Below, one piece after another: positions 1 to 45,075 of a DNA stretch of 45,075 nt. Origin of the DNA: Minisyncoccota bacterium (GTDB lineage Bacteria; Patescibacteriota; Minisyncoccia; Phycocordibacterales; UBA12079); NCBI GenBank assembly GCA_023135835.1, contig JAGLSI010000002.1, forward strand, positions 1 through 45,075, written 5' to 3'. The notes below the pieces were generated by a model. That model was not told the origin of the DNA, did no database searches, and worked only from the letters and a program-made list of their open reading frames with translations. Made by a program: the position numbers and the translations under genes. How positions within the stretch are numbered: position 1 is the stretch's first letter; each line of letters begins with the position of its first letter.

Positions 1-21
1 ATTATATGCTTGCTTCATATA
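1..21. repeat. 21-nt exact direct repeat, copy 1 (attatatgcttgcttcatata), abuts window edge
   Basis: The identical 21-mer recurs at 44334-44354. Weaker similarity continues about 15 nt further (ttttatct vs ttttattct). Confidence 0.9.
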
Positions 22-91
22 ATTTTATCTTAAAAACGTCATCTACACAAAATATAGCTAAAGTTTTAACTTTTCTATAAAATACCTTATT

Positions 92-1039
92 TTAAATTTT
101 GGTCATATACAAATCAGGCTCACCATTTCTATAATCTGACCAAATAATTTTATCCTTATCTATGGTCGGCTGAGACTGTGTTGTAAAATGATAAGTAATC
201 CTTGTTGTTAAGGCTGATTTAATATTATATAGAAATATATCAGACTGTGTGCTAGAAAAATTAACATAAGCAATATTATCACCGTATACAACCGGAGTTC
301 CTTCATAATCAATTGATGTACTGACTTCGTGTTCTGTTTCTGTAAGTAGATCGTAGTAATAAATATCAGCATCTGTTCCATTCCCTCGATTTCTAAAATC
401 ATGCCAAACTATTTTATTTTTATAAATTTTAGGAGCTGTTTGATTTTCTAAAGCTGATGTAATTTGAACCTCTATCTTTTTAGCCAAATCATACATGTAA
501 ACATCAATATTATGATTACCTGCTCGACTGTCTGCCCACACTATTTTATTATTATAAATATCAACACTACTTTGACCACCAAGATCATTAGTAATTTGAG
601 TTTTTTCTTCTGTTTTTATATTATAAACAACAACATCTCCTTTATTTTCAGGAACAGAATTATCTATCCATGCAATTCTATTTCCATATATTACAGGACT
701 ATATTGAGAAATAGAATCGTTCGTAAGATTAACTATAACTTCCTTTCGTATGTCATAGAGGTATATATCTCCATTATGATCCCAAACAACATAGTTTTTA
801 TTTATACTAGGTTTCCCTACATTCCCCATATCCGAAATCTTTTTACTTGATCCTGTATAAAAATCATATAAATAATTTTCATGAAATCCGGTACTAAAAT
901 CAGAATAAGCTACATACCTACCATCAACAGACGCCTTCCATTGATGTGAAGGTTCAGTAATAAGCGGCTCAACTGTAAACGCAAATACAGGAAGAACAAC
1001 AAAAATAAATAAGGTGGACGCTAATAAATATTTTTTCAT
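92..1039 (-). CDS. Secreted or membrane-anchored beta-propeller repeat protein
   Basis: Track ORF. The first ATG is at 1039 (the track start at 1045 is TTG). There is an N-terminal hydrophobic segment LLASTLFIFVVLPVFAF. Six repeats of about 45 aa follow the pattern N[KR]I[VA]W.D......DIY.YD. Confidence 0.6.
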   Translation of the reverse strand: MKKYLLASTLFIFVVLPVFAFTVEPLITEPSHQWKASVDGRYVAYSDFSTGFHENYLYDFYTGSSKKISDMGNVGKPSINKNYVVWDHNGDIYLYDIRKEVIVNLTNDSISQYSPVIYGNRIAWIDNSVPENKGDVVVYNIKTEEKTQITNDLGGQSSVDIYNNKIVWADSRAGNHNIDVYMYDLAKKIEVQITSALENQTAPKIYKNKIVWHDFRNRGNGTDADIYYYDLLTETEHEVSTSIDYEGTPVVYGDNIAYVNFSSTQSDIFLYNIKSALTTRITYHFTTQSQPTIDKDKIIWSDYRNGEPDLYMTKI

Positions 1040-1137
1040 ATACAATTTAGATATTAAATTTATTAAATTTACTTCGACTTTCTTTATAGTCTCATGTCTA
1101 TATTAAATTATCAACAGATAAATTCTCTCAGAAATTT

Positions 1138-3564
1138 TTATCTTACTTCCCAACCCTTTAATTCAATCTCTGCTGTGATTTTATCCATTACTTTATTTAT
1201 CTCTTCGTCAGTTAATGTTTTTTCTTGAGACTGAAAAACTAAATTAAAAGCATAAGAAGTTTTATTTTCCTCCTCAGGACTATAAGTATCAAACAATTTT
1301 GTCTGCACCAACAAATCCCCTGCATTTTCTTTTATTATTTTTAATAAATCATCTTCATCAAATTCATTTGGTACAAAAACAGCAATATCTCTTAACATAA
1401 AAGGATAAGCTGAAATACTCTTAAATTTAGAAACTTCAACAACTCCTTCAACATTAATATCGTTATGAACATTAATACCTAAATTAGGCTTATTCATAAA
1501 AACATCTCCATAAGATTTTGGTTCAGGCAATTTTTCAATCATCTCGTCTAAATTAACCTCAAAAACCCCACCTTGTCCGTCCTTGGAACTAGGATCACTT
1601 AGTAGCCCGGGTACTAAGTCTAATTCTTTATTTAAAATAGTTATAATATTTTGAATTATCTCGTCTCTCACAGAATCAGATTGTTTATCTTTTTTAACAA
1701 CCCTAGCCCCAATTGCTAAAACATTATATTCCCCATCAATACTAGGAAAAACTTTTCCTATTTCAAAAATTTTAATTTCATCCAACCCTAATACTGGTGC
1801 ATTTTTTTCATTTAAATCTAAAGATTTTTCAAGTCCATCTTTTAAATTAATTCTCAAAAATCCTAAATTAGAAGCTAGAGGTTTTTGCACTTCTACAACC
1901 CCTTTATCTCCAAAGGTATATGTAGAAACTTCAGAAAAACCTTCATCTACTAAAATATCTTTAATTTTATTAATATAATAAAAAGTTTTATTTATCTTAG
2001 GTTCAAAAACTCTTGAAACAAATTTTGATTCAATATTTCTATAACCATAAATTCTTCCAATCTCTTCAACTAAATCTTCTTTAATTCTTAAATCTAATCT
2101 CTCGTGAGGAATCTCAATAACAAATCTTTCGTGATTGTTAGAGATTCTTCTATATCCTATAATATTCTTAAATTGAACGGCTCCTTTTAATTCCTCAATT
2201 TTAACTTTCCCTGGTCCTCCGTTTTTTCTAGAAGAATGAATTATTTTCCCGCCTCCTAAATATACACCGACATGATCAACCCCTTCTTCCACCTTGCTTC
2301 CTTTTAAAAAATCTAGGGTTTCATAATAAATCTTTCCGTCTTTAGTATTTGAAAATACAAGATCTCCAGCCTGCAAATCATTTTCCGAAATTTCTTCTCC
2401 CCAAAAATACTGATCAACAGAAATCCTTGGAATAGCTATTCCTGCCTGAGCGAAAAGATAAGCAGTGAAAGATGAACAGTCAAAAGATTCTGGAGAATCA
2501 TAAGAAACACTTGCTCCGTATTTATATGGCTTATTTTCAAGAGACATCGCTAGTTCTAAAACTTTTTCAATCGGATTAATTATTTCAAACTTAAAATCAA
2601 GTTTATTTAAAATATTTTCTATATCATCATCTAATAAATCTACTCCTAATAACCTATTTACTTCTTGAGTAGAGATACCTACTTTATATAAATTAGCTTT
2701 TCTAGGATAAACATCTAGGATATCTTCTGATGTTTTTCCTCCTGTTAAATCAACAACTAATTCTGACAATCTATTCATAGCTTCTTCAACTTTTTCTGGT
2801 GAAATCCCATTTTCAAAACGCACAGAAGCATCTGTCCTTAAACCTAATCTTTTTGAAGTTTCTCTAATATTACCCTGATTAAAATTACAAACAGATAAAA
2901 TAATATTTTGAGTATTCTCATCAATTCCTGAAGCTAAGCCTCCTTTTACCCCAGCAATATCCAAAGCTTTTTCACTATCACTAATCACTAATATATTTTC
3001 ATCTAATTCATACTCCCCGCCATCTAGAGTGTTTATTTTTTCTCCATTTTTAGCGTTTCTAATACTAATTTCTTTTAGTCCATCTCCTGCAACTTTATCA
3101 AAATCAAAAGCGTGTACAGGTTGACCTGTTTCCCACATTACATAATTTGTAATATCAACTACATTATTTATAGATTTCTGCCCAATAGACTCAAGTTTCT
3201 CCCTTAACCAATCTGGTGATTGCCCAATTTTTACATTTTGAACTAATCTTTTTGTTGCCCTAAAAACTAAATTAGTATCTTTAACACTTAAAGAAATATG
3301 ATCTGAAGATTTTAAATTTTTTTCAAAAATCTCTTTTTTATCTTCTTCCCTTAACTTCAAAGAAGTTAAAACTGAAATCTCTCTAGCTATCCCTTGATAA
3401 CAAAAACAATCGTGGGAACGATTAGGTAAAACATCTATATCAATTAAATTATCTTCTACCCCTTCTACTTCAAAAGAATGAAATGTCAAAATCTCCACCA
3501 AATCTTTAATCTCTGGCAGAGGTTCCTCAAAATATTCTTTTAACCATTTGTATGAAAATTTCAT
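1138..3564 (-). CDS. pheT: Phenylalanine--tRNA ligase beta subunit with embedded NlpC/P60 domain
   Basis: 808 aa. It has the B1 N-terminus MKFSYKWLKEY, a B3/4 region, a B5 segment (ISTQEVNRLLGVDL...ERLDLRIKEDLVEEIGRIYGY) and a C-terminal FDX-ACB-like end (ISAYPFMLRDIAVFV, KTSYAFNLVFQS). No OB-fold B2 segment follows B1. Confidence 0.95.
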   Translation of the reverse strand: MKFSYKWLKEYFEEPLPEIKDLVEILTFHSFEVEGVEDNLIDIDVLPNRSHDCFCYQGIAREISVLTSLKLREEDKKEIFEKNLKSSDHISLSVKDTNLVFRATKRLVQNVKIGQSPDWLREKLESIGQKSINNVVDITNYVMWETGQPVHAFDFDKVAGDGLKEISIRNAKNGEKINTLDGGEYELDENILVISDSEKALDIAGVKGGLASGIDENTQNIILSVCNFNQGNIRETSKRLGLRTDASVRFENGISPEKVEEAMNRLSELVVDLTGGKTSEDILDVYPRKANLYKVGISTQEVNRLLGVDLLDDDIENILNKLDFKFEIINPIEKVLELAMSLENKPYKYGASVSYDSPESFDCSSFTAYLFAQAGIAIPRISVDQYFWGEEISENDLQAGDLVFSNTKDGKIYYETLDFLKGSKVEEGVDHVGVYLGGGKIIHSSRKNGGPGKVKIEELKGAVQFKNIIGYRRISNNHERFVIEIPHERLDLRIKEDLVEEIGRIYGYRNIESKFVSRVFEPKINKTFYYINKIKDILVDEGFSEVSTYTFGDKGVVEVQKPLASNLGFLRINLKDGLEKSLDLNEKNAPVLGLDEIKIFEIGKVFPSIDGEYNVLAIGARVVKKDKQSDSVRDEIIQNIITILNKELDLVPGLLSDPSSKDGQGGVFEVNLDEMIEKLPEPKSYGDVFMNKPNLGINVHNDINVEGVVEVSKFKSISAYPFMLRDIAVFVPNEFDEDDLLKIIKENAGDLLVQTKLFDTYSPEEENKTSYAFNLVFQSQEKTLTDEEINKVMDKITAEIELKGWEVR

Positions 3565-3635
3565 TTATTTTTTATTGCTTTTTTTTTAACTAATGTTATT
3601 ATATTAATATAACCATGAAAAGGACCCGGTGGTAG

Positions 3636-4142
3636 TTAGTTTCCATTTAGGGGCCTTTTCTTTTTGTCTAGTTTCTTCCTTAAACTGTTTAAATAAGTAA
3701 TCTCATAGGGCAATCGTCTAACTAAATAAGAAAGCTTTTTTGATGGAGATATCACTTTAATCTCTTTATTTTCATCTTTAGCAAATTCTAATAAACAAGC
3801 AAAATCTCCATCACTAGATACTAAAACGAAATCACTAAAATCTTCTCTAAAAATGTCAGTTACTGCTTTTAAAACTAATTCTGCATCACAATTGCCTTTT
3901 ATTTTTCCTTTAGATTTTAAAGTTTTCTTAAAAATAATTTTATACCCGATTTCTTCTAAAGAACTATATAACTTTTTTTGTTCTTCAACAAACCCAATAA
4001 AAAAATAAATTTCTTCTGTTTTAAAATTTTCAAAAAGCCAGATGTAAAAGTTTTTATAATCAAACTTCCAATCAAGAGACTTTGACCCTCTATACAAATT
4101 TGCCGCGTCTATATAAACCCTGGTTTTATTATTAAATTTCAT
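3636..4142 (-). CDS. NYN (LabA-like, PIN-related) domain protein, paralog 1
   Basis: Motifs RVYIDAANL, GNCDAELVLKAV and VLVSSDGDFACLLEF. The ATG at 4142 lies 1 nt after the mazG-like stop. The track start at 4178 overlaps the upstream gene. Confidence 0.75.
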   Translation of the reverse strand: MKFNNKTRVYIDAANLYRGSKSLDWKFDYKNFYIWLFENFKTEEIYFFIGFVEEQKKLYSSLEEIGYKIIFKKTLKSKGKIKGNCDAELVLKAVTDIFREDFSDFVLVSSDGDFACLLEFAKDENKEIKVISPSKKLSYLVRRLPYEITYLNSLRKKLDKKKRPLNGN

Positions 4143-4143
4143 A

Positions 4144-4449
4144 TTATTTTTTATATCTATCCTTATCCCTATCGGCAACCTTGTCTATGCTTTTTTGAAC
4201 CGCTTCTCCCAAATCTATACCGTGAGAATTAGCAAAACAAATTAAAGTATAAATTATATCTCCCATCTCATCTTCAATATCTTTCTTTTTTTCTTCTAAT
4301 TTTTTCTTTTTAGGGCCGTAAATATGATTAACTTCTCTAGCAAACTCACCACATTCTTCAAACAACCTAGCTGTAATAGCCAATGGTTCCCAATAACCCC
4401 AACCTTTTTCTTCAAACCATTTATTAACTTGTTCTTGATATTTTTTCAT
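4144..4449 (-). CDS. Small MazG-like nucleoside triphosphate pyrophosphohydrolase
   Basis: 101 aa with EECGEFAREV...EDEMGDIIYTLICFANSHGIDL, the typical all-alpha NTP-PPase EEXXE/D layout. Confidence 0.8.
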   Translation of the reverse strand: MKKYQEQVNKWFEEKGWGYWEPLAITARLFEECGEFAREVNHIYGPKKKKLEEKKKDIEDEMGDIIYTLICFANSHGIDLGEAVQKSIDKVADRDKDRYKK

Positions 4450-4453
4450 TTAA

Positions 4454-5230
4454 TTAAAACTGATTAACTAATCTCAAATCTCCTGAATAAAGTCGTCTAA
4501 TATCATCTATCCCATACTTGAGCATTATAACCCTATCAATACCAATACCAAAAGCAAAACCTTGATATTTTCTTGAATCAATTCCGCCAGCATTTAAGAC
4601 ATTGGGATGTACCATTCCTGCTCCTAAAATTTCAATCCAACCACTATGTGAACAAGACGGGCAGCCCTTCCCCTCACACTTAAAGCAAACCATGTCCACT
4701 TCCAATCCTGGCTCTACAAAAGGAAAATACCCAGGACGAAGTCTAATAACAACATCTTTTCCAAAAAACTCTTGAAGGATATTCTCCAAAGTTCCTTTTA
4801 AATTTGCTAAGGTAATATTCTCCCCTACAACCAACCCTTCACATTGATGAAATTGAGCGTCATGAGTAGCGTCCGTGGCTTCATTTCTAAAAACTTTCCC
4901 AGGGACAATAATGGCAAAAGGAGCTTGGTTTTCTTCCATATAACGAATTTGTACATCAGAAGTTTGAGTTCTTAAAAGTTTTTTAAGATTTTCGGGTTTC
5001 AGCCAAAAAGTATCCTGCATATCTCTAGAAGGATGATTTTTTGGAAAATTTAAAGCATCAAAATTATAATATTCATCTTCTATTTCTGGTCCACTCGCAA
5101 TCTCAAACCCCATTTTAGAAAAAATATCAGAAAATCTTTTAATAGTTTGTGTTAATAAATGTAAATGCCCTCCTTGCCCAACTGTAAGTTTAGAGCTTTC
5201 TTTCTTATCTAATTTTTTTGAGGTAGTCAT
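4454..5230 (-). CDS. pheS: Phenylalanine--tRNA ligase alpha subunit (short N-terminus)
   Basis: [30 protein letters not shown] and [16 protein letters not shown]...[10 protein letters not shown]...DLRL. The ATG is at 5230 (the track start at 5236 is GTG). Confidence 0.95.
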
Positions 5231-5237
5231 AATCACA

Positions 5238-5265
5238 ATTATATATTAAAAATAGGAGTTTTCAA
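5238..5265 (-). promoter_or_regulatory. Sigma70-like promoter for pheS (TTGAAA-16 nt-TATAAT)
   Basis: On the minus strand, ttgaaa (5265-5260), a 16-nt spacer and tataat (5243-5238) end 7 nt before the ATG at 5230. This implies a leaderless or near-leaderless mRNA. Confidence 0.3.
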
Positions 5266-5339
5266 CCTACCTCTATTAATAAATAAAGTTCGTATTTTAA
5301 TTTTACTTTTAGTCAAAAAAAGGTTATTTTATACATAAG

Positions 5340-6857
5340 ATGAAAACAGTCAAAGATATTACTTCTTATATAGACAACCCTTCAAAAAAAGACGAAAAAT
5401 TGATTGAAGAGGCTTTTAATTTTGCTGTAAACGCCCACTCTGGTCAAAAAAGATATTCTGGCGAACCTTATTTTAATCATGTTTATGAAACAGGAAAAAT
5501 TCTAGCTGAATTAGGAATGGGAGCCACTGTAATTTCAGCTGGACTTCTACATGATGTAGTAGAAGATGGGATTACCACAGAAAAAGAATTAAAAGAAAAA
5601 TTTGGTGAAGATATCTCTCTTTTAGTAGAAGGAGTTACTAAATTAGGAAAAATTAGATTTCAAGGATTAAAAAGACATACTGAAAGTCTTAGAAAATTAT
5701 TCATGGCATCTTCTCAAGACATCAGAGTTCTAATAATAAAATTTGCTGACAGAGTCCATAATATGAAAACTCTTGATTATGTTCCTAAAGAAAAACAACT
5801 AAGAATTGCAACAGAGACATTAGAAATATTTGCTCCTCTAGCTTACCGCCTAGGAATTGGAGTTTTAAATCGCCAACTTGAAGACTTATCTTTTCCTTAT
5901 GTTTACCCTAATGAATATAAAAAAGTTGAAGAAATAGTAAGAGAAGAAACAAAAGATAGTATTATATCTCTTAAAAAAATAGATCGTTCAATCAAAAAAC
6001 GATTAGCCAGAGAAGGTATAACAAATATTCATAGTAATTCCCGTATAAAAGGAATGTATAGTTTATACAGAAAACTAGAAAGAAAGCACTGGGATATTGA
6101 TAAAATTTATGATATTGCAGCCTTAAGGATTATAGTTCCTACTAAAAATGATTGTTATAAGGTACTAGGAATAATACATGATTTCAGAAGACCTATGCCT
6201 GGAAGAATTAAAGATTATATTGCTTTCCCTAAACCTAACGGCTACCAAAGCTTACACACCACAGTATTTACCCGATTTGGTAATGTTGTTGAAATACAAT
6301 TACGAACAGCAGAAATGCACAAAGAAGCTGAGTATGGAATTGCCTCTCACCTATCTTATAAAGATAAGGTTGTTTATAAAGAAACTGATGATCCTAAGAT
6401 GTGGATTAAAAGGTTATTATCTAATATAAATAAATTAGATAATAAAAATAAAAAACCAGAGAATCCTAACACTGCTCCAGAGTGGATAAAAAATTTAGCT
6501 GACCACCCAAACGAAACAGAATCACAAGAATTTATTTCAGAATTAAAAAAAGATTTTTTTGAACATAGAGTTTTTGTGTTTACACCCAAAGGAGATGTTA
6601 TTGATTTACCAACAGATTCTAGTCCAATAGATTTTGCTTTTGCTATTCATTCAGATGTTGGAAATCATATGCACGGTGCAAAGGTTCATGGAAAATTAGT
6701 TTCATTAGATACTAAACTAAAAAATGGTGATATCGTAGATATTATGACTAAGAAAACTATTACACCTACAAAAAAATGGTTAGACATTGCAAAAACAGCA
6801 GAGGCTCGCCGACACATTAAATCTACCCTTAAAAAACTTCAAGAAGCACCTAAATAA
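5340..6857 (+). CDS. rsh: RelA/SpoT homolog, bifunctional (p)ppGpp synthetase/hydrolase, HD-SYNTH-TGS only
   Basis: The HD domain is HSGQKRYSGEPYFNHV...LLHDVVED. The synthetase domain is RIKGMYSLYRKL...AALRIIV...GYQSLHTTV...VEIQLRTAEMH. The TGS domain is VFVFTPKGDVIDLP...KNGDIVDI. The ORF ends about 40 aa after TGS. Confidence 0.9.
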   Translation: MKTVKDITSYIDNPSKKDEKLIEEAFNFAVNAHSGQKRYSGEPYFNHVYETGKILAELGMGATVISAGLLHDVVEDGITTEKELKEKFGEDISLLVEGVTKLGKIRFQGLKRHTESLRKLFMASSQDIRVLIIKFADRVHNMKTLDYVPKEKQLRIATETLEIFAPLAYRLGIGVLNRQLEDLSFPYVYPNEYKKVEEIVREETKDSIISLKKIDRSIKKRLAREGITNIHSNSRIKGMYSLYRKLERKHWDIDKIYDIAALRIIVPTKNDCYKVLGIIHDFRRPMPGRIKDYIAFPKPNGYQSLHTTVFTRFGNVVEIQLRTAEMHKEAEYGIASHLSYKDKVVYKETDDPKMWIKRLLSNINKLDNKNKKPENPNTAPEWIKNLADHPNETESQEFISELKKDFFEHRVFVFTPKGDVIDLPTDSSPIDFAFAIHSDVGNHMHGAKVHGKLVSLDTKLKNGDIVDIMTKKTITPTKKWLDIAKTAEARRHIKSTLKKLQEAPK

Positions 6858-6860
6858 AAT

Positions 6861-6894
6861 AAAAGAGCGATGAGCTAAAGCTCATCGCTCTTTT
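6861..6894. terminator. Bidirectional intrinsic terminator between convergent rsh and the LOG-like gene
   Basis: Perfect 15-bp stem aaaagagcgatgagc / gctcatcgctctttt with loop taaa. An A-tract on one side and a T-tract on the other flank it. Confidence 0.8.
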
Positions 6895-6916
6895 ATTAAT
6901 AATTAATTAAAAATTA

Positions 6917-7561
6917 CTAAATATCTAAAAGAGGTTTTTCCTCTTTTTTAGGTCTTTCTGCTTTCTCTAAATTCACCTTATTATAATTTTTATATACTTC
7001 TTCTTTATCTTTAGCTACCAAAGCTAATACCTTTTCTACTAATATTTTAGGATCTTCATCAAAGACTATTTTGTCATTAGGGCGATGAGCTTTTTCTAAA
7101 ATCATTTCAATAATTTCATCAGTTGCCCAATCTCCTTTTAAAATACCCATTGGCTTTTTATCTTCAAAAGCAATAGTAAATTCATGAATAGTCCCCACTC
7201 TTCCTGCTGTAATAAAAACAGCATCAACAGATTTTGTTAAAATTAAATCTCTTCCTGGATAACCAAAGCCTGTATAAATAATCAAATCCATATACTCTGT
7301 TGGTAATTTATAAAAACCCAAATGCTCTGCTTCAGTATCTGCAGGAGAAAATCCAATAGAAAAGCCTCCTTCACTTTTAGCTCCTTTGGCTCCCCATAAC
7401 GGCAACCCTGTAGTTGCTCCTGTTACAACAATACCTCCCTGTCGTGCGATTTCTCTTCCTAATTCTTCTGTTTTAACAACAGCATCAGGAGTAAGATGAG
7501 TCGTCTCAGCGGCTCCTGAAATACATAATTTTGGTTTTAAAATAATTCCTTTTTCATCCAT
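6917..7561 (-). CDS. LOG / TIGR00725-like Rossmann-fold nucleotide-binding protein
   Basis: ELGREIARQGGIVVTGATTG...GFSIGFSP...AVFITAGRVGTIHEF resembles the LOG/SLOG (lysine-decarboxylase-like) family. Confidence 0.6.
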   Translation of the reverse strand: MDEKGIILKPKLCISGAAETTHLTPDAVVKTEELGREIARQGGIVVTGATTGLPLWGAKGAKSEGGFSIGFSPADTEAEHLGFYKLPTEYMDLIIYTGFGYPGRDLILTKSVDAVFITAGRVGTIHEFTIAFEDKKPMGILKGDWATDEIIEMILEKAHRPNDKIVFDEDPKILVEKVLALVAKDKEEVYKNYNKVNLEKAERPKKEEKPLLDI

Positions 7562-7568
7562 AAGTTAA

Positions 7569-7596
7569 GTATTAAGTATTATGTATTAAGTATTAG
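7569..7596. repeat. Tandem heptamer repeat (gtattaa x4, slightly degenerate)
   Basis: gtattaa gtattat gtattaa gtattag begins 8 nt upstream of the LOG-like ATG. A second 7-mer series (tactttc-like) lies at 7634-7660. Confidence 0.8.
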
Positions 7597-7671
7597 ATAG
7601 AAAAGTTTGCTTTACAAATTTTTCTAGGAATAATACTTTTACTTTCTACTTTCTACGTTTTAATTTTTTAA

Positions 7672-7836
7672 TTATGATAATAACTTGGCTTTTTTATAGA
7701 GATCTCTTTGCAATTCATTTGACCCTGAAGTAGCATTTTTTATTATTTTCTTTTGACTTTTAGAAGAAATAGAAGACCAGCGAAAAGCTTTGTCTTTCGT
7801 TTTTTCTTTTACAAAAAAGTTTTTAATTGACTTCAT
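7672..7836 (-). CDS. Small basic hypothetical protein (54 aa), not in ORF track
   Basis: Hand translation: MKSIKNFFVKEKTKDKAFRWSSISSKSQKKIIKNATSGSNELQRDLYKKAKLLS. The ATG at 7836 lies 1 nt after the stop of the zeta-like gene, which suggests translational coupling. Confidence 0.35.
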   Translation of the reverse strand: MKSIKNFFVKEKTKDKAFRWSSISSKSQKKIIKNATSGSNELQRDLYKKAKLLS

Positions 7837-7837
7837 A

Positions 7838-8572
7838 TTACTTTAATTCTCTATTTAACTTATCTTCATTATAATCATCTTTTACATAGAAATCAACATT
7901 TTGAATATTTGGATAATACTTTTCAGTTTGATTTAAGAAATTTTTTATAACTAAATTAAGAATTACTTTTTCTTTATATTTTTGTTTTATCAAATTAACG
8001 TTTTCTCTAGATTTAAAAAATTGCTGAATAAAATTATTTTTTAATATATTTCTACCTTCTATTTTTTCCCTCTTTTTCGTATAATCCCAAGCAAGCAAAG
8101 GATCTTGATATAAATAAAATATAACAGGTTCTATATCTTTACTTAAACATCTCATTATATTTTTCTCTATTGTCTTAAATTCCCCGCCCATTGTAACATC
8201 TAGAATAAATAAAACTTTTTTCTTAAAACAATAATCTAATAAAATCTCAATCCCTTTAGTAGCTGCTTCTTGTAAAAATTGAGCATTCCCATGAATATTT
8301 TTCTCAATATTAGTTGGTGTATAAAATTCTTTTAAAAACTCAGTTCTTATTGTATCAGCGTCAATGTGTAAAGGCTTAATTGTATCTTTATCTTCAATAA
8401 TTCTTAATTTTTTTACAAATTCAGTTTTACCAGCACCAGGAGATCCTGCCATAAAAAAATTAGTTTTTGTTTCAAAAACATTCGTTTCTGATTGTGTAAA
8501 AAAATCTAAAAGATCTTTTTTATGACTTTTTATATAAGAGAGTGATTCTTTTTGTATTTTATTTTCATCCAT
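7838..8572 (-). CDS. Zeta-toxin-like P-loop kinase
   Basis: Walker A is MAGSPGAGKTEF, followed by HIDADTIRTEF and FILDVTMGG. This spacing resembles zeta toxin/AAA_33 kinases. Confidence 0.55.
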   Translation of the reverse strand: MDENKIQKESLSYIKSHKKDLLDFFTQSETNVFETKTNFFMAGSPGAGKTEFVKKLRIIEDKDTIKPLHIDADTIRTEFLKEFYTPTNIEKNIHGNAQFLQEAATKGIEILLDYCFKKKVLFILDVTMGGEFKTIEKNIMRCLSKDIEPVIFYLYQDPLLAWDYTKKREKIEGRNILKNNFIQQFFKSRENVNLIKQKYKEKVILNLVIKNFLNQTEKYYPNIQNVDFYVKDDYNEDKLNRELK

Positions 8573-8599
8573 ATTATATATTTTAATTTAGACCTTTAG

Positions 8600-9022
8600 C
8601 TAGTCTTTACTTTCTGCAACTCGTATTTTATCTATTTTTTTCAAAACAAAAATATAAGCAACAAACCACCCTAATATATCCATAAGCAAATCAAGAATAG
8701 TATCAAATAAATATCCATGCCTTAGGGGAAAGGCAAAAACTAACTCAAAAAGCTCCCATAAAATCCCAACTCCTAGAACAAAAAACAAAGAAATTACTAA
8801 AAATGAATATTTTTGAATTATTTTTTCAAATTTTTGTTTAAAACGAGAAAAATAAAAAATATAATATCCTGTTAAAGCTACCCAGAAACCTCCTATAAAA
8901 TGCATCCAAATATCAGTCCACCAAAATCGCCAATATAGAAAATAAATTTGAGCAATAAAATCCATTAGAAAGATAAGCCAAATTAAAATAGTAATTATGA
9001 TTAAAAATTTCTTTTTCTGCAT
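8600..9022 (-). CDS. Small multi-pass membrane protein (possibly VanZ-like)
   Basis: 140 aa with about 4 hydrophobic helices. DIWMHFIGGF and DTILDLLMDILG are reminiscent of VanZ family motifs. Confidence 0.4.
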   Translation of the reverse strand: MQKKKFLIIITILIWLIFLMDFIAQIYFLYWRFWWTDIWMHFIGGFWVALTGYYIFYFSRFKQKFEKIIQKYSFLVISLFFVLGVGILWELFELVFAFPLRHGYLFDTILDLLMDILGWFVAYIFVLKKIDKIRVAESKD

Positions 9023-9077
9023 ACCCTATAAGTATAAATTAAAAACCCTAAATTAACAAAAATATCATTTAATTACT

Positions 9078-9100
9078 TTACAGCGCTCCAAGCGCTGTAA
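9078..9100. other. GC-rich perfect hairpin in divergent promoter region
   Basis: ttacagcgct cca agcgctgtaa forms a 10-bp stem with a 3-nt loop inside an otherwise very AT-rich intergenic region. Confidence 0.6.
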
Positions 9101-9247
9101 TCCTTTAATTGTAAAAATATGGATAAATTAGTATGATAGGTATTAAATACATGCCAGAATTAAAAAGAAAATATTAATCAAATTACAGTTTCATTATTTA
9201 TGTCATTAGTATATAATTCATATTATTCGTGACATTCGCCTATTAGT

Positions 9248-10063
9248 ATGTTAACTATAATCAAACCAAAAAAAACTTTCAATTGGAACGATTTCAGAGA
9301 AATCTGGCAATATAAAGAATTGTTATATTTCCTAACTTGGAGAGATATTAAAGTTCGTTATAAACAAACGGCTATTGGAATTTTATGGGCACTCTTCCAA
9401 CCTTTTATGACTATGGTGGTTTTCACTATATTTTTTGGAGGATTCGCAAAAATGCCATCTGACGGAATTCCCTACCCAATCTTTGTTTACTCAGGACTTT
9501 TATTTTGGCAATTTTTTTCCGCTTCTTTAACCGATGTTAGTAATTGTTTAATATCTAATAAAGGAATAATCACAAAAGTATATTTTCCCCGTATAATTTT
9601 GCCGATTTCTTCTACTGTTACAAAATTTGTTGATTTTTTTATTGCGTCTACTATTTTAGTTGGAATGATGATTTATTACCAATATACACCCAACTTAATT
9701 GGTCTTTTAATTATTCCACTACTTCTATTAATTACTTTCATGGCTTCTGTCGGCGGTGGTTTATTTCTAGCTTCTATTAATGTTAAGTACCGCGATGTTC
9801 GTTATGTATTACCTTTCTTTATTTCAATGATGATGTTTATAACTCCGGTAATTTATCCAGCCAGTATTGTGGGAAAATATTCATGGCTTTTAGCTTTAAA
9901 TCCTATGACTGGAGTAATCAAAGCCTCTCGTGCCGCTCTTTTGGGGAACGCTCCAATAAATTGGGAGCTTCTTGCGATCTCAGGAATAGCTTGCTTAATA
10001 CTATTATTAGTCGGCTTTTACTTCTTCAAAAAAACCGAACGTTATTTTGCAGATATAGTATAG
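9248..10063 (+). CDS. wzm: ABC-2 type polysaccharide/teichoic-acid export permease (Wzm/TagG-like)
   Basis: 271 aa with 6 predicted TM segments. The N-terminus WQYKELLYFLTWRDIKVRYKQTAIGILWA is the characteristic ABC-2 permease signature. Confidence 0.85.
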   Translation: MLTIIKPKKTFNWNDFREIWQYKELLYFLTWRDIKVRYKQTAIGILWALFQPFMTMVVFTIFFGGFAKMPSDGIPYPIFVYSGLLFWQFFSASLTDVSNCLISNKGIITKVYFPRIILPISSTVTKFVDFFIASTILVGMMIYYQYTPNLIGLLIIPLLLLITFMASVGGGLFLASINVKYRDVRYVLPFFISMMMFITPVIYPASIVGKYSWLLALNPMTGVIKASRAALLGNAPINWELLAISGIACLILLLVGFYFFKKTERYFADIV

Positions 10064-10099
10064 AAGTAAATATACAAATAATACGAATGCAACAAATGA
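10059..10099. repeat. Gene-junction repeat, empty-site copy (tatagaagtaaatatacaaataatacgaatgcaacaaatga)
   Basis: It is about 85% identical to 21776-21792 plus 21817-21840. It contains a dead-end ATG (MQQMKWIYKQKE stop) that mirrors the MQQ start of the GT2 gene at 21828. Confidence 0.7.
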
Positions 10100-10116
10100 A
10101 ATGGATATACAAACAA

Positions 10117-10184
10117 AAAGAGTGAAATTGGTCAAACCAACCTCACTCTTTCTTGGAGAACTCAATTTCTATGAGTTCTCCAAG
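10117..10184. terminator. Two tandem hairpins between convergent wzm and the radical SAM gene
   Basis: Hairpin 1 is aaagagtga...tcactcttt (10117-10151). Hairpin 2 is a perfect 13-bp stem cttggagaactca / tgagttctccaag (10152-10184). Confidence 0.65.
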
Positions 10185-10206
10185 ACAGTAAAAATAACAT
10201 AAAAAA

Positions 10207-11532
10207 CTAACCTTTTTTAGAAACCAGATTATATTTATCTGCAAATTCCATAAATTCAATAATTTTCTCACGAGAAACATCTCCTGCTATAACCTTTAAA
10301 CTATGATGATTTGCTTCTTCAATTGCATGATCTCTCCCTTCTCTGTCTTTTAAAAAACTGACTCTGGAAAAATCAATACTATTTTTATAAAATCCTGTTC
10401 CAATGTAAGGAGTATAAATCGCAGCGCTAACATAAGTTGGTTTGATTTCATCAATAAACCTCATAGTAGCATCAGCATCTATGGAAGTTTCACCAGGGAC
10501 TCCAACCATTACATAAGCCATCCAGGGTACAGAAAAGCTATTAAGCAATTTTGCAGCATTTCTTGCTTGATCAAGATTTGTTCTTTTGTTCATCAAGTCT
10601 AGCACCTTCTGGCTACCACTCTCAATCCCCAGTTTAATCATACAGCAACCAGACTCTACCATTTGTTTAAGAATTACTTCATTTAATCTATCTACCCTAG
10701 TCAAACAACCCCATTCATATCCTTTATCACGAATACCTTTGGTAAATTCCAAAACTCTTTTTTTGTTTAGAGTAAAAGTATCATCAGTCAGATAAAATTT
10801 CTGAGTACCATATCTTCTGTTAGTATCATCCATTTCAGCGATAACATCACTAATATTTCTGAACCTAACTCTCTTCCCCCAGAGTTTTTCTGAACAACAA
10901 AAATTACAAGATCCTGGACAACCCCTAGAAGTCATCATAAAGCCAAGGTCAGAAGGTTTATAGTTCTCAATTCCAATGAGACTTTCTCTCGCCATCCACG
11001 GCAATAAATCTAAGTTTTGGATTCTATTCGCCCTTATAATTCTAGTCTTGGGAGTACCATCAAAAACTTCCATCTGTTCTTCAGCTTCTCCAACAATAGC
11101 ATAATCAACAGGGCTACCTTCCTTTATTACATCACTTGGTCGAATTGTTACATGGGGACCTCCAGCAACAATTCTTTTAACACCCATTTCTTTTGCGATT
11201 TGCGCCACTCGCAAACCACTTCTTAATTTAGTAGAGATAAAAGAAACACCAACCACATCTGGTTTTGACTCTTCAATTTGAGAAGAAATACTTTCCCAGA
11301 TAGAATGACTCCCATTATTTAAACTATTAAGATACTCATCATAATGACCAATCTTAGTCATAAAAGGATAAGGATTCCCCTTAGGGTTATAATCCGAATC
11401 AAGAACTTCAACTTCATGGCCCATTTTTTTCAACTTTCCAGCTAAAAATAATAGTCCAAGCGGAATTCCGGCCTTTGAAAAACCCATAAATTTTTGAAAG
11501 GGAGGATCTATAAGTAAAATCTTCTTTTTCAT
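10207..11532 (-). CDS. B12-binding-domain radical SAM protein (class B-like)
   Basis: The N-terminal Rossmann-like part has KKILLIDPP...GHEVEVLD. The CxxxCxxC cluster is MTSRGCPGSCNFCCS. An AGGAG Shine-Dalgarno sequence lies 7 nt upstream. Confidence 0.8.
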   Translation of the reverse strand: MKKKILLIDPPFQKFMGFSKAGIPLGLLFLAGKLKKMGHEVEVLDSDYNPKGNPYPFMTKIGHYDEYLNSLNNGSHSIWESISSQIEESKPDVVGVSFISTKLRSGLRVAQIAKEMGVKRIVAGGPHVTIRPSDVIKEGSPVDYAIVGEAEEQMEVFDGTPKTRIIRANRIQNLDLLPWMARESLIGIENYKPSDLGFMMTSRGCPGSCNFCCSEKLWGKRVRFRNISDVIAEMDDTNRRYGTQKFYLTDDTFTLNKKRVLEFTKGIRDKGYEWGCLTRVDRLNEVILKQMVESGCCMIKLGIESGSQKVLDLMNKRTNLDQARNAAKLLNSFSVPWMAYVMVGVPGETSIDADATMRFIDEIKPTYVSAAIYTPYIGTGFYKNSIDFSRVSFLKDREGRDHAIEEANHHSLKVIAGDVSREKIIEFMEFADKYNLVSKKG

Positions 11533-11801
11533 TTTTTTCTCCTTTTTTTGGATTTATTTTTTTTAATTTTTAACTGTCAAAAAATAAAAACAATCTTTTT
11601 AATCATTTATATTTTAACTTTTCTACAATACTTTTATCATAAAACTAGACAAAAAACAACGAGTTAAATTAACATTTCAAGTGCAATATATCCGTAGTAT
11701 AGATAGTCTGTGACCAACTAACCATACTCTAGGATTTCAGGCGCGAATAGTTTATTTTCATCACAATATAGTGTAAACTATAATTTTATAGACTATACAT
11801 T

Positions 11802-13076
11802 ATGAAACCAATAATAAGCGCTAAGAACATCTCAAAAAAATACAACATCACTCATGAACAAGGAGGTTATATTGCTATGCGTGATGTATTAACCAACATA
11901 GCCAAAAAACCTTTTGCTTTTTTAAAAAAGAAAGTTGGTAAAATTACTGGGAGAACTACTAATGAAGTTTTTTGGGCATTAAAAGATATTAATTTTGAGG
12001 TGCAAAAAGGCGAAGCAATTGGAATAATCGGAGCCAACGGAGCGGGAAAATCTACCCTACTTAAAATTCTTACGGGAATTACTCCACCAACAACAGGCGA
12101 AATTAAAATGCACGGGAAAGTGGCTTCCCTTCTTGAAGTTGGAACAGGTTTTCACTCCGAGTTAACTGGACGAGAAAATATTTTTCTCAATGGAGCAATA
12201 CTAGGAATGACAAAAAAAGAAATAGCTGATAAATTTGATGCTATCGTAGAATTCTCAGGAGTTAGAAAATTTATTGATACTCCTGTTAAAAGATATTCTT
12301 CAGGGATGTTAGTTCGTCTTGGTTTTTCAGTTGCCGCTCATATGGAACCTGACATACTTTTAGTAGATGAAGTTCTGGCTGTTGGAGATGCAGAATTCCA
12401 AAAAAAATGCCTCGGCAAAATGGATGAGGTGACTACAAAAGGTGGACGAACAATTCTATTTGTTAGTCATAATCTAATTGCTGTCCAAAAACTCTGCAAA
12501 AGATGTATTCTTCTTGAAGAAGGTAAAATAAAAATGATCGGAGAGACAAAAGAAATCATAAGTAAATATTTAGAAAAAAATACCAACACTAAAGAAATTA
12601 ATAATCTGGGGGCGGATAAAGACAAAGAAATTGCTTTCACAAAAGTTTGGGTTACAAACGATAATGAAGAAATTATAGATAATATAAATGTAAATGAAAA
12701 ATTCAAAATTTGGTTAAAATTTGATGTAAACAAAGATATAAACACAGCAGAAATTAGTATCTTTTTAAAAAACTTAGCTGGGGTAAATATAACTTTTACC
12801 AACTTATCAGATTCTTTTAATAAAAAGTTTCTGACTCTAAAAAAAGGACATTACACAACATCTACCTTAATAAATGAAAACTTTTTAATCCCGGATGATT
12901 ATTTAGTAGGAATATCAGCCCACATAAGAGGTGTCAGAAACATTGATTTACACGACAATATTATGCGCTTTACAATAATAGAAAATGGTTCAACAATGGC
13001 TCCATACAGAAGTATGGCAAACCAATTAAGTTGTGTATTCAGTAATGCTAAGTGGGAGATATGCCCTACTAAATAA
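11802..13076 (+). CDS. wzt: Polysaccharide ABC exporter ATPase (Wzt/TagH-like) with about 160-aa C-terminal extension
   Basis: Walker A is GANGAGKST, the signature is YSSGMLVRLGFS and Walker B is ILLVDEVLAVGD. Residues from about 265 to 424 are an extra beta-rich domain. Confidence 0.85.
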   Translation: MKPIISAKNISKKYNITHEQGGYIAMRDVLTNIAKKPFAFLKKKVGKITGRTTNEVFWALKDINFEVQKGEAIGIIGANGAGKSTLLKILTGITPPTTGEIKMHGKVASLLEVGTGFHSELTGRENIFLNGAILGMTKKEIADKFDAIVEFSGVRKFIDTPVKRYSSGMLVRLGFSVAAHMEPDILLVDEVLAVGDAEFQKKCLGKMDEVTTKGGRTILFVSHNLIAVQKLCKRCILLEEGKIKMIGETKEIISKYLEKNTNTKEINNLGADKDKEIAFTKVWVTNDNEEIIDNINVNEKFKIWLKFDVNKDINTAEISIFLKNLAGVNITFTNLSDSFNKKFLTLKKGHYTTSTLINENFLIPDDYLVGISAHIRGVRNIDLHDNIMRFTIIENGSTMAPYRSMANQLSCVFSNAKWEICPTK

Positions 13077-13108
13077 AATTATATTAAAAAAATTATTATT
13101 TCAATTTT

Positions 13109-13882
13109 ATGAAAAAAGATATTACTGAATTAAAAAAAATTATTGTTAAATCTTCACATGAATCTAAAGAAGGTCACATTCCAAGCACTCTTTCAATCTT
13201 AGACATTCTTTGGGTTCTTTATAATAAAATAATTAAAATAAATCCGAATAAACCTAAAGATATTTACCGAGATATCTTTATATTAAGTAAGGGGCATGCT
13301 TCTTTAGGACTTTATTCTATTTTGGCTAATAAAAACTTTTTTTCTTTTTCAGAATTCAAAAACTTTGGAAAATTTGGAAGTATCTTAGGAGGACACCCTG
13401 ACCGAAATAAAATTCCTGGAATAGAAGCATCTACAGGATCATTGGGTCATGGACTACCTCTTGCTATAGGGATAGCCTTGGGTTTAAAAATTAAAAAATT
13501 AAAAAATAAAGTTTTTGTAATTATAGGTGACGGTGAATGTAACGAAGGAACAATTTGGGAATCATCATTACTCGCCTCACACCATAATCTATCTAATTTA
13601 ACCTGTATAATAGACCACAACCATTCAACAGATAGAGCTTTAAAAATAGACAATTTATCTACTAAATTCAAATCATTCGGTTGGGAAACTATAACTATTA
13701 ACGGACATAATCACGAAGAAATTTATAATGCTCTTTCTCAAAAACACAACAAAAAGCCAATGATGATTATAGCAGAAACAATTAAAGGAAATGGTATTAA
13801 AATTATGGAAAATAATCCTGAATGGCATCACAAATCACCAAACTCAGATGAATTAAAATTAATTTTGGAAAAAATTACTTAA
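13109..13882 (+). CDS. Transketolase, N-terminal (TPP-binding) subunit
   Basis: SKGHASLGLY and the GDGECNEGTIWES TPP motif in a 257-aa split-type subunit. Confidence 0.85.
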   Translation: MKKDITELKKIIVKSSHESKEGHIPSTLSILDILWVLYNKIIKINPNKPKDIYRDIFILSKGHASLGLYSILANKNFFSFSEFKNFGKFGSILGGHPDRNKIPGIEASTGSLGHGLPLAIGIALGLKIKKLKNKVFVIIGDGECNEGTIWESSLLASHHNLSNLTCIIDHNHSTDRALKIDNLSTKFKSFGWETITINGHNHEEIYNALSQKHNKKPMMIIAETIKGNGIKIMENNPEWHHKSPNSDELKLILEKIT

Positions 13883-13886
13883 AAAA

Positions 13887-14768
13887 ATGAGAAAACAATT
13901 TGTAAAAACTGTAGAAAATATTCTAGAAAACAACAAAGACGTAATTTTATTATTAGGAGATATTGGTATATTCAATTTCAGAAAATCTTTCAAAGATTTT
14001 CCTGATCGTGTTTATAATATTGGAATTTTAGAACAATCCACTATAGGAATGGCAGCCGGACTAGCAACATGTAACTTAATTCCTATTGTGCATACCATTG
14101 CTCCTTTTTTGATAGAAAGAAGCTTGGAACAACTAAAATTAGATTTCTGCTACCAAAAACTAGGTGGCAATTTCGTTAGTGTCGGAGCTTCTTATGACTA
14201 TGCCGCCTTGGGATGTTCTCACCACTGTCCAGGAGACATAGGAGAATTAATGAATTTACCAGAAATGGAAATAATTATTCCTGGAACAGCAAAAGAGTTT
14301 GATATTCTTTTTAATCAATCATATGATAATGGACACCCTACTTACTATAGACTAAGTGAAAATTCAAATAATTTTGATTTCCCTGTAAAATTTGGAAAAG
14401 CAAAAATAATCAAAAAAGGCAAAAAAGCAACAATAATAGCAGTGGGTCCTTTACTAGATAAGGTTATTGAGGCTTGTAAGAATTTAGATGTTACTATTTT
14501 ATACTACACAACTATATATCCTTTTGATAAAAATACTTTGAAAAACAATTGTGAATCTGGTAAAATTTTTCTTTGTGAACCTTACTATGAAGGACAACTT
14601 GTAGCAGAAATTATCAAAACATTAAAACCCAAACCAATCACCATAGATTTTATAGGTGTTCCATGTAAATTTTTAAGAAAATATGGAACAGCAAAAGAAC
14701 ATGACAAATCAATCAATTTAACAATTAAAAACATTGAAACAAGGATAAAAAAATTAATTTATGGATAA
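13887..14768 (+). CDS. Transketolase, C-terminal (pyrimidine-binding) subunit
   Basis: FNIGILEQSTIGMAAGLA...HTIAPF fits the transketolase Pyr domain. It begins 4 nt after the N-terminal subunit. Confidence 0.85.
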   Translation: MRKQFVKTVENILENNKDVILLLGDIGIFNFRKSFKDFPDRVYNIGILEQSTIGMAAGLATCNLIPIVHTIAPFLIERSLEQLKLDFCYQKLGGNFVSVGASYDYAALGCSHHCPGDIGELMNLPEMEIIIPGTAKEFDILFNQSYDNGHPTYYRLSENSNNFDFPVKFGKAKIIKKGKKATIIAVGPLLDKVIEACKNLDVTILYYTTIYPFDKNTLKNNCESGKIFLCEPYYEGQLVAEIIKTLKPKPITIDFIGVPCKFLRKYGTAKEHDKSINLTIKNIETRIKKLIYG

Positions 14769-15789
14769 ACTCACAAAAATAATAGAAAATGACGCAAAAG
14801 ATACATGTAAAAAAATTGATTTTACAGAATTATTAGGTAAATCAATCATGATAACAGGAGCCTCTGGATTAATTGGAACTTATTTTTTAGCTTGTTTAAA
14901 AATTTTAAATGATAAAAACCCCGGAAAAATAAAAGTGATTGCTGTTATGCAAAATGAGTCTTCTGACCATTTAAAAAGCTTCTTAAATTTTAATAATGCT
15001 GATATATATAAAGGTGATTTAACAAATATTGATTTTTGCAAAGAATTACCCTCTGCGGATTATATTATTCATGCTGCAGGATATGGGCAACCAGGATTAT
15101 TTATGAAAGACCCAGTTAAAACTTTAAAACTTAATACTCTAACCACATATAATTTGTTTGAAAAACTATCTATTAACGGAAAGTTTTTATTTGTAAGTTC
15201 AAGTGAAGTATATAGTGGATCACCTAATCTACCTTATAAAGAAACTGACATTGGAACAACAAATACCACTCATCCTAGATCTTGTTATATAGAAGCAAAA
15301 CGATGTGGAGAAGCTATTTGTAAGGCTTATTACAATTTAGGAATTGAAGCTAAATCAGCAAGATTGTCATTAGCTTACGGTCCTGGTACTAAAAAAAATG
15401 ATTCCCGAGTCATTAATTCTTTTATTAAAAAAGCTATTGATGGTAAAATAGAATTACTAGATGAAGGGAAAGCTAAAAGAACTTACTGTTATGTCTCAGA
15501 CGCCATAGAAATTATGTGGGGAATCTTATTTTCAGGAAAAGATCCAATTTATAATGTAGGGGGTAAGTCAAAAACTACTATAGGTGAACTTGCAAAAAAA
15601 ATAGGGTTTATATTAAATGTCCCTGTGATTTTCCCAAAAAGTTCTACAAACACTATACAAGGGGCTCCTGAAGACGTTTTTTTAGATATGTCAAAAATAG
15701 AAAAAGAATTTCACAAAAATAAATACATTCCTTTAGATAAAGGACTCAAAAAAACGATTAATTGGCAATTAGAATTATATAATAATTAA
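14761..15789 (+). CDS. NAD-dependent sugar-nucleotide epimerase/dehydratase (extended SDR)
   Basis: ITGASGLIGTY glycine-rich loop and YIEAKRCGE (YxxxK). It overlaps the upstream gene by 8 nt. Confidence 0.8.
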   Translation: MDKLTKIIENDAKDTCKKIDFTELLGKSIMITGASGLIGTYFLACLKILNDKNPGKIKVIAVMQNESSDHLKSFLNFNNADIYKGDLTNIDFCKELPSADYIIHAAGYGQPGLFMKDPVKTLKLNTLTTYNLFEKLSINGKFLFVSSSEVYSGSPNLPYKETDIGTTNTTHPRSCYIEAKRCGEAICKAYYNLGIEAKSARLSLAYGPGTKKNDSRVINSFIKKAIDGKIELLDEGKAKRTYCYVSDAIEIMWGILFSGKDPIYNVGGKSKTTIGELAKKIGFILNVPVIFPKSSTNTIQGAPEDVFLDMSKIEKEFHKNKYIPLDKGLKKTINWQLELYNN

Positions 15790-15801
15790 AATAATAAAAT
15801 T

Positions 15802-16824
15802 ATGAAATACAAATTTTTTATAACAGGAGGGCTGGGATATATTGGGTCTATGTTTGCTAAAAAAGCTCTTCAAAAAGGGCATGATGTGTTGATGTATGAT
15901 TCTCTTATTTATGAACAAAATCACAAAAAAATTCTAGATGAAATTTTAAACACTAAACAAATTGACGCTAAAGGGAAATTCATAATGGGGGATATAAGAA
16001 ATACCGAATTATTAAACAAATCTATTAAAGATTTTAACCCCAATTATGTTTTACATTTTAGTGAATTAAGTAGTGTATATGCTTGTGAACATAATCCACA
16101 ATATACAGAAGATATTAATTATACTGCATCAAAAAAAGTAATTGATATTTGTGAACAATTAAATATTCCTGTAATTTATAATTCTTCTTCTAGTTTATAT
16201 GGGAACCAAAAAGAAATAAAATTAATGACAGAAAAAGATCCTCTTCCCGAGCCAACAGATAAATATTGTCTGTATAAATTAAAGATGGAAAATTATATAA
16301 AAGATAAGGTCAAAAAAAGTCCTAATTTCAAAATCATTATATTTAGACCAGCCACTGTTTGTGGCGTAGCTCCAAGAATGAGGTTGTCATTACTTCCTAA
16401 TCATTTTACTTACTGTGCCATCGCGAAAGGAGTCCTAAGAATATCTGAATTAGATGCGTATAGAGCTGCTATTGATGTCAGAGATCTTGTTGATGGGTAT
16501 TTCCATACAATTGAAAAACCTATCTGGAATAATTTAATCTATAATATAGGACATTATAATCTATCCAAAAAACAATTTGGTGAAGGAATACAAGAAGTCG
16601 TTAATTGTAAAATTTCTCCAATGAAAGACATAGGAGACTTACGAAACTTGCAAATAGATTGTTCTCTTTTTAATGATGAATTTGGTTTTAAACCATCAAT
16701 AACCTACAAAACCACAATAGAAAATGTGTCTGAATGGATAGAGAATAATTTATTGGAAATCGAAAAAACAAATTATGCTGGAATAATTAACATATCATTA
16801 GATAATTGGCTTAAAATTATTTAA
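15802..16824 (+). CDS. NAD-dependent sugar-nucleotide epimerase/dehydratase (extended SDR)
   Basis: ITGGLGYIGSMF and YCLYKLKME (YxxxK). Confidence 0.75.
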   Translation: MKYKFFITGGLGYIGSMFAKKALQKGHDVLMYDSLIYEQNHKKILDEILNTKQIDAKGKFIMGDIRNTELLNKSIKDFNPNYVLHFSELSSVYACEHNPQYTEDINYTASKKVIDICEQLNIPVIYNSSSSLYGNQKEIKLMTEKDPLPEPTDKYCLYKLKMENYIKDKVKKSPNFKIIIFRPATVCGVAPRMRLSLLPNHFTYCAIAKGVLRISELDAYRAAIDVRDLVDGYFHTIEKPIWNNLIYNIGHYNLSKKQFGEGIQEVVNCKISPMKDIGDLRNLQIDCSLFNDEFGFKPSITYKTTIENVSEWIENNLLEIEKTNYAGIINISLDNWLKII

Positions 16825-16839
16825 CTTCAAACTATCTCT

Positions 16840-17775
16840 ATGAAAAAACGAATTTCTAAAAAAATAAAATTAATTCCTTCTGATTTTGAAAAGATGTTTG
16901 GAGAAAAATTAAGTCCTTATGTTAAGAACAAAATAACAGATTATAATTTTAGTTATTATGACCTTTCCTCATCGGAAAGAGATGGTTGTTTGAAAATAAT
17001 CTTTCAGACTTTATTAAAAGATTTTATTGTTTATGCTGGGGAACATAGACAAAAACATTGGGAAAAAGGTTGGAATGAAAATTTTAAAAACCTCTCAAAA
17101 AATAACAAAATAGATGAAATTATTCCTAAATATTTTAAATATGATGTTTTAAGAATAAATCAAAAATTTATTAAAATTTCATCTAAAAGTTTTGAAAAGA
17201 ATTCTTTAGCTGTAATAATTAATTGGTTATCTGACAAATACATGAGAGGAGCTCACTCAATTTATGAATTTGGGTGTGGAACTGGACATCATTTATTAAA
17301 TATAAGAGAAATCAATCCCAAAGCAAATATTTGGGGCTTAGACTGGGCAAAATCTTCACAAAAAATAATAAAAAAAATAGCAGAACAATTGTCTGATTCA
17401 AAACTATTCGCCCAACAATTTGATTTTTTCCATCCCAACAAAAACCTTGTTCTTGATAAAGATTCTGTAATTTATACAGTTGCTGCCTTAGAACAAACGG
17501 GGAGTAATTTTAAACCTTTTATAAAATACATTTTAAAAAATAAACCTAAATTATGTATTCATATAGAACCAATTACAGAATTACTAGATGAAACAAATTT
17601 ATTAGATTATCTTTCAATTAAATATTTTGAAAAAAGAAATTATCTTTCTGGCTTTTTAGATTATCTAAAAGAATTAGAAAAGGGAAAGAAGATTAAAATA
17701 ATTAAAACTCAAAGAACATACATGGGTAGTTTATTTATTGATGGTTATTCCGTTATCATTTGGAAACCTTTATAA
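16840..17775 (+). CDS. Class I SAM-dependent methyltransferase
   Basis: Motif I is YEFGCGTGHH, followed by WGLDWA. Confidence 0.65.
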   Translation: MKKRISKKIKLIPSDFEKMFGEKLSPYVKNKITDYNFSYYDLSSSERDGCLKIIFQTLLKDFIVYAGEHRQKHWEKGWNENFKNLSKNNKIDEIIPKYFKYDVLRINQKFIKISSKSFEKNSLAVIINWLSDKYMRGAHSIYEFGCGTGHHLLNIREINPKANIWGLDWAKSSQKIIKKIAEQLSDSKLFAQQFDFFHPNKNLVLDKDSVIYTVAALEQTGSNFKPFIKYILKNKPKLCIHIEPITELLDETNLLDYLSIKYFEKRNYLSGFLDYLKELEKGKKIKIIKTQRTYMGSLFIDGYSVIIWKPL

Positions 17776-17781
17776 AAAGTT

Positions 17782-18792
17782 ATGCAGAATATTTTACTAA
17801 ATTTTCCTGGTTTTGAAAATAATGTTGTCTTTAATACTAAAGATTTCAACGGATTTAATAAACCTTGGAAATTACTAAAAAAAGAATTGTTGAAAATTGG
17901 TTTTGAGTTTAAAAATGTTGATCAAAATTCATTATCTAATACAGCTTGGGTTTTCTTTATGGACGAAAATAGTTTAAAAGAAGATATAAAAAGGAAACAC
18001 AAAAGAAATATCTACAATGAATGTATTAATTCTGGTTTAAAAAATAAAATGATTTTATTTTTATGGGAAGGTCCTTCTATTTGTCCTAATAACTACAAAA
18101 AAAATATCTATAATAAATTCCCTATTATCTTTACATGGAAAGATGATCTCGTTGATAATAAAAAGTTTTTTAAATTTCATCTTCCCTACCCCCAAAAAGA
18201 AAAGTTTCTGGATACAGTTAATTTCACTCAAAAAAAACTTCTTGTAAATATTTCTATAAATAAATTTTCTAATTTTCCAAATGAATTATATGGAGAAAGA
18301 AGAAAATCAATAAAATTTTTTGAAAAAGAGCTAAATAACCAATTTGATCTATTTGGATATAGATGGAATGAGCCACAAACAAGAAAAGAAAAATTATTCC
18401 CATTTTTAACGAAAAAATATAAAAGCTACAGAGGCACAATAAATCAAGACAAATTAAAAACTTTATCCAAATATAAATTTGTAATTTGTTATGAAAATGT
18501 TCAAAAACTAAATGGTTATATTACAGAAAAAATATTTGATTGTTTTAATGCAAAAACGATACCTATTTATTGGGGAGCTGAAAACATAAGTGATTATGTA
18601 GATAAAAAAACTTTTATAGATAGGCGTTTATTTAAAACAAACCGAGAACTTTTAGATTTCTTAATGAAAATAGATGAAAAAAAATATAACGAATATTTAC
18701 TAGCAATAGAAAAGTTTTTAAATAGTGAAAAATACAAACTCTTTCTCCCCCAAAGTTTTACCGATACAATAATTAAACAAATTAAAAAATAA
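17782..18792 (+). CDS. GT10-like alpha-1,3/4-fucosyltransferase
   Basis: KYKFVICYENVQKLNGYITEKIFDCFNAKTIPIYWG closely matches the GT10 signature (F..FENS...YVTEK....IPIYWG) known from Helicobacter FutA/B. Confidence 0.75.
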   Translation: MQNILLNFPGFENNVVFNTKDFNGFNKPWKLLKKELLKIGFEFKNVDQNSLSNTAWVFFMDENSLKEDIKRKHKRNIYNECINSGLKNKMILFLWEGPSICPNNYKKNIYNKFPIIFTWKDDLVDNKKFFKFHLPYPQKEKFLDTVNFTQKKLLVNISINKFSNFPNELYGERRKSIKFFEKELNNQFDLFGYRWNEPQTRKEKLFPFLTKKYKSYRGTINQDKLKTLSKYKFVICYENVQKLNGYITEKIFDCFNAKTIPIYWGAENISDYVDKKTFIDRRLFKTNRELLDFLMKIDEKKYNEYLLAIEKFLNSEKYKLFLPQSFTDTIIKQIKK

Positions 18793-18796
18793 ATCT

Positions 18797-19423
18797 ATGT
18801 CTATATTTAAAAAAACAATAAAATTTATATTCCCTAGTAAATTACTTATTCTTATTAAGAATAATTTATCTTTTTTAGAATGGCTTATAAAAAACAAACC
18901 AACCCCACCCCCTCATATAATTAAACAAAAAGCTATTAAAAAATATGCAGAAAAATATAATATCAAAACCCTAATAGAAACTGGTACATACAGAGGGAAA
19001 ATGGTAAATGCAATGAGAAATGTTTTTGATAAAATATATTCTATTGAACTTGACACAATTCTATATGAAAAAGCTGTAAATAAATTTGAAGGATATGAGT
19101 CTATTAAAATCATAAACGGGGATAGTGGGGAAAAACTATCTGAAATATTAGAAACAGTAAATGAGCCCTGTATTTTTTGGTTAGATGGTCATTACTCTGG
19201 AGACATTACTGCCAAAGGTGATTTAAACACACCTATCTTCAAAGAATTAATCTCCATTTTTAATCACCCAACTAAAAATCATATAATTCTCATTGACGAC
19301 GCAAGATGTTTTGTTGGTAAGAATGATTACCCCACAATCGAAAAATTGCAATCTTTTATCAAAACCAAAAATGATAATTTAAAATTAACTACAAAAAATG
19401 ATATTATTAAAATATTATGTTAA
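18797..19423 (+). CDS. SAM-dependent methyltransferase-like protein
   Basis: LIETGTYRGKM...SIELD...ILIDDA resembles small O-methyltransferase folds. Confidence 0.5.
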   Translation: MSIFKKTIKFIFPSKLLILIKNNLSFLEWLIKNKPTPPPHIIKQKAIKKYAEKYNIKTLIETGTYRGKMVNAMRNVFDKIYSIELDTILYEKAVNKFEGYESIKIINGDSGEKLSEILETVNEPCIFWLDGHYSGDITAKGDLNTPIFKELISIFNHPTKNHIILIDDARCFVGKNDYPTIEKLQSFIKTKNDNLKLTTKNDIIKILC

Positions 19424-20151
19424 GAATACTCAAACAAAAAATACTGTCTTTTTTCAGGAAAATAAGATTATTTTTTATCTTTATAAATGAGTATTTTAAA
19501 TTTAAAAAGATGTCTCTAAAAGAAAAAAGGTTTCCCTTATTATGGAAAAACAAATATCCTTGTTTAGATGATAAAAGTTCTTCAACAAAATTTGATGCCC
19601 ATTATATTTACCACCCAGCTTGGGCAACAAGAATTTTAAAAAAGACAAATCCAAAAAAACATATTGATATTTCTTCTACTCTGCACTTTTGTTCAATTAT
19701 TTCTGCCTTTATTCCTGTAGAATTTTATGATTTTCGCCCGGCACAATTAAATTTAAGCAATTTAATTTCAAAAAAAGCTAACGCTACTTCCCTACCATTT
19801 CCAGACAATAGTATTGGTTCTCTGTCTTGCATGCACACTATTGAGCATATTGGGCTAGGAAGATATGGGGACGAACTTAATCCCAATGGAGACCTCGAAG
19901 CAATAAGTGAGCTAAAAAGAATTTTAGCTAAAGAAGGAAATTTATTATTTGTTACCCCAATCGGAAAACCAAAAATTATGTTTAATGCACACAGAATTTA
20001 TTCTTATAATCAAATAATAGAATATTTTAAAGATTTTAAATTAAAAGATTTTTCTTTAATAACAGATAACGGTGATTTTATTCAAAATTCAGATAAAAAG
20101 ACATCCAACGAACAAAAATACGGATGTGGCTGTTTTTGGTTTAAGAAATAA
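19417..20151 (+). CDS. DUF268-type SAM-dependent methyltransferase
   Basis: SLSCMHTIEHIGLGRYGDELNPNGDL matches the DUF268 hallmark (EH.GLGRYGD.L.P.GD). Confidence 0.65.
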   Translation: MLRILKQKILSFFRKIRLFFIFINEYFKFKKMSLKEKRFPLLWKNKYPCLDDKSSSTKFDAHYIYHPAWATRILKKTNPKKHIDISSTLHFCSIISAFIPVEFYDFRPAQLNLSNLISKKANATSLPFPDNSIGSLSCMHTIEHIGLGRYGDELNPNGDLEAISELKRILAKEGNLLFVTPIGKPKIMFNAHRIYSYNQIIEYFKDFKLKDFSLITDNGDFIQNSDKKTSNEQKYGCGCFWFKK

Positions 20152-20165
20152 ACAAATTATATATT

Positions 20166-20908
20166 ATGTTACAAAAAATAAAAAATAAAATAAATTCTAA
20201 TGTAGGAACAAAAAACCAAGAAACGAGGGAAATCTGGCTTGAAGAAACTTTACTAAAAATTCCTCAAGGAAATAGTATTTTAGATGCTGGAGCTGGAGAA
20301 TTACAATATAAGAAATTTTGTAGTCATCTTGATTATACTAGTCAAGATTTTGGAAAATATGATGGAAAAGGAAATAACGAAGGTTTGCAAACTGATTCTT
20401 TTGATAATTCAAAATTAAACATTATTTCAGATATAACAAAAATTCCAGCGAAAGATAACTCTTTTGATGCTTTAATGTGCACAGAAGTTTTAGAACACTT
20501 ACCCAAACCTATAAAGGCAATAAAAGAATTTTCAAGAATTATAAAATCAGGGGGAAAATTAATTATTACAGCTCCTTTTTGTTCTCTAACTCATTTTGCA
20601 CCTTATTATTTTTCTAATGGTTACAGTAAATATTGGTATGAAAAAATACTAAAAGAAAATGATTTTATAATTAGTGAAATTGATTATAACGGTAACTATT
20701 TTGAATATTTAGCACAAGAAATTAGGCAAATTCCAAAAATGGAAAACAATATACTAATCAAAAAGTATCTACTAATTTCATTAATAAAATTAGTACTAAA
20801 ATAATTTTACATTTACTAAATAGATTATCCAAAAATAATAAAAATTCAGAAGAAATATTGTGTTTCGGATTACATATCGTAGCAACTAAAAATAACAAGA
20901 ACTTATGA
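20166..20908 (+). pseudogene. Class I SAM methyltransferase with a frame break in an A5 tract
   Basis: The frame-0 ORF (ILDAGAGE, FDALMCTEVLEHL) stops at 20804. The family-typical C-terminus (...SEEILCFGLHIVATK) continues in the -1 frame from about 20738 to a TGA at 20906-20908, which overlaps the next ATG as ATGA. Confidence 0.6.
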
Positions 20909-21780
20909 TTATAACTAAACTACAAGGGGGTCTAGGAAATCAAATGTTCCAATATGCTATTGGGCGGGTTTTAGCTGAAAAAAATAAAGCTGAATTGAAG
21001 CTCGATACCTCTTGGTTTGATAATATCAAAGGGAACACTGCTCCTCGCAAATATGGACTTGGAATTTTTAATATTTTAGAAAATATTGCAACCAATAAGG
21101 AAATAGAAAATTTAAAAAAATACAAAAAGAAAAATAATTGGAAATACTTTTTTCATAATTTATTTTTTGCAAATAATTCAATTTATATTTCAGAAAAACC
21201 AAAATATTTTAATAAAAAAGCTCTGGAAAATAACAACAAGGATATTTATTTAGACGGATATTGGCAAAACGAGAAATATTTTAAAGACATGGAAAATATA
21301 ATTCTAAAAGAATTTAGAATTAGGGAAACATACCAAGTTGAAAATAAAACTTTATTAAATGATATAATAAATTCTAATTCAGTTTCTATTCATATTCGCA
21401 GAAATGATTATGTTCAAAACAAAAAAACAAATGAGGTCCACGGAGTTTGTACAATAGGTTATTATCAAAAAGCTATTCAAAAAATATCTAAAAATAATGA
21501 TGATATTCATATTTTTGTTTTCTCCGATGATATTTTGTGGACCCAAAATAATTTAAAATCTAATTTCCCGATAACTTTTGTTGATAAAAATAAAGATTAT
21601 GAGGATTTAATCTTAATGAGTATGTGTAAACATAATATCATTGCTAACAGCTCATTCAGTTGGTGGGGAGCTTGGCTAAACCAAAACCCAAATAAAATTG
21701 TAATTGCCCCTAAAAAATGGTTTAATAATTTAAAAAATAATAAACAAAATCCAATCCCGCAAACATGGATACAAATATAG
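20905..21780 (+). CDS. GT11 alpha-1,2-fucosyltransferase-like
   Basis: GGLGNQMFQYA, HIRRNDY, FVFSDD and NSSFSWWGAWL are the four GT11 motifs. Confidence 0.8.
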   Translation: MIITKLQGGLGNQMFQYAIGRVLAEKNKAELKLDTSWFDNIKGNTAPRKYGLGIFNILENIATNKEIENLKKYKKKNNWKYFFHNLFFANNSIYISEKPKYFNKKALENNNKDIYLDGYWQNEKYFKDMENIILKEFRIRETYQVENKTLLNDIINSNSVSIHIRRNDYVQNKKTNEVHGVCTIGYYQKAIQKISKNNDDIHIFVFSDDILWTQNNLKSNFPITFVDKNKDYEDLILMSMCKHNIIANSSFSWWGAWLNQNPNKIVIAPKKWFNNLKNNKQNPIPQTWIQI

Positions 21781-21840
21781 AGATAAACATACCAACCTGT
21801 CTGCAGGCAGGTATACGAATAATACAAATGCAACAAATAA
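21776..21840. repeat. Gene-junction repeat, filled-site copy carrying a 24-nt insertion
   Basis: The sequence matches 10059-10099 but is interrupted at 21793-21816 by caacctgtctgcaggcaggtatac. The tetranucleotide atac is present on both sides. Confidence 0.7.
21795..21812. repeat. GC-rich palindromic element, short form (acctgtctgcaggcaggt)
   Basis: This is a 9+9 palindrome with one mismatch. Its core CCTG(T/C)CTG-CAGGCAGG equals the 20-mer at 31874 without the central CCGG. It lies 16 nt upstream of the GT2 ATG. Confidence 0.8.
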
Positions 21841-22883
21841 CAACAAATAAAAAACCGGTTGTAACAGTCTTAATGCCTGTTTATAATGGCGAAAAATATT
21901 TAAAAGAAGCTATTAATAGTATTCTTAATCAAACCTTTAATGATTTTGAATTTTTGATAATTAATGATGGCTCTACTGATAAAAGCGAGGAAATAATTTG
22001 TTCATATAAAGACCTAAGAATTAAGTTAATAAATAATGAGGTTAATCTAGGGATTATTAAATCTTTAAATAAAGGTATTGATTTAGCGAAAGGAAAATAC
22101 ATTGCTAGAATGGACGCAGATGATATTAGTCTACCTAAAAGGCTAGAAATTCAAGTAAAATTTATGGACAAAAATCCACGAATTGGTATTGCTGGATCTT
22201 GGGCGAAAGTTCTAGAAAACGGAAAAACCCAAAAATATGCAAAAATAATCTCCGACCCAGAAAAAATAAAAATCACTCTGCTGTTTAGGTGTCTATTAAT
22301 TCATCCATCAATAATAATAAGAAAAAATCTTTTAGAAAAAAATAATTTAAGATATAATCTTAATCACGAACATGCAGAAGATTACGGTCTGTGGAACAAC
22401 GCTGTTAAATGTTTCCCAATAACAAACATTAAGAATGCTTTAATTCAATATAGAATTCATGACTCTAACACCAGCAAAATTCAATCTATTAAGCAAAAAA
22501 AGACAATTACTCAACTAAGAACTACTCTACTGAAAGACAATCTTAACATCACGCCAACAGAAGAAGATCTCTTAATTCATAGAGAGGTATACAAACCAGA
22601 AGATTATAAAACTAATGATTTTCTCAAAAAAGAAGAGCTTTGGCTGTCTAAGTTAATAGAACAAAACAAAATAACAAATTTTTACAAAGAACCTATATTT
22701 TCAGAAACGATTTCTCAAAGGTGGTTGCAAATATGCAGTGTAAACTCAAATCAAGATTGGGAAATTTGGAAAATACTTTGGAAATCTCCGCTACGAAGAA
22801 AATTAAATTTTAAAGACTGGAGAAATTGGGATACTTTAATTCGTTTTTTTCTTAAGTGTCTTATAAAAAAAATGCAAAAATAG
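21828..22883 (+). CDS. GT2 family glycosyltransferase
   Basis: VTVLMPVYNGEKYL...LIINDGSTD...ARMDADDIS. The start is taken at the ATG (MQQITTNKK), and the track ORF extends upstream through the palindrome. Confidence 0.8.
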   Translation: MQQITTNKKPVVTVLMPVYNGEKYLKEAINSILNQTFNDFEFLIINDGSTDKSEEIICSYKDLRIKLINNEVNLGIIKSLNKGIDLAKGKYIARMDADDISLPKRLEIQVKFMDKNPRIGIAGSWAKVLENGKTQKYAKIISDPEKIKITLLFRCLLIHPSIIIRKNLLEKNNLRYNLNHEHAEDYGLWNNAVKCFPITNIKNALIQYRIHDSNTSKIQSIKQKKTITQLRTTLLKDNLNITPTEEDLLIHREVYKPEDYKTNDFLKKEELWLSKLIEQNKITNFYKEPIFSETISQRWLQICSVNSNQDWEIWKILWKSPLRRKLNFKDWRNWDTLIRFFLKCLIKKMQK

Positions 22884-23756
22884 ATTTTTCAAAATTTGCT
22901 TTAGAAATCTAAAATCTCTTTTATTTAATTTCCACCCTCTAAAAAATAAATCATTAGCCTTTTTAAAATCATTATTTTTTTGGCAAAGAAAAGCTAACAA
23001 CAGAAGATGCTTTGCTAAAACCTTTGGTCTTTTAGTTAAATCATAATTGTATTTTTCTAATAATTTCTCTCGCCCCTTTATTCTAAACTCTAAGTTTCCA
23101 CTTAAACGGACTTTTTCACTATCAGAAAAATTAACTTTAACCAAAGATTGATTTAAGAAAAAGCCTTTACTATTTTTAGATAATCTTATAAAAAAGTCTC
23201 TATCCTCTGCATTAGGGAATGTAACATCAAAAACACCAATTTCTAAAGCTTTTTCTCTTTTACAAAAAATTGAAGGAGTGGCTACTGCCATATTCATAGA
23301 TAAAGCTTCTTCAAAAAAAGAACCCGTACCTTCTTCTAAATCATATTTTTGAGTGTAACTAAAATCTCCCGTCTGCTGAGAATAAATATCAGCTAAACAA
23401 AAAGTATAATCAATTTGTTTGCCAAACTTTTTCATTATTTCTAATTGTTTTTTTAACTTTTCTGGGTAAAACTCATCATCATCATCTAAAAAAGTAACAA
23501 ACTCCCCTCTTGCCTTTTCATTTCCAGTATTTCTTGCTGCAGAAGCCCCCCTATTTTCTTTATGTTGAATATAAACAACACGAAGGTCATCTATTTCTTT
23601 TATAATCTTATTAGCTCTTTCAACCAAACCATCGTCTACTACAATAATTTCAAAACGCTGAAATGTTTGATTTAAAACACTCTTAATTGCCCTCCTTAAT
23701 AATTCAGGGCGATTATACGTAGGGATTATAATACTAATTATTGGGTTTTGTCTCAT
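22836..23756 (-). CDS. GT2 family glycosyltransferase
   Basis: ISIIIPTYNRPELL...IIVVDDG...TFLDDDDEF. The ATG is at 23756 (the track start is TTG). Its 3' end overlaps the convergent GT2 gene by 48 nt. Confidence 0.8.
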   Translation of the reverse strand: MRQNPIISIIIPTYNRPELLRRAIKSVLNQTFQRFEIIVVDDGLVERANKIIKEIDDLRVVYIQHKENRGASAARNTGNEKARGEFVTFLDDDDEFYPEKLKKQLEIMKKFGKQIDYTFCLADIYSQQTGDFSYTQKYDLEEGTGSFFEEALSMNMAVATPSIFCKREKALEIGVFDVTFPNAEDRDFFIRLSKNSKGFFLNQSLVKVNFSDSEKVRLSGNLEFRIKGREKLLEKYNYDLTKRPKVLAKHLLLLAFLCQKNNDFKKANDLFFRGWKLNKRDFRFLKQILKNLFLHFFYKTLKKKTN

Positions 23757-23821
23757 ATTTAAACAAAGTATAAACAAAGATAAGCTTAAAAGAAAGAGCT
23801 CGTTTATGATATAATAGTTTT

Positions 23822-24718
23822 ATGAATTTTTCAGAAAAATTAAAAAAACGAGTTGATTTTATCATCAATAAAATTTGGAGGAAAACCCCTTTGGTTATAT
23901 TATATTCCCTCGCTCCTTCAACTTTTTTCCAAAAACAAAATGGGCGGTTATGGATAAATAACTATCTTGAAAAAAAAGGTTTTGTTAAAAACAACAACAA
24001 AAATAAAATTTTTGAATTAGACAATTTAAAGTTTTTTTACAGTGACCATATTCCCACAGGAGACATTGTATCTATTCTTCTATCCCGAAAACCTTTCATT
24101 AAAACAAATTTTTTAAATAACCCATTAACCGATTTTGAACAACCTTACGAATCTACTAATGTTTTTTTAGAAGAAAATGATATTGTTATTGACGCAGGAG
24201 CTAATATCGGAGTATTTTCCATTTTTGCATCAAAGCAAATAGGAAAGAATGGGCATGTTTTTGCTTTTGAACCAATAAAAAGAACAAATCAATTATTAAT
24301 TAAAAATATAGAAACAAACTTTATCAAAAACATTCAAGCAATTCCTTATGCTTTAGGAGATACCAATATAAATATCAGTTTTTTTGTAGATAAAGATAAA
24401 TTAGTTAGTAGTTCCAGTGAAATACAAAATGAAAATGCTGAAATTGAAAATGTTGAGCAAATAACTTTGGATTCTTTTCTTGAAAAAAATACAGACATAA
24501 ACAAAATAGATTTCATTAAAGTAGATATAGAAGGTGCCGAAAGAAAATTTTTAGAGGGAGCTAAACAAACAATCCAAAAATACAAACCTAAAATAGCAAT
24601 TTGCACCTATCACCTACCAGATGACCCTGAAGTAATTGAACAAAAAATAAGATCTTATGTCCCTAAATATAAAATACAAAATACAAAAACAAAGCTATTT
24701 GCTTGGATAGAAAAATAA
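23822..24718 (+). CDS. FkbM family methyltransferase
   Basis: VIDAGANIGVFS, FAFEP and IDFIKVDIEGAE. Confidence 0.75.
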   Translation: MNFSEKLKKRVDFIINKIWRKTPLVILYSLAPSTFFQKQNGRLWINNYLEKKGFVKNNNKNKIFELDNLKFFYSDHIPTGDIVSILLSRKPFIKTNFLNNPLTDFEQPYESTNVFLEENDIVIDAGANIGVFSIFASKQIGKNGHVFAFEPIKRTNQLLIKNIETNFIKNIQAIPYALGDTNINISFFVDKDKLVSSSSEIQNENAEIENVEQITLDSFLEKNTDINKIDFIKVDIEGAERKFLEGAKQTIQKYKPKIAICTYHLPDDPEVIEQKIRSYVPKYKIQNTKTKLFAWIEK

Positions 24719-24726
24719 TTAAATTT

Positions 24727-25593
24727 ATGAAAGAACAAAAAGAAAATAAACTTGAATCTTTAAAAGAAATATCTATGATTTGTGCCAATTATGGCAATCA
24801 TGAAAACTTAAAAGATGTTCTTTTAGATTGGTTTGAATTTTTAGGGGGAAAACCTGCCGAGGTAATTATTATGGATGCTGGAAGTGATAAAAATACCAAA
24901 AAAGCTTATCTTGAGTTATTAGAACAGGGATTAATAGATACTTTATCACTAAATAAAGAAAATCATCCAGAAAAAGGAAAAGAGTTTGCTCATATACGAG
25001 AGTATAATGTGGCTAATTTAGCCCGCAAAAAATATCTATTATTTTTTAAATTTGATACCTTACCTTATTGCCAAAAAAACGATAATTGGTTGGAAACAGC
25101 CATTTTCTATCTTGATAAGGAAGATATTTTTGCCTTTGGAGGATCTTCTAATTATAAAGCTAAACATCATGACGCTTGGAACAACTACTATTTTAGCGAC
25201 AGATTAAGTGAAAATTTTGCTCTTATAAAAAGAGACACTCACACAAAAGCGATGAGAGAATACGCTGGGGATTTTATTGATTCTGGTTTTAGAAAACATA
25301 ACCCCGACCCAAACCAAAGAAGAACTGTTGAAGTGGCTTGGGAAAAATATATTCAAAATCATCAAGTTTATACTTTAATGAAAGAAGAAGATGAAAATTG
25401 GACTGTATTTCACACAAATATAAACGGGGAAAGACTAAAACAACAAAGAAAAAGATATAAAGAAAGAATTGGAACTAAAAAATATCTAAATGCAGGATTA
25501 TACGCTGAAAGAGAAAATAAATGGTTTTATGGACAAAAAACTAATCTTAAAAAGAAGACAAAATCTATCCTAAAAAAAATATTTAAAAATTAG
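24727..25593 (+). CDS. Hypothetical protein, possibly a GT-A fold glycosyltransferase
   Basis: EVIIMDAGSDKNT and FFKFDTLPY loosely resemble GT2 nucleotide-binding and DxD regions. The C-terminus is lysine-rich. The ATG is at 24727 (the track start is TTG). Confidence 0.3.
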   Translation: MKEQKENKLESLKEISMICANYGNHENLKDVLLDWFEFLGGKPAEVIIMDAGSDKNTKKAYLELLEQGLIDTLSLNKENHPEKGKEFAHIREYNVANLARKKYLLFFKFDTLPYCQKNDNWLETAIFYLDKEDIFAFGGSSNYKAKHHDAWNNYYFSDRLSENFALIKRDTHTKAMREYAGDFIDSGFRKHNPDPNQRRTVEVAWEKYIQNHQVYTLMKEEDENWTVFHTNINGERLKQQRKRYKERIGTKKYLNAGLYAERENKWFYGQKTNLKKKTKSILKKIFKN

Positions 25594-26335
25594 AATTACT
25601 TCTAATTTTGTGTTTTCTATGTAAAAAATATTTATTTCTTCTTGAGTCTCCTTTCATATAAACAAAATTTAAATTATTTTTCCAAGCTACATAATTAAAA
25701 CTAAGTTGATCACGACGGCTATGATTTTTTATTTCACTCCACCAATCTTCCATTGTTTTGATAACATCTTTTTTGTTATGCCTTCTTAAAAGAATCATCC
25801 CAACAATCAAACCGTTATTTTCAGGATAATTCTCATTTCTATATTTTTCTATCTGACCTTTAATTAAATCAATATTATCTTTATATTTTCCATTTCTTTC
25901 AAATTCAATTAAGTTTTCAGCTTCATCATAAATACAATCACGGCAATCTTCTTTATTTTTTATCCAGAAAAGCTTTTTCCATCTTCTTTTATGTTGGTTA
26001 TGACTAAAAACAGCTAAATTAATCTTACTTGGAAACCCGGTTTCCAAGTATTTTTTAATCAATTTATTTACATCTCCCCTAACTAAAAGATTTCCATCAA
26101 CCCAAATACTAATTTCATATTCAGATAAAAACTTATGAGGAAGAACTTTATAAATCTTTGCGTTTCTTACAGGATCTTCAAATTCTGGCTCTACTTTTTT
26201 TATCTTCCAAACATCTGAAACAAAATTTTGATCAGTAAAACATACAAAATCACAACCTTCTGGAATAAATTCTGGTTCAATTAGATTATCTTTACCTCCA
26301 AATATAGAAGTATAAATTACAATTTTATTTTTCAT
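25583..26335 (-). CDS. DUF616-type putative glycosyltransferase
   Basis: IVIYTSIFGGKDNLIEP...AKIYKVLPHKF...RRDQLSFNYV matches my recollection of DUF616 signature blocks. Confidence 0.55.
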   Translation of the reverse strand: MKNKIVIYTSIFGGKDNLIEPEFIPEGCDFVCFTDQNFVSDVWKIKKVEPEFEDPVRNAKIYKVLPHKFLSEYEISIWVDGNLLVRGDVNKLIKKYLETGFPSKINLAVFSHNQHKRRWKKLFWIKNKEDCRDCIYDEAENLIEFERNGKYKDNIDLIKGQIEKYRNENYPENNGLIVGMILLRRHNKKDVIKTMEDWWSEIKNHSRRDQLSFNYVAWKNNLNFVYMKGDSRRNKYFLHRKHKIRSNSNF

Positions 26336-26416
26336 CCCGTTAGAAATAATTTATTAAAAACAAATTATCTTTTTATTAAATTTATTAAATGATAATACTT
26401 TATCCCCGCAAAATCT

Positions 26417-27055
26417 CTAACGGGATTCATCTTTCTTTGCAATAATCACAATATTTTCTATAAATTTATCTGTAAATAAACCTAAAAACTTATAAATTCC
26501 ATACAAAAATCTTCTTTTGAGACTTTGTTTATATTTTGGCCAAACATCATCTAGATAAATTTCTTCAGAAACCTTCCACCCATTTTTTTCTAATAACTTT
26601 CTTAAAACAACAAAATTAAAATACATTGTATGGTCACTATTCACACTTGGTTCTTTTTTAAATACCTTTTCTACAAAATTAAATAAAATAAAAATATTCG
26701 GAGTGGTAATTATTAATCTCCCGTTATCTTTTAAATTTCTTTTACAAGAATCTAAAAATAATCCAATATTAGAAAGATGTTCAATCAAATCCCCTGCAAA
26801 AATTACATCAAATTTTTCATCAAAATCAAAGTTTTCAGCACTTTGTTTTTTATAATTTTCAGGTTTTTCTAATTTTGTTTTATCAAAATATAAATCCACT
26901 CCAAACACTCCCCTCGCTTGAGATTTTAAAATATTATGAACCCAATCAAAATTACCCGCTTTTATATCTAACCCCCAAAAACCCACATCCAAAACAATAT
27001 CATTATTTGAAATCTGATTTTGAATTAATTCTTTTTTTGATTTATATATTTTCAT
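26417..27055 (-). CDS. Class I SAM-dependent methyltransferase
   Basis: VLDVGFWG...DVIFAGDLIEHLSN...GRLIITTPN. Confidence 0.65.
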   Translation of the reverse strand: MKIYKSKKELIQNQISNNDIVLDVGFWGLDIKAGNFDWVHNILKSQARGVFGVDLYFDKTKLEKPENYKKQSAENFDFDEKFDVIFAGDLIEHLSNIGLFLDSCKRNLKDNGRLIITTPNIFILFNFVEKVFKKEPSVNSDHTMYFNFVVLRKLLEKNGWKVSEEIYLDDVWPKYKQSLKRRFLYGIYKFLGLFTDKFIENIVIIAKKDESR

Positions 27056-27065
27056 TTTATATTAT

Positions 27066-27737
27066 CTATTTAATCCTGCCCCAAACTTTTTCCCGATATT
27101 TTGATATTTTTTCTGTTTCTAAATCAAAATTATCTAATTCAATTCCTTCCCCTAAGTCATAATGAATTTCTCCAATTATATATTTTGTATTTGTAGGATT
27201 TTTAAAAACTTTATGCTCAGTTCCCTCTATATCAAATTTAATTAAATCAAAATTTTCTTTTGGTAATTCTATACATTCTATCTGAGCTACAGAAGAATCT
27301 CCTTCAAATCTATCAATCAAAGAAGATGAGGCTGAACTAGTTCCTAAATACATTGTTTCAACTCCTTCTTTATCACTTATAGCTTTATTATAGACAAAAA
27401 TATTATCTAAACCTTCAACATTCTTTTTTAATTTATCAAATGTCTTAAAATTTGCTTCATATCCATAAATAATTGCCTTTGGATACTTAGCTCTAAAAAA
27501 TAAAATTGAGTAGCCTACATTAGACCCTAAATCAAGAACTTTTTTTGGATCTCCTAATTCTTTGTCATATTCCCCTTTCAAAAATACCTCTCTGAATGTT
27601 TGTGCGTCAGACATATCTGCAATATAACACTTTATTTTTTTACCATAAATTTCTATAGAAATATCTTTTAACAACCATAATAAAAACTTTTCTAATTTCC
27701 TATATTTTATTATTAATTTTAATATAAAAATCTTCAT
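27066..27737 (-). CDS. FkbM family methyltransferase
   Basis: VLDLGSNVGYS, YGYEAN and FDLIKFDIEGTEH. Confidence 0.7.
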   Translation of the reverse strand: MKIFILKLIIKYRKLEKFLLWLLKDISIEIYGKKIKCYIADMSDAQTFREVFLKGEYDKELGDPKKVLDLGSNVGYSILFFRAKYPKAIIYGYEANFKTFDKLKKNVEGLDNIFVYNKAISDKEGVETMYLGTSSASSSLIDRFEGDSSVAQIECIELPKENFDLIKFDIEGTEHKVFKNPTNTKYIIGEIHYDLGEGIELDNFDLETEKISKYREKVWGRIK

Positions 27738-27738
27738 C

Positions 27739-28893
27739 TTAAATCAATTTCTTAAATTCACCCAAAATATTTTTCATTTCAAATTTTTCACCTTGTTTTT
27801 TTATCCTTTCTGAATATCTTTTTCTCATGTTTTCATCTTTAACTAAAACCAAAATAGCTTCGGCAATCTTTTCTGAATCTTGTTTAGCAACTAAAATTCC
27901 ATTTTCTGCATACTCTATATTACCTTTTTCTAATTGATTTTCCAAATCAGAATTTGGAGCTAATAATTCTCTAGAACCTGACCCGCAATCAGTGGCTATT
28001 ATCGGTAAACCTAAAATACCAGCTTCAATTAATGAATTAGAAAAACCTTCCCATAACGAAGTAGAAATAAAAATATCTGAATTTTTCATAGCAAAATAAG
28101 AATATTCATCACTTAAATAACCTGATAAATAAACATCCTTTAAATCTAAATCCTTAATTTGTTTTTCTAAATTACATTTTTCTCCACCTTCTCCTAAAAT
28201 AATCAGTCGAACATCTATCTCCTTTTTTACTAAAGAAAAAGCATTAACTAAAGTTTTAAAATCCTTTTGTTTTTCTAATCTTCCTAGTGCTAAAATTGTA
28301 AATTTATCAGGATATTGCCACTCACCAACTTTTGACCTTTCTACTATTTCTTCTATAAATTTTGGATTATAAATTACTTTTATTTTATTTTTTGGTATTT
28401 TTGAAACTTTTTCTAAATCTATAGCTACATTTTTTGAGTTAGCAATTACAACATCAGCTTTTAGATATAATAATTTAATTAGGAAAGGAATTAACCTGTC
28501 TCTTTTACTCTTATAATTCTTAAATAAATCAGAAAAAGTCATACCTACTCTAACAAAAACTTTCATTTTTGTTCTAGAAACTATTTTGGCTAAAATTAAA
28601 ATAATATTAGCATGTTCTGAAGTTCCTAAAATAAATAATGGTTTTTTCTTTTTCAAATATTTTATTATTGGGAAAATAGAAAAGAAAATTCTTGATACCT
28701 TTAAATCAATAAGATTAATCCTTGAATCAATTTTTTCTACCGAAGAACCTTTTCTAGTAAATAATAACAGATCTACATCAAAACCATCTTCAACAAATCC
28801 TTTTGCTAAATCTAAAACTACTTTTTCCCCTCCACCTCCATACAAACTAATCAAGAAAAAACCTATTTTTTTTCTATTTATTTCTTTTTTCAT
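27739..28893 (-). CDS. GT4 family glycosyltransferase
   Basis: LGRLEKQKD...STSLWEGFSNSLIEAGILGLPIIATDCGSGSRELL. Confidence 0.8.
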   Translation of the reverse strand: MKKEINRKKIGFFLISLYGGGGEKVVLDLAKGFVEDGFDVDLLLFTRKGSSVEKIDSRINLIDLKVSRIFFSIFPIIKYLKKKKPLFILGTSEHANIILILAKIVSRTKMKVFVRVGMTFSDLFKNYKSKRDRLIPFLIKLLYLKADVVIANSKNVAIDLEKVSKIPKNKIKVIYNPKFIEEIVERSKVGEWQYPDKFTILALGRLEKQKDFKTLVNAFSLVKKEIDVRLIILGEGGEKCNLEKQIKDLDLKDVYLSGYLSDEYSYFAMKNSDIFISTSLWEGFSNSLIEAGILGLPIIATDCGSGSRELLAPNSDLENQLEKGNIEYAENGILVAKQDSEKIAEAILVLVKDENMRKRYSERIKKQGEKFEMKNILGEFKKLI

Positions 28894-29933
28894 ATTAATA
28901 ATTCTTTTAAAGTTTTTTCTACTACTTCAAGAGGAACATCACCTAAGCACCTTAATCTTTCGCCCCGACATCCTTCTAAATGCTCTCTCCCTTCATAAAG
29001 GCTATGAATACAACCATCAACAGAATATAAAATTCTTGCATTTGGATTATAATAAGGTAACCAATTAGGAGTCCCGTTTATCGCTACTATTAAACTCTTT
29101 TTCTGCAAAAATGAAGCTATATGAGTTGTTCCTGTATCTACCCCTATAAATAATTTCGCCCCATTTATAATAGTGCATAATTCTGAAATCTTTGGACTTA
29201 TCATTACAAAAACATCATTTTCAAACAACATAGAAATAATATTTAAAATATCTTTGTCTGCATTTCCCCCTGTTAAAATAATTTTCTTATGAGGAGAAAT
29301 TCCCTTTATTACTTTAATCAAATCTATAATTTCTTTTTCTTTAAAACTTCGCCCTTTCGTTGTCGCTATCGGATGAAGGACAATATAATTTCTTTCTTCT
29401 AAGTTTAATTTTTTCAAAACACTTTCATTTGAAATATATTTTAATTCAGGAGTTTCTTTTTCAATTTTAAAACCTATCTTTTTTATTACTTCTTTCAAAA
29501 ACTCTGGATAAATAACATTTGTATTATAATTCAATAATTTAGAATAAATAAATTTATTTATCTTTTGTCCATCTTCAAATCCTACTAATTCACTTTTAGA
29601 GAGAAAAGATATTTTCTTAGCTAATATTTTCACCCACAAAGATAAAATTCCCGGGGTAGGGGCAGTAATTACTAAATTACTTGAAAATAAAAACTTTAAT
29701 AATTTAAAAACTCCCAAAAGCCCCTTAAAACTTCTTTTATTAACTAAAATCAAATTTATATAAGGATATTTCTCTAAAAATTGTAAAAGTAATTTCTCGT
29801 TTTTAGAAACAATTACATTTAATTTTATTGAATTATTGTTCAAATAAATATTTTCCAAAAAGAAAATAGTCATCAAAAAATCCCCAATAGAACCGTTTTG
29901 AAAATATATTAAATTTTTAGGATTGAATTTCAT
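28890..29933 (-). CDS. GT9 (heptosyltransferase-family) glycosyltransferase
   Basis: IVLHPIATTKGRS...LFIGVDTGTTHIASFL. It has a 4-nt ATGA-type overlap with the downstream GT4 gene. Confidence 0.65.
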   Translation of the reverse strand: MKFNPKNLIYFQNGSIGDFLMTIFFLENIYLNNNSIKLNVIVSKNEKLLLQFLEKYPYINLILVNKRSFKGLLGVFKLLKFLFSSNLVITAPTPGILSLWVKILAKKISFLSKSELVGFEDGQKINKFIYSKLLNYNTNVIYPEFLKEVIKKIGFKIEKETPELKYISNESVLKKLNLEERNYIVLHPIATTKGRSFKEKEIIDLIKVIKGISPHKKIILTGGNADKDILNIISMLFENDVFVMISPKISELCTIINGAKLFIGVDTGTTHIASFLQKKSLIVAINGTPNWLPYYNPNARILYSVDGCIHSLYEGREHLEGCRGERLRCLGDVPLEVVEKTLKELLI

Positions 29934-30966
29934 TTATTATCTTTACTAATTCCTTCCCTAAGGTTTCAAGAGTACATTTTTGCATAAACTTATTATAACT
30001 ATTTTGGGCCAATTTTTCTCTTAATTCTCTATCTGCTTTTAATTTAAGGATAGCTTTAGCCAATTCTTGAGGATTTGCTGCAGGGACTAAATACAAATCA
30101 TCATCATTGAATAATTCCCTCACTGCAGGAGTATCAGCAGTAATTACAGGTTTCTTCATAGATACATATTCGTAAACTTTATGAGGAATAACTCTTTGAG
30201 TTTTATTTGTATCACCAAATATACCTAAACAAAGATCTGCTTGTGAAATATAATCAGGTAATTTTTCATAAAGAACATCATTTATGAAATTAACATTTAA
30301 AAAACCCTTCTTCTCATGAGTTCTCTTAATACGAGAACTTACAATATTGAATTGAATATCTTTATTGTCTTCAAGTAATCTTGCCGCCTCTAATATAAAA
30401 ATAACACCTTGCAATGGGACAATATTACCCTGATGCTGAATAATAAATTTAGTATTTTTTATAATAGGTTTTGGTTTAAAAAAACGAGTATCTGTTCCTA
30501 AAAGAACCTTAACAAATTTTTCTTTTTTTAAACCAAACTCTTGAACAAAATAATTGATATGTTCATCAGTATCTAAAATAACTTTATCCACTAATTTACA
30601 AGATAACCAATCTGTAAACCAAAAATATTTAGCTTTTAATCCTTCTTTTTTTGTATTTTTCCTATCAAAAACAGTTGAATCATAAATAGAAACAAGGGCA
30701 TCAAAAATTATTAATTTTCTAGTTAAAAATCTAGAAAGAATTGCAGCATGCCAACCCGGGAAAGCTACCAACAAAACATCGTATTCTTTGCGAATTTTCC
30801 AATGCTTTTTTATTAAATCAAAATATTTTATTACCCCTTTTAATTCAGTGCGACATTCTATAATATTGGCTCCATTCTCTTTTAATCCTAAAACAAGGGT
30901 TCTGCTACGAGAATAATTTGGGTCATATCTTCCAAAAAAACAAACTATTAATTCTTTATTTTTCAT
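29917..30966 (-). CDS. GT-B fold (GT1/GT4-like) glycosyltransferase
   Basis: HKVYEYVSMKKPVITADTPAVRELF is a C-terminal GT-B nucleotide-sugar-binding motif. Confidence 0.6.
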   Translation of the reverse strand: MKNKELIVCFFGRYDPNYSRSRTLVLGLKENGANIIECRTELKGVIKYFDLIKKHWKIRKEYDVLLVAFPGWHAAILSRFLTRKLIIFDALVSIYDSTVFDRKNTKKEGLKAKYFWFTDWLSCKLVDKVILDTDEHINYFVQEFGLKKEKFVKVLLGTDTRFFKPKPIIKNTKFIIQHQGNIVPLQGVIFILEAARLLEDNKDIQFNIVSSRIKRTHEKKGFLNVNFINDVLYEKLPDYISQADLCLGIFGDTNKTQRVIPHKVYEYVSMKKPVITADTPAVRELFNDDDLYLVPAANPQELAKAILKLKADRELREKLAQNSYNKFMQKCTLETLGKELVKIINEIQS

Positions 30967-32090
30967 TGTATTTTTTGATAAATAGAAATAACTTTTTTAA
31001 TTAAGTCTTCTAAATTATGATCTCTGCGAACAATTTCTCGCAATCTTTTTTCAATCTTTACCCTATCTCCATCAGATAGTTCTATTATTTTAGATACCTT
31101 TTTAGCCAAATCTTCACTATCTTTTGATTTAAAAAACAATTTATCCTTATACTCTTCAAAAACATTTCTTGAGGAATCATTACTTGAAATTGTTATTATC
31201 TCACAAGCCATTGCTTCTAAAATAACTTTATCTAAACTTCCTGTTTGACTCATGTTTACAAATAAATCAGCTTGATTTAAGTGATTAACAATATCTTTAT
31301 GAGAAACCGAACCCATAAAGTTTATATTTTCCTCCAAAGATTCATCTTTAATTTTTTGTTTTAATTTGCTTAAATAATCATCTTGATCAGGTAATCCTAT
31401 CTCTCCAATAATATCCAAATTAACATTTTGATTTTTTATTTTTAAAATTTTAATAGCATTAATCAGAGTTTCATAATCTTTAATAGGAGAAATTCTTCCC
31501 ACAGTAATCATTTTAAATTCTTCATTAGCTTTACGAACCTGCCTACCGGCAGGCAGGCTTTTTGACTTTATGAACTTTTGACTCGGTATCCCATGCCCTG
31601 TTATATTCAATTTTTTAGTTTTTAAACGAAAAGATTCTCTTGTTCCAGAAAAAATAGTATGCGTTAATTTTTCAGCTACTCTCAACTTAAAATCAACAGA
31701 TTTATGCATATACCAAAGCCCTATCTTTTTTCCCATTATTCGCCAAAATAAACCTCCTAAAATAACATATTCGGGGTTCATGTGTACAAACACATTGTCA
31801 TAATTATTTTTTTCAGACCAAATATATCGGTAAAAATTAAAGAGATACTTTTTCTTACTTTCAACTTTATGGACCTGCCTGCCGGCAGGCAGGCTTTCTG
31901 ACATTTGACTAGAAAGTTCTTTTCCCAAGGAAAGAACTTTCACATTTCTAGGTAAATCATATTCCCCAACACTCAAAGCAATCACTGTTACCTTTTCACA
32001 ATGTTTGGCAAATTCAATAACCCAGTCATGAAAAAAACCAAGCACATCATCATTTTTATCTATTTTTTGTGTAAGAATTAATAATTTCAT
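30963..32090 (-). CDS. GT4-like glycosyltransferase carrying two in-frame palindromic-element insertions
   Basis: VGRISPIKD...NMSQTGSLDKVILEAMACEIITIS. The ATG is at 32090 (MKLLILTQ). The peptide SLPAGRQV is encoded twice, by the palindromes at 31538 and 31874. Confidence 0.7.
   Translation of the reverse strand: MKLLILTQKIDKNDDVLGFFHDWVIEFAKHCEKVTVIALSVGEYDLPRNVKVLSLGKELSSQMSESLPAGRQVHKVESKKKYLFNFYRYIWSEKNNYDNVFVHMNPEYVILGGLFWRIMGKKIGLWYMHKSVDFKLRVAEKLTHTIFSGTRESFRLKTKKLNITGHGIPSQKFIKSKSLPAGRQVRKANEEFKMITVGRISPIKDYETLINAIKILKIKNQNVNLDIIGEIGLPDQDDYLSKLKQKIKDESLEENINFMGSVSHKDIVNHLNQADLFVNMSQTGSLDKVILEAMACEIITISSNDSSRNVFEEYKDKLFFKSKDSEDLAKKVSKIIELSDGDRVKIEKRLREIVRRDHNLEDLIKKVISIYQKIQ
31538..31557. 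repeat. GC-rich 20-bp palindromic element (cctgcctaccggcaggcagg, one mismatch)
   Basis: Read directly from the sequence. It lies inside the GT4 ORF and has conserved flanks of about 9 nt shared with the copy at 31874. Confidence 0.9.
31874..31893. repeat. GC-rich 20-bp perfect palindromic element (cctgcctgccggcaggcagg)
   Basis: Read directly from the sequence. It lies 336 nt (112 codons) from the other copy, in the same reading frame. Confidence 0.9.
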
Positions 32091-32146
32091 TGACTTTTTT
32101 TTTAGATAATATATTATTAAAGTAATCACCAACGGAAAAGATCACC

Positions 32147-32668
32147 CTACAAGGTACCGTCCTTGTGGGGTCTTTTCTTTTTATATGAAAGTAAATTCTC
32201 TAAATCATTCATATATCTCAAATATTTACGAAATATTTTAAATTTAAGTAAGGCCGAAAACTTTAAACGATTAGGAATCATTACTACTTTTAATTTATTT
32301 TGTTTAAGTAAGTAGGAAACTAAACAATGAAAATCTCCATCTCCAATAACTATCAAAGCTTTATCAAAATTAGAATATTCAATCATTGATTGTAAAACTA
32401 ACTCAGCGTCAACATTTCCTTTCATAGTTCCGTCTTTATATTCTAAAGTAGGCTTAAAGATACAAATAAAGCCTACTTCTTGTAAAAATTTATATAATTC
32501 ATCATTTCCTTTTACATACCCTATAAACAAGAAAGCTTTATTTACCTTATATTTTTCTTTTAAATATATTCTAAATCGTGCAAAATCTAATTTCCAACCT
32601 AATGCTAAAATACTTAAATTTAAATTTTGACTATCTATAAATGCATAATTATTTTCTTTCTTCTCCAT
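32147..32668 (-). CDS. NYN (LabA-like, PIN-related) domain protein, paralog 2
   Basis: YAFIDSQNL, GNVDAELVLQSM and LIVIGDGDFHCLVSYL. The C-terminus KKKRPHKDG parallels KKKRPLNG of paralog 1. The ATG at 32668 lies 2 nt after the AbrB-like stop. Confidence 0.75.
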   Translation of the reverse strand: MEKKENNYAFIDSQNLNLSILALGWKLDFARFRIYLKEKYKVNKAFLFIGYVKGNDELYKFLQEVGFICIFKPTLEYKDGTMKGNVDAELVLQSMIEYSNFDKALIVIGDGDFHCLVSYLLKQNKLKVVMIPNRLKFSALLKFKIFRKYLRYMNDLENLLSYKKKRPHKDGTL

Positions 32669-32670
32669 AT

Positions 32671-32850
32671 TTATTTTTTCCAATCTTTTATAATTATCCT
32701 TTCTTTTTTATCATCAACTTCTACCTCAAGTTTTTGAAATTTTTGCCAACCTAAACCTCTAATTACCTCAATAGGCAAAGTAACAAAATAAGTAGGTCCA
32801 TTTTTTGATAATTTTCTTATATTTCTATCTTCTAATTTTCTTCTAGCCAT
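32671..32850 (-). CDS. AbrB/MazE/SpoVT-type small DNA-binding protein (59 aa), not in ORF track
   Basis: Hand translation: MARRKLEDRNIRKLSKNGPTYFVTLPIEVIRGLGWQKFQKLEVEVDDKKERIIIKDWKK. The YFVTLPIEVIRGLGW...L.V.V pattern is the looped-hinge-helix motif. Confidence 0.6.
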   Translation of the reverse strand: MARRKLEDRNIRKLSKNGPTYFVTLPIEVIRGLGWQKFQKLEVEVDDKKERIIIKDWKK

Positions 32851-32865
32851 ATTTAATATATTACC

Positions 32866-32901
32866 TGTACAATTAACTGTACAGTTAATTATACAGTAAA
32901 T
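32866..32901. promoter_or_regulatory. Three tandem 12-mers upstream of the AbrB-like gene (putative operator)
   Basis: tgtacaattaac tgtacagttaat tatacagtaaat starts 16 nt upstream of the ATG at 32850. It contains the palindromic core ctgtacag. Confidence 0.4.
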
Positions 32902-32952
32902 TTGATAAAAAATGTCAAATATACTAATTTCAAACTACCAACAAACAAGTTT

Positions 32953-34095
32953 TCAATCATTTATCGTCTTTAACCAACCTTCTTTAATCAAAGCTAAATT
33001 TTCATTTCTACTTTGTGGAATTTTTTGCATAAAATCGTTATATGCTTTTTCTTTTAATTCTTCTATCAATTCAGGATGTTGTTGAATATTTTTTATACTT
33101 TGGGCAATACATTTTTCATTTCCAACCTCACACAATAAAGCATTGTTTCCACTTAAAACCTCTCCAACTATTCCAACTTTTGTAGTTAAGATTGGACATT
33201 TAGAAACAATTGCTTCAACCAAAGAAAGCCCGTAACCCTCATAATTAGAAGTTGAAAGAAACAAATCCGCAGTTTTATAATACGAAATAGGGTCATCAGT
33301 CCATTTTTTAAAAATTACCTTTTCCTCCAAACCTTTTCTTCTAGCCAACCTTCTTAAACTTTTTCTCTGTGAGCCTTCCCCTACTATTATTAATCCAGTC
33401 TTAGGAAAAATATCAACAACATCTTTCATAGCAGAAATAGCTAAAGAAATATTTTTCTCACTCTCTAAACGACACATCATTAAAATTATAAATTTAAATT
33501 GTAAATATTTTTCTTTTAAAGAAAAATTTGGAGTTGAAACTTGAATCAAATTTGAACTTGTAAAAATAGGAACTATTGTAATTGGTTTTTTCTGAAGTCT
33601 TTTTGGTAAAGATTCTTGTATTCTTTTAGAAACAACTCTTATATGATCTGCTCTTGATAGAAGAAACTTGGCTATTCTAGATCTAAAAAAATTAGCCAGT
33701 GAGTGCTTAATAAAATATTTATTAAATAAATCTGTATGAATCTGTAATTCTAATTTAGTTTTTATTTTTCTAGACATGACCCAAGCAATAAAACCTGTCT
33801 CATACGCATCTTGGGCAGTAATTAAATCTATCTTTTTTTTATCTTTAGATTTAAATTCTTTAATATTTAAAGCAATTTTTATAGCATCAAAAATATATAA
33901 AAACTTATTTACCGAATTAGTCGGATAAACTGTACATTTTTCACTTATTCTCACTTTTTTATAAGATTCTGATTCAAGATTTAAAACAACCACACACAAA
34001 TTATCAACTAACTCAGCATAATCTAACAACCTTTGTCTTACCAAGCTTTTTTCTTCAAATATTTTTTTATCTGTACTTAATATTAAGATGTTCAT
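32953..34095 (-). CDS. GT4 family glycosyltransferase
   Basis: CRLESEKN...LSTSNYEGYGLSLVEAIVSKCPILTTKVGIVGEVL. The ATG at 34095 lies just after the RelE-like stop. Confidence 0.8.
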   Translation of the reverse strand: MNILILSTDKKIFEEKSLVRQRLLDYAELVDNLCVVVLNLESESYKKVRISEKCTVYPTNSVNKFLYIFDAIKIALNIKEFKSKDKKKIDLITAQDAYETGFIAWVMSRKIKTKLELQIHTDLFNKYFIKHSLANFFRSRIAKFLLSRADHIRVVSKRIQESLPKRLQKKPITIVPIFTSSNLIQVSTPNFSLKEKYLQFKFIILMMCRLESEKNISLAISAMKDVVDIFPKTGLIIVGEGSQRKSLRRLARRKGLEEKVIFKKWTDDPISYYKTADLFLSTSNYEGYGLSLVEAIVSKCPILTTKVGIVGEVLSGNNALLCEVGNEKCIAQSIKNIQQHPELIEELKEKAYNDFMQKIPQSRNENLALIKEGWLKTIND

Positions 34096-34099
34096 TTTT

Positions 34100-34360
34100 T
34101 TAATATATATCATGTTTACCAATTGAATAAAACCTTATGTTTTTGTTTTGATCAAAGTCAAAAATAATTCTATATTCAAAATCAATTGAAAAAGTATAAA
34201 AGTTTTTAAATCGTCTGTGTAACTTATGAGTTTTAAGTAATGGAGTAAAATAATCTTTTATAAATATCTTTTCTTTTTTTAATACTTTTTGCTGAATGGA
34301 AATAGGTAACTTTTTAAACTTTTTTAAAAAACTATTTTTATAATAAATTTTAACTTTCAT
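34100..34360 (-). CDS. RelE/ParE-family type II toxin
   Basis: 86 aa with KTHKLHRRFKNFYTFSIDFEYRIIFDF...IRFYSIGKHDIY, typical of RelE/StbE-type mRNA interferases. It overlaps the antitoxin gene by 11 nt. Confidence 0.75.
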   Translation of the reverse strand: MKVKIYYKNSFLKKFKKLPISIQQKVLKKEKIFIKDYFTPLLKTHKLHRRFKNFYTFSIDFEYRIIFDFDQNKNIRFYSIGKHDIY

Positions 34361-34583
34361 ATTTTTTAAGAGCTTCTTCCATAGAATTAGCTTTTATAAT
34401 ACCCTCATTATTTTCAAATTCTTTACGCATTTCCATTAATTCTTTATATAAAGTGTCTTCTTTCCATTGTCTAATTAAATTACGAAAAAACTCGCTAGAT
34501 GAAGCATAAGAACCTTTTTTAATTTCTTTTTTTATATCTTTAGCCATCTCTTTTGGCAAGGAAATAGTCATCGTTGTTCTCAT
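34350..34583 (-). CDS. Ribbon-helix-helix (ParD/CopG-like) antitoxin
   Basis: MTISLPKEMAKDIKKEI..GSYASSSEFFRNLIRQW is an RHH motif. The gene sits directly upstream of the toxin. Confidence 0.75.
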   Translation of the reverse strand: MRTTMTISLPKEMAKDIKKEIKKGSYASSSEFFRNLIRQWKEDTLYKELMEMRKEFENNEGIIKANSMEEALKKYES

Positions 34584-34612
34584 TATTTTATTTAAATTAT
34601 CTATTAATGTAT

Positions 34613-34629
34613 GTAAGACAATGTCTTAC
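34613..34629. promoter_or_regulatory. 17-bp palindrome upstream of the antitoxin gene (putative operator)
   Basis: gtaagaca a tgtcttac lies 30 nt upstream of the ATG at 34583. Confidence 0.4.
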
Positions 34630-34650
34630 TCCTTATCCTATATTAATCTA

Positions 34651-35748
34651 TTATTTATTATTTGTCAAAACTTTTTCTAAATTGTCTAAAGTGTTTTGAA
34701 TTGAAAATTTTTGAGACTTTTTAAAAGCATTTTGAATTATCTTTTCCCTAAATTCGTCATTCCTAAAAATTTTAATTATGGCGCTTAAAATTTGTTTTTT
34801 ATTATTTGGTTCTATTAAAATTCCATCCATATCGTTTTGAATTAACTCAGGGTTTCCTCCAATGTCTGTAGTAATAATAGGAGTTCCTAAATTAGCGACC
34901 TCAATTAATTGATGGGCAAATCCTTCATACTGCGTATTAAGAATATAAACGTCCGCTTTTTTCATTTCTTCTAATGTTTTTTCTAAGGATAAAGCTCCTA
35001 TCAAAACAACATTATCTTTCAGATCCAAATCTTCTATTAATTTTTCCAATTCTTCCTTTTGAGGACCCCCTCCCACTATTTTTAGCTTTATATTAGGAAT
35101 TTCTTTCAAAATTTCTGGCATAAGCTCAATCAAAACACCAAAACCCTTCCAAGGAACTAGCCTCCCCACTGATAACAACACTTTTTCATCACTTGGGGGT
35201 GCTACCCCCAAGTTCTTTGAAAGTTCAATTCCGTTGTAAATTGTTTCTATTTTTTCTGAACTTATCCCCCAATTTTCAATAACCCCTTTAAAATATTGAC
35301 TAGGCACGATTATTGTTTCTGCAGACAAAGCTACTTTAAGTTGAATCTTTTTAAGCAACTCAACAAAAAAACCATAAACATTTTTTTGTGCTGAAAAAAT
35401 ATCTAGATTATCTTCTACCCCGAATCTCTGAACACCTTGCTCCCAAGCATAATCCCCAGCGATACGAATTAAAAACCTTTTCTTTAAAATTTTATTCGCT
35501 AAGATAGTTGGAAAACCTACACTTACAGGATCTTGAGCATAAATTACATCTACTTTTCGTCCTTTTTTTAAAACTTTGAAAAAATAAACAGCATGCCTAA
35601 TTATTTTTGGCAAATTACGAACTTCACCAAAAGACAAAACTTCTACCTCAAAACCTCTTTCCGGCAATTTATCAAAAAGTAATTTTGAATAAGTTGCTGG
35701 TCCCCCAACATCAGGAGGATATATTCCTGTTGTGATTAATATTTTCAT
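34651..35748 (-). CDS. GT4 family glycosyltransferase
   Basis: GGPATYS...VGRLVPWKG...LNTQYEGFAHQLIEVANLGTPIITTDIGGNPELI. Confidence 0.8.
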   Translation of the reverse strand: MKILITTGIYPPDVGGPATYSKLLFDKLPERGFEVEVLSFGEVRNLPKIIRHAVYFFKVLKKGRKVDVIYAQDPVSVGFPTILANKILKKRFLIRIAGDYAWEQGVQRFGVEDNLDIFSAQKNVYGFFVELLKKIQLKVALSAETIIVPSQYFKGVIENWGISSEKIETIYNGIELSKNLGVAPPSDEKVLLSVGRLVPWKGFGVLIELMPEILKEIPNIKLKIVGGGPQKEELEKLIEDLDLKDNVVLIGALSLEKTLEEMKKADVYILNTQYEGFAHQLIEVANLGTPIITTDIGGNPELIQNDMDGILIEPNNKKQILSAIIKIFRNDEFREKIIQNAFKKSQKFSIQNTLDNLEKVLTNNK

Positions 35749-36914
35749 ATGATAGTTTTTTCAAAAAATCTTTTTTGCATTTCTTTTGCTAAAATATCCC
35801 AATTATATTTTTCTAAAACCATTATATTAGCAGTAGCAACAACCTTTTTTGTTTTCTCTGAATTACTCAAGATACTTTTAACGGCTTCTGCTATTTGTTC
35901 AGGATTTCTAGAATCCACAGCCCAGCCTGTTATCTCTTTATTAGGGTTCCTCTTTTCATCAAATAAAAAGTCAGCAATCCCTCCTTCTTGAGTAGCAATT
36001 ACAGGCAAACCTACTACCATCGCTTCTAAAAAGGAATTCCCTAACCCTTCTGATAACGAAGCTCTTACAAAAATATCTGAAATTTTTAAATATTGTGGAA
36101 TTTCTTTGTGATCAACAAATCCTAAAAAATTAACTCTATTTTTTAAACCTTTTTTTTGAACAATATCTTTTAATTCTTCTTCATCTTCACCCTTCCCTAC
36201 AAGCAATACCTTAATGTTTTCTGGTAAATAAATAAGAGCCTGAATTAAATCATCTATTGCGTTTTTATAAGTTAAACGCCCTGTGTGAACTAAAAACCTA
36301 TCTTCTGATTTCTTATTTAATTTTAGTTTTAAATTGGTTAAATGTTTTTCAGAATATTCTTGTGAAAAATTATTAATATCTACACCATTCGGAATTACTT
36401 CAATAGAACATTTTGCTCCCATTCTTTTTGCCCATTCAGCCAAATAACTACTAATACACTGAATTCTATCAGCTCGTATGAAAATATTTTTAAATTGATT
36501 CTTAACAAAATAAGTTTTCTTAGCAATATATTCAAAACTATCTCCTTCTTGTAAAGTTAATAAAAAAGTTATTTTTGGATTTAAAAACTTAAATTTTGAA
36601 GCAGCAAAACCTCCATAACTAGCCATTACAGCCCAGATGGCTGAATATTTATTTTGTTTTTGTAATTTCTGAGCATAAAAACCTCCCAAAAAAGCAAGGA
36701 GTAACTTATCAAACTTTGGAATTCCTACACCTAAACGATATACCAAAACATTTCCAATTTTCTCTTTTTTAGGTAATTTTCTATCTATCCTAGCTGTTAT
36801 CATATCAAAATCTAGACCCTTAACACGATCAGTAATTTCTTTTATAGCTATTTCAGCCCCACCCACAAAAGGGTAATAAGCTGTTGAAAATATTAAGATT
36901 CTTTTATTTACCAT
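35745..36914 (-). CDS. GT4 family glycosyltransferase
   Basis: YYPFVGGAE...TGRLTYKNA...VRASLSEGLGNSFLEAMVVGLPVIATQEGGIADFL. The ATG is at 36914 (the track start is TTG). Confidence 0.8.
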   Translation of the reverse strand: MVNKRILIFSTAYYPFVGGAEIAIKEITDRVKGLDFDMITARIDRKLPKKEKIGNVLVYRLGVGIPKFDKLLLAFLGGFYAQKLQKQNKYSAIWAVMASYGGFAASKFKFLNPKITFLLTLQEGDSFEYIAKKTYFVKNQFKNIFIRADRIQCISSYLAEWAKRMGAKCSIEVIPNGVDINNFSQEYSEKHLTNLKLKLNKKSEDRFLVHTGRLTYKNAIDDLIQALIYLPENIKVLLVGKGEDEEELKDIVQKKGLKNRVNFLGFVDHKEIPQYLKISDIFVRASLSEGLGNSFLEAMVVGLPVIATQEGGIADFLFDEKRNPNKEITGWAVDSRNPEQIAEAVKSILSNSEKTKKVVATANIMVLEKYNWDILAKEMQKRFFEKTII

Positions 36915-36984
36915 TTTCTTATTGTAACAAAAACCCCTTATTTTTAAAACTAAAATATGATTATTAATCAAACTACCAAATAAT

Positions 36985-38421
36985 TTAGTTTTCTGAATCT
37001 AATTTTGTTGCATAAGTTACCCCAGCAACAGCAACAAGAGTAATCCCTCCTAAAGCAAAACTCCACTTATTTATAGGAAATTTAAACTTTTTACTATCTT
37101 CATCCTCAGAATTACCCCTTTCGCCCAAAGAATCTTTTATCAAAGCAACTTGATTTTCTATATACTCCTCTGCGGGCTTTTCTACCGAATAAATAGTTGA
37201 GTCCTTTTTCCGTTCAGTCACAATCTTAGGACCTTCAGTATAAACGACAGGAACAATATTCTGCTTAAATAAATAATTAAAAGTTAACATTCCATTTGGG
37301 TAAAGTAACTGGATTACTGAATTTTCCTTTGGTAATAATTTTGTAACACTAAAAGGTAATTTTATATAAGCTTTTGGTAATAAAATAGTATTTTTAGGAA
37401 AAGTAAAAAAGTTATTATCAGCCCTTAACCTCCACCAAGAAAGATTTACTTCATACCCTGATGGGTTGTGTAATTCAATAAAATTATTATCTAAACTTAA
37501 ATTCACTGATGAAATAAACATCTCAGAAGGAATTACTTTTACTTTTAATTTATCACAAGTAGAATATTCTCCGGAAATAACTTCCATAATAACCAAATAC
37601 TCTCCTGGATAAGGATAATTATGTAAAATCGTTTGACCATTTCCTTTAGTTCCATCTCCAAAAGACCATTGGTAACTAGCATTTTCCAAAAATTCACCCT
37701 CTAAACCTAAAGCCTTCCCTTTAAAAACAACATCTGCTCCTGCAATAGGCAAATATTCCAATGAATCAATTTTTGCTTTTATATTTATTTCAATAAAATC
37801 AAAACTAGAAGCTTGAGGAGAAGGGTTTATTATCGGAACTTCTGTTATAGGATCAACACTATTATTATCAGAAGAATTACTTTTACCTAAAGTAGGAAAT
37901 GAAGCAATCCATGCATTATTTATTTTTTGCAAAGACTTACCATCCCCACCCGCTCCCCAATCAGACAAATAATTAACTGAATTAATATCTACTAACTCAG
38001 AATCTCTTAAAATTAATAATTCTCCTGTATTTTTTAAAGAAAAAACAGTATCCAGAACTAAACCAGAAAAATTTGGGTAATCTTCTTTAAATTTTTCATA
38101 ATTATCTAATAAAATAGCATAATCGCCTCCTGCCAAAATAGTATTACCACCTTCTATAATTGGTTTTATTTTGTGATTAATTTCAGCTTCATATAATTTT
38201 AACTCTCCAATATCAATATCTTCTGTCCCTGAATTATAAATCTCTATCCATTCCCTTCCTGCATCACTGCCTATTTCTAAATCATACATTATTTCAGTCA
38301 TTTCAATTTGAGCATAAAGCAAATAGGGAGCACAAACCAAACTACAAAAAACAACTATCTTTGATAGCTGTTTTTTATAAAAATTTAAAATTTTACTTAT
38401 TTTCTTTAGGGTGTTTAACAT
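36985..38421 (-). CDS. Surface protein with two lamin-tail-like domains, a PKD domain and a C-terminal TM anchor
   Basis: The signal-like segment is IVVFCSLVCAPYLLYAQ. The LTD-like segment is MTEIMYD...REWIEIYN. The PKD segment is YQWSFGDGTKGNGQTILHNYPYPGEYLV. A second LTD-like segment is NFIELHNPSGYEVNLSWWRL. The C-terminal TM segment is WSFALGGITLVAVAGV. Confidence 0.6.
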   Translation of the reverse strand: MLNTLKKISKILNFYKKQLSKIVVFCSLVCAPYLLYAQIEMTEIMYDLEIGSDAGREWIEIYNSGTEDIDIGELKLYEAEINHKIKPIIEGGNTILAGGDYAILLDNYEKFKEDYPNFSGLVLDTVFSLKNTGELLILRDSELVDINSVNYLSDWGAGGDGKSLQKINNAWIASFPTLGKSNSSDNNSVDPITEVPIINPSPQASSFDFIEINIKAKIDSLEYLPIAGADVVFKGKALGLEGEFLENASYQWSFGDGTKGNGQTILHNYPYPGEYLVIMEVISGEYSTCDKLKVKVIPSEMFISSVNLSLDNNFIELHNPSGYEVNLSWWRLRADNNFFTFPKNTILLPKAYIKLPFSVTKLLPKENSVIQLLYPNGMLTFNYLFKQNIVPVVYTEGPKIVTERKKDSTIYSVEKPAEEYIENQVALIKDSLGERGNSEDEDSKKFKFPINKWSFALGGITLVAVAGVTYATKLDSEN

Positions 38422-40072
38422 ACAAAATTTTTTCTAAATCATTTATAGTAACTTCTTTATTTTGATTTTGTTCTGTTAAAGAATTATTATTGTTGTTTAT
38501 CGGTTGTTTTTTATCTTCATTTTCTTTCCTTATATCTTTTACAGCTTCTGACAAGGCTTCTTTTAATGAATTACCTTTCTCAACAGGATTATTTGTTCTA
38601 CTAGTAATAGGTTTAAATTGTTTTTCTTTATTATTTTTACTTAAATCATTTAATTTAATTCTTGGATCTTTCCGAACTTCAGAAGAAGCTGTATTAGGAG
38701 TTACATTTTTCTTAAAAGATTCTGTTGGTTTTCTGAAAGACTCAGTTGTTTTCTTTATTTGTTCTTGTTGTTTTGGTTTTGTAGAGTTAAGCCAATCTTC
38801 AATTTTTATTTCAACATCTTCTTTCTTGCGAGTAAAATTCTTTCTAGAAGATTCTATTACCTCTGTTTCGTATGAAAACTCTGGTTTAGTAATCGGAGGC
38901 AAAGTCTTAGCCGAAAAGGGAGTAGAACCAATCCCGTCAATCATTAATCTTAAATAAATTTGAGCAAAACCTAAATTAACTAAATCTTCAGCAGTAAATT
39001 CTGGAGTGAATTCTTTTTCCAATTGCTCGGCATCAGTAGCACCAACTCTAAAAGCAATCATGGTTCCAACATTTCCAAATACAGCAGCTCTTACCACATC
39101 AGGCATCTGTTCAACATATTGATGGGCAATAGTTAAGTTTAATTTATATTTCCTTGCTTGAGATAGAATATCAGCAAAAGAATCATTGGCTAAATTTTGA
39201 AATTCATCAATATATAAATAAAAATTAGGCAACTTAGCTAATTCATCAACCGACACATCCGCACGACTCATTGCTGCTAAATAAATTTTAGTAGTTAACA
39301 TTGAACCTAATAAATCAGCATTGGCTTCCCCTACCTGACCAATAGATAAATTAACTAAAAGAATTTTTTTATTGTCTATTATATCTCTAAAATCAAAAGA
39401 TGATTTTTCTTGACCAACAATATTCCTTATTAACGGATTAGAAGTAAACTGCCCTACTTTATTTAAAATAGCAGCATAAGCATCTTTTCTATATCGTTCA
39501 TCCCAACCAGCAAATTCATCTGTCCAAAAAGACTTTACGGACGGATCAGTAATATTATCTACAACCTTTTTACGATATTTTGCGTCTGTAAAAATTTTAG
39601 TCATTCCTAACATTGTTGAACCTGGATATTCCAAAAGAGCTAACAAGGTGTTGTTAGTAATATGTTCCATCCTATCAGAAAAAGTTTCTTCTCCCCAAAT
39701 CTTCTTAAAAGCAGAAAGAAGTCCTTGAGCAACTAAATGCCTTTTGTCAGGTCCCACATCTTCCATAACATTAAAAGAAATAGGATTTTCTACATCAAAA
39801 GGTGCAAAATAAATTACATCTTCAATTCTCTCTTCAGGAATATAATCTAAAAACTTCTTAACCGATTGTCCATGTGGATCTATAAAACAAACCCCGTTCC
39901 CTTCCTTAATGTCTTGCACAGCCATATTTTCTAGCATGGTAGATTTTCCCATACCAGTTTTACCAATAACATATACATGGCGAGTCCTATCCGTTGCTTT
40001 TATACCAAAAGGAGTTCTTCTATTACGCCGATCTACCTCAGCAAAATATGTAATTGGATTAGAATCTTTCAT
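38393..40072 (-). CDS. Soluble VirD4/TraD-like (type IV coupling protein-like, FtsK/HerA superfamily) ATPase
   Basis: Walker A is IGKTGMGKSTML and Walker B is FYLYIDEFQNL, followed by NLTIAHQY. There are no N-terminal TM helices. The last ~150 aa form a low-complexity K/N/E-rich tail. Confidence 0.6.
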   Translation of the reverse strand: MKDSNPITYFAEVDRRNRRTPFGIKATDRTRHVYVIGKTGMGKSTMLENMAVQDIKEGNGVCFIDPHGQSVKKFLDYIPEERIEDVIYFAPFDVENPISFNVMEDVGPDKRHLVAQGLLSAFKKIWGEETFSDRMEHITNNTLLALLEYPGSTMLGMTKIFTDAKYRKKVVDNITDPSVKSFWTDEFAGWDERYRKDAYAAILNKVGQFTSNPLIRNIVGQEKSSFDFRDIIDNKKILLVNLSIGQVGEANADLLGSMLTTKIYLAAMSRADVSVDELAKLPNFYLYIDEFQNLANDSFADILSQARKYKLNLTIAHQYVEQMPDVVRAAVFGNVGTMIAFRVGATDAEQLEKEFTPEFTAEDLVNLGFAQIYLRLMIDGIGSTPFSAKTLPPITKPEFSYETEVIESSRKNFTRKKEDVEIKIEDWLNSTKPKQQEQIKKTTESFRKPTESFKKNVTPNTASSEVRKDPRIKLNDLSKNNKEKQFKPITSRTNNPVEKGNSLKEALSEAVKDIRKENEDKKQPINNNNNSLTEQNQNKEVTINDLEKILYVKHPKENK

Positions 40073-40121
40073 TAGAATAATTATAAGGTAAAAAGACTAA
40101 AGTTGAAAGCAAAAAATTATA

Positions 40122-40160
40122 TAAAAAAACAACCCCCTTACGAAAATTTTCGCAAGGGGG
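40122..40160 (-). terminator. Intrinsic terminator downstream of the aminotransferase gene
   Basis: A 14-bp GC-rich stem cccccttacgaaaa / ttttcgcaaggggg (one mismatch) is followed on the minus strand by a U-run. Confidence 0.7.
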
Positions 40161-40179
40161 AGGGTTACTCTGCCTAAAT

Positions 40180-41439
40180 TTAATACTCTACCTTCGCCAT
40201 TTCAAACGCATTATGAATGGCCTTGATAAAATCAACTTGCTCAATATCAGCTACGACAGCATAGCGAATATAGGGATGGAAGTGGACGCCAATTAAACCA
40301 GTTTTTTCAATCATTGAATAATTGAAATGTTTAGCATCTCGAATATCTTGACCAAAAGCACGACGCGGATTTTGCCAAAGAGTAAAAAATCCAGCCTTCG
40401 GATCAACTGCCAAACGTAAACCATGTCCAAAAAGAATATCCTTGAGAACTTCAATACGACGGGCATAGGTCTTGAAAATTATATTAAGACTGCCCATATT
40501 ATGTTCCACAGCATGCTTAACCCCAGTAGCCAAAGGAGCATTGAAACCACTATCAGTATTACCTTTGATAGTTTTAATATCAGCGATAAAATCTGGTGAA
40601 CCCGCCATAGCGCCAATACGCCAACCAGTCCCATTGCCAATTACTTTGGAAGCTGAGTAAGCTTCAGCCCAAGAAAGCCCCGGATATTTCAGAGCAGCTT
40701 CTGCCAAAGTCATATGTTCACCGCTATGGTCAAGCATAGCGTAGGCAGCATCATTGAAAACTCTGATGCCTTTTTCCACACAAACAGGCAAAAGCTCATC
40801 CCACAAAAACTCAGTGGAAATTTGGCCTGATGGATTGTTTGGGTAAGTGAGCATCAGAAGATTCGGACGATGACCAGCCACTTCTTCAGCCGATACTATG
40901 AAATCATTTTCAGTATTGGTAGTTAAGTGTTTATAATCATTCCCTAAATACTGCTCTCCCCAAGTCTGAGAAACGGGATAACCTGGGTTAGTCATTCCCA
41001 TTACCTTTAAGGTTGGTCGGGGGAGCTTGCCTTTTTCAAAAATCCGACCTGGACCACGAGCAAAACTACCGCAAGCCAAAGGGATCAAACCAATCATTGA
41101 TTTTATCCCTGGAATTGGAAAACATTGCATGTCTTTTTCACTAACCGCATCCCAATTAACAGTATCTCCAACATTAGCCTGAACAAAAAATTCAGCAAAT
41201 CCAGGCATACCAGGCTCACCATTATCTTGGTATTCATGCATTGATTCAAGATCACTTAAAATAGCTTTTGAAGCTCCATCTCTGGCGCTTTGAACAGGCG
41301 CTCCTGACGGCACTCCAACACCAAGATTAAAACATTTAATTCCCTTAGCCTCAGCACTAAGTCTAACTTTTTTTATTTCTTGAAATAAATTTTCACCATC
41401 ACCTTTGGGCAACCAACTTTCTAAAACTACATTTTCCAT
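40180..41439 (-). CDS. Class I/II PLP-dependent aminotransferase (DapL-like?)
   Basis: NPSGQ, FNDAAYAML and the PLP-lysine context YSASKVIGNGTGWRIG. The gene is visibly more GC-rich than its neighbours. Confidence 0.75.
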   Translation of the reverse strand: MENVVLESWLPKGDGENLFQEIKKVRLSAEAKGIKCFNLGVGVPSGAPVQSARDGASKAILSDLESMHEYQDNGEPGMPGFAEFFVQANVGDTVNWDAVSEKDMQCFPIPGIKSMIGLIPLACGSFARGPGRIFEKGKLPRPTLKVMGMTNPGYPVSQTWGEQYLGNDYKHLTTNTENDFIVSAEEVAGHRPNLLMLTYPNNPSGQISTEFLWDELLPVCVEKGIRVFNDAAYAMLDHSGEHMTLAEAALKYPGLSWAEAYSASKVIGNGTGWRIGAMAGSPDFIADIKTIKGNTDSGFNAPLATGVKHAVEHNMGSLNIIFKTYARRIEVLKDILFGHGLRLAVDPKAGFFTLWQNPRRAFGQDIRDAKHFNYSMIEKTGLIGVHFHPYIRYAVVADIEQVDFIKAIHNAFEMAKVEY

Positions 41440-41581
41440 TTGAAACTCCTTCTCATTTTAAAAGTTAAAATACTTTTTTTAAAAAACTTCTGCGATTAAA
41501 TATATAGAATAATGAACATTATGTCAACCCTCTGCAATAATATACACACTCAATGTCTATTAATTAAATACCAACCTTTTG

Positions 41582-41607
41582 TATTAGTCCAGTTAACTGG
41601 ACTAATA
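41582..41607. other. 26-bp perfect palindrome (tattagtccagttaactggactaata)
   Basis: Read directly from the sequence. It lies between the GNAT stop (41629) and the aminotransferase start (41439). Confidence 0.85.
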
Positions 41608-41628
41608 TCCTTTAAATCTTTAACTGAT

Positions 41629-42054
41629 TTAAAAAAGTTTTTCCATCATCACATGAGGTAAACCTACTTCTTCAAATTCTTCTCCATAAGATTTAAAACC
41701 ATATTTTCCATAAAAGTTCTCAGCTGTTTTTTGAGCAGAAAAATACACTCTATCAAAATCTTTTTGTTCAATTAGTTCTAATAATTTTAATAAAATCTTA
41801 GCTCCAACTCCTTCATTACGATTTGGTTTTAAAACAGCCATTCTTTGAATTTTTGCCCCAGCATCAGTCGGGATAAACCTACCAGCGCCAATAGAATCAT
41901 TATCGCTTATAGCAATAACATGAATCGCATCTGTCCAGTCATGTTCATCTCTTTCTATATTTATATCAATACCTTGTTCATCAACAAAAACTTCCTTTCT
42001 TACCTTTAAAGCATTATTAATATTCTCCTTCGTTTTAGCTTGTTTGATTATCAT
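41629..42054 (-). CDS. GNAT family N-acetyltransferase
   Basis: IQRMAVLKPNRNEGVGAKILLKL is the acetyl-CoA binding motif A (Q/RxxGxG/A). Confidence 0.75.
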   Translation of the reverse strand: MIIKQAKTKENINNALKVRKEVFVDEQGIDINIERDEHDWTDAIHVIAISDNDSIGAGRFIPTDAGAKIQRMAVLKPNRNEGVGAKILLKLLELIEQKDFDRVYFSAQKTAENFYGKYGFKSYGEEFEEVGLPHVMMEKLF

Positions 42055-42094
42055 AATAATATCTTTTTAATTTAATGACTTTTACTTATTCTGC

Positions 42095-43276
42095 TTATTT
42101 TTTAAGAAGAGCGTCTTTGGTATATCTATTAGAAGCAGCCCATAACAACCAAGAATCTAAACCTGAATCATAAGTTGCTTGAATCTGCTTCCTAACCATT
42201 GAAGCAGTATAATCTGCTCCTAAATCAAAATCTTGCAACCAAGGTCTTAATTTATCAGGACTTGAACTAGCATTTATAGCTTTTTCTACAGCCTTATCCA
42301 TTGAATATTTTATTACTTCATATGGGTACTCAGCAGGATTAGATAAACCAATGAAACCAGGAGGATAATGCGAAGGATAAACCATGGGACAAATATAATC
42401 AAAAAACGGTAAAGCATATTCTAAAACTTGCCCAATATTTAAATCATCAGAATTAGTAGTAGTCATTCCAAATAAATCAGCTGACAAAACCACATCAGTA
42501 TCACTCATTTTATTATTTAAATAAGCAAAAAATTCTTGTAAGACTTTAGCTTTTCCTGTATTAGGATCTAAAGTTACCCTATCTTCACTTAATGGATAAT
42601 AAATTTCATTCATATTTCCATCTGACGGAAAACGAATATAATCAAAATTAATTTCATCAAAACCAATATTATAAGACTCCTTGGCTAAAGCAATAACATA
42701 ATCCCAAACTTCTGTTGAACCAGCGTCTAACCAAGAAATTCCCTTATAATCTTTCCAAACTTCACCCCCTAGACTTTTCTTAACAGCTAAATCAGGTCTT
42801 TTTTCTACCAAATGCGGATCTTGAAATACTGAAATTCTTCCAATTACATAAATATCTTTACTATGCAAATACTCAATTAAATCCTTAATATCAGGAATTC
42901 TATTTTCTACAGCATCGTATTTAATTAAATCTTCATCTTGAACTTTAAAAGCAATTTTTCCTGAATAATCTTTAATATCTATTACTATTGCATTAATTTC
43001 TGTCTCTTCCATTAAACTAATTAATCCATCTCTAATACTTTTTGTTCCAGCCACCCAGCTTGTCATATAAATTCCTTTTAATTGTTCAGGAATTTTTATA
43101 TGAGTTGCTTGAAAAAACACTTCTTTTGTTTTATCTAAGTTTTCCCTTTCACTATTAAAATTTATATAAGAATTTAATAGTCCTGTATTAAAAAATAAAA
43201 ATAAAGCGATGCCAAAAACACCACCTAAAGTTACAAATCCTAAAATTTTAATTTTATTCTTCAATATTTTCTCCAT
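42095..43276 (-). CDS. Membrane-anchored putative glycoside hydrolase (DUF4015-like TIM barrel)
   Basis: There is an N-terminal TM helix, followed by GIYMTSWVAG...EINAIVIDIKDYSGKIAF...FDEINFDYIRFP. Confidence 0.55.
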   Translation of the reverse strand: MEKILKNKIKILGFVTLGGVFGIALFLFFNTGLLNSYINFNSERENLDKTKEVFFQATHIKIPEQLKGIYMTSWVAGTKSIRDGLISLMEETEINAIVIDIKDYSGKIAFKVQDEDLIKYDAVENRIPDIKDLIEYLHSKDIYVIGRISVFQDPHLVEKRPDLAVKKSLGGEVWKDYKGISWLDAGSTEVWDYVIALAKESYNIGFDEINFDYIRFPSDGNMNEIYYPLSEDRVTLDPNTGKAKVLQEFFAYLNNKMSDTDVVLSADLFGMTTTNSDDLNIGQVLEYALPFFDYICPMVYPSHYPPGFIGLSNPAEYPYEVIKYSMDKAVEKAINASSSPDKLRPWLQDFDLGADYTASMVRKQIQATYDSGLDSWLLWAASNRYTKDALLKK

Positions 43277-43460
43277 TTTCTATATAAACTTTATCAAAAC
43301 TATCTTTTTTTTCTGGCTGTATATCATTCTTTTTATATACAAAAGTTTGCCATATAATATATAGTCCTAGTAAAACTAAAATCCATGTTTTCCAAAAAAT
43401 AGGAATACCTACTAAAGGGATTATTACAACCAATACACCTGCTGTTAAAAACTTTTTCAT
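43254..43460 (-). CDS. Small two-TM membrane protein
   Basis: MKKFLTAGVLVVIIPLVGIPIFWKTWILVLLGLYIIW. The ATG is at 43460 (the track start is TTG). Its 3' end overlaps the DUF4015 gene by 23 nt. Confidence 0.4.
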   Translation of the reverse strand: MKKFLTAGVLVVIIPLVGIPIFWKTWILVLLGLYIIWQTFVYKKNDIQPEKKDSFDKVYIENGENIEE

Positions 43461-43494
43461 CCTGTCATTATAACACAAGAATATTTAAACATTA

Positions 43495-43521
43495 AATAGT
43501 AGTAATCCAATTACTACTATT
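43495..43521 (-). terminator. Hairpin downstream of rsmI
   Basis: Perfect 12-bp stem aatagtagtaat / attactactatt with loop cca. T-rich sequence follows on the minus strand. Confidence 0.5.
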
Positions 43522-43552
43522 CTTAACTGAACTGCGAATTAAATAAAAACTT

Positions 43553-44263
43553 TTAACTCACCACTACAACAAATTCACCCCTTACCTTGTCTGGATTATC
43601 TTCAAAATACTCTAAAACTTCATCTACAGTTCCTGAAATAACTTGCTCAAACATTTTAGTTAATTCTCTAGCTATAACTATTTTTTTACTTTGCCCAACA
43701 AGGTCTTTAGAATTAGATTCTTTTTCTACTGAAAGCTCTTGAAGCATCTTTAAAGTTTTCAAAACCCTATGTGGTGATTCATAAAAAACTGATGTTCTTT
43801 TTGATTCTAATATTTCGTTTATAATAGTTTTTTTTCCTTTTTTATGAGGTAAAAAACCATAAAAAGTAAAATTATCTGCCGGTAAAGCACTAACTGATAG
43901 TGCTGATATCAAAGCTGAAGCTCCTGGAATTGGTAAAATTTGAACCTTATCTTTAAATTTTTCTCTAATTTCAGCCACTAATTGAAAACCTGGATCAGAA
44001 ATAGTAGGAGTGCCTGCATCAGAAACCAAAGCTAAATTCTTTCCTTCTTCTAATAATTCCAAAATTTTAGCAGTTTTAATTTTTCCACTAAAAGAGTGGT
44101 ATGAAATTGTTGGTGTTTTTATTTCGTACTTCTCTAAGAGCTTTTTAGTTACCCTAGTATCCTCACACAAGATAAAATCTACTTCCTTAAGAATTCTTAA
44201 AGCCCGTAAAGTTATATCTTCTAAATTTCCTATTGGTGTTGCTACTATGTATAAATTTATCAT
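43553..44263 (-). CDS. rsmI: 16S rRNA (cytidine1402-2'-O)-methyltransferase
   Basis: LYIVATPIGNLEDITLRALRILKEVDFILCEDTR...SDAGTPTISDPG. Confidence 0.9.
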   Translation of the reverse strand: MINLYIVATPIGNLEDITLRALRILKEVDFILCEDTRVTKKLLEKYEIKTPTISYHSFSGKIKTAKILELLEEGKNLALVSDAGTPTISDPGFQLVAEIREKFKDKVQILPIPGASALISALSVSALPADNFTFYGFLPHKKGKKTIINEILESKRTSVFYESPHRVLKTLKMLQELSVEKESNSKDLVGQSKKIVIARELTKMFEQVISGTVDEVLEYFEDNPDKVRGEFVVVVS

Positions 44264-44333
44264 AATTTCAAGTGAGGATTTATAAAAATAAATTATGCTA
44301 ATATTTTTATTTTTATATAATCCGAACGCCGTA

Positions 44334-44354
44334 ATTATATGCTTGCTTCATATA
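44334..44354. repeat. 21-nt exact direct repeat, copy 2 (attatatgcttgcttcatata)
   Basis: Identical to positions 1-21. Confidence 0.9.
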
Positions 44355-44405
44355 TTTTTTATTCTAAACTAAAAAAGAAGAAAAGGCTATTAATAGCTGT
44401 GAAAT

Positions 44406-44441
44406 AAAAAGAACTCAACGCTATCGCATTGGGTTCTTTTT
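44406..44441 (-). terminator. Terminator-like hairpin preceding the tRNA-Asp 3' fragment
   Basis: aaaaagaactcaa / ttgggttcttttt forms a 13-bp stem with one mismatch. Its arrangement mirrors the hairpin next to the intact tRNA-Asp. Confidence 0.5.
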
Positions 44442-44448
44442 GTTTTAT

Positions 44449-44473
44449 GCGCGACCGAAAAGACTCGGTCCCC
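44449..44473 (-). pseudogene. Duplicated, degenerate 3' fragment of tRNA-Asp
   Basis: gcgcgaccgaaaagactcggtcccc versus the intact gene's gcgcgaccgaagggactcgaaccct (20 of 25 identical). The preceding tttgttttat is also shared. Confidence 0.65.
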
Positions 44474-44521
44474 AGTTCTAAGTGAAATTTTCGTCCTACG
44501 GACTCAATTTCACTTAGAACT
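44474..44521. repeat. 48-nt hairpin element (perfect 16-bp stem)
   Basis: agttctaagtgaaatt / aatttcacttagaact, with a 16-nt loop that itself contains gtcc tac ggac. Confidence 0.85.
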
Positions 44522-44539
44522 CTTGACCTCGCTCACTCG

Positions 44540-44584
44540 TACCCAGCACCACTTTTCTTAAATTAAGAAAAGTGGTGCTGGGTA
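44540..44584. repeat. 45-nt perfect palindrome (22+1+22) flanked by direct repeats actcgt
   Basis: tacccagcaccacttttcttaa a ttaagaaaagtggtgctgggta. The hexamer actcgt is at 44535-44540 and 44586-44591. Confidence 0.85.
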
Positions 44585-44615
44585 TACTCGTTCGTTTCAA
44601 GTCCCTTCTCTCTGC

Positions 44616-44662
44616 AAAATAAAACAAAACTAAAGCTAAACGCTTCAGTTTTGTTTTATTTT
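44616..44662 (-). terminator. Hairpin immediately 3' of tRNA-Asp
   Basis: Perfect 16-bp A/T-rich stem aaaataaaacaaaact / agttttgttttatttt, with an inner aagc/gctt pairing. Confidence 0.6.
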
Positions 44663-44663
44663 G

Positions 44664-44737
44664 CGCGACCGAAGGGACTCGAACCCTCAACCTCTCGCGT
44701 GACAGGCGAGTGCTCTAACCAGTTGAGCTACGACCGC
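44664..44737 (-). tRNA. tRNA-Asp (GUC)
   Basis: Hand-folded cloverleaf: GCGGTCG TA GCTC AACTGGTTA GAGC A CTCGC CTGTCAC GCGAG AGGTT GAGGG TTCGAGT CCCTT CGGTCGC G. No CCA is encoded. Confidence 0.9.
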
Positions 44738-44783
44738 AAATACCCACATATATTAACAAATATTTCTATTTTCTTCAATACTG

Positions 44784-44857
44784 TGTCGACGAATGGATTC
44801 GAACCATTGATCTGGCGCGTATGAGACGCCCGCTTTAACCAACTAAGCTACGCCGAC
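44784..44857 (-). tRNA. tRNA with CAU anticodon, elongator Met (or Ile2 if lysidinylated)
   Basis: GTCGGCG TA GCTT AGTTGGTTA AAGC G GGCGT CTCATAC GCGCC AGATC AATGG TTCGAAT CCATT CGTCGAC A. It has a G1:C72 pair, so it is not an initiator. Confidence 0.85.
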
Positions 44858-44910
44858 AATTAAATAATAATATAGCACATTTAAAGAAAATATTAAATGT
44901 CTTTTAAACA

Positions 44911-44940
44911 AAAAACTCCAGGACTAATCCTAGAGTTTTT
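44911..44940 (-). terminator. Hairpin downstream of the initiator tRNA
   Basis: aaaaactccagga ctaa tcctagagttttt forms a 13-bp stem with one mismatch. Confidence 0.45.
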
Positions 44941-44951
44941 TGTTTTACTTG

Positions 44952-45022
44952 TTGCGGGAGCCTGACTTGAACAGACACCTGGAGGTTATGAGCCTCCTGT
45001 GCAACCGTTACACCATCCCGCG
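44952..45022 (-). tRNA. Initiator tRNA-fMet (CAU)
   Basis: CGCGGGA TG GTGT AACGGTT GCAC A GGAGG CTCATAA CCTCC AGGT GTCTG TTCAAGT CAGGC TCCCGCA A. It has the C1xA72 mismatch and overall similarity to the E. coli initiator (CGCGGGG...CTCATAACC...CCCCGCAA). Confidence 0.85.
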
Positions 45023-45075
45023 ATATTTACCTTATTCAATTTTTAAAACTTTTTCACAACCTCCAGAGGTTATGA

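What the first reader, a model, noticed from the sequence alone, without database searches (positions are those of the whole stretch)
2128..2580. Complete NlpC/P60 (papain-like cysteine hydrolase) domain inserted inside the B5 region of PheRS beta subunit
About 150 extra residues sit between ...KLDFKFEI and FVIEIPHERLDLRIKEDLVEEIGRIYGY, which is the canonical continuation of PheT. They read PYKYGASVSYDSPESFDCSSFTAYLFAQAGIAIPRISVDQYFWGEEISENDLQAGDLVFS...VDHVGVYLGGGKIIHSS.

This matches every hallmark of NlpC/P60. The hallmarks are Y.YG, the catalytic Cys in DCS (codon 2476-2478), IPR.S..Q, GDLVF, the catalytic His in HVG.Y.G (codon 2272-2274), and a third polar residue in IIHS.

NlpC/P60 domains are normally secreted cell-wall amidases or acyltransferases. 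I am not aware of one embedded in an aminoacyl-tRNA synthetase. The same PheT lacks the usual OB-fold B2 domain, so the overall length (808 aa) looks normal and the insertion would be missed by length checks.

Possible roles are an extra thiol esterase for editing or deacylation, a moonlighting peptidoglycan or lipid function, or an inert scaffold.
Basis: partly seen in the sequence, partly recalled or inferred. Interest (0 to 1): 0.78.

Follow-up and report, generated by a model that had tools for sequence, protein, structure and literature searches.

The report
Cell-wall peptidase domain inside PheRS beta
The housekeeping phenylalanyl-tRNA synthetase beta subunit of this tiny-genome (Patescibacteria) bacterium carries a complete, apparently active NlpC/P60 cysteine peptidase spliced into its B5 domain; this is an old, widespread trait that I could not find described in the literature, and it looks like a self-contained murein-peptide hydrolase rather than a tRNA-editing device.

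Summary
ORF 1138-3564 (-) is an 808-aa bacterial PheT. It scores above the NCBI equivalog cut-off, lacks the B2 OB-fold, and has about 152 residues (aa 329-480, window 2125-2580) replacing a 4-residue hairpin turn of B5.

The insert hits Pfam NLPC_P60 (E 1e-19) and folds confidently (pLDDT 91-98; TM 0.87 to a C. difficile autolysin domain). It is not an assembly artefact. At least 119 90%-clusters and about 100 50%-clusters from Patescibacteria share the architecture. Cys363 and His431 are kept in 118 of 119.

New findings:
- The gamma-D-Glu S1 signature of NlpC/P60 DL-endopeptidases is conserved in the insert.
- A cytosolic Peptidase_C39_2 gene lies next to pheT. It is immediately downstream in 11 of 19 insert-bearing loci against 1 of 48 insert-less ones. 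In this genome it sits 1.2 kb downstream, just outside the window.
- The B5+NlpC/P60 module also exists as a stand-alone roughly 200-aa gene. That gene is found next to or fused with C39_2, or beside a single-chain PheS-ACB gene.
- Most insert-bearing PheTs keep an intact editing site.

Best reading: an autonomous cytoplasmic murein-peptide amidase riding on PheT, working with C39_2. An editing role is unlikely. The biochemistry is untested, and no paper describing the architecture was found.

The parts
1138..3564 (-). pheT, 808-aa PheRS beta subunit carrying the insert
   Evidence: ORF listing. TIGR00472 scores 440 bits, above the cut-off of 403. Pfam finds B3_4, B5, tRNA_synthFbeta and FDX-ACB. 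AF2 model has mean pLDDT 90.3. Foldseek top hits are bacterial PheRS beta chains.
2740..3261 (-). B3_4 editing domain (aa 102-275). B2 (OB-fold) is missing between B1 and B3.
   Evidence: Pfam B3_4 at 8e-63 and no PF01588 hit. Query aa 36 aligns to TIGR00472 profile position 156. There is a gap of about 110 aa relative to P0030/P0031, which keep B2.
2893..2895 (-). Ser224, at the position of editing-site Glu334 (E. coli numbering)
   Evidence: Alignment to 7n8y_B (Salmonella Typhimurium PheRS, numbered like E. coli). Ser in 62 and Glu in 57 of the 119 close relatives. Glu in 18 of 20 insert-bearing GTDB representatives and in all 57 insert-less PheTs.
2581..2688 (-). B5 first half (aa 293-328: beta1, alpha1, alpha2, beta2)
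   Evidence: First stretch of the Pfam B5 hit. AF2 secondary structure E294-297, H299-306, H312-321, E325-329.
2125..2580 (-). The roughly 152-aa insert (aa 329-480) in the beta2-beta3 hairpin of B5
   Evidence: pLDDT blocks are 91-98, including both junctions.
2152..2532 (-). NlpC/P60 (MEROPS C40) catalytic domain, aa 345-471
   Evidence: Pfam PF00877 at E 1.1e-19. PDB phmmer hit 7cfl_A at 2.5e-16. Foldseek hits 7cfl_A at TMt 0.87 and 9ubf at 0.82-0.85, and also lists 3h41 (YkfC).
2524..2526 (-). Tyr347, equivalent to YkfC Tyr226 (transition-state and gamma-D-Glu contact)
   Evidence: Present in 119 of 119. Role taken from PMC2954226.
2473..2481 (-). Asp362-Cys363-Ser364: catalytic nucleophile flanked by the two S1 residues that bind gamma-D-Glu
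   Evidence: Asp in 118, Cys in 118 and Ser in 113 of 119. Cys lies at the N-terminus of helix 363-373 in the model.
2419..2427 (-). Arg380-Ile381-Ser382, equivalent to YkfC Arg255-Asp256-Ser257
   Evidence: Arg in 118 of 119. A small residue (S/A/T) at position 382 in 116 of 119. Position 381 is I/M/V rather than Asp, so this is not the YkfC free-L-Ala type.
2281..2349 (-). Family-specific beta-hairpin (aa 406-428) between GDLVF and DHVG
   Evidence: 127 residues align to 103 Pfam profile positions. Strands E413-415 and E424-429. Conserved in PheT-embedded and stand-alone copies, deleted in P0118.
2272..2274 (-). Catalytic His431
   Evidence: Present in 118 of 119.
2236..2238 (-). Third triad residue, His443
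   Evidence: His in 105 of 119. Tyr or Phe in 13, mostly the 64-71%-identical relatives of the window protein.
2041..2124 (-). B5 second half (aa 481-508), with the acidic R-x-D...D-L-x-E-E motif
   Evidence: Pfam B5 profile positions 34-67. R489 and D491 in 119 of 119, D497 in 116, E500 and E501 in 118.
1150..1413 (-). FDX-ACB (B8) anticodon-binding domain
   Evidence: Pfam at 4e-24.
4454..5236 (-). pheS, 260 aa, catalytic core only (no N-terminal coiled coil)
   Evidence: Pfam tRNA-synt_2d covers aa 21-260. TIGR00468 scores 304 bits, above the cut-off of 237, and the match starts at profile position 67.
3636..4449 (-). MazG-like (101 aa) and NYN-domain (180 aa) genes lying between pheS and pheT
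   Evidence: The same order is seen in the 79%-identical relative.
92..1045 (-). 317-aa gene with a hydrophobic N-terminus. In this genome it separates pheT from the Peptidase_C39_2 gene, which lies just beyond the window start.
   Evidence: Locus L090 from the same genome reads pheT, 315-aa gene, C39_2 (178 aa), gyrB.

Best explanation
Shown: the 152-residue insert is a complete NlpC/P60 (C40) papain-like cysteine amidase with an intact active site. It is joined to the beta2-beta3 hairpin of the B5 domain of the genome's ordinary PheRS beta subunit through short linkers that the model predicts with high confidence. It is an ancient, vertically maintained trait of a large Patescibacteria (Paceibacteria/Parcubacteria) assemblage.

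Inferred: it is a self-contained catalytic module for which PheT is only the carrier. Its S1 pocket keeps the residues that recognise gamma-D-glutamate. It most likely cleaves gamma-D-Glu-diamino-acid bonds in murein-derived peptides in the cytoplasm, for cell-wall peptide recycling or salvage. It would work together with the small cytosolic Peptidase_C39_2 cysteine peptidase encoded next to pheT.

It probably does not take part in aminoacylation or proofreading. B5 keeps its own structural motif and acts as a clasp that holds the two ends of the peptidase together.
For: Architecture and authenticity. The identical protein is on 5 contigs.

Conservation:
- All 120 best hits carry PF00877 together with the PheT domains, at 46-80% identity.
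- In the representative library, 102 full-length and about 19 partial PheT clusters (50% identity) have the insert at about aa 330-480.
- The insert is as conserved as B3_4 and B8 (0.64-0.66 against 0.68 and 0.66) and more conserved than the CLM (0.49).
- Cys363 and His431 are kept in 118 of 119.

Fold: pLDDT is 91-98 across the insert and its junctions. TMt is 0.87 to the C. difficile autolysin Acd24020 catalytic domain. YkfC and cyanobacterial gamma-D-Glu endopeptidases are also among the hits.

Substrate signature, as defined in PMC2954226: Tyr226, Asp237, Ser239, Arg255 and a small residue at 257 are matched by Y347 (119/119), D362 (118), S364 (113), R380 (118) and S/A/T382 (116).

Partner gene:
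- C39_2 (PF13529, above Pfam's cut-off) is immediately downstream of pheT in 11 of 19 insert-bearing GTDB loci against 1 of 48 insert-less ones (Fisher 6e-7).
- It is also downstream in the window's own genome and its nearest relatives.
- Several C39_2 clusters have the same longest-contig length as a PheT-NlpC cluster, which suggests shared contigs.
- The C39_2 proteins start directly with the catalytic domain and show no hydrophobic N-terminal leader on inspection.

Autonomy:
- Stand-alone proteins of 199-233 aa consist of B5 half, NlpC/P60 and B5 half.
- They are followed by C39_2 or fused to a C39_2-like domain (P0233; P0204, inferred from its tail sequence).
- They nest among the PheT copies in a rough tree.
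- Two of them sit beside a single-chain PheS+FDX-ACB gene where no PheT remains in that locus.

Precedent for cytoplasmic NlpC/P60 enzymes in murein-peptide recycling: YkfC of Bacillus (PMC2954226) and of Chlamydia trachomatis (PMC9928106).
Against: - No biochemistry exists. The substrate is inferred from five conserved positions.
- The YkfC Trp228 position is variable here (Y/S/F/L/H/R), and a family-specific hairpin alters the groove.
- The third triad residue is Tyr or Phe in 13 of 119 relatives.
- C39_2 is not adjacent in 8 of 19 insert-bearing loci, and the neighbourhood statistic ignores phylogenetic non-independence.
- Nothing explains why PheT in particular is the host.
- In two contexts the stand-alone module is still next to a PheS-type gene, so a link to PheRS cannot be excluded.
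- No model coordinates were available. Accessibility of the active site and its distance to the editing and synthetic sites could not be measured.
- No murein-recycling genes were searched for genome-wide.
Confidence: 0.5

Rival explanations
1. The NlpC/P60 domain is an extra thiol esterase for proofreading. It would deacylate mis-charged tRNAPhe (Tyr, m-Tyr or another near-cognate) through an acyl-Cys intermediate, supplementing or replacing the B3/4 site.
For: The catalytic dyad is strictly conserved. In the window's own clade the Tyr-discriminating Glu334 of the B3/4 site is Ser. The NlpC/P60 superfamily includes acyl-transfer enzymes such as LRAT (weak LRAT hit for P0127). In two contexts the stand-alone module still lies beside a PheS-type gene.
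Against: - 18 of 20 insert-bearing species representatives keep Glu334, and most also keep His265, Thr354 and Ala/Ser356. The insert therefore does not track loss of editing.
- The S1 residues conserved are those that bind gamma-D-Glu, not an aromatic side chain.
- Stand-alone modules have no tRNA-binding or B3/4 parts, and their tails lack the acidic B5 motif on inspection.
- The linked and fused partner is a peptidase.
Confidence: 0.08
2. The domain and C39_2 form a cytoplasmic cysteine-protease pair acting on a substrate that is not peptidoglycan. Candidates are maturation of a leader-bearing peptide or cleavage of a protein or another gamma-glutamyl compound. Alternatively, the domain is a sensor that ties a cell-wall-derived ligand to PheRS activity.
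For: The nearest solved folds to the C39_2 partner are double-glycine leader peptidases (ComA, PCAT1), staphopain and toxin domains. The Trp228-equivalent position is not conserved, and a family-specific hairpin reshapes the groove. The module stays near PheRS genes after fission.
Against: The conserved S1 signature points to gamma-D-Glu. The closest sequence and fold relatives are cell-wall DL-endopeptidases. No candidate precursor peptide gene is conserved beside pheT in the loci examined.
Confidence: 0.22
3. The insert is a catalytically idle structural add-on, for example one that compensates for the lost B2 domain or for the lost PheS coiled coil.
For: Nearly all insert-bearing loci have a short PheS and a B2-less PheT. 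One relative (P0024) has Cys to Ser together with His to Arg, and 13 have Tyr or Phe at the third triad position.
Against: - Cys and His are kept in 118 of 119, and the substrate-site residues are kept as well.
- Relatives exist with B2 plus the insert (P0030, P0031) and with B2 plus a long PheS (L022).
- Close insert-less relatives also have a short PheS and no B2.
- The module persists as a separate gene.
Confidence: 0.07
4. It is an assembly or gene-calling artefact that joins a peptidase gene to pheT.
For: GC content is slightly higher in the insert (0.35-0.37 against about 0.27-0.31).
Against: - The reading frame is a single open one.
- The identical protein occurs on 5 contigs from different samples.
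- The same insertion point is seen in more than 100 divergent clusters from many projects.
- Both B5 halves are intact around the insert.
- There are no flanking repeats beyond short AT-rich chance matches.
Confidence: 0.01

Closest known systems
NlpC/P60 (MEROPS C40) gamma-D-glutamyl-diamino-acid endopeptidases, e.g. C. difficile Acd24020 (7cfl), B. cereus YkfC (3h41), E. coli MepS/Spr, M. tuberculosis RipA/RipB
   Same: The profile hit is above the cut-off. It has the papain-like fold and a Cys-His-His triad with the same order and spacing (Cys to Arg 17 residues, His to His 12). The conserved Tyr, Asp, Ser and small residue of the gamma-D-Glu S1 site are present.
   Different: - It has no signal peptide and no SH3b, LysM or other wall-binding domain.
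- It is embedded inside a cytoplasmic aminoacyl-tRNA synthetase.
- It has an extra beta-hairpin of about 20 aa between GDLVF and DHVG.
- The motif reads YGAS rather than WGG, and the Trp228-equivalent position is variable.
Cytoplasmic murein-peptide recycling NlpC/P60 enzymes (YkfC of Bacillus; YkfC of Chlamydia trachomatis, PMC9928106)
   Same: These are intracellular NlpC/P60 enzymes acting on free murein peptides. The chlamydial one is retained in a reduced-genome, host-dependent bacterium. This is the working model proposed here.
   Different: YkfC-type enzymes need Asp256 and an SH3b tyrosine to hold the free L-Ala amine. Here position 381 is Ile, Met or Val, and there is no SH3b domain. 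If the substrate is a murein peptide, its N-terminal side is recognised differently.
Bacterial PheRS beta subunit (TIGR00472; T. thermophilus, E. coli and S. haemolyticus structures)
   Same: B1, B3/4, B5, B6/7 and B8 are all present. The gene is syntenic with pheS and scores above the equivalog cut-off. The B5 acidic motif is invariant.
   Different: B2 is deleted. A 152-aa enzyme domain sits in the B5 hairpin. In this clade the editing-site Glu334 is replaced by Ser. The partner PheS lacks the N-terminal coiled coil.
Peptidase_C39_2 (PF13529; YvpB-like; also listed as an endolysin catalytic domain, e.g. PMC8223927)
   Same: The neighbouring gene's product matches above the cut-off. It has the invariant Gln, Cys and His, a nearly invariant Asp-Pro, and a C39 papain fold.
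   Different: It is a small (170-210 aa) leaderless protein, named only from Patescibacteria sources. It is not attached to an ABC transporter or a wall-binding domain. It has no characterised member.

Membership tests
NlpC/P60 (Pfam PF00877, MEROPS C40) | Profile HMM match above the curated threshold | tested here: met
   70.8 bits against a cut-off of 23, E 1.1e-19, profile positions 2-103 of 105.
NlpC/P60 (Pfam PF00877, MEROPS C40) | Catalytic Cys at a helix N-terminus, His on a beta-strand and a third polar residue, in that order | tested here: met
   Cys363 starts helix 363-373. His431 starts strand 431-437. His443 lies in strand 440-445. Cys and His are kept in 118 of 119, the third His in 105 of 119.
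NlpC/P60 (Pfam PF00877, MEROPS C40) | Papain-like alpha+beta fold superposable on solved members | tested here: met
   Foldseek: 7cfl_A at TMt 0.87 with 34% identity, 9ubf at 0.82-0.85, and 3h41 at rmsd 2.9 over 146 columns.
NlpC/P60 (Pfam PF00877, MEROPS C40) | Hydrolase activity on a gamma-D-Glu-diamino-acid (or related) amide bond | not testable with these tools
   This needs an enzyme assay.
gamma-D-Glu-specific NlpC/P60 subgroup (Xu et al. 2010, PMC2954226) | Conserved Tyr226, Asp237, Ser239 and a small residue at 257 forming the S1 site | tested here: met
   Y347 in 119/119, D362 in 118, S364 in 113, S/A/T382 in 116. The mapping uses motif spacing and the 3h41 match range.
gamma-D-Glu-specific NlpC/P60 subgroup (Xu et al. 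2010, PMC2954226) | Conserved Trp228 (S1/S2 hydrophobic wall) | tested here: not met
   Position 349 is Y 38, S 29, F 19, L 17, H 6, R 5.
YkfC-type (free N-terminal L-Ala) endopeptidases | Asp256 plus an SH3b domain tyrosine | tested here: not met
   Position 381 is I, M or V in 112 of 119. There is no SH3b hit.
Bacterial PheRS beta subunit (TIGR00472 equivalog) | Whole-protein score above the NCBI cut-off | tested here: met
   440.3 bits against 402.65.
Bacterial PheRS beta subunit (TIGR00472 equivalog) | Domain set B1-B2-B3/4-B5-B6/7-B8 | tested here: not met
   All are present except B2. There is no PF01588 hit, and query aa 36 aligns to profile position 156. This is a reduced variant shared with many Patescibacteria.
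Bacterial PheRS beta subunit (TIGR00472 equivalog) | Genomic partnership with pheS | tested here: met
   pheS lies at 4454-5236 on the same strand, 0.9 kb upstream.
PheRS B3/4 editing site | His265, Glu334, Thr354, Ala356 (E. coli numbering; residue roles recalled from the PheRS editing literature) | tested here: inconclusive
   H151, T244 and A246 are present, but Glu334 is Ser224 in the window protein. Editing competence cannot be judged without an assay.
Known aa-tRNA trans-editing or deacylase families (YbaK/ProX, AlaX, DTD, B3/4-like such as CtdA) | Homology of the insert to any of them | tested here: not met
   The Pfam, NCBIfam and PDB hits that fall within the insert are NlpC/P60-type wall hydrolases. 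Foldseek also lists CtdA (9f7e) among the hits to the whole protein; I attribute that match to the B3/4 region, not the insert.

The most novel reading that the evidence does not exclude
The NlpC/P60 module, with its C39_2 partner, performs chemistry that is truly coupled to PheRS. One version is capturing the aminoacyl group of (mis)charged tRNAPhe on Cys363 for a new kind of proofreading or for tRNA-dependent transfer onto a cell-wall or peptide acceptor. Another is gating PheRS activity in response to murein fragments, so that wall turnover is wired directly to translation in these symbionts. The evidence does not exclude this. The module stays next to PheS-type genes even after it has split from PheT, the host gene is always pheT, and the geometry relative to the tRNA path could not be examined.
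Probability: 0.1. Interest if true: 0.9.

Novelty: new variant of a known kind. Interest (0 to 1): 0.6.

Why it matters
Aminoacyl-tRNA synthetases are known for acquiring editing, tRNA-binding and signalling domains. A wall-hydrolase-type cysteine peptidase spliced into the core of one, and kept with an intact active site across a large Patescibacteria assemblage, is outside that usual repertoire. No paper in the searched literature describes it.

Three reasons it matters:
- Annotation. NCBI records name many of these essential PheT proteins 'C40 family peptidase'. This can make pheT look absent and a wall hydrolase look present in metabolic reconstructions of candidate-phyla genomes.
- Evolution. 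The series from the embedded module, to a stand-alone or C39_2-fused module, to a module beside a single-chain PheS-ACB gene is a clean natural experiment in domain insertion and gene fission. It shows which pieces of PheT remain in these loci.
- Physiology. It points to an uncharacterised two-peptidase cytoplasmic system (NlpC/P60 plus C39_2) in organisms thought to live on scavenged building blocks. The proposed activity can be tested directly with murein peptides and cysteine-protease inhibitors.

Tried and rejected
- Assembly chimera or recent mobile insertion. Rejected on several grounds. The frame is one open frame and the protein recurs on 5 contigs. Conservation is deep and there are no flanking repeats. 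The mild GC rise in the insert probably reflects composition.
- Insert as a replacement for a decayed editing site. Rejected as a general explanation. Glu334 to Ser is confined to the window's own clade, and 18 of 20 insert-bearing species representatives keep Glu.
- Insert as compensation for loss of B2 or of the PheS coiled coil. Rejected. Both losses also occur in close insert-less relatives. B2 plus insert (P0030, P0031) and B2 plus insert plus long PheS (L022) also exist.
- A PheS-PheT fusion in L011. This is an artefact of a masked run of N.
- Fold neighbours of the C39_2 partner gave only a generic C39 papain fold and no functional pointer. A sequence search of PDB found nothing. The literature on YvpB and Peptidase_C39_2 is uninformative.
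- Model coordinates are not exposed. Active-site accessibility and distances to the editing and synthetic sites could not be measured.
The number of species with the insert is a lower bound, and the taxon labels are submitters' names.
- The first literature query used 'NlpC P60', which cannot match 'NlpC/P60'. It was repeated with 'NlpC' plus PheRS, phenylalanyl-tRNA or tRNA synthetase plus CPR. No relevant paper was found.


Full report
**1. The observation**

The region lies inside one uninterrupted ORF, 1138..3564 on the minus strand, 808 aa.
- KLDFKFEI is aa 321-328.
- The extra segment is aa 329-480, window 2125-2580.
- FVIEIPHER starts at aa 481.
- Cys363 is codon 2476-2478, His431 is 2272-2274 and His443 is 2236-2238.

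Pfam finds the following:
- B3_4 at aa 102-275 (8e-63).
- NLPC_P60 at aa 345-471 (1.1e-19, 70.8 bits against a gathering score of 23).
- B5 in two pieces. The second, aa 475-508, corresponds to profile positions 34-67 of 67.
- The catalytic-like module and FDX-ACB at aa 718-805.
- No tRNA_bind hit.

NCBIfam places the protein above the equivalog cut-off for bacterial PheT (440 against 403 bits). Its N-terminal alignment jumps from residue 36 to profile position 156, so B2 is missing.

Against the solved S. haemolyticus beta chain, query 37-326 aligns to 160-444 and query 479-807 to 449-799. The roughly 152 residues therefore replace a turn of about four residues.

**2. Not an artefact, and not rare**

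- The identical protein is encoded on five separately assembled contigs.
- The 120 best hits in the 5.8-billion-protein collection all combine PF00877 with the PheT domains, down to 46% identity. They come from Pacebacteria, Campbellbacteria, Yonathbacteria and 'Patescibacteria group' MAGs.
- An exhaustive search of the 50%-identity representative library with the insert alone gave 99 hits below 1e-30. Of the 151 sequences classified (the best hits plus the window protein), 102 are full-length PheTs with the domain at about aa 330-480, and about 19 more are PheT fragments.
These included Kaiserbacteria, Zambryskibacteria and a distant UBA7522 lineage at 32% identity.
- No direct or inverted repeats of note flank the insert.

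**3. The domain looks active and rigidly mounted**

In an alignment of 119 relatives:
- Cys363 and His431 are kept in 118. The one exception changes both.
- The third residue, His443, is kept in 105. It is Tyr or Phe in 13.
- Mean column conservation of the insert (0.64; core 0.66) equals that of the editing domain (0.68) and the anticodon-binding domain (0.66). It exceeds that of the catalytic-like module (0.49).

An AlphaFold2 model built on this alignment has mean pLDDT 90.3.
- The 10-residue blocks across the insert and both junctions score 91-98.
- Cys363 lies at the N-terminus of a helix. The two histidines lie on adjacent strands.
- B5 reads beta1-alpha1-alpha2-beta2-[insert]-beta3.

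Foldseek matches the domain to the C. difficile autolysin Acd24020 catalytic domain (TMt 0.87), to Acd33800, to YkfC and to cyanobacterial gamma-D-Glu endopeptidases. A hairpin of about 20 residues (aa 406-428) between GDLVF and DHVG is specific to this family.

**4. What substrate?**

Xu et al. (PMC2954226) defined the S1 site that recognises gamma-D-Glu in NlpC/P60 enzymes. It comprises Tyr226, Asp237, Ser239 and a small residue at 257, with Arg255 in the supporting network. They also showed that Asp256 plus an SH3b tyrosine marks the YkfC type, which needs a free L-Ala.

The spacings match those of YkfC: Cys to Arg is 17 residues and His to His is 12. The equivalents here are:
- Y347 in 119 of 119.
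- D362 in 118.
- S364 in 113.
- R380 in 118.
- S/A/T382 in 116.

Two positions differ. The Trp228 position is variable. The Asp256 position is Ile, Met or Val. The pocket for gamma-D-Glu is therefore preserved, but recognition of the N-terminal side differs from YkfC.

**5. A linked partner that the window just misses**

Small proteins among the representative hits turned out to be complete genes of 199-233 aa. Each consists of the first B5 half, the NlpC/P60 domain and the second B5 half, with a short divergent tail.
- In two unrelated contigs such a gene is immediately followed by a Peptidase_C39_2 gene of 156-188 aa.
- In P0233 the two are fused. P0204 appears to be fused as well, judged from its tail sequence.

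A local HMM of these C39_2 proteins then hit the ORF directly downstream of pheT in 11 of 19 insert-bearing GTDB loci with enough sequence. It hit only 1 of 48 insert-less PheT loci (Fisher 6e-7, not corrected for phylogeny). Pfam confirms PF13529 above its cut-off.

The window itself has no C39_2. The longer contig from the same genome reads pheS, MazG, NYN, pheT, a 315-aa gene, C39_2 (178 aa), gyrB, sortase. The 79%-identical relative has C39_2 directly after pheT.

The C39_2 subfamily has these properties:
- At least 491 90%-clusters of 170-210 aa.
- No N-terminal leader sequence visible on inspection.
- Invariant Gln and Cys and a conserved His. Asp-Pro is nearly invariant.
- A confident C39 papain fold, pLDDT 97. 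Its nearest solved relatives are double-glycine peptidase domains, a putative C39-like peptidase of B. anthracis, staphopain and a pseudomurein endoisopeptidase.

The literature lists Peptidase_C39_2 among endolysin catalytic domains but characterises no member.

**6. The module is separable from PheRS**

In a rough neighbour-joining tree, the stand-alone modules fall at several places inside the PheT-embedded clade and not with secreted NlpC/P60 proteins. This suggests repeated derivation from pheT.

Two stand-alone modules (P0242 and P0225) lie next to a 389-aa gene. That gene combines the PheS class-II core with the FDX-ACB domain, and the module is followed by gyrB as in the pheT-C39_2-gyrB synteny.
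- The 389-aa protein scores just below the cut-offs of both the mitochondrial-type PheRS model and the 'PheS-related ligase SrmL' model.
- In those loci only two pieces of a beta subunit remain: B8, fused to the alpha core, and the B5+NlpC/P60 module.

In the PheT family the acidic motif of the second B5 half is almost invariant: R489 and D491 in 119 of 119, D497 in 116, E500 and E501 in 118. From my recollection of UniProt annotation of E. coli PheT, this motif contributes a Mg2+ site shared with the alpha subunit. In the stand-alone proteins the motif is not retained (inspection). This argues that their B5 remnant is a structural clasp rather than a PheS-docking element.

**7. The editing hypothesis**

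By alignment to the Salmonella Typhimurium structure 7n8y_B, which shares E. coli numbering, His265, Thr354 and Ala356 are present but Glu334 is Ser224 in the window protein. Ser is common among the nearest relatives, 62 of 119.

Among species representatives, however, 18 of 20 insert-bearing PheTs keep Glu. So do all 26 insert-less Patescibacteria-type PheTs and all 31 others. The insert therefore did not arise as a substitute for a lost editing site. Points 4 to 6 add to this, so a proofreading role is unlikely but not excluded.

**8. Other correlates**

PheS here is 260 aa and is the catalytic core only. Nearly all insert-bearing loci have such a short PheS and a B2-less PheT. So do the closest insert-less relatives, whose PheTs are 595-670 aa.

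Some lineages combine the insert with the parts lost here. P0030 and P0031 keep B2 with a short PheS. The distant L022 keeps B2 and has a long PheS. The insert therefore appears older than these reductions and is not explained by them.

**9. Comparison with what is known, and verdict**

The domain is a member of NlpC/P60 by profile, triad, fold and S1 signature. It is not a YkfC-type enzyme. The host is a bona fide, B2-less bacterial PheT.

Cytoplasmic NlpC/P60 enzymes that recycle murein peptides are known in Bacillus and Chlamydia (PMC2954226; PMC9928106). Those are separate proteins with SH3b domains.

Four literature searches that combined NlpC with PheRS, phenylalanyl-tRNA, or tRNA synthetase plus candidate phyla radiation found no description of this architecture. 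Public annotation often labels these PheTs 'C40 family peptidase'.

I classify it as a new variant of known kinds. The architecture and its conservation are shown. The murein-peptide function and the partnership with C39_2 are inferred. The reason pheT is the host remains open.

Noticed in passing
just beyond window position 1 (locus L090:13632-14168); also L084:8477-9013 and L086:8578-9156: A 178-192-aa leaderless Peptidase_C39_2 gene is linked to insert-bearing pheT across the clade. It forms a Patescibacteria subfamily of at least 491 clusters with no characterised member.
   Followed up: yes
L081:846-1505, L083:8001-8600, L092:8001-8669; proteins P0127, P0133, P0134, P0173, P0225, P0242, P0233, P0204: Stand-alone genes of 199-233 aa consist only of B5 half, NlpC/P60 and B5 half. 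P0233 is fused to a C39_2-like domain and P0204 appears to be. P0242 and P0233 carry FSCSS and MPS variants, with Asp237 and Arg255 equivalents changed to Ser.
   Followed up: partly
L092:6794-7963 (-) and L093:2409-3578 (-): A 389-aa single-chain gene combines the PheS core with FDX-ACB, the mitochondrial-PheRS or SrmL-like architecture. It lies in Patescibacteria-like contigs and scores just below the NCBIfam cut-offs for pheS_mito and SrmL. Whether it is the sole PheRS of those genomes is unknown.
   Followed up: partly
window 2893-2895 (-), Ser224: Editing-site Glu334 (E. coli numbering) is replaced by Ser in the window protein and in about half of its nearest relatives. It is not replaced in most other insert-bearing or insert-less PheTs. 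Tyr-tRNAPhe proofreading may be altered in this clade.
   Followed up: partly
window 4454-5236 (-): PheS is 260 aa and lacks the N-terminal coiled-coil tRNA-binding arm. This is common to many, but not all, Patescibacteria loci examined, whether or not they have the insert.
   Followed up: partly
window 3636-4449 (-): MazG-like pyrophosphohydrolase (101 aa) and NYN-domain (180 aa ORF, called as 168 aa) genes sit between pheS and pheT. The order is conserved in the 79%-identical relative but not in P0019 or P0030.
   Followed up: no
window 92-1045 (-): A 317-aa protein with a hydrophobic N-terminus and no significant Pfam hit is inserted between pheT and C39_2 in this genome only. It is absent at that spot in the closest relative (L084).
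   Followed up: no
protein records P0002, P0004, P0007, P0026, P0028, P0081, P0088: NCBI names several of these full-length PheT proteins 'C40 family peptidase', and others 'phenylalanine--tRNA ligase beta subunit-related protein'. This is a systematic mis-annotation of an essential gene.
   Followed up: no
relatives P0006, P0009-P0012, P0014, P0017, P0020, P0022-P0024, P0029, P0046, P0083: The third triad residue, His443, is Tyr or Phe in 13 relatives and Asp in one. P0024 additionally has Cys to Ser and His to Arg, and is probably inactivated.
   Followed up: no
window 6917-8572 (-) and 5340-6857 (+): A Zeta-toxin-domain gene lies next to a SLOG (LDcluster4) gene. A RelA/SpoT homologue (HD_4, RelA_SpoT and TGS domains) is divergent from pheS.
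   Followed up: no
window 9248-25593: A glycan-synthesis cluster. It holds a Wzm/Wzt-type ABC-2 exporter, a B12-binding radical SAM enzyme and a split transketolase. It also has two NAD-dependent epimerases/dehydratases, GT10, GT11 and GT2 glycosyltransferases, and several methyltransferases.
   Followed up: no
L011:4665-7440: An apparent 925-aa PheS-PheT fusion ORF is caused by a masked run of N in the record. It is not a real fusion.
   Followed up: yes

Follow-up and report, generated by a model that had tools for sequence, protein, structure and literature searches.

Gene content of the locus

The window (the whole 45,075-nucleotide stretch analysed here) holds a glycan cluster of ~28 kb (Table 1), 97% of which is coding; glycosyltransferase (GT) genes account for 13.5 kb of its 27.7 kb and methyltransferase (MT) genes for 5.1 kb. 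The host is a Patescibacterium (CPR), and the nearest relatives of Wzt, of the flank and of the transketolase cassette described below come from Patescibacteria/Paceibacterota MAGs, which indirectly supports the initial annotation's view of a reduced-genome organism. The left half of the locus, on the + strand, and the right half, on the - strand, are transcription units that converge.

Table 1. Features of the glycan locus and their positions in the window
Feature	Position	Strand	Description and support
Glycan cluster	9248-36914		Predicted to build, methylate and export a surface sugar polymer
wzm	9248-10063	+	ABC-2 permease of glycan exporter; PF01061 (ABC2_membrane) 65 bits; ~5-6 hydrophobic spans
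Terminator-like hairpin	10115-10153	-	18-bp stem then T run, between 3' ends of wzm and the radical-SAM gene
B12-rSAM	10207-11532	-	Radical-SAM enzyme with cobalamin-binding domain; gene lies between wzm and wzt; PF02310 + PF04055
wzt	11802-13076	+	ABC ATPase with C-terminal carbohydrate-binding domain (CBD, residues ~270-424); PF00005 (ABC_tran) + PF14524 (Wzt_C)
TKN	13109-13882	+	Split transketolase-like ThDP enzyme, N subunit
TKC	13887-14768	+	Split transketolase-like ThDP enzyme, C subunit
SDR1	14761-15789	+	Dehydratase/decarboxylase-like extended SDR; PF01370; motifs SSSEVY, YxxxK
SDR2	15802-16824	+	Epimerase/dehydrogenase-like extended SDR; PF01370; motifs SSSSLYG, YxxxK
MT-a	16840-17775	+	Class I MT, fifth cassette gene; Methyltransf_31 26.9 bits vs. 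cut-off 27 (weak call)
GT10	17782-18792	+	Alpha-1,3/4-fucosyltransferase-like; PF00852 55 bits; motifs YITEK, ICYEN
MT-b	18797-19423	+	Probable Rossmann-fold MT; only profile match Erm/KsgA SAM-binding region, E = 1e-5 (weak)
DUF268 MT	19417-20151	+
Methyltransf_11 MT	20166-20804	+
GT11	20905-21780	+	Motifs GGLGNQMFQY, HIRRNDY
GT2a	21765-22883	+
GT2b	22836-23777	-
FkbM MT	23822-24718	+
GT-A-fold transferase	24727-25593	+	No Pfam family; AF2 model, pLDDT 88
TOD1/MUCI70-like GT	25583-26335	-
Methyltransf_23 MT	26417-27055	-
FkbM-like MT	27066-27737	-
GT array part 1	27739-32132	-	GT4a, GT9, GT1x, GT4b
NYN nuclease	32147-32683	-
AbrB/SpoVT-like ORF	32671-32850	-	59 aa; toxin-antitoxin-like pair with NYN
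GT4c	32953-34122	-
RelE/ParE-like toxin	34100-34360	-
RHH antitoxin	34350-34583	-	RHH_1
GT4d (array part 2)	34651-35748	-
GT4e (array part 2)	35745-36914	-	Possible ORF extension to 36971
LTD-PKD-LTD surface protein	36985-38421	-	N-terminal signal/TM + C-terminal TM; candidate member only

Component identities were tested by Pfam and NCBIfam profile searches. These matched the Wzm/Wzt pair, the B12-radical-SAM enzyme (B12-rSAM), the split transketolase and the two SDRs of the initial annotation, and left its GT and MT calls standing instead of reassigning them to unrelated functions, so that the extreme GT/MT density claimed for a single ABC-transporter-dependent locus is upheld. The ~13 GTs of six families proposed there were recovered as 12 by Pfam (GT10, GT11, two GT2, TOD1/MUCI70-like, GT9 and six of the GT4/GT1 clan) and one by structure model, in six or seven families. 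Its 7 SAM methyltransferases are likewise profile-supported, with firm calls for two FkbM, DUF268, Methyltransf_11 and Methyltransf_23, and weak ones for the other two (MT-a and MT-b). No GT, MT, SDR or rSAM protein of the locus reached an NCBIfam equivalog cut-off. The initial annotation had found no polytopic GT; in a hydropathy scan none of the GTs had any membrane span, and the window encodes no polytopic proteins other than Wzm and a DUF2238 protein.

The structure model concerns the GT-A-fold ORF, for which only 20 homologues were found. All its Foldseek matches were GT-A transferases (top: SpsA, TarP, GalNAc-transferases and COLGALT1), and on this model it is a predicted 13th GT. MT-b is probably coupled functionally to GT10, as suggested by L004, one of the related loci, where the two are fused in a 539-aa protein. 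The initial annotation had called the polymer probably fucosylated; it may or may not be. GT10 and GT11 do bear their family motifs, but the window holds no Gmd/Fcl pathway (profile searches found neither gmd/fcl nor rml sugar-nucleotide genes) and GT10 may transfer the product of the transketolase cassette instead of fucose, because it follows that cassette in L025 and L113 as it does here.

Comparison with related loci

Comparison with related genomes resolved a conserved left anchor, a variable centre and a conserved right array. In the left anchor, wzm and the Wzt nucleotide-binding domain (NBD) are conserved at 87-93% aa: relative to L004 and L005, the wzm product is 92-93% and the NBD 87-88% identical, whereas the CBD (Wzt_C match 44 bits vs. 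cut-off 30) is only 19-21% identical. The left flank from PheT to wzm is found again in L005 (Ca. Paceibacterota; 70-96% aa identity), and L004 shares with the window wzm, rSAM, MT-b, GT11, GT2a/b, FkbM, the GT-A enzyme and TOD1 (62-93%). Part 1 of the array has orthologues in the same order in L086, L087, L089, L090 and L094 (45-72% aa identity). In L086, L090 and L094, array, LTD and VirD4-like flank are syntenic (37-67%), with orthologues of the LTD-PKD-LTD protein (37-44% identity) adjoining GT4e. These patterns suggest serotype-locus-like evolution, with flanks that stay fixed, a Wzt CBD that is swapped as a domain and cassettes that can be exchanged.

Two toxin-antitoxin-like pairs lie inside the GT array and had been overlooked in the initial annotation; L086 and L090 have the NYN gene in the same position, and L094 lacks it.

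The split-transketolase cassette and the B12-radical-SAM enzyme

The split transketolase opens a run of five genes, TKN-TKC-SDR1-SDR2-MT-a, whose order is kept in L025, L113, L114 and one further locus; the three for which DNA could be compared (L025, L113 and L114) show 50-72% aa identity. SDR1 has a UDP-GlcA decarboxylase as its top PDB match (110 bits) and SDR2 6vo6 (111 bits), though the catalytic Glu of SDR2 is absent. MT-a carries a clean EFGCGTG motif and an N-terminal extension of ~130 aa, and its orthologues (50-64% identity) come after the SDRs in L025, L113 and L114. The exporters of loci with the cassette are either Wzt_C or Wzx-like. L006, from a Bacteroidota MAG, has Wzt followed by TKN-TKC-SDR1, and the cassette also occurs in the glycan locus of another apparently non-CPR MAG. 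From sequence comparison, TKN-TKC-SDR-SDR-MT thus appears to be a conserved, portable cassette in glycan loci of several phyla, and it looks new. L006 has the only similar Wzt CBD (41% identity), and from this one locus comes the idea that the CBD might read the cassette product; L025 has the transketolase cassette with an unrelated CBD.

The cassette product is probably a C-branched sugar. Split-gene transketolases are proposed to add C-branches to keto sugars (PMC12247030) during miharamycin/amipurimycin biosynthesis; according to the review, bioinformatics gave 13 putative cases, all from Streptomycetes, and no split-gene transketolase has been tested in vitro. As there, a two-subunit transketolase-type ThDP enzyme lies beside oxidoreductases able to create, then reduce, a keto sugar; here, however, the genes belong to polysaccharide loci in uncultured bacteria, CPR and Bacteroidota among them, and are part of a fixed cassette of five genes that includes a methyltransferase gene. 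Yersiniose-type branched sugars are made by functional analogues, the two-subunit E1-like enzymes and YerE.

The B12-rSAM enzyme carries CxxxCxxC at residues 205-212 and resembles class B (cobalamin-dependent) radical-SAM methyltransferases (e.g., PhpK, HpnR/HpnP, GenK and the ApyD family) in its N-terminal B12-binding domain and radical-SAM core with that motif. It differs from them in matching no NCBIfam equivalog (best, ApyD, 153 bits vs. cut-off 750) and in its glycan-assembly context, from which we know of no characterised class B member. L004 has an orthologue (75% identity) at another place in the same locus, homologues at 47-63% identity lie within glycan loci in three of three contexts examined, an association that likewise looks new, and distant relatives of the GT array hold 2-5 B12-rSAM-like ORFs. 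Its putative reaction is probably the methylation of an unactivated carbon.

Proposed pathway and its alternatives

We consider it likely that the locus directs ABC-transporter-dependent ("capped O-antigen type") assembly and export of a heavily methylated heteroglycan at the Patescibacterium surface. An initiating transferase encoded elsewhere would provide the polyprenyl-phosphate primer, on which the 13 soluble GTs would assemble the whole chain at the cytoplasmic face. Conservation patterns suggest that the GT4e-d-c-b-GT1x(-GT9-GT4a) array is probably responsible for the adaptor or backbone, and that the variable-cassette GTs (GT10, GT11, two GT2, GT-A enzyme, TOD1-like) may add strain-specific residues. 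The five-gene cassette would supply a special nucleotide sugar: an SDR may form an NDP-keto-sugar, the split ThDP enzyme add a two-carbon (hydroxyacetyl) branch, the second SDR reduce it, MT-a methylate it and GT10 transfer it. SAM methyltransferases would O-methylate residues and B12-rSAM would act on carbon, with one methylated or unusual terminal residue as the putative chain-stopping cap; known caps are methylation, methyl-phosphorylation or a unique sugar, and the Aquifex aeolicus CBD binds 3-O-methyl-Man/Rha. By homology of its domains, the Wzt CBD would recognise the cap and the lipid-linked polymer would leave via Wzm/Wzt. Judging from relatives, a Wzy_C-type ligase encoded elsewhere may then pass it to an acceptor, for which a surface protein is the likeliest candidate, by analogy with S-layer/pilin O-glycosylation.

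The initial annotation did not recognise three expected components: an initiator, a nucleotidyltransferase and Wzx/Wzy. Profile searches of the window bear out these absences (no nucleotidyltransferase, Wzx, Wzy, WecA, WbaP, Wzy_C or LCP gene), but they are not anomalous here: a lack of Wzx/Wzy defines ABC-transporter-dependent pathways, for which a missing initiating transferase is normal too. WecA or TagO is commonly encoded outside such loci, and nucleotidyltransferases often away from them. In reviews WecA is the expected initiator, with its coding place not stated. The ~9 kb upstream, like the window, holds no initiating transferase, ligase, LCP or nucleotidyltransferase, and the start and end of the pathway are thus unobserved. 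Related polytopic proteins lie beside wzm in 13 other CPR wzm/wzt loci, and the three scanned are Wzy_C+TPR proteins (PglL/WsfB architecture); from these, the truly missing component appears to be the ligase.

Could the genes belong to more than one system, or more than one genome? The central GC dip (24-27% vs. 29-37% in the flanks) might suggest an assembly chimera of several genomes. To this we give next to no credence and take the locus as non-chimeric: tetranucleotide correlation is at least 0.97 in each 5-kb segment throughout the window, gene order is identical between the scaffold at ENA and the MAG contig at NCBI, the junctions recur in related genomes, and such loci are usually low-GC (review text). 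We also think it improbable that two independent glycan systems adjoin here, the + strand operon (wzt to GT2a) making an exported capped polymer and the - strand GT4 array (GT4e to TOD1) another glycoconjugate without Wzm/Wzt (a glycolipid, other polymer or protein glycan). The convergent halves and the conservation of the array beside a variable centre would suit this, as would distant array relatives (L099, L103, L104) that lack wzm/wzt within 10 kb and hold other polytopic proteins, one in L104 with weak PMT_2/PMT matches and two tested in L103 with none. However, missing wzt in L099 and L104 is uninformative, because a 10-kb flank is too short to reach wzt in the window itself, where 17 kb separate it from GT1x. 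Moreover, in the window, as in L005 and L004, wzm/wzt and the array genes share a single GT-dense locus without interruption, and the window has no second exporter.

Two further alternatives touch on the product. The split transketolase might be a housekeeping pentose-phosphate enzyme that lies in the locus by chance: TK-N matches 6yak, a genuine split transketolase, at 221 bits, and close homologues are widespread in CPR. This we judge very unlikely, as TK is absent at the corresponding site in the close relative L005, and SDR-SDR-MT then follow TK in every context examined, always inside a glycan locus, including the Bacteroidota MAG. TK-C, too, is far more diverged (98 bits), with Gly/Leu/Glu in place of His/Asp/Arg of 6yaj, positions we take to be the substrate-binding residues H461, D469 and R520 of E. 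coli TktA. More weight, though still on the unlikely side, goes to the same pathway yielding a wall-anchored secondary cell-wall or teichoic-acid-like polymer, LCP-attached to peptidoglycan and not to protein. In its favour, a Gram-positive-type envelope has been reported for CPR bacteria, the contig carries a sortase gene upstream, TagH/teichoic-acid exporter models give the Wzt NBD its highest scores (192-216 bits), and GT4e and GT2a/b best match TuaC- and TuaG-like proteins. Yet the TagH/teichoic and Tua-like scores fall far below curated cut-offs, TagB/TagF, TagD, LCP and polyol-phosphate genes are absent, and what lies beside wzm in relatives is a Wzy_C+TPR ligase, not LCP.

The capped, ABC-transporter-dependent pathway that we favour is of a well-known type, and its nearest known counterparts are capped O-antigen export and the O-glycosylation of S-layers in Gram-positive bacteria. 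With the former (e.g., E. coli O8/O9a with WbdD, A. aeolicus WzmWzt and the 22-gene wzm/wzt fucose-containing OPS operon of Rhizobium tropici) the locus shares a Wzm/Wzt pair with Wzt_C, all-soluble GTs, no Wzx/Wzy, methyltransferases to cap the non-reducing end, a CBD varying with glycan type and low locus GC. It differs in that wzm and wzt are split by an oppositely oriented gene, its 7 methyltransferases far exceed the need of a cap alone, gmd/fcl- or rml-type pathways are lacking, and the window shows no sign of WaaL or of an outer-membrane step; CPR bacteria are not known producers of lipid A-core. The S-layer glycoprotein glycan (slg) clusters of Geobacillus stearothermophilus and Paenibacillus alvei (wzm, wzt, the WsaE GT-MT terminator and the WsaB/WsfB Wzy_C O-oligosaccharyltransferase) are similar in their Gram-positive-type setting, wzm/wzt upstream of central GT genes, tightly overlapping genes and methylation capping. 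CPR relatives have a WsfB/PglL-like Wzy_C+TPR protein beside wzm, and the fusions in L004 (GT10-MT-b) and L005 (GT2-Methyltransf_24) resemble the bifunctional WsaE. Unlike slg clusters, which include rml genes, the window has no Wzy_C protein, WbaP-like initiator or recognisable S-layer gene.

The initial annotation's "undescribed system" therefore does not extend to the architecture, which matches these pathways, but holds for the sugar chemistry. The split-transketolase cassette and B12-rSAM set the locus apart from capped O-antigen systems, and we know of no biochemical precedent for either role in polysaccharide synthesis. They probably make sugars so far uncharacterised.

Gene content and pathway class of the glycan locus

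When each ORF of the window (GC ~28%, dense coding) was scanned against Pfam and NCBIfam, almost every item of the gene inventory that the initial annotation had drawn up was upheld, i.e., a Wzm/Wzt exporter locus rich in glycosyltransferases (GTs) and methyltransferases (MTs). The ~13 GTs claimed were matched by a count of 13, the last being a Pfam-less ORF with only 20 detectable homologues; its structural model has a GT-A fold (pLDDT 88) with best PDB matches that are all GT-A glycosyltransferases (SpsA, TarP, GalNAc-transferases, COLGALT1), so that this ORF is the predicted 13th GT. The seven claimed MTs comprise five firm and two weaker candidates: MT-a falls just short of its cut-off (26.9 against 27 bits) but has a textbook EFGCGTG motif, and the sole match of MT-b is to the Erm/KsgA SAM-binding region (E = 1e-5, four-sequence profile). 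The 27.7-kb span is 97% coding, with 13.5 kb given to GT genes and 5.1 kb to MT genes, and many of its genes overlap at their stop and start codons. No GT, SDR, MT or radical-SAM enzyme received an equivalog-level NCBIfam assignment, and the only Rfam matches in the window are three tRNAs. A defence system, raised by GT4-conflict Pfam matches, was rejected because these proteins match ordinary GT4 models with far higher scores.

Features of the window, in order of discussion from the left end
Feature	Coordinates	Strand	Detail
Leftmost ORF	92-1045		TTG start
PheT	1138-3564	-	NlpC/P60 peptidase domain inserted at residues ~345-471, between B3_4 and B5
Second NYN gene	3636-4178		
Zeta group	7672-9022	-	54-aa ORF downstream of the kinase, DUF2238 gene upstream
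Zeta-toxin family kinase	7838-8572	-	Just left of wzm
DUF2238 membrane protein	8600-9022	-	Small, polytopic
wzm	9248-10063	+	ABC-2 type permease, PF01061 65 bits (cut-off 26.9)
B12-binding radical-SAM gene		-	Between wzm and wzt
wzt	11802-13076	+	PF00005 79 bits; PF14524 (Wzt_C) 44 bits (cut-off 30.4)
Split transketolase, TK-N	13109-13882	+	
Split transketolase, TK-C	13887-14768	+	
SDR1, SDR2, MT-a, GT10, MT-b, DUF268 methyltransferase		+	Extended SDRs; MT-a class I; MT-b small, probable MT
Methyltransf_11 enzyme, GT11, GT2a, FkbM methyltransferase		+	
Pfam-less ORF	from 24727	+	288 aa, predicted GT-A enzyme
GT2b, TOD1/MUCI70-like GT, Methyltransf_23, second FkbM-like enzyme		-	
GT4a, GT9, GT1x, GT4b, GT4c, GT4d, GT4e		-	Right-hand array; GT1x is a GT1-clan enzyme
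NYN + AbrB-like pair	32147-32850	-	Toxin-antitoxin (TA)-like
RelE/ParE-like toxin + RHH antitoxin	34100-34583	-	TA-like
LTD-PKD-LTD surface protein and VirD4/TrwB-like coupling ATPase	36985-40072	-	Surface protein with N- and C-terminal TM
Aminotransferase-like protein, GNAT, DUF4015 protein	within 40180-44263 and 44663-45022	-	DUF4015: putative glycoside hydrolase, signal/TM segment
Tetrapyrrole-methylase-family protein	same two ranges	-	
tRNA-Asp, two tRNA-Met	contig end		

Judged by all features that can be tested in the window, the locus belongs to the capped subtype of ABC-transporter-dependent glycan assembly, in which Wzt bears a carbohydrate-binding domain (CBD). The Wzt ATPase has a C-terminal CBD, and hydropathy scanning found a membrane span in 0 of the 13 GTs, bearing out the claim that none is polytopic; Wzm, with multiple hydrophobic spans, and the small DUF2238 protein are the only polytopic proteins of the window, and Wzm the only one of the locus. 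Pfam scans and hydropathy likewise agree that the locus holds no Wzx or Wzy, but this absence, listed initially as a missing component, defines the ABC-transporter-dependent pathway and is no anomaly. The system, put forward initially as a candidate for an undescribed one, is not categorically new; its overall pathway type is textbook, with Gram-positive S-layer O-glycosylation clusters as the nearest functional analogue.

In the literature, Wzt proteins with a CBD read a modification at the chain end, which can be methylation, methyl-phosphorylation or a unique sugar and which both stops elongation and licenses export; the A. aeolicus CBD specifically binds 3-O-methyl-mannose, and Geobacillus WsaE, a GT-MT fusion enzyme, adds a 2-O-methyl cap. 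Candidate chain-terminating enzymes are the seven MT candidates of the window and, in relatives, GT10-MT-b and GT2-MT fusions. GT10 and MT-b, separate genes 4 bp apart in the window, are fused into one 539-aa protein in the related locus L004 (11964-13583, + strand), and a GT2 is fused to Methyltransf_24 in the Ca. Paceibacterota locus L005 (12263-14044). These Rosetta-stone fusions suggest transfer-then-methylate, terminator-type steps. As seven MTs exceed what a cap needs, the chain itself is probably methylated as well.

The glycan had also been called probably fucosylated. The family motifs of GT10 (YITEK, ICYEN) and GT11 (GGLGNQMFQY, HIRRNDY) make a GDP-linked 6-deoxyhexose donor plausible, yet neither SDR is a Gmd or Fcl (NCBIfam scores far below cut-offs), and a GT10 also comes after the transketolase cassette in L025 and L113. 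Fucose in the glycan is possible.

The locus encodes no initiating transferase, as first noted; none of the polyprenyl-phosphate type (WecA/TagO or WbaP) was found in the window or ~9 kb upstream. Because initiators such as WecA and TagO are commonly encoded outside such loci, this gap is commonplace rather than anomalous and does not disqualify the locus from the pathway. WecA is named in an S-layer review as the expected initiator of ABC-dependent synthesis.

The absence of a ligase is a more informative gap than that of an initiator, Wzx or Wzy. In 13 Patescibacteria (CPR) wzm/wzt loci (L007, L008, L013, L014, L017-L020, L023, L024, L026, L027, L083), related polytopic proteins are encoded upstream of wzm, mostly directly adjacent. 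Eleven are full-length (720-790 aa, 11-13 spans), two are truncated by the end of their contig, and all three scanned with Pfam consist of Wzy_C followed by C-terminal TPR repeats, a layout shared with the O-oligosaccharyltransferases PglL and WsfB. Searches of the window by tblastn with CPR Wzy_C+TPR queries returned no such protein, and in the window, as in L005 and L004, other genes occupy the position beside wzm. By analogy with these CPR loci, the exported glycan would most likely be transferred by a Wzy_C ligase encoded elsewhere. Its acceptor, in an organism not known to make lipid A-core, would probably be a protein. The main alternative to a protein acceptor is attachment to peptidoglycan by an LCP enzyme. 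Pfam and NCBIfam detected no wall teichoic acid genes (polyol-phosphate polymerases or primases TagB/TagF, CDP-glycerol/CDP-ribitol synthesis, LCP ligase) in any window ORF, and TagH models score 192-216 bits, under their cut-offs of 320 and 538.

Mosaic structure across relatives

We compared every protein of the window with two sets of loci, 80 genomic ones anchored on Wzt and 26 metagenomic ones anchored on GT1x, a comparison proposed initially for separating core from variable genes, and found conserved flanks around a variable cassette centre. L005 shares the left flank (PheT-NYN-MazG-PheS-RelA-LOG-zeta toxin-DUF2238-wzm) at 70-96% amino acid identity, and its Wzt is 87% identical to that of the window in the ATPase domain (NBD) but 19% in the CBD. 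The genes that follow its wzt differ (a STELLO-like GT, the GT2-Methyltransf_24 fusion, DUF1647), after which GT11, GT2a, GT2b and GT1x return. L004 retains wzm (93%), MT-b, GT11, GT2a/b, FkbM, the GT-A enzyme (87%) and TOD1, as well as the radical-SAM gene (a 75% orthologue, at a different position of the same locus); it is without the transketolase block, and its CBD is unrelated to that of the window. On the right, the order LTD-PKD protein/GT4e/GT4d/GT4c/(NYN)/GT4b/GT1x is syntenic in L086, L090 and L094 at 37-67% identity, its GT9/GT4a/MT23/TOD1 continuation recurs in L086, L087 and L089 at 59-79%, and GT4e-d-c-b-GT1x keep their order even in the distant contigs L099, L103 and L104 (30-49%).

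These alignments resolve the locus into a conserved left anchor (wzm and the Wzt NBD), a variable centre built of cassettes, and a conserved right GT array, and they place the recombination point at the NBD/CBD boundary of Wzt. With fixed anchors, recombination at this boundary and a variable centre, the locus behaves like a serotype-determining one. That the CBD is swapped between near-identical transporters is as expected if it reads a strain-specific cap.

The assembly chimera that the initial annotation had weighed is excluded for practical purposes. Every 5-kb slice correlates with the whole window in tetranucleotide composition at r of at least 0.97; gene order is identical in a 99-kb contig of MAG GCA_030641385.1, of which the window forms one end by exact protein matches, and in a 56.5-kb ENA scaffold of the same study; and all locus junctions are seen again in some related genome. 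In species-representative genomes, the closest relatives of Wzt come almost entirely from Patescibacteria (Paceibacterota, Parcubacteria and Saccharibacteria-labelled MAGs). GC dips in the central locus, and low GC is described as the usual signature of such loci in a review of S-layer glycans. An independent assembly from another sample (L003, ERZ23498475 scaffold_4917) has identical genes from PheT to the radical-SAM gene and ends ~330 bp into wzt, a break that may reflect strain variation beginning there.

Several further genes lie within or beside the conserved blocks. The two TA-like pairs inside the GT4 array had been missed by the initial annotation; the array NYN gene occupies the same place in L086 and L090 and is absent in L094. 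The distant arrays of L103 and L104 (JGI metagenome contigs) come with large polytopic proteins, one of which (L104) has weak PMT_2/PMT matches. PheT, the beta subunit of phenylalanyl-tRNA synthetase, forms an odd fusion for such an enzyme through its inserted peptidase domain; it is found as an identical 808-aa protein on several contigs and as a 79% orthologue in L005. The zeta kinase and DUF2238 genes are kept in L005, and L004 has an RND pump (AcrB + HlyD) at that site; zeta toxins phosphorylate UDP-GlcNAc. The LTD-PKD-LTD and VirD4/TrwB-like pair borders the GT array on its right, a conserved arrangement that L090 also has.

The split-transketolase cassette and the B12-radical-SAM enzyme

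TK-N aligns at 221 bits to 6yak, a characterised split transketolase; TK-C is much more diverged (98 bits), with DXS as its next best match. Where 6yaj has His/Asp/Arg, TK-C has Gly/Leu/Glu (by pairwise alignment, not structure), at positions that we take to be H461, D469 and R520 of E. coli TktA, i.e., substrate/sugar-phosphate-binding residues of the Pyr domain. The sugar-phosphate-binding residues of canonical transketolases thus appear not to be conserved in TK-C. The pair is not housekeeping, as the close relative L005 lacks it and as the same genes follow it in the same order, inside glycan loci, in every context examined. L025 reads wzt-TKN-TKC-SDR1-SDR2-MT-a-GT10 (46-62% identity), a Logan contig reads Wzt_C-TKN-TKC-SDR-SDR-MT-GT2-DUF268-GT11, and a Falkowbacteria contig (L113) reads Wzx-like flippase-B12-rSAM-TKN-TKC-SDR1-SDR2-MT-a-GT10-MT-B12-rSAM, with 64-72% identity in the cassette genes and 36% in GT10. 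The MAG that holds the L114 cassette is apparently non-CPR and also carries sigma-54 genes and genes of the type II secretion/pilin type, and a Bacteroidota MAG (L006) has wzt-TKN-TKC-SDR1 only.

A keto-sugar-type oxidoreductase context, with two SDRs after TKN/TKC, is found in the window, L025, L113, L114 and the Logan contig. SDR1 carries the Ser-x-Glu/YxxxK signature of dehydratase/decarboxylase-type SDRs and is closest to UDP-GlcA decarboxylase; SDR2 is without the catalytic-signature Glu and resembles epimerase or dehydrogenase enzymes (best PDB match 6vo6, presumably C. jejuni Cj1427). [quoted passage not shown] Our best reading is that the cassette would make a C2-branched, methylated nucleotide sugar, with GT10 as its usual transferase.

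Two other readings of the cassette were considered. That the pair feeds heptose synthesis for GT9 was rejected: no GmhA, kinase or nucleotidyltransferase is present alongside, GT9 sits in a different, separately conserved block, and TK-C differs at the three presumed substrate-binding positions. Co-inheritance of the CBD with the cassette has L006 in its favour, whose CBD is the only one that the window CBD resembles and whose TK genes also directly follow wzt; because L025 pairs the cassette with an unrelated CBD, we downgraded the link to a hint.

The radical-SAM enzyme (B12-binding domain PF02310 62 bits, radical-SAM core PF04055 78 bits; CxxxCxxC at Cys205, Cys209 and Cys212) has the domain architecture of cobalamin-dependent (class B) radical-SAM enzymes, for which methylation of unactivated carbon is the default expectation. 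Its homologues at 63%, 49% and 47% identity are all three in glycan loci (two with STT3 oligosaccharyltransferases, one with a Wzx-type flippase), and distant relatives of the GT array have from two (L103) to five (L104) B12-rSAM-like ORFs interspersed. Together these contexts make the association with glycan assembly robust. The STT3-type enzymes are in L110 (63%) and L111 (49%), which are possible N-glycosylation loci of DPANN archaea or of some other uncultured organisms; L110 also encodes a WecA/MraY-family (PF00953) protein.

Meaning for Patescibacteria surface glycans

What is new here is the documented mosaic structure in CPR with its domain-swapped CBD, a portable split-transketolase cassette outside Streptomyces secondary metabolism, and the recurrence of B12-radical-SAM enzymes in glycan loci. 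Read jointly, the cassette might supply a new C-branched (hydroxyacetyl-derived), methylated NDP-sugar to surface glycans of CPR and several other phyla, and the radical-SAM enzymes might carry out radical C-methylation or another radical modification of residues, a proposal that we make tentatively and regard as rather unlikely in full. If true, cell-surface polysaccharides would contain sugar chemistry not known so far, and the products may supply the cap that is read by the swappable CBD, and with it a determinant of episymbiont-host or phage recognition.

One published abstract describes all cultivated CPR as living attached to other microbes, and it is presumably at the cell surface that they meet hosts and phages. 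CPR genomes encode many surface-modification proteins, glycosyltransferases included, by one published account; our literature searches returned no paper that describes the structure of such a glycan from CPR. The locus offers a testable picture of how such a coat is built and diversified: the exporter is fixed, its recognition domain can be swapped, sugar cassettes are exchangeable and the backbone array is conserved. Both the split-transketolase cassette and the B12-radical-SAM enzymes recur in glycan loci of uncultured bacteria, and work on them could lead to new biocatalysts and to branched or C-methylated sugars not seen before.

What the first reader, a model, noticed from the sequence alone, without database searches (positions are those of the whole stretch)
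31529..31902. GC-rich 20-bp palindromic elements inserted in frame, twice, inside a glycosyltransferase ORF (RPE-like behaviour)
The sequence CCTGCCTGCCGGCAGGCAGG occurs as a perfect copy at 31874-31893 and with one mismatch at 31538-31557. Both lie in a gene that is otherwise very AT-rich. The copies are 336 nt apart (exactly 112 codons). Both are read in the same frame and both encode SLPAGRQV.

About 9 nt of flanking sequence on each side is also shared (ctttaYgRa ... ctttYtgac), giving a unit of about 38 nt. The ORF stays open. The inserts fall after SLGKE in the N-terminal half and just before EEFKMITVGRISPIKD at the inter-domain junction, which are plausible surface loops.

This resembles Rickettsia palindromic elements, which are known to colonise coding sequences in frame. 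I do not know of an equivalent description for this kind of genome. The 10-bp all-G/C-dominated stems would also form very stable mRNA hairpins within a coding region.
Basis: partly seen in the sequence, partly recalled or inferred. Interest (0 to 1): 0.72.

Follow-up and report, generated by a model that had tools for sequence, protein, structure and literature searches.

The report
Widespread 20-base palindromic insertion element
Two copies of a 20-base perfect palindrome sit in frame in two flexible loops of a sugar-transferase gene, and the same 20 bases occur as a clean, discrete insertion in hundreds of unrelated bacterial and phage sequences, which points to a tiny mobile DNA element I could not find described in the literature searched.

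Summary
CCTGCCTGCCGGCAGGCAGG lies at 31874-31893 (perfect) and 31538-31557 (one synonymous mismatch), inside a minus-strand GT4 gene. Both copies are read as SLPAGRQV.

Both are real insertions. A gene whose first ~500 nt are about 80-92% identical lacks exactly the palindrome plus one base. Every other homologue except a 99% twin lacks the 7 residues. AlphaFold places both inserts in the only two low-confidence coils.

The shared ~9-nt flanks are not part of the element. They are pre-existing host sequence, short CTTT-N-GA tandem units, also present in orthologues without the palindrome.

The same 20-mer is widespread:
- At least 120 loci in species-representative genomes, from Bacteroidota isolates, Patescibacteria, Planctomycetota, Omnitrophota and others.
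- 48 phage-contig stretches, against 0 for each of two matched control palindromes.
- At least 120 metagenome loci.
- No full-length copy in E. coli genomes, PLSDB plasmids or cultured phages.

Outside the 20 bases no flank position is conserved. It inserts without target duplication into tRNA genes, into other palindromes and into itself. In SecA and TrpRS it sits in frame as exactly +7 residues. Copies also lie inside ArgRS and ClpB-like reading frames.

The mechanism is unknown. A REP-like hairpin mobilised in trans is my best guess.

The parts
31874..31893 (.). Copy B: perfect 20-nt palindrome CCTGCCTGCCGGCAGGCAGG (site 1, N-terminal domain loop)
   Evidence: Exact match with 0.00 expected by chance. 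It is absent from the L399 gene, whose first ~500 nt are about 80-92% identical.
31538..31557 (.). Copy A: same palindrome with one mismatch (CCTGCCTACCGGCAGGCAGG on +; GGT on the coding strand, synonymous) (site 2, inter-domain linker)
   Evidence: It is absent from orthologue L412, which has the same flanking KSK|IYK sequence. The G8A/C13T form is a common allele elsewhere, at 15 of about 58 phage-contig sites.
30963..32090 (-). Host gene: GT4 (Glycos_transf_1) glycosyltransferase of 375 aa with a GT-B fold
   Evidence: Pfam Glycos_transf_1 at 1.7e-29. AlphaFold model with pLDDT 87.5. Foldseek hits to HepE, BshA and PimA with TM-scores around 0.7-0.76.
31872..31895 (-). Codons AGC CTG CCT GCC GGC AGG CAG GTC = SLPAGRQV (residues 66-73)
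   Evidence: Translation. It falls within the pLDDT<50 coil at residues 62-74.
31536..31559 (-). Codons AGC CTG CCT GCC GGT AGG CAG GTT = SLPAGRQV (residues 178-185)
   Evidence: Translation. It matches the pLDDT<50 coil at residues 178-185.
31894..31910 (+). Pre-existing host tract of CTTT-N-GA units to the right of copy B. It includes the extra T at 31899 (A on the coding strand), which turns the 20-nt insertion into a net +21 nt.
   Evidence: L399 has CTTTCGACAT where the window has CTTTCTGACAT, and it has no palindrome.
31856..31873 (+). Pre-existing host tract to the left of copy B (ACTTTCAACTTTATGGA). It encodes (V)HKVES.
   Evidence: The same tract (ACTTTCGACTTTATAGA) is present in L399 without the palindrome. 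The same unit type flanks the core in many metagenome contigs.
31558..31582 (+). Host tract to the right of copy A: CTTTTTGAC TTTATGAA CTTTTGAC. This is a local repeat of the same unit type. It includes an 'empty-site-like' junction TTTATGAA|CTTTTGAC.
   Evidence: Sequence, motif scan, and orthologue L412, which has TCAAAA|ATCTATAAA without the palindrome.
21796..21811 (.). Third, degenerate relative: CCTGTCTGCAGGCAGG (core without the central CCGG, 1 mismatch). It lies at the 5' end or upstream of a GT2 gene, next to a 10-nt tandem repeat.
   Evidence: (expected 0.00).

Best explanation
The two 20-mers are copies of a discrete, 20-nt, perfectly palindromic insertion element, CCTGCCTGCCGGCAGGCAGG, with a common allele ...CCGGTAGGCAGG. 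The element is dispersed across many bacterial phyla and phage contigs.

**Shown**
- The unit that moves is exactly the 20 bases.
- It lands without target-site duplication.
- It is found preferentially in locally repetitive or hairpin-forming DNA: short tandem repeats, apices of other palindromes, itself, and tRNA loops.
- It is mostly intergenic.
- When it survives inside a gene, the frame has been restored to a net +21 nt. It is then translated, almost always as LPAGRQ, as a 7-residue loop.

**In this GT4 gene**
- Copy B was inserted at a GA^CTTT unit boundary of a pre-existing AT-rich tract that encodes SKVYKVES in the sister gene. A 1-nt insertion 5 nt away fixed the frame.
- Copy A lies in an analogous tract 336 nt away with the same +1 arrangement.

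**Inferred**
- Copy A arose either by a second insertion or, about equally likely, by short-homology copying (template switch or gene conversion) from copy B.
- The peptide is a tolerated passenger in two surface coils, not an adaptation of the enzyme.
- Spread is by a trans-acting activity working on a single-stranded hairpin. This would be REP/RAYT-like or IS200/IS605-like (Y1/HUH) chemistry, or a structure-specific cut-and-ligate of the extruded hairpin.
- Sequence constancy is maintained by that recognition and/or by arm-to-arm correction.
For: **Non-chance and specific**
- Shuffles expect 0.00 matches.
- Phage contigs hold 48 stretches with the 20-mer, against 0 and 0 for two composition-matched control palindromes.
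- No full-length copy in 28 Gb of E. coli genomes, PLSDB plasmids or cultured phages.

**Discrete 20-nt unit**
- No flank position is conserved across 126 copies.
- Clean 20-nt insertions without target duplication occur in tRNA genes. L052 can be compared with the intact tRNA-Lys 300 nt away. L163 and L021 are further cases. L152 carries it in the tRNA-Met variable loop and is still called as a tRNA.
- Nested self-insertions and insertions into other palindromes occur.

**Empty site for copy B**
- The first ~500 nt of the L399 gene are about 80-92% identical. In the ~430-nt alignment that also includes L401 (mean column identity 91%), the only internal indel is at the palindrome.

**Flanks at site 2 are ancestral**.

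**Only the 99% twin, among 120 homologues, has the peptide**.

**Loop placement**
- The only pLDDT<50 segments are residues 62-74 and 178-185.

**Generality of in-frame +7 aa**
- Alignments to solved structures show exact 7-residue gaps in TrpRS and SecA.
- Copies also lie inside long reading frames of ArgRS (the same site in two orthologues about 60% identical), a ClpB-like protein, a class II aaRS, PMT_2 and EamA.
- All 7 coding copies in the flank-unbiased AT-rich sample use the LPxGRQ frame. Only 8-15% of copies lie in long ORFs.

**Repetitive or hairpin context**
- Left and right flanks share direct repeats in 22% of copies against 8% of controls (p 9e-9).
- Inverted repeats occur in 14.5% against 6.6%, and internal repeats in 36% against 18%.
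- In AT-rich contigs the core sits at GA^CTTT boundaries of CTTT-N-GA arrays, as in the window.

**Hairpin / Y1 plausibility**
- A frequent asymmetric allele keeps a G.T wobble on one strand.
- In the sister genome L411, a Y1_Tnp gene (Pfam 29.4 bits, above the cut-off of 23) is flanked by a second palindrome family. Its best NCBIfam match, 'REP-associated tyrosine transposase', is below that model's cut-off. The same family also inserts in frame in this GT loop (L412) and in another gene of this window.
- In L047, an IS200-family transposase ORF starts about 20-35 nt after a core copy.
Against: - No gene family is recurrently linked to the core. Y1 transposases occur in only 3 of about 400 loci. 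All-against-all clustering of neighbouring ORFs finds nothing consistent.
- The element lacks the terminal GTAG/CGTC tag of classical REPs (PMC3733652).
- Base-for-base identity across phyla is not what REP/RAYT systems show.
- Copy number per genome could not be measured. It looks low here: 2-3 copies in 45 kb, and 0 in 21 kb of the sister genome.
- The strand of the G.T allele shows no significant bias relative to gene orientation (27:17, p 0.17).
- At site 1 an alternative alignment is possible: one 21-nt indel plus two substitutions. The '20 + 1' reading there leans on the tRNA cases.
- A minority of copies are flanked by 7-9-nt direct repeats. These could be target duplications rather than insertions into tandem repeats.
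- The conservation seen in orthologous pairs is partly an ascertainment effect of exact-match searching.
Confidence: 0.55

Rival explanations
1. There was a single insertion followed by intragenic copying. Only copy B was inserted. Copy A was then created by template switching or short-homology gene conversion between the two similar host tracts (GTCARAAAG...TYCRTAAAG), which lie 336 nt apart. This rival concerns only the origin of copy A and is compatible with the main explanation.
For: - Both copies have the same unusual arrangement: an 8-nt TCA[G/A]AAAG where empty sites have 7 nt, then the core, then TYCRTAAAG.
- They use the same frame and differ inside the core by one synonymous transition.
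- Two independent 20-nt insertions would each need its own +1 correction at the same relative place.
- Elsewhere, copies within one genome share longer flanks (L045, L118, L148).
Against: - The flanks at site 2 are ancestral and could simply be a preferred target.
- In many unrelated contigs the core sits at the same GA^CTTT boundary, so independent insertion at two such boundaries is plausible.
- Site 2 has TCAAAAAG, not TCAGAAAG.
Confidence: 0.4
2. The 20-mer is a functional cis-site. It would be the binding site of a conserved protein (parS-, operator- or NBS-like), or an RNA or terminator hairpin. Its identity across phyla would then reflect selection on a conserved partner, not mobility.
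For: - Palindromic 16-20-bp sites such as parS are conserved across phyla and can lie inside genes (established knowledge).
- ParB-like genes lie within 400 nt of the core in 5 loci.
- Copy A followed by CTTTTT scores as terminator-like on the antisense strand.
- The core stays perfect at the same site in diverged orthologues.
Against: - The copies are discrete 20-nt insertions into tRNA genes, into each other and into essential enzymes. Sites do not evolve that way.
- They are depleted from coding DNA and carry no consistent neighbouring gene.
- The ParB adjacency is not significant once the number of gene families is considered.
- Most copies lack a T-run.
Confidence: 0.1
3. The element is an RPE-like, lineage-specific unit of about 38 nt (palindrome plus flanks) that proliferates within this genome.
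For: - About 9 nt of flank is shared on each side.
- Many AT-rich metagenome contigs show the core with similar CTTTATGGA / CTTTTGAC flanks.
Against: - The flanks exist without the core in orthologues at both sites.
- The same flank units also exist as core-less arrays elsewhere.
- The net insertion is +7 aa, not +13.
- Outside this flank class the core has unrelated flanks.
Confidence: 0.05
4. Spread is driven by host repair and needs no dedicated enzyme. The palindrome extrudes as a hairpin or cruciform. Ordinary structure-specific nucleases and ligase excise and re-insert it. Alternatively, it is copied between short tandem-repeat arrays by microhomology-mediated repair.
For: - No linked gene was found.
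- The core prefers tandem repeats and hairpin apices.
- There is no target duplication.
- Tandem 21-nt amplification occurs in L166, and nested forms exist.
Against: This does not explain why this one sequence, and not the matched control palindromes, is the one that spreads. It also does not explain the taxonomic restriction.
Confidence: 0.15
5. The 20-mer is an assembly, adapter or chimera artefact.
For: Most hits are in metagenome assemblies.
Against: - The same two copies appear in an independent assembly.
- The 20-mer is present in isolate genomes (Winogradskyella, Flagellimonas, Olivibacter, Longitalea, Flavivirga) and in a curated complete genome.
- It is kept in frame with compensating changes.
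- Allelic variants exist.
- It is absent from 28 Gb of E. coli assemblies.
Confidence: 0.01

Closest known systems
REP/BIME elements and their RAYT (Y1/HUH) transposases
   Same: - Short (20-40 nt), G+C-rich palindromes.
- Mostly extragenic.
- Occasionally inside ORFs (PMC3733652).
- No target duplication.
- Thought to be mobilised in trans as single-stranded hairpins.
- Often nested in or next to one another.
   Different: - There is no GTAG or CGTC tag at an end. GTAG appears only internally, in one allele.
- The sequence is identical across phyla, rather than specific to a species.
- No REPtron was found for it. Y1 genes are rare near copies.
- High copy number per genome was not shown.
Rickettsia palindromic elements (RPE)
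   Same: Palindromic repeats that insert in frame into protein-coding genes, including essential ones. They are tolerated as extra surface peptide segments.
   Different: To my knowledge, RPEs are roughly 100-150 nt, are confined to Rickettsia and form genus-specific families. Here the unit is 20 nt (+1), encodes 7 residues, and is shared by many phyla and phage contigs.
GC clusters of yeast (and other fungal or sponge) mitochondrial genomes
   Same: G+C-rich palindromic mini-elements scattered in a very A+T-rich genome. They are mobile, sometimes sit in frame inside genes (var1), and are associated with A+T-rich repeats. This comparison rests on established knowledge.
   Different: They are organellar, longer (about 30-60 nt), diverse in sequence and lineage-restricted. 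No relationship in sequence.
Bacterial MITEs (Correia/NEMIS, RUP, ERIC, Nezha)
   Same: Non-autonomous, dispersed, hairpin-forming insertions that can be co-transcribed or translated.
   Different: MITEs are 50-300 nt, with terminal inverted repeats and target-site duplications derived from an identifiable IS family. None of these features holds here.
parS-type centromere sites
   Same: A 16-20-bp palindrome conserved across phyla, found both between and inside genes.
   Different: To my knowledge, parS sites evolve in place and number a few per genome near the origin. The 20-mer appears as a discrete insertion in tRNAs, enzymes and other palindromes.
PARCEL (palindromic amphipathic repeat coding elements; PMC2996958)
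   Same: DNA-palindromic coding repeats distributed horizontally among diverse microbes. This is based on the paper's title and abstract.
   Different: To my knowledge, PARCELs are much longer coding repeats that form tandem intragenic arrays of surface proteins. They are not 20-nt dispersed insertions.

Membership tests
REP (repetitive extragenic palindrome) | Short (about 20-40 nt), G+C-rich, imperfect palindrome able to form a hairpin | tested here: met
   A 20-nt palindrome with 80% G+C. Folding gives a 9-10-bp stem.
REP (repetitive extragenic palindrome) | GTAG or CGTC tetranucleotide at one end (PMC3733652) | tested here: not met
   The ends are CCTG and CAGG, and no flank base is conserved. 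GTAG occurs only internally, in the C13T allele.
REP (repetitive extragenic palindrome) | Association with a RAYT gene flanked by the repeats (REPtron) | tested here: inconclusive
   Y1_Tnp genes occur in 3 of about 400 loci, one of them adjacent (L047). No REPtron was found for this 20-mer. A REPtron-like unit exists for a different palindrome family in L411. Whole genomes could not be scanned.
REP (repetitive extragenic palindrome) | High copy number within a genome, with species- or genus-specific sequence | tested here: not met
   The same 20-mer occurs in at least 8-10 phyla. There are 2-3 copies in this 45-kb window and 0 in 21 kb of a sister genome. The genome-wide count is not measurable with these tools.
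REP (repetitive extragenic palindrome) | Predominantly extragenic | tested here: met
   Only 7 of 83 and 18 of 119 copies in AT-rich loci lie inside ORFs of 200 aa or more.
Rickettsia palindromic element (RPE) | In-frame insertion into ORFs with the frame kept open | tested here: met
   Seen in the GT4 gene (two sites). TrpRS and SecA show exact 7-aa inserts against solved structures. Copies also lie inside the open frames of ArgRS and a ClpB-like protein.
Rickettsia palindromic element (RPE) | Element of about 100-150 nt belonging to the RPE sequence families of Rickettsia | tested here: not met
   The unit is 20 nt. The hosts are Patescibacteria, Bacteroidota and others.
MITE | Terminal inverted repeats flanking an internal region, with a total length of 50-300 nt | tested here: not met
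   The whole element is two abutting 10-nt arms. No solitary half-sites bracket longer DNA.
MITE | Target-site duplication | tested here: not met
   None is seen in the four tRNA cases or at the L399/window empty/filled pair. TSD-like repeats of 6 nt or more occur in 2.8% of copies. I attribute these to insertion into tandem repeats.
IS200/IS605-type single-strand transposition (works-like, not membership) | Hairpin recognition, no target duplication, insertion next to a short specific target | tested here: inconclusive
   The hairpin and the absence of duplication are met. There is only a weak preference at the junction, with T depleted at -1. No strand bias was detectable.
parS / protein-binding palindrome | Few sites per genome that arise in place and are linked to a cognate binding-protein gene | tested here: not met
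   The copies are discrete insertions. ParB-like genes lie near 5 copies, which is not significant after multiple testing. No canonical parS was found in those loci.

The most novel reading that the evidence does not exclude
CCTGCCTGCCGGCAGGCAGG is an ultra-minimal mobile element. It is 20 nt long, with no internal region, no target duplication and no linked gene. It has crossed phylum boundaries (Bacteroidota, Patescibacteria, PVC, Omnitrophota, phages). Its sequence is kept constant by the machinery that moves it, or by a function of the hairpin itself. It can settle in tRNAs and essential enzymes as a self-contained hairpin or 7-residue loop. This would make it the smallest and most widely shared transposable unit known in bacteria, with a mechanism distinct from classical REP/RAYT.
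Probability: 0.4. Interest if true: 0.9.

Novelty: new variant of a known kind. Interest (0 to 1): 0.8.

Why it matters
**If the 20-mer really is a mobile unit shared across phyla**
- It sets a new lower bound for what can behave as a transposable element.
- It implies a widespread trans-acting activity that recognises one specific hairpin, or a hairpin function conserved across phyla.
- It would give a simple marker for tracing DNA exchange among poorly cultured lineages (CPR, Omnitrophota, Planctomycetota) and their phages.

**Practical consequences**
- It produces recurrent 7-residue inserts (LPAGRQ) in essential proteins, and extra arms in tRNAs.
- These can confuse annotation, alignment-based phylogeny ('signature inserts') and tRNA detection.

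**For this window**
- It explains two odd G+C spikes and two disordered loops in an otherwise ordinary glycosyltransferase.

Tried and rejected
**Chance or low-complexity explanation: rejected**
- Two composition-matched control palindromes gave 0 hits in IMG/VR, against 48 stretches for the target.

**Simple intrinsic-terminator convergence: rejected**
- I considered it because the stem followed by a T-run resembles a terminator.
- Most copies lack T-runs and many lie inside genes or tRNAs.

**Cis-encoded enzyme: nothing consistent found**
- I clustered ORFs within 1.5 kb of the core, then across whole loci.
- I ran phmmer with two Y1 transposases and with ParB.

**Footprint of a larger transposon with 10-nt ends: rejected**
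- Solitary half-sites do not bracket longer DNA.

**Other tests**
- Strict tandem periodicity of the flanks was too stringent. K-mer sharing did show the enrichment.
- Strand bias of the G.T allele relative to gene orientation was not significant.
- Rfam matched no family at the core copies. It found only tRNAs, one group I intron, Flavo-1 and Acido-Lenti-1, none of them at a core.
- Literature searches for the sequence, for the LPAGRQ peptide and for concept terms found no description.
- A 14-mer half-plus-centre scan was too unspecific in G+C-rich phage contigs to measure decay.
- A second palindrome family, TTGGAARCCSGGYTTCCAA, is absent from IMG/VR. The breadth seen here is therefore specific to the CCTG family.
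Full report
**1. The observation**

The pattern CCTGCCTGCCGGCAGGCAGG matches the window twice: 31874-31893 (perfect) and 31538-31557 (one mismatch). Dinucleotide-preserving shuffles give 0.00 expected matches. The window averages about 29% G+C, and these two sites top a scan for G+C-rich 20-nt windows.

Both copies lie in the minus-strand ORF 30963..32132, with a probable Met start at 32090. It encodes a 375-aa Glycos_transf_1/GT4 protein in a long cluster of glycosyltransferase and methyltransferase genes. Both are read as SLPAGRQV, and the single mismatch is a synonymous GGC->GGT. The flanks are similar, at 7/9 and 8/9 identical. On the mRNA strand the sites fold into 9-10-bp G+C stems (-15.4 and -16.6 kcal/mol). 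An independent assembly from another sample (L401) shows identical sequence at both sites.

**2. Are they insertions?**

Among the 120 best homologues, only the 99%-identical P0001 contains any LPAGRQ-like peptide. In the protein alignment both sites fall in length-variable linkers. At site 2 most orthologues are exactly 7 residues shorter.

The decisive comparison is L399, the P0014 gene from a Pacebacteria-like MAG. Its first ~500 nt are about 80-92% identical to the window gene. In the alignment of the gene's first ~430 nt, the only internal indel is at the palindrome:
- L399: ...ATGTCGAAAG|TCTATAAAG...
- Window: ...ATGTCAGAAAG[20-mer]TCCATAAAG...

This is the 20-mer plus one extra A located 5 nt upstream, with no duplicated target.

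At site 2, orthologue L412 has ...AAATCAAAA|ATCTATAAA... where the window has ...AAGTCAAAAAG[20-mer]TTCGTAAA.... The '9-nt shared flanks' are therefore ancestral host sequence, not part of the inserted unit. The net gain at each site is 21 nt, or 7 residues.

An AlphaFold model built on the orthologue alignment has mean pLDDT 87.5. Its only segments below 50 are residues 62-74 and 178-185, which are the two inserts, and both are coil. The model has the GT-B fold of GT4 enzymes such as HepE, BshA and PimA. Site 1 lies between two helices of the N-terminal domain. Site 2 lies in the inter-domain linker.

**3. The same 20 bases elsewhere**

| Collection | Pattern searched | Result |
|---|---|---|
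| IMG/VR phage contigs | same | 48 stretches, about 58 sites |
| IMG/VR phage contigs | control palindrome GGACGGAYGGCCRTCCGTCC | 0 |
| IMG/VR phage contigs | control palindrome CCAGCCARCCGGYTGGCTGG | 0 |
| E. coli genomes (28 Gb) | BLAST, 40-nt query containing the core | no match |
| PLSDB plasmids (7.3 Gb) | same | no full-length copy |
| Cultured phages (2.3 Gb) | same | no full-length copy |

By record title, the 120 genome loci break down as follows:
- Bacteroidota: 41, including isolates of Winogradskyella, Flagellimonas, Olivibacter, Longitalea and Flavivirga.
- Patescibacteria: 30, including a curated complete WWE3 genome.
- 'Delta'/Bdellovibrionales-type: 11.
- Planctomycetota/PVC: 9.
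- Omnitrophota: 8.
- Uncultured Gammaproteobacteria: 8.
- Nitrospirota: 3.
- Chloroflexi: 2, Ignavibacteria: 2, others: 6.
- No record title names Firmicutes, Actinobacteria or Archaea.

**4. It is a discrete 20-nt unit**

Across 126 copies no flank position is conserved. The only signal is a depletion of T at -1.

Several tRNA genes give exact empty/filled comparisons:
- In L052 a duplicated 5' fragment of tRNA-Lys reads GTGGTAGA[20-mer]GCAGCGGC. The intact tRNA-Lys 300 nt away reads GTGGTAGAGCAGCGGC.
- L163 has GGTA[20-mer]GAGC in a D-loop. A group I intron (Rfam) lies about 650 nt downstream.
- L021 is similar.
- L152 carries the 20-mer in the variable loop of a tRNA-Met. ARAGORN and Rfam still call it, as a 92-nt tRNA.

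None of these shows a target duplication.

Other contexts:
- The element is found inserted into itself (cctgcctgccg[20-mer]gcaggcagg in L026, L059 and others).
- It is inserted into the centre of other palindromes (L113, L308, L350).
- It sits at the apex of longer, genome-specific hairpins (L036, L111, L114, L148).
- It is amplified as a 21-nt tandem array in L166.

In the IMG/VR scans the canonical sequence dominates, with 42 sites. The G8A/C13T allele, which the window's copy A carries, has 15 sites. Four other transition positions have one single-change site each.

**5. Context preferences**

I compared 179 copies found with flank-free patterns against about 5,000 control positions in the same loci:

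| Flank property | Copies | Controls | p |
|---|---|---|---|
| Direct repeats shared between left and right flanks | 22% | 8% | 9e-9 |
| Inverted repeats | 14.5% | 6.6% | 2e-4 |
| Internal repeats | 36% | 18% | 5e-8 |

In A+T-rich metagenome contigs the core sits again and again inside arrays of CTTT-N(2-5)-GA units, always at a GA^CTTT boundary. An example is CTTTTGA CTTTATGGA [core] CTTTATGGA CTTTTGA. Arrays of this kind also exist without a core. This is exactly the context of both window copies, and of the core-less tract in L399. Other genomes show other 6-9-nt units around the core.

**6. Coding copies**

In A+T-rich loci, only 7 of 83 (genome scan) and 18 of 119 (metagenome scan) copies lie well inside ORFs of 200 aa or more. 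That is a strong depletion compared with the high coding density typical of bacterial genomes. All 7 in the flank-unbiased set use the LPxGRQ frame.

The host genes include:
- SecA.
- TrpRS.
- ArgRS, at the same site in two orthologues whose flanks are only about 60% identical.
- A ClpB-like AAA protein.
- A class II aaRS.
- A PMT_2 transferase.
- An EamA transporter.

Alignments to solved structures show a gap of exactly 7 residues opposite GLPAGRQ in TrpRS, and 7 residues in SecA. Net +21 nt is therefore seen in every case that could be aligned. In orthologue L400 of the window's own GT, the same loop carries a degenerate 21-nt core, CCTACCTCGCCGGCAGGCAGG. Here the extra base lies inside the palindrome, and the core is flanked by TTTTCAA tandem units.

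**7. How it most likely works**

Shown:
- The unit is a discrete 20 nt, inserted without duplication.
- It prefers repetitive or hairpin DNA.
- It is depleted from coding DNA, and frames are restored by a net +21 nt (a separate 1-nt change where resolved).
- It is translated as a loop.

Inferred:
- Mobilisation is in trans, because no gene is recurrently linked.
- The most plausible route is a single-stranded hairpin intermediate of the REP/RAYT or IS200/IS605 type. The reasons are the absence of target duplication, the hairpin itself, the nesting, and an abundant allele that keeps a G.T wobble on one strand.

Circumstantial support:
- In the sister genome L411, a Y1_Tnp protein (Pfam 29.4 bits against a cut-off of 23) is bracketed by perfect copies of a different palindrome, TTGGAAGCCGGGCTTCCAA. 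Its best NCBIfam match, 'REP-associated tyrosine transposase', is below that model's cut-off. One more copy lies inside the gene.
- That second family also sits in frame, as LETGFPS, in the same GT loop of L412 and in another gene of this window at 26026-26050.
- In L047, an IS200-family transposase ORF starts about 20-35 nt after a CCTG-family core.

Against:
- Y1 genes occur in only 3 of about 400 loci.
- The terminal GTAG/CGTC tag of REPs is missing (PMC3733652).
- REPs are not conserved across phyla.
- No strand bias was seen.

Copy A may be a second insertion, or a short-homology copy of copy B. The identical '+1, core, TYCRTAAAG' arrangement favours the latter. The recurrent GA^CTTT target favours the former.

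**8. Comparison with what is known, and novelty**

The behaviour matches the general class of REP, RPE and mitochondrial-GC-cluster elements. These are G+C-rich palindromes that disperse and can be tolerated in frame. Membership of REP, RPE or MITE fails on defining features (see the membership table).

Full-text searches for the sequence, for the LPAGRQ peptide and for several concept queries found no description. The library searched is incomplete, so prior description cannot be excluded.

I classify it as a new variant of a known kind. There is a substantial chance that the cross-phylum, gene-less, 20-nt unit represents something mechanistically new.

**9. Verdict**

Its central idea, in-frame palindromic insertions in surface loops, is right. 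Its unit definition and RPE analogy are only approximate. The finding is much bigger than the window: one specific 20-mer is spread across phyla and phages. The mechanism remains unproven.

Noticed in passing
window 26026-26050: A second, unrelated palindrome family is present. The 25-nt perfect palindrome TACTTGGAAACCCGGTTTCCAAGTA lies in frame (YLETGFPSK) inside the TOD1/MUCI70-like gene 25583..26335 (-). The same family encodes LETGFPS in the GT loop of orthologue L412. It also brackets a Y1_Tnp gene in L411 (6386, 6611, 7081). It is absent from IMG/VR.
   Followed up: partly
window 21796-21811: A degenerate 16-nt relative of the finding's palindrome (CCTGTCTGCAGGCAGG) lies at the 5' end of, or upstream of, GT2 gene 21765..22883. 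It is followed by the 10-nt tandem repeat CAACAAATAA at 21831-21850.
   Followed up: partly
window 30963-32090 versus L399 3001-4062: The GT4 gene is mosaic. Its first ~500 nt are 79-92% identical to L399, and the rest only 56-73%. The breakpoint falls near site 2, the inter-domain linker that carries copy A.
   Followed up: partly
window 32147-32683: A NYN-domain (PIN-like nuclease) gene lies directly upstream of the GT4 gene. This position is conserved in L400, L401 and L412. In L399 it is replaced by a PemK toxin, and in L401 a MazE-like gene precedes it. It looks like a toxin-antitoxin-type slot inside the glycosyltransferase cluster.
   Followed up: no
window 44540-44584: A 45-nt perfect palindrome, TACCCAGCACCACTTTTCTTAAATTAAGAAAAGTGGTGCTGGGTA, lies about 80 nt from tRNA-Asp (44663-44737).
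   Followed up: no
window 32144-32171: A terminator-like hairpin (ACCCTACAAGG...CCTTGTGGGGT followed by a T-run on the + strand) lies between the NYN and GT4 genes. Both genes are on the - strand, so it is antisense to them.
   Followed up: no
L052 2103-2480: In a complete WWE3 genome, a small GIY-YIG-like ORF (judged by eye, not tested) lies between a duplicated 5' fragment of tRNA-Lys, which carries the 20-mer, and the intact tRNA-Lys. L163 shows a similar tRNA 5' fragment with the 20-mer, and a group I intron about 650 nt downstream.
   Followed up: partly
L166 3925-4142: A tandem array of at least 11 copies of a 21-nt derivative of the core (CCATGCCTACCGGCAGGCAGG) lies at the end of a phage contig.
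   Followed up: no
L093, L003, L069, L153, L164: ParB-like genes lie within about 400 nt of a core copy. L093 has three copies just upstream. No canonical parS was found in those loci. The association is not significant after allowing for the number of gene families.
   Followed up: partly
L021, L022, L046, L055, L014; L057, L073, L092, L104: Other short perfect palindromes recur in unrelated genomes: TCCGCCAGCTGGCGGA, and TCCCGATAGCTATCGGGA or a close variant. The core is also often inserted inside the widespread CCCTCTCC..GGAGAGGG..GGGGTGAGG repeat (L146, L147, L098, L076, L017).
   Followed up: no
L305 7565-7618; L311 4814-4840; L329 1143-1178: Arrays of 9-nt units (GACTTTATG and variants) occur without any palindrome, apparently outside long ORFs, in A+T-rich contigs that appear to be Patescibacteria-like. 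Their nature is unknown. They are the preferred landing context of the 20-mer in these genomes.
   Followed up: no
L412 640-800 (P0005 gene, site 1 loop): The same GT loop in another orthologue carries two different 25-nt palindromes: CACTTGGAAACCGGGTTTCCAAGTG and CACTTGGACGCGACGCGTCCAAGTG. This loop is therefore a recurrent landing site for several palindrome families.
   Followed up: partly

What the first reader, a model, noticed from the sequence alone, without database searches (positions are those of the whole stretch)
32147..32901. AbrB-like / NYN-domain two-gene module with upstream tandem operator-like repeats: candidate VapBC-like toxin-antitoxin of a new composition
An unannotated 59-aa AbrB/MazE/SpoVT-type ORF (32850-32671) ends 2 nt before the ATG of a NYN-domain protein. 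NYN is a PIN-related nuclease fold, and classical VapBC pairs are AbrB-type antitoxin plus PIN toxin.

Three tandem 12-mers (tgtacaattaac tgtacagttaat tatacagtaaat) lie 16 nt upstream, as expected for autoregulated TA operators. The module interrupts a run of glycosyltransferase genes. The paralogous NYN gene at 3636-4142 has a MazG partner instead, which suggests partner swapping around a conserved effector.
Basis: partly seen in the sequence, partly recalled or inferred. Interest (0 to 1): 0.62.

Follow-up and report, generated by a model that had tools for sequence, protein, structure and literature searches.

The report
AbrB regulator beside NYN–small-RNA cassette
The small AbrB-type gene and the NYN nuclease gene are both real, but they are two independent add-on elements that sit side by side between two sugar-transferase genes, and the nuclease's constant partner is a ~58-base antisense RNA gene, not the AbrB protein.

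Summary
A conserved 59-aa AbrB/MazE-type ORF (32671-32850, minus strand) ends 2 nt before an intact NYN nuclease gene (32147-32668). Three 12-bp repeats lie just upstream of the ORF.

The AbrB-NYN toxin-antitoxin reading is not borne out.
- At this same inter-glycosyltransferase junction in sister genomes, the AbrB unit and the nuclease cassette are present or absent independently (Fisher p = 1.0).
- One sister genome has the orthologous NYN at the same place and no AbrB homolog anywhere.
- The AbrB protein is domain only, with no toxin-binding tail.
- Its operator repeats travel with AbrB whatever lies downstream: NYN of two lineages, MazF/PemK, GIY-YIG, RhuM-Fic, a glycosyltransferase, or nothing.
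- A 12-nt periodicity upstream of the start codon is a family-wide trait. The AbrB protein is therefore most likely an autorepressor with a portable promoter.

The partner that NYN keeps across Patescibacteria is a convergent small-RNA gene, at 32125-32182 on the plus strand in the window. It has its own TTGAC-N16/17-TATAAT promoter, a covarying hairpin and a U-tract, and it overlaps the NYN stop codon. All three NYN genes of this genome carry one. It matches no Rfam family. No RNA-seq data were available.

The parts
32913..32918 (-). TTGACA, candidate -35 of the AbrB promoter, with a 19-nt spacer to the -10
   Evidence: Read from the sequence. The spacer is longer than the 16-18 nt that the consensus scan accepts.
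32888..32895 (-). TGTATAAT, an extended -10 element that coincides with the first repeat unit
   Evidence: Sequence. The same TGTATAAT is kept in front of AbrB homologs in L012, L104, L105, L107, L112, L156 and L157.
32866..32901 (-). Three tandem 12-bp repeats with palindromic TGTACA/TATACA cores; candidate AbrB operators covering the -10 and the early transcribed region
   Evidence: Unique in the window, 0.00 expected by chance. A near-identical array precedes AbrB orthologs whatever gene follows. 12-nt autocorrelation is 0.447 against 0.285 in controls across 67 distinct homolog upstream regions, and 12 is the best shift in 32 of 67 against 7% of controls.
32671..32850 (-). 59-aa AbrB/MazE/SpoVT-fold DNA-binding protein; inferred autorepressor
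   Evidence: PF04014 29.6 bits. Weak matches to the B. subtilis AbrB N-domain in the PDB (E 0.03). 18 homolog clusters. Predicted beta-beta-alpha-beta-beta topology over residues 13-56, pLDDT 66.
32147..32668 (-). 173-aa LabA-like NYN (PIN-like) nuclease, probably active
   Evidence: PF01936 43.5 bits. Match to PDB 2QIP, E 4e-9. Acidic residues invariant. Homologs in 177 of 401 sampled Patescibacteria genomes.
32125..32182 (+). Candidate ~58-nt antisense small RNA: 5' AUCACCAACGG, then a long hairpin, then a U-tract. It overlaps the last 36 nt of the NYN gene, stop codon included.
   Evidence: Model R2 hit, 64.4 bits (this copy was in the training set). A + strand terminator-like site lies at 32144-32171. 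Homologous element at the 3' end of 34 of the 36 NYN loci whose 3' tails were aligned. Covariation in the 30 copies found by model R1.
32090..32117 (+). Promoter of the small RNA: TTGACT, 16 nt, TATTAT. The -35 element overlaps the start codon of the downstream glycosyltransferase on the other strand.
   Evidence: Best promoter-like hit of the region, 10 of 12 matches. TTGAC-N16/17-TATAAT sits at the same distance in most homologous loci, including orphan copies.
30963..32090 (-). Conserved glycosyltransferase (MKLLILTQK...) that marks the right side of the junction
   Evidence: Orthologs at 47-68% identity in same-genus and same-family genomes were used to find the orthologous junction.
32953..34122 (-). 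Upstream GT4 glycosyltransferase that marks the left side of the junction
   Evidence: ORF list and Pfam labels on an identical contig.
3636..4142 (-). Paralogous NYN gene (36% identity), 1 nt after a MazG-like gene
   Evidence: PF01936 66.3 bits. Alignment.
3609..3665 (+). Convergent hairpin RNA candidate at the 3' end of the paralogous NYN gene
   Evidence: R2 hit, 47.3 bits (in the training set). Sequence shown.

Best explanation
The flagged stretch holds two separate accessory units packed into one junction between two conserved glycosyltransferase genes.

**Unit 1: AbrB gene with its promoter and operators.** This unit is about 285 bp. It contains an extended -10 promoter (TGTATAAT), three 12-bp operators and a 59-aa AbrB-fold gene. 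The protein most likely forms the usual interlocked dimer or tetramer. It would bind the tandem repeats that cover its own -10 and early transcribed region, and so repress its own promoter. That promoter also drives whatever lies downstream, which here is NYN and probably the glycosyltransferase operon. DNA binding and repression are inferred.

**Unit 2: NYN nuclease cassette.** This cassette is widespread in Patescibacteria. An intact LabA-like NYN gene starts 1-2 nt after whichever gene lies upstream. A convergent ~58-nt small-RNA gene, with its own sigma-70 promoter and intrinsic terminator, overlaps the NYN stop codon. The RNA most likely restrains NYN, either by pairing with the 3' end of its mRNA or by binding the protein. 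That would make NYN plus the small RNA the toxin-antitoxin-like pair, not AbrB plus NYN. This step is inferred.

**Link between the two units.** In this genome the only link is transcriptional and positional.
For: **Independent assortment at the orthologous junction**

| State at the junction | Genomes or loci |
|---|---|
| Neither unit | G411, G406 |
| Small RNA only | G402 |
| NYN-A plus small RNA, no AbrB | G408 |
| NYN-B plus small RNA, no AbrB | G403 |
| PemK, no AbrB | G404, G405 |
| AbrB directly before the glycosyltransferase | G409, L112 |
| AbrB plus NYN-A | window, L105, L157, L119 |
| AbrB plus NYN-B | G413 |
| AbrB plus GIY-YIG | G418 |
| AbrB plus PemK | L107 |

- Fisher p = 1.0.
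- G408 has no AbrB homolog at all.

**Operators follow AbrB, not the downstream gene**
- The operator array and TGTATAAT stay with AbrB, and the operator type changes with the AbrB subtype, not with the gene downstream.
- A 12-nt periodicity is family-wide.
- The AbrB domain spans residues 15-55 of 59, which leaves no toxin-binding tail.

**NYN and the small RNA**
- The element lies at the 3' end of 34 of the 36 NYN loci whose tails were aligned.
- In the 30 copies found by model R1, 92% of cells are paired and 10 of 11 pairs show compensatory changes. The covariation score is 0.537 against 0.219 in shuffles, reached by 0 of 500 shuffles.
- G-U pairs number 9 on the RNA strand, against 2 A-C.
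- Of 66 R1 hits in 56 of 401 genomes, about 47 are convergent with a listed NYN hit.
- R2 finds exactly three hits in the 572-kb genome, one at each NYN 3' end.
- NYN abuts the upstream gene by 2 nt in G408 as well, where that gene is a glycosyltransferase.
Against: - In the close AbrB subfamily (66-83% identity) the slot right after AbrB is often filled by toxin-type genes (NYN in five lineages, PemK/MazF, RhuM-Fic). These are the toxin classes that AbrB-type antitoxins are known to pair with, and the start codons are tightly coupled to the AbrB stop. A functional tie beyond position is therefore not excluded.
- No transcript data exist. Only four DNA runs from cold-seep metagenomes hold the sequence, so neither the small RNA nor AbrB-NYN co-transcription is shown.
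- Model R1 does not detect the window's own RNA variant. Its membership rests on alignment and on R2, which was trained on it.
- About 13 small-RNA copies are orphans, and four genomes have the RNA but no detectable NYN. The RNA may therefore have a role of its own.
- The junction sample is small, 15-16 loci.
Confidence: 0.68

Rival explanations
1. AbrB and NYN form a true type II, VapBC-like toxin-antitoxin pair. The AbrB protein would bind and neutralise the NYN nuclease and autoregulate the operon through the 12-bp operators.
For: - The order is antitoxin first, with a 2-nt gap or a 1-4-nt overlap, in five lineages and with two different NYN lineages.
- Close AbrB relatives precede a PemK/MazF toxin and a Fic/Doc protein.
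- The operator repeats lie in the promoter.
- The NYN active site is intact.
Against: - NYN orthologs sit at the same locus without AbrB in G408 and G403. G408 has no AbrB homolog in its genome.
- AbrB precedes plain glycosyltransferase genes or stands alone in many loci.
- The protein has no toxin-binding extension.
- AbrB proteins 66-80% identical would have to neutralise unrelated folds.
- None of the other 36 NYN loci from across the phylum has an AbrB gene upstream.
- Fisher p = 1.0 at the junction.
Confidence: 0.1
2. AbrB is a dedicated transcriptional silencer of incoming nuclease or toxin cassettes. It would be a regulator recruited to keep such genes at a low level, so it is functionally tied to them without binding them.
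For: - In the close subfamily, most loci (7 of 9 at the orthologous junction, plus the RhuM-Fic loci elsewhere) have a nuclease or toxin-type gene directly after AbrB, under its promoter and operators.
- The AbrB gene is patchy even within one genus, like an accessory gene.
Against: - The same cassettes sit at the same junction without AbrB.
- More distant AbrB homologs are mostly solo or precede housekeeping genes such as glmS or sugar nucleotidyltransferase genes.
Confidence: 0.12
3. NYN is an ordinary RNA-processing enzyme, and the conserved 3' hairpin is only a shared terminator and promoter region with no RNA product that has a function. Nothing here is toxin-antitoxin-like.
For: - The LabA-like NYN family (COG1432) is widespread, and gene context has linked it to tRNA/rRNA processing (PMC5499597).
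- NYN sits among housekeeping genes in many loci.
- There are no expression data.
Against: - The conserved 5' AUCAC(G/C)A segment and the loop lie outside the stem and outside the NYN coding region, which a plain terminator does not need.
- Orphan copies keep their own consensus promoter.
- NYN is multi-copy, its copy number varies, and it is often split or pseudogenised. It also moves between contexts.
Confidence: 0.1

Closest known systems
VapBC type II toxin-antitoxin systems (AbrB-type VapB plus PIN-domain VapC)
   Same: A small AbrB-fold gene comes first and is tightly coupled to a PIN-like (NYN) nuclease gene. Repeats lie in the promoter.
   Different: The pair is not inherited as a unit. 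The AbrB protein lacks a C-terminal toxin-binding region. NYN occurs at the same locus without it. NYN is not a VapC-type PIN domain.
Bacillus subtilis AbrB (N-terminal swapped-hairpin DNA-binding domain) and other stand-alone AbrB/SpoVT regulators
   Same: It matches the same Pfam family, and its best PDB sequence matches are AbrB N-domains. It consists of little more than that domain and is probably autoregulated.
   Different: It is much shorter than full-length AbrB, with no C-terminal multimerisation domain. It has a conserved basic N-terminal arm (MARRKLEDRNIRKL). Its operators are well-defined 12-bp tandem repeats, whereas AbrB sites are known to be loosely defined (own knowledge).
Type I toxin-antitoxin loci with convergent 3' overlap (B. 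subtilis bsrG/SR4, txpA/RatA; PMC3834814, PMC6562991)
   Same: A small antisense RNA with its own promoter and terminator overlaps the 3' end of the protein gene.
   Different: The protein is a 173-aa soluble nuclease, not a small hydrophobic peptide. The RNA has sequence conserved beyond what cis-pairing needs. Toxicity has not been tested.
LabA-like NYN proteins, COG1432 / PF01936 (PMC5499597)
   Same: The domain family, size and acidic active-site residues are the same. The closest solved structure is 2QIP.
   Different: No partner small RNA is mentioned for this family in the one review read (PMC5499597), and the RNA matches no Rfam 15 family.
MazEF/PemIK
   Same: The small ORF matches the Pfam family named after MazE. 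One 76%-identical relative directly precedes a PemK/MazF gene.
   Different: In the window the downstream gene is NYN. In sister genomes, PemK sits at this junction without any AbrB gene.

Membership tests
Type II VapBC-like toxin-antitoxin pair | Antitoxin and toxin genes are inherited and lost together as a unit | tested here: not met
   All four presence/absence combinations occur at the orthologous junction. Fisher p = 1.0. None of the other 36 NYN loci has AbrB upstream.
Type II VapBC-like toxin-antitoxin pair | The antitoxin has a DNA-binding domain plus a separate toxin-binding region | tested here: not met
   PF04014 covers residues 15-55 of 59. Predicted strands and helix span residues 13-56. 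Only a 14-aa basic N-terminal arm remains, and it is nearly invariant whatever gene follows.
Type II VapBC-like toxin-antitoxin pair | The toxin is a PIN-fold nuclease with conserved acidic residues | tested here: met
   NYN (PIN-like) hit at 43.5 bits. D12, D87, D110 and D112 are invariant.
Type II VapBC-like toxin-antitoxin pair | The toxin arrests growth and the antitoxin neutralises it | not testable with these tools
   Needs expression assays.
AbrB/MazE/SpoVT swapped-hairpin DNA-binding proteins (PF04014) | Profile match above the curated cut-off | tested here: met
   29.6 bits against a cut-off of 24.7.
AbrB/MazE/SpoVT swapped-hairpin DNA-binding proteins (PF04014) | Beta-beta-alpha-beta-beta topology that forms an interlocked dimer | tested here: inconclusive
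   The monomer model has the right order of elements but only pLDDT 66 and pTM 0.34. A dimer was not modelled.
AbrB/MazE/SpoVT swapped-hairpin DNA-binding proteins (PF04014) | Binds DNA at its own promoter (autoregulation) | tested here: inconclusive
   Conserved 12-bp repeats that co-vary with the protein subtype overlap the -10 element. Binding itself was not tested.
NYN / LabA-like nucleases (PF01936, COG1432) | Profile match and four conserved acidic residues | tested here: met
Type I toxin-antitoxin with 3'-overlapping antisense RNA | A convergent small-RNA gene overlaps the 3' end of the toxin gene | tested here: met
   Promoter, covarying hairpin and U-tract on the opposite strand, overlapping the stop codon. 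This rests on sequence only; no transcript has been seen.
Type I toxin-antitoxin with 3'-overlapping antisense RNA | The toxin is a small hydrophobic membrane peptide | tested here: not met
   The protein is a 173-aa soluble NYN nuclease.
Type III toxin-antitoxin (ToxIN-like) | The antitoxin RNA is a tandem repeat array upstream of the toxin on the same strand | tested here: not met
   A single hairpin RNA lies downstream on the opposite strand.

The most novel reading that the evidence does not exclude
The NYN nuclease and its convergent ~58-nt RNA form an undescribed class of RNA-controlled nuclease module, toxin-antitoxin-like or defence-like, that moves as a cassette through Patescibacteria. 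MazF/PemK cassettes may be built in a similar way. The 285-bp AbrB unit would be a second kind of small portable element: a self-repressing promoter-regulator cassette that lands directly in front of start codons and puts such nuclease cassettes and host operons under its control.
Probability: 0.3. Interest if true: 0.75.

Novelty: new variant of a known kind. Interest (0 to 1): 0.5.

Why it matters
**Adjacency can mislead.** A small AbrB gene 2 nt in front of a PIN-like nuclease looks exactly like a toxin-antitoxin operon. Comparing the orthologous site in sister genomes shows two independent elements instead.

**What the locus offers:**
- It documents one inter-gene junction in ultra-small bacteria where small nuclease genes (NYN of two lineages, MazF/PemK, GIY-YIG, PDDEXK) are swapped in and out.
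- It adds one more well-anchored case of the NYN plus antisense-RNA cassette. If the RNA is the antidote, this would be a toxin-antitoxin architecture not found in the literature or Rfam searched here.
- It gives a compact AbrB-operator pair (59 aa and three 12-bp sites) that is easy to test. It could be one of the few defined transcription-factor and operator pairs for these poorly understood organisms.

Tried and rejected
- **First conclusion had to be revised.** After I took NYN to be a one-off insertion unique to this genome. Searches showed AbrB-NYN in four more lineages, and searches showed PemK and RhuM-Fic after AbrB. That briefly revived the toxin-antitoxin reading. The empty-site comparison then showed independent assortment.
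- **Rfam.** A scan of 31800-33100 gave only chance-level hits.
- **Model R1.** It was built from the main RNA subgroup and did not find the window's own variant in the genome (best hit 14.6 bits, elsewhere). A second model, R2, was needed.
- **RNAalifold on MAFFT alignments.** It recovered only part of the hairpin because indels misplace the inner stem.
- **Integron attC site.** I considered this for the NYN 3' element and dropped it, because the sequence lacks the expected core sites (judged by eye).
- **Tiny peptide gene.** I considered this for the small RNA and dropped it, because the AUG-started frame is not conserved: 11 codons in L060, 5 in L057.
- **Sequencing runs.** Only four DNA metagenome runs were found and no RNA.
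- **PADLOC.** It gave only a weak NYN hit (22.5 bits) and nothing for AbrB.
- **Structure model.** The AbrB monomer model was too uncertain for a fold search, so none was run.
- **Literature.** Three searches (NYN with toxin-antitoxin terms; NYN, antisense and Patescibacteria; AbrB and candidate phyla radiation) found no description of an AbrB-NYN toxin-antitoxin pair, of the NYN-associated RNA, or of AbrB in these bacteria.
Full report
**1. The observation**

The window is contig C12 of a 572-kb, 35-contig genome of a Patescibacteria-type organism. Close relatives carry Campbellbacteria labels.

On the minus strand, a 59-aa ORF (32671-32850) matches PF04014 (MazE_antitoxin/SpoVT-AbrB) above the curated cut-off: 29.6 against 24.7 bits, residues 15-55. 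Its nearest solved relatives by sequence are the N-terminal DNA-binding domains of B. subtilis AbrB (E about 0.03).

Two bases after its stop codon a 173-aa ORF begins (32147-32668). It matches PF01936 NYN at 43.5 bits and PDB entry 2QIP at E 4e-9. The acidic residues D12, D87, D110 and D112, and N15, are invariant in an alignment with six relatives.

The pattern TRTACA-N6-TRTACA-N6-TRTACA occurs once in the window, with none expected in shuffles. Read on the gene's strand, the first unit is TGTATAAT, an extended -10 element. A TTGACA lies 19 nt upstream of it.

The small ORF is a real gene: 18 homolog clusters share 57-83% identity with it.

**2. Is AbrB-NYN a conserved pair? The phylum-wide view**

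I searched a sample of 400 Patescibacteria genomes.
- The AbrB ORF has homologs in 25 genomes. Among the 30 loci returned, only the window's own has NYN downstream. The others are solo or precede unrelated genes.
- NYN has homologs in 177 of 401 genomes. It is often present in several copies, with split or pseudogenised copies and tandem duplicates.
- Among 37 NYN loci, only the window's own has an AbrB gene upstream.
- The genome itself has three NYN genes. One follows AbrB, one follows a MazG-like gene, and one has no same-strand upstream partner.

**3. The close AbrB subfamily complicates the picture**

Looking up where the closest AbrB homologs are encoded showed more variety.

| AbrB homolog (identity to the window's) | Gene directly downstream |
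|---|---|
| P0005 (76%), G416 (66%), metagenome locus L119 (71%) | NYN of the window's lineage (80% identity in L105) |
| P0003 / G413 (80%) | A different NYN lineage (43% identical to the window's) |
| P0006 (76%) | PemK/MazF toxin, then PDDEXK_3 and GIY-YIG genes |
| P0007 / P0008 (72-74%) | RhuM-Fic/Doc protein |
| G418 (69%) | 80-aa GIY-YIG gene |
| P0004 / G409 and P0011 | The glycosyltransferase itself |
| P0010, P0014 | None (solo) |

On its own this resembles an antitoxin with exchangeable toxins. I took the toxin-antitoxin reading seriously again at this point.

**4. The empty-site test**

The glycosyltransferase downstream of the module (MKLLILTQK..., window 30963-32090) is conserved. 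I used it to find the same junction in other genomes of the genus and family.

| Genome | What lies between the two glycosyltransferase genes |
|---|---|
| G411, G406 | Nothing |
| G402 | Only the small RNA described in section 6 |
| G408 | The orthologous NYN plus the RNA, 2 nt after the upstream gene, no AbrB |
| G403 | The second NYN lineage plus the RNA, no AbrB |
| G404, G405 | PemK, no AbrB |

G408 is 98% complete and has no AbrB homolog anywhere. The other same-genus genomes have only distant AbrB homologs, located elsewhere.

Counting distinct loci gives this table:

| | Nuclease cassette present | Nuclease cassette absent |
|---|---|---|
| AbrB present | 7 | 2 |
| AbrB absent | 4 (5 with G402) | 2 |

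Fisher p = 1.0. The sample is small. Even so, the proposed toxin persists at the same place without the proposed antitoxin, which is the outcome a cognate pair should not give.

NYN abuts whatever gene is upstream by about 2 nt, and the junction sequence TAAATATG is nearly the same whether that gene is AbrB or a glycosyltransferase. The tight spacing is therefore a property of the NYN cassette, not of an AbrB-NYN operon.

**5. What the AbrB unit is**

The repeats belong to AbrB.
- The array ACTGTATAATTAACTGTACAGTTAAT(T/G)(A/T)TACAG is nearly identical in front of AbrB orthologs followed by NYN-A, NYN-B, PemK or a glycosyltransferase.
- A second AbrB subtype has TGTATAAT followed by TACGTA repeats.
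- A third has a long palindrome. The operator type follows the protein subtype.
- Across 67 distinct upstream regions, the 12-nt autocorrelation is 0.447 against 0.285 in control stretches. Twelve is the best shift in 32 of 67 regions, against 7% of controls.
- The protein is essentially the domain alone plus a nearly invariant basic N-terminal arm, MARRKLEDRNIRKL.

I infer an autorepressor whose operators cover its -10 element and the start of its transcript. DNA binding was not tested. Relative to G408, the window has about 285 extra bases: promoter, operators and ORF.

**6. What NYN's real partner is**

The 3' ends of NYN genes from unrelated loci share about 95 nt of conserved DNA. Read on the strand opposite to NYN, the element has these parts in order:
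- TTGAC(A), 16-17 nt, then a TATAAT-like box
- about 6 nt of spacer
- AUCAC(G/C)A...
- a hairpin
- a U-tract

The stop codon of NYN falls at different places within the hairpin. The conserved C-terminal peptide (KKKRPHKDxTL) is therefore partly the translation of this element.

Evidence that this is an RNA gene:
- In 30 copies found with covariance model R1, 92% of cells are paired and 10 of 11 pairs show compensatory changes. The covariation score is 0.537 against 0.219 in shuffles, with no shuffle reaching it. Slid controls give 0.11-0.19. That alignment is fitted to the model, which favours the structure.
- G-U pairs number 9 on this strand, against 2 A-C. This agrees with the promoter and U-tract in assigning the RNA to the strand opposite NYN.
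- R1 finds 66 copies in 56 of 401 genomes. About 47 are convergent with a listed NYN hit.
- About 13 copies are orphans that keep their own promoter, some beside NYN remnants.

In the window, the consensus scans had already placed their best promoter-like site (32090-32117, plus strand) and a terminator-like site (32144-32171, plus strand) exactly there. Model R2 finds three hits in the whole genome, one at each NYN 3' end: 32125-32182, 3609-3665 and one on C13. Those three were training sequences. The informative part is that nothing else in 572 kb matches.

Rfam has no such family. No RNA runs hold the locus, so the RNA is predicted, not observed.

Earlier notes of this scan describe the same NYN-RNA cassette in other genomes, and a MazF-RNA analogue. 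I reached the RNA before reading them, and they are not independent proof.

**7. Mechanism**

Shown by sequence comparison:
- There are two separable units.
- The AbrB operators are conserved.
- The NYN active site is intact.
- The small-RNA gene has promoter, structure and terminator signals.

Inferred:
- AbrB represses its own promoter, and with it NYN and probably the glycosyltransferase genes downstream.
- The small RNA limits NYN, either by pairing with the 3' end of its mRNA, as in bsrG/SR4 (PMC3834814), or by binding the protein.
- The conserved single-stranded 5' segment and the loop suggest recognition in trans. This favours protein binding or a further target, but nothing here tests it.

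**8. Comparison and verdict**

The locus looks like VapBC and fails two of its defining tests: inheritance as a unit, and a toxin-binding region in the antitoxin.
- The AbrB gene is a new member of the AbrB/SpoVT family.
- NYN is a LabA-like COG1432 protein, a group for which a 2017 classification reported no functional studies of nuclease activity (PMC5499597).
- The NYN-RNA pairing resembles type I loci with 3' overlap. It differs in having a nuclease instead of a peptide.

My odds:
- About 0.68 for two independent units with a transcriptional link only.
- About 0.10 for a true AbrB-NYN toxin-antitoxin pair.
- About 0.12 for AbrB as a recruited silencer of such cassettes.
- About 0.10 for a purely housekeeping NYN with no functional RNA.

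Noticed in passing
window 34100-34583 (-): A second small module lies one gene upstream. A 77-aa ribbon-helix-helix protein (PF01402, 30.6 bits) overlaps an 86-aa RelE/ParE-like protein, which scores below the cut-offs (TIGR02385 22.7 against 27.9 bits). It is a probable type II toxin-antitoxin pair inserted between two glycosyltransferase genes.
   Followed up: partly
window 31529-31902, inside the GT gene 30963-32090 (-): The peptide LPAGRQV occurs twice in the glycosyltransferase, encoded by a GC-rich palindrome. A similar palindrome (cctgcctgaggcaggcg) sits in the intergenic region of the sister locus L171. Earlier scan note e1-4400192 treats it as a small insertion element.
   Followed up: no
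L171 (G404), L173 (G405), L107: At the same junction, some relatives carry a PemK/MazF gene instead of NYN. In L107 and L173 it is followed by a hairpin, and on the opposite strand by a TTGAC...TATATT promoter and (in L107) an AUCACC segment, like the NYN small-RNA gene. L171 has a palindromic insert and only a degenerate remnant at that position. MazF cassettes may use a related antisense RNA.
   Followed up: partly
L175 (G402): An orphan copy of the window-type small RNA lies between the two glycosyltransferase genes with no NYN gene. It looks like a clean example of the nuclease being lost and the RNA kept.
   Followed up: partly
window 32666-32673 and L174: The junction TAAATATG (stop codon, AT, then the NYN start codon) is almost the same whether the upstream gene is AbrB (window) or a glycosyltransferase (G408). 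The left edge of the NYN cassette may bring the stop codon for the upstream ORF.
   Followed up: no
G137:C4, G229:C1, G244:C2, L054, L078: Some loci have two small-RNA copies in tandem, 60-130 nt apart, next to one NYN gene or next to none.
   Followed up: no
window 3636-4449 (-): The MazG-like gene and the paralogous NYN gene lie between pheS and pheT, splitting the usual pheST pair. This NYN also has a convergent hairpin RNA candidate at 3609-3665.
   Followed up: partly
L119 and L110: The AbrB subtype with SYH(L/V)TLPIE has a different operator: a roughly 37-bp palindrome (ATCTATGGCATTATC TATATA GATAATGCCATAGAT) instead of 12-bp direct repeats.
   Followed up: no
L018 (P0010 locus): A solo AbrB homolog lies next to AbiEii and AAA_14/DUF4143 genes, which is a defence-island-like neighbourhood.
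   Followed up: no
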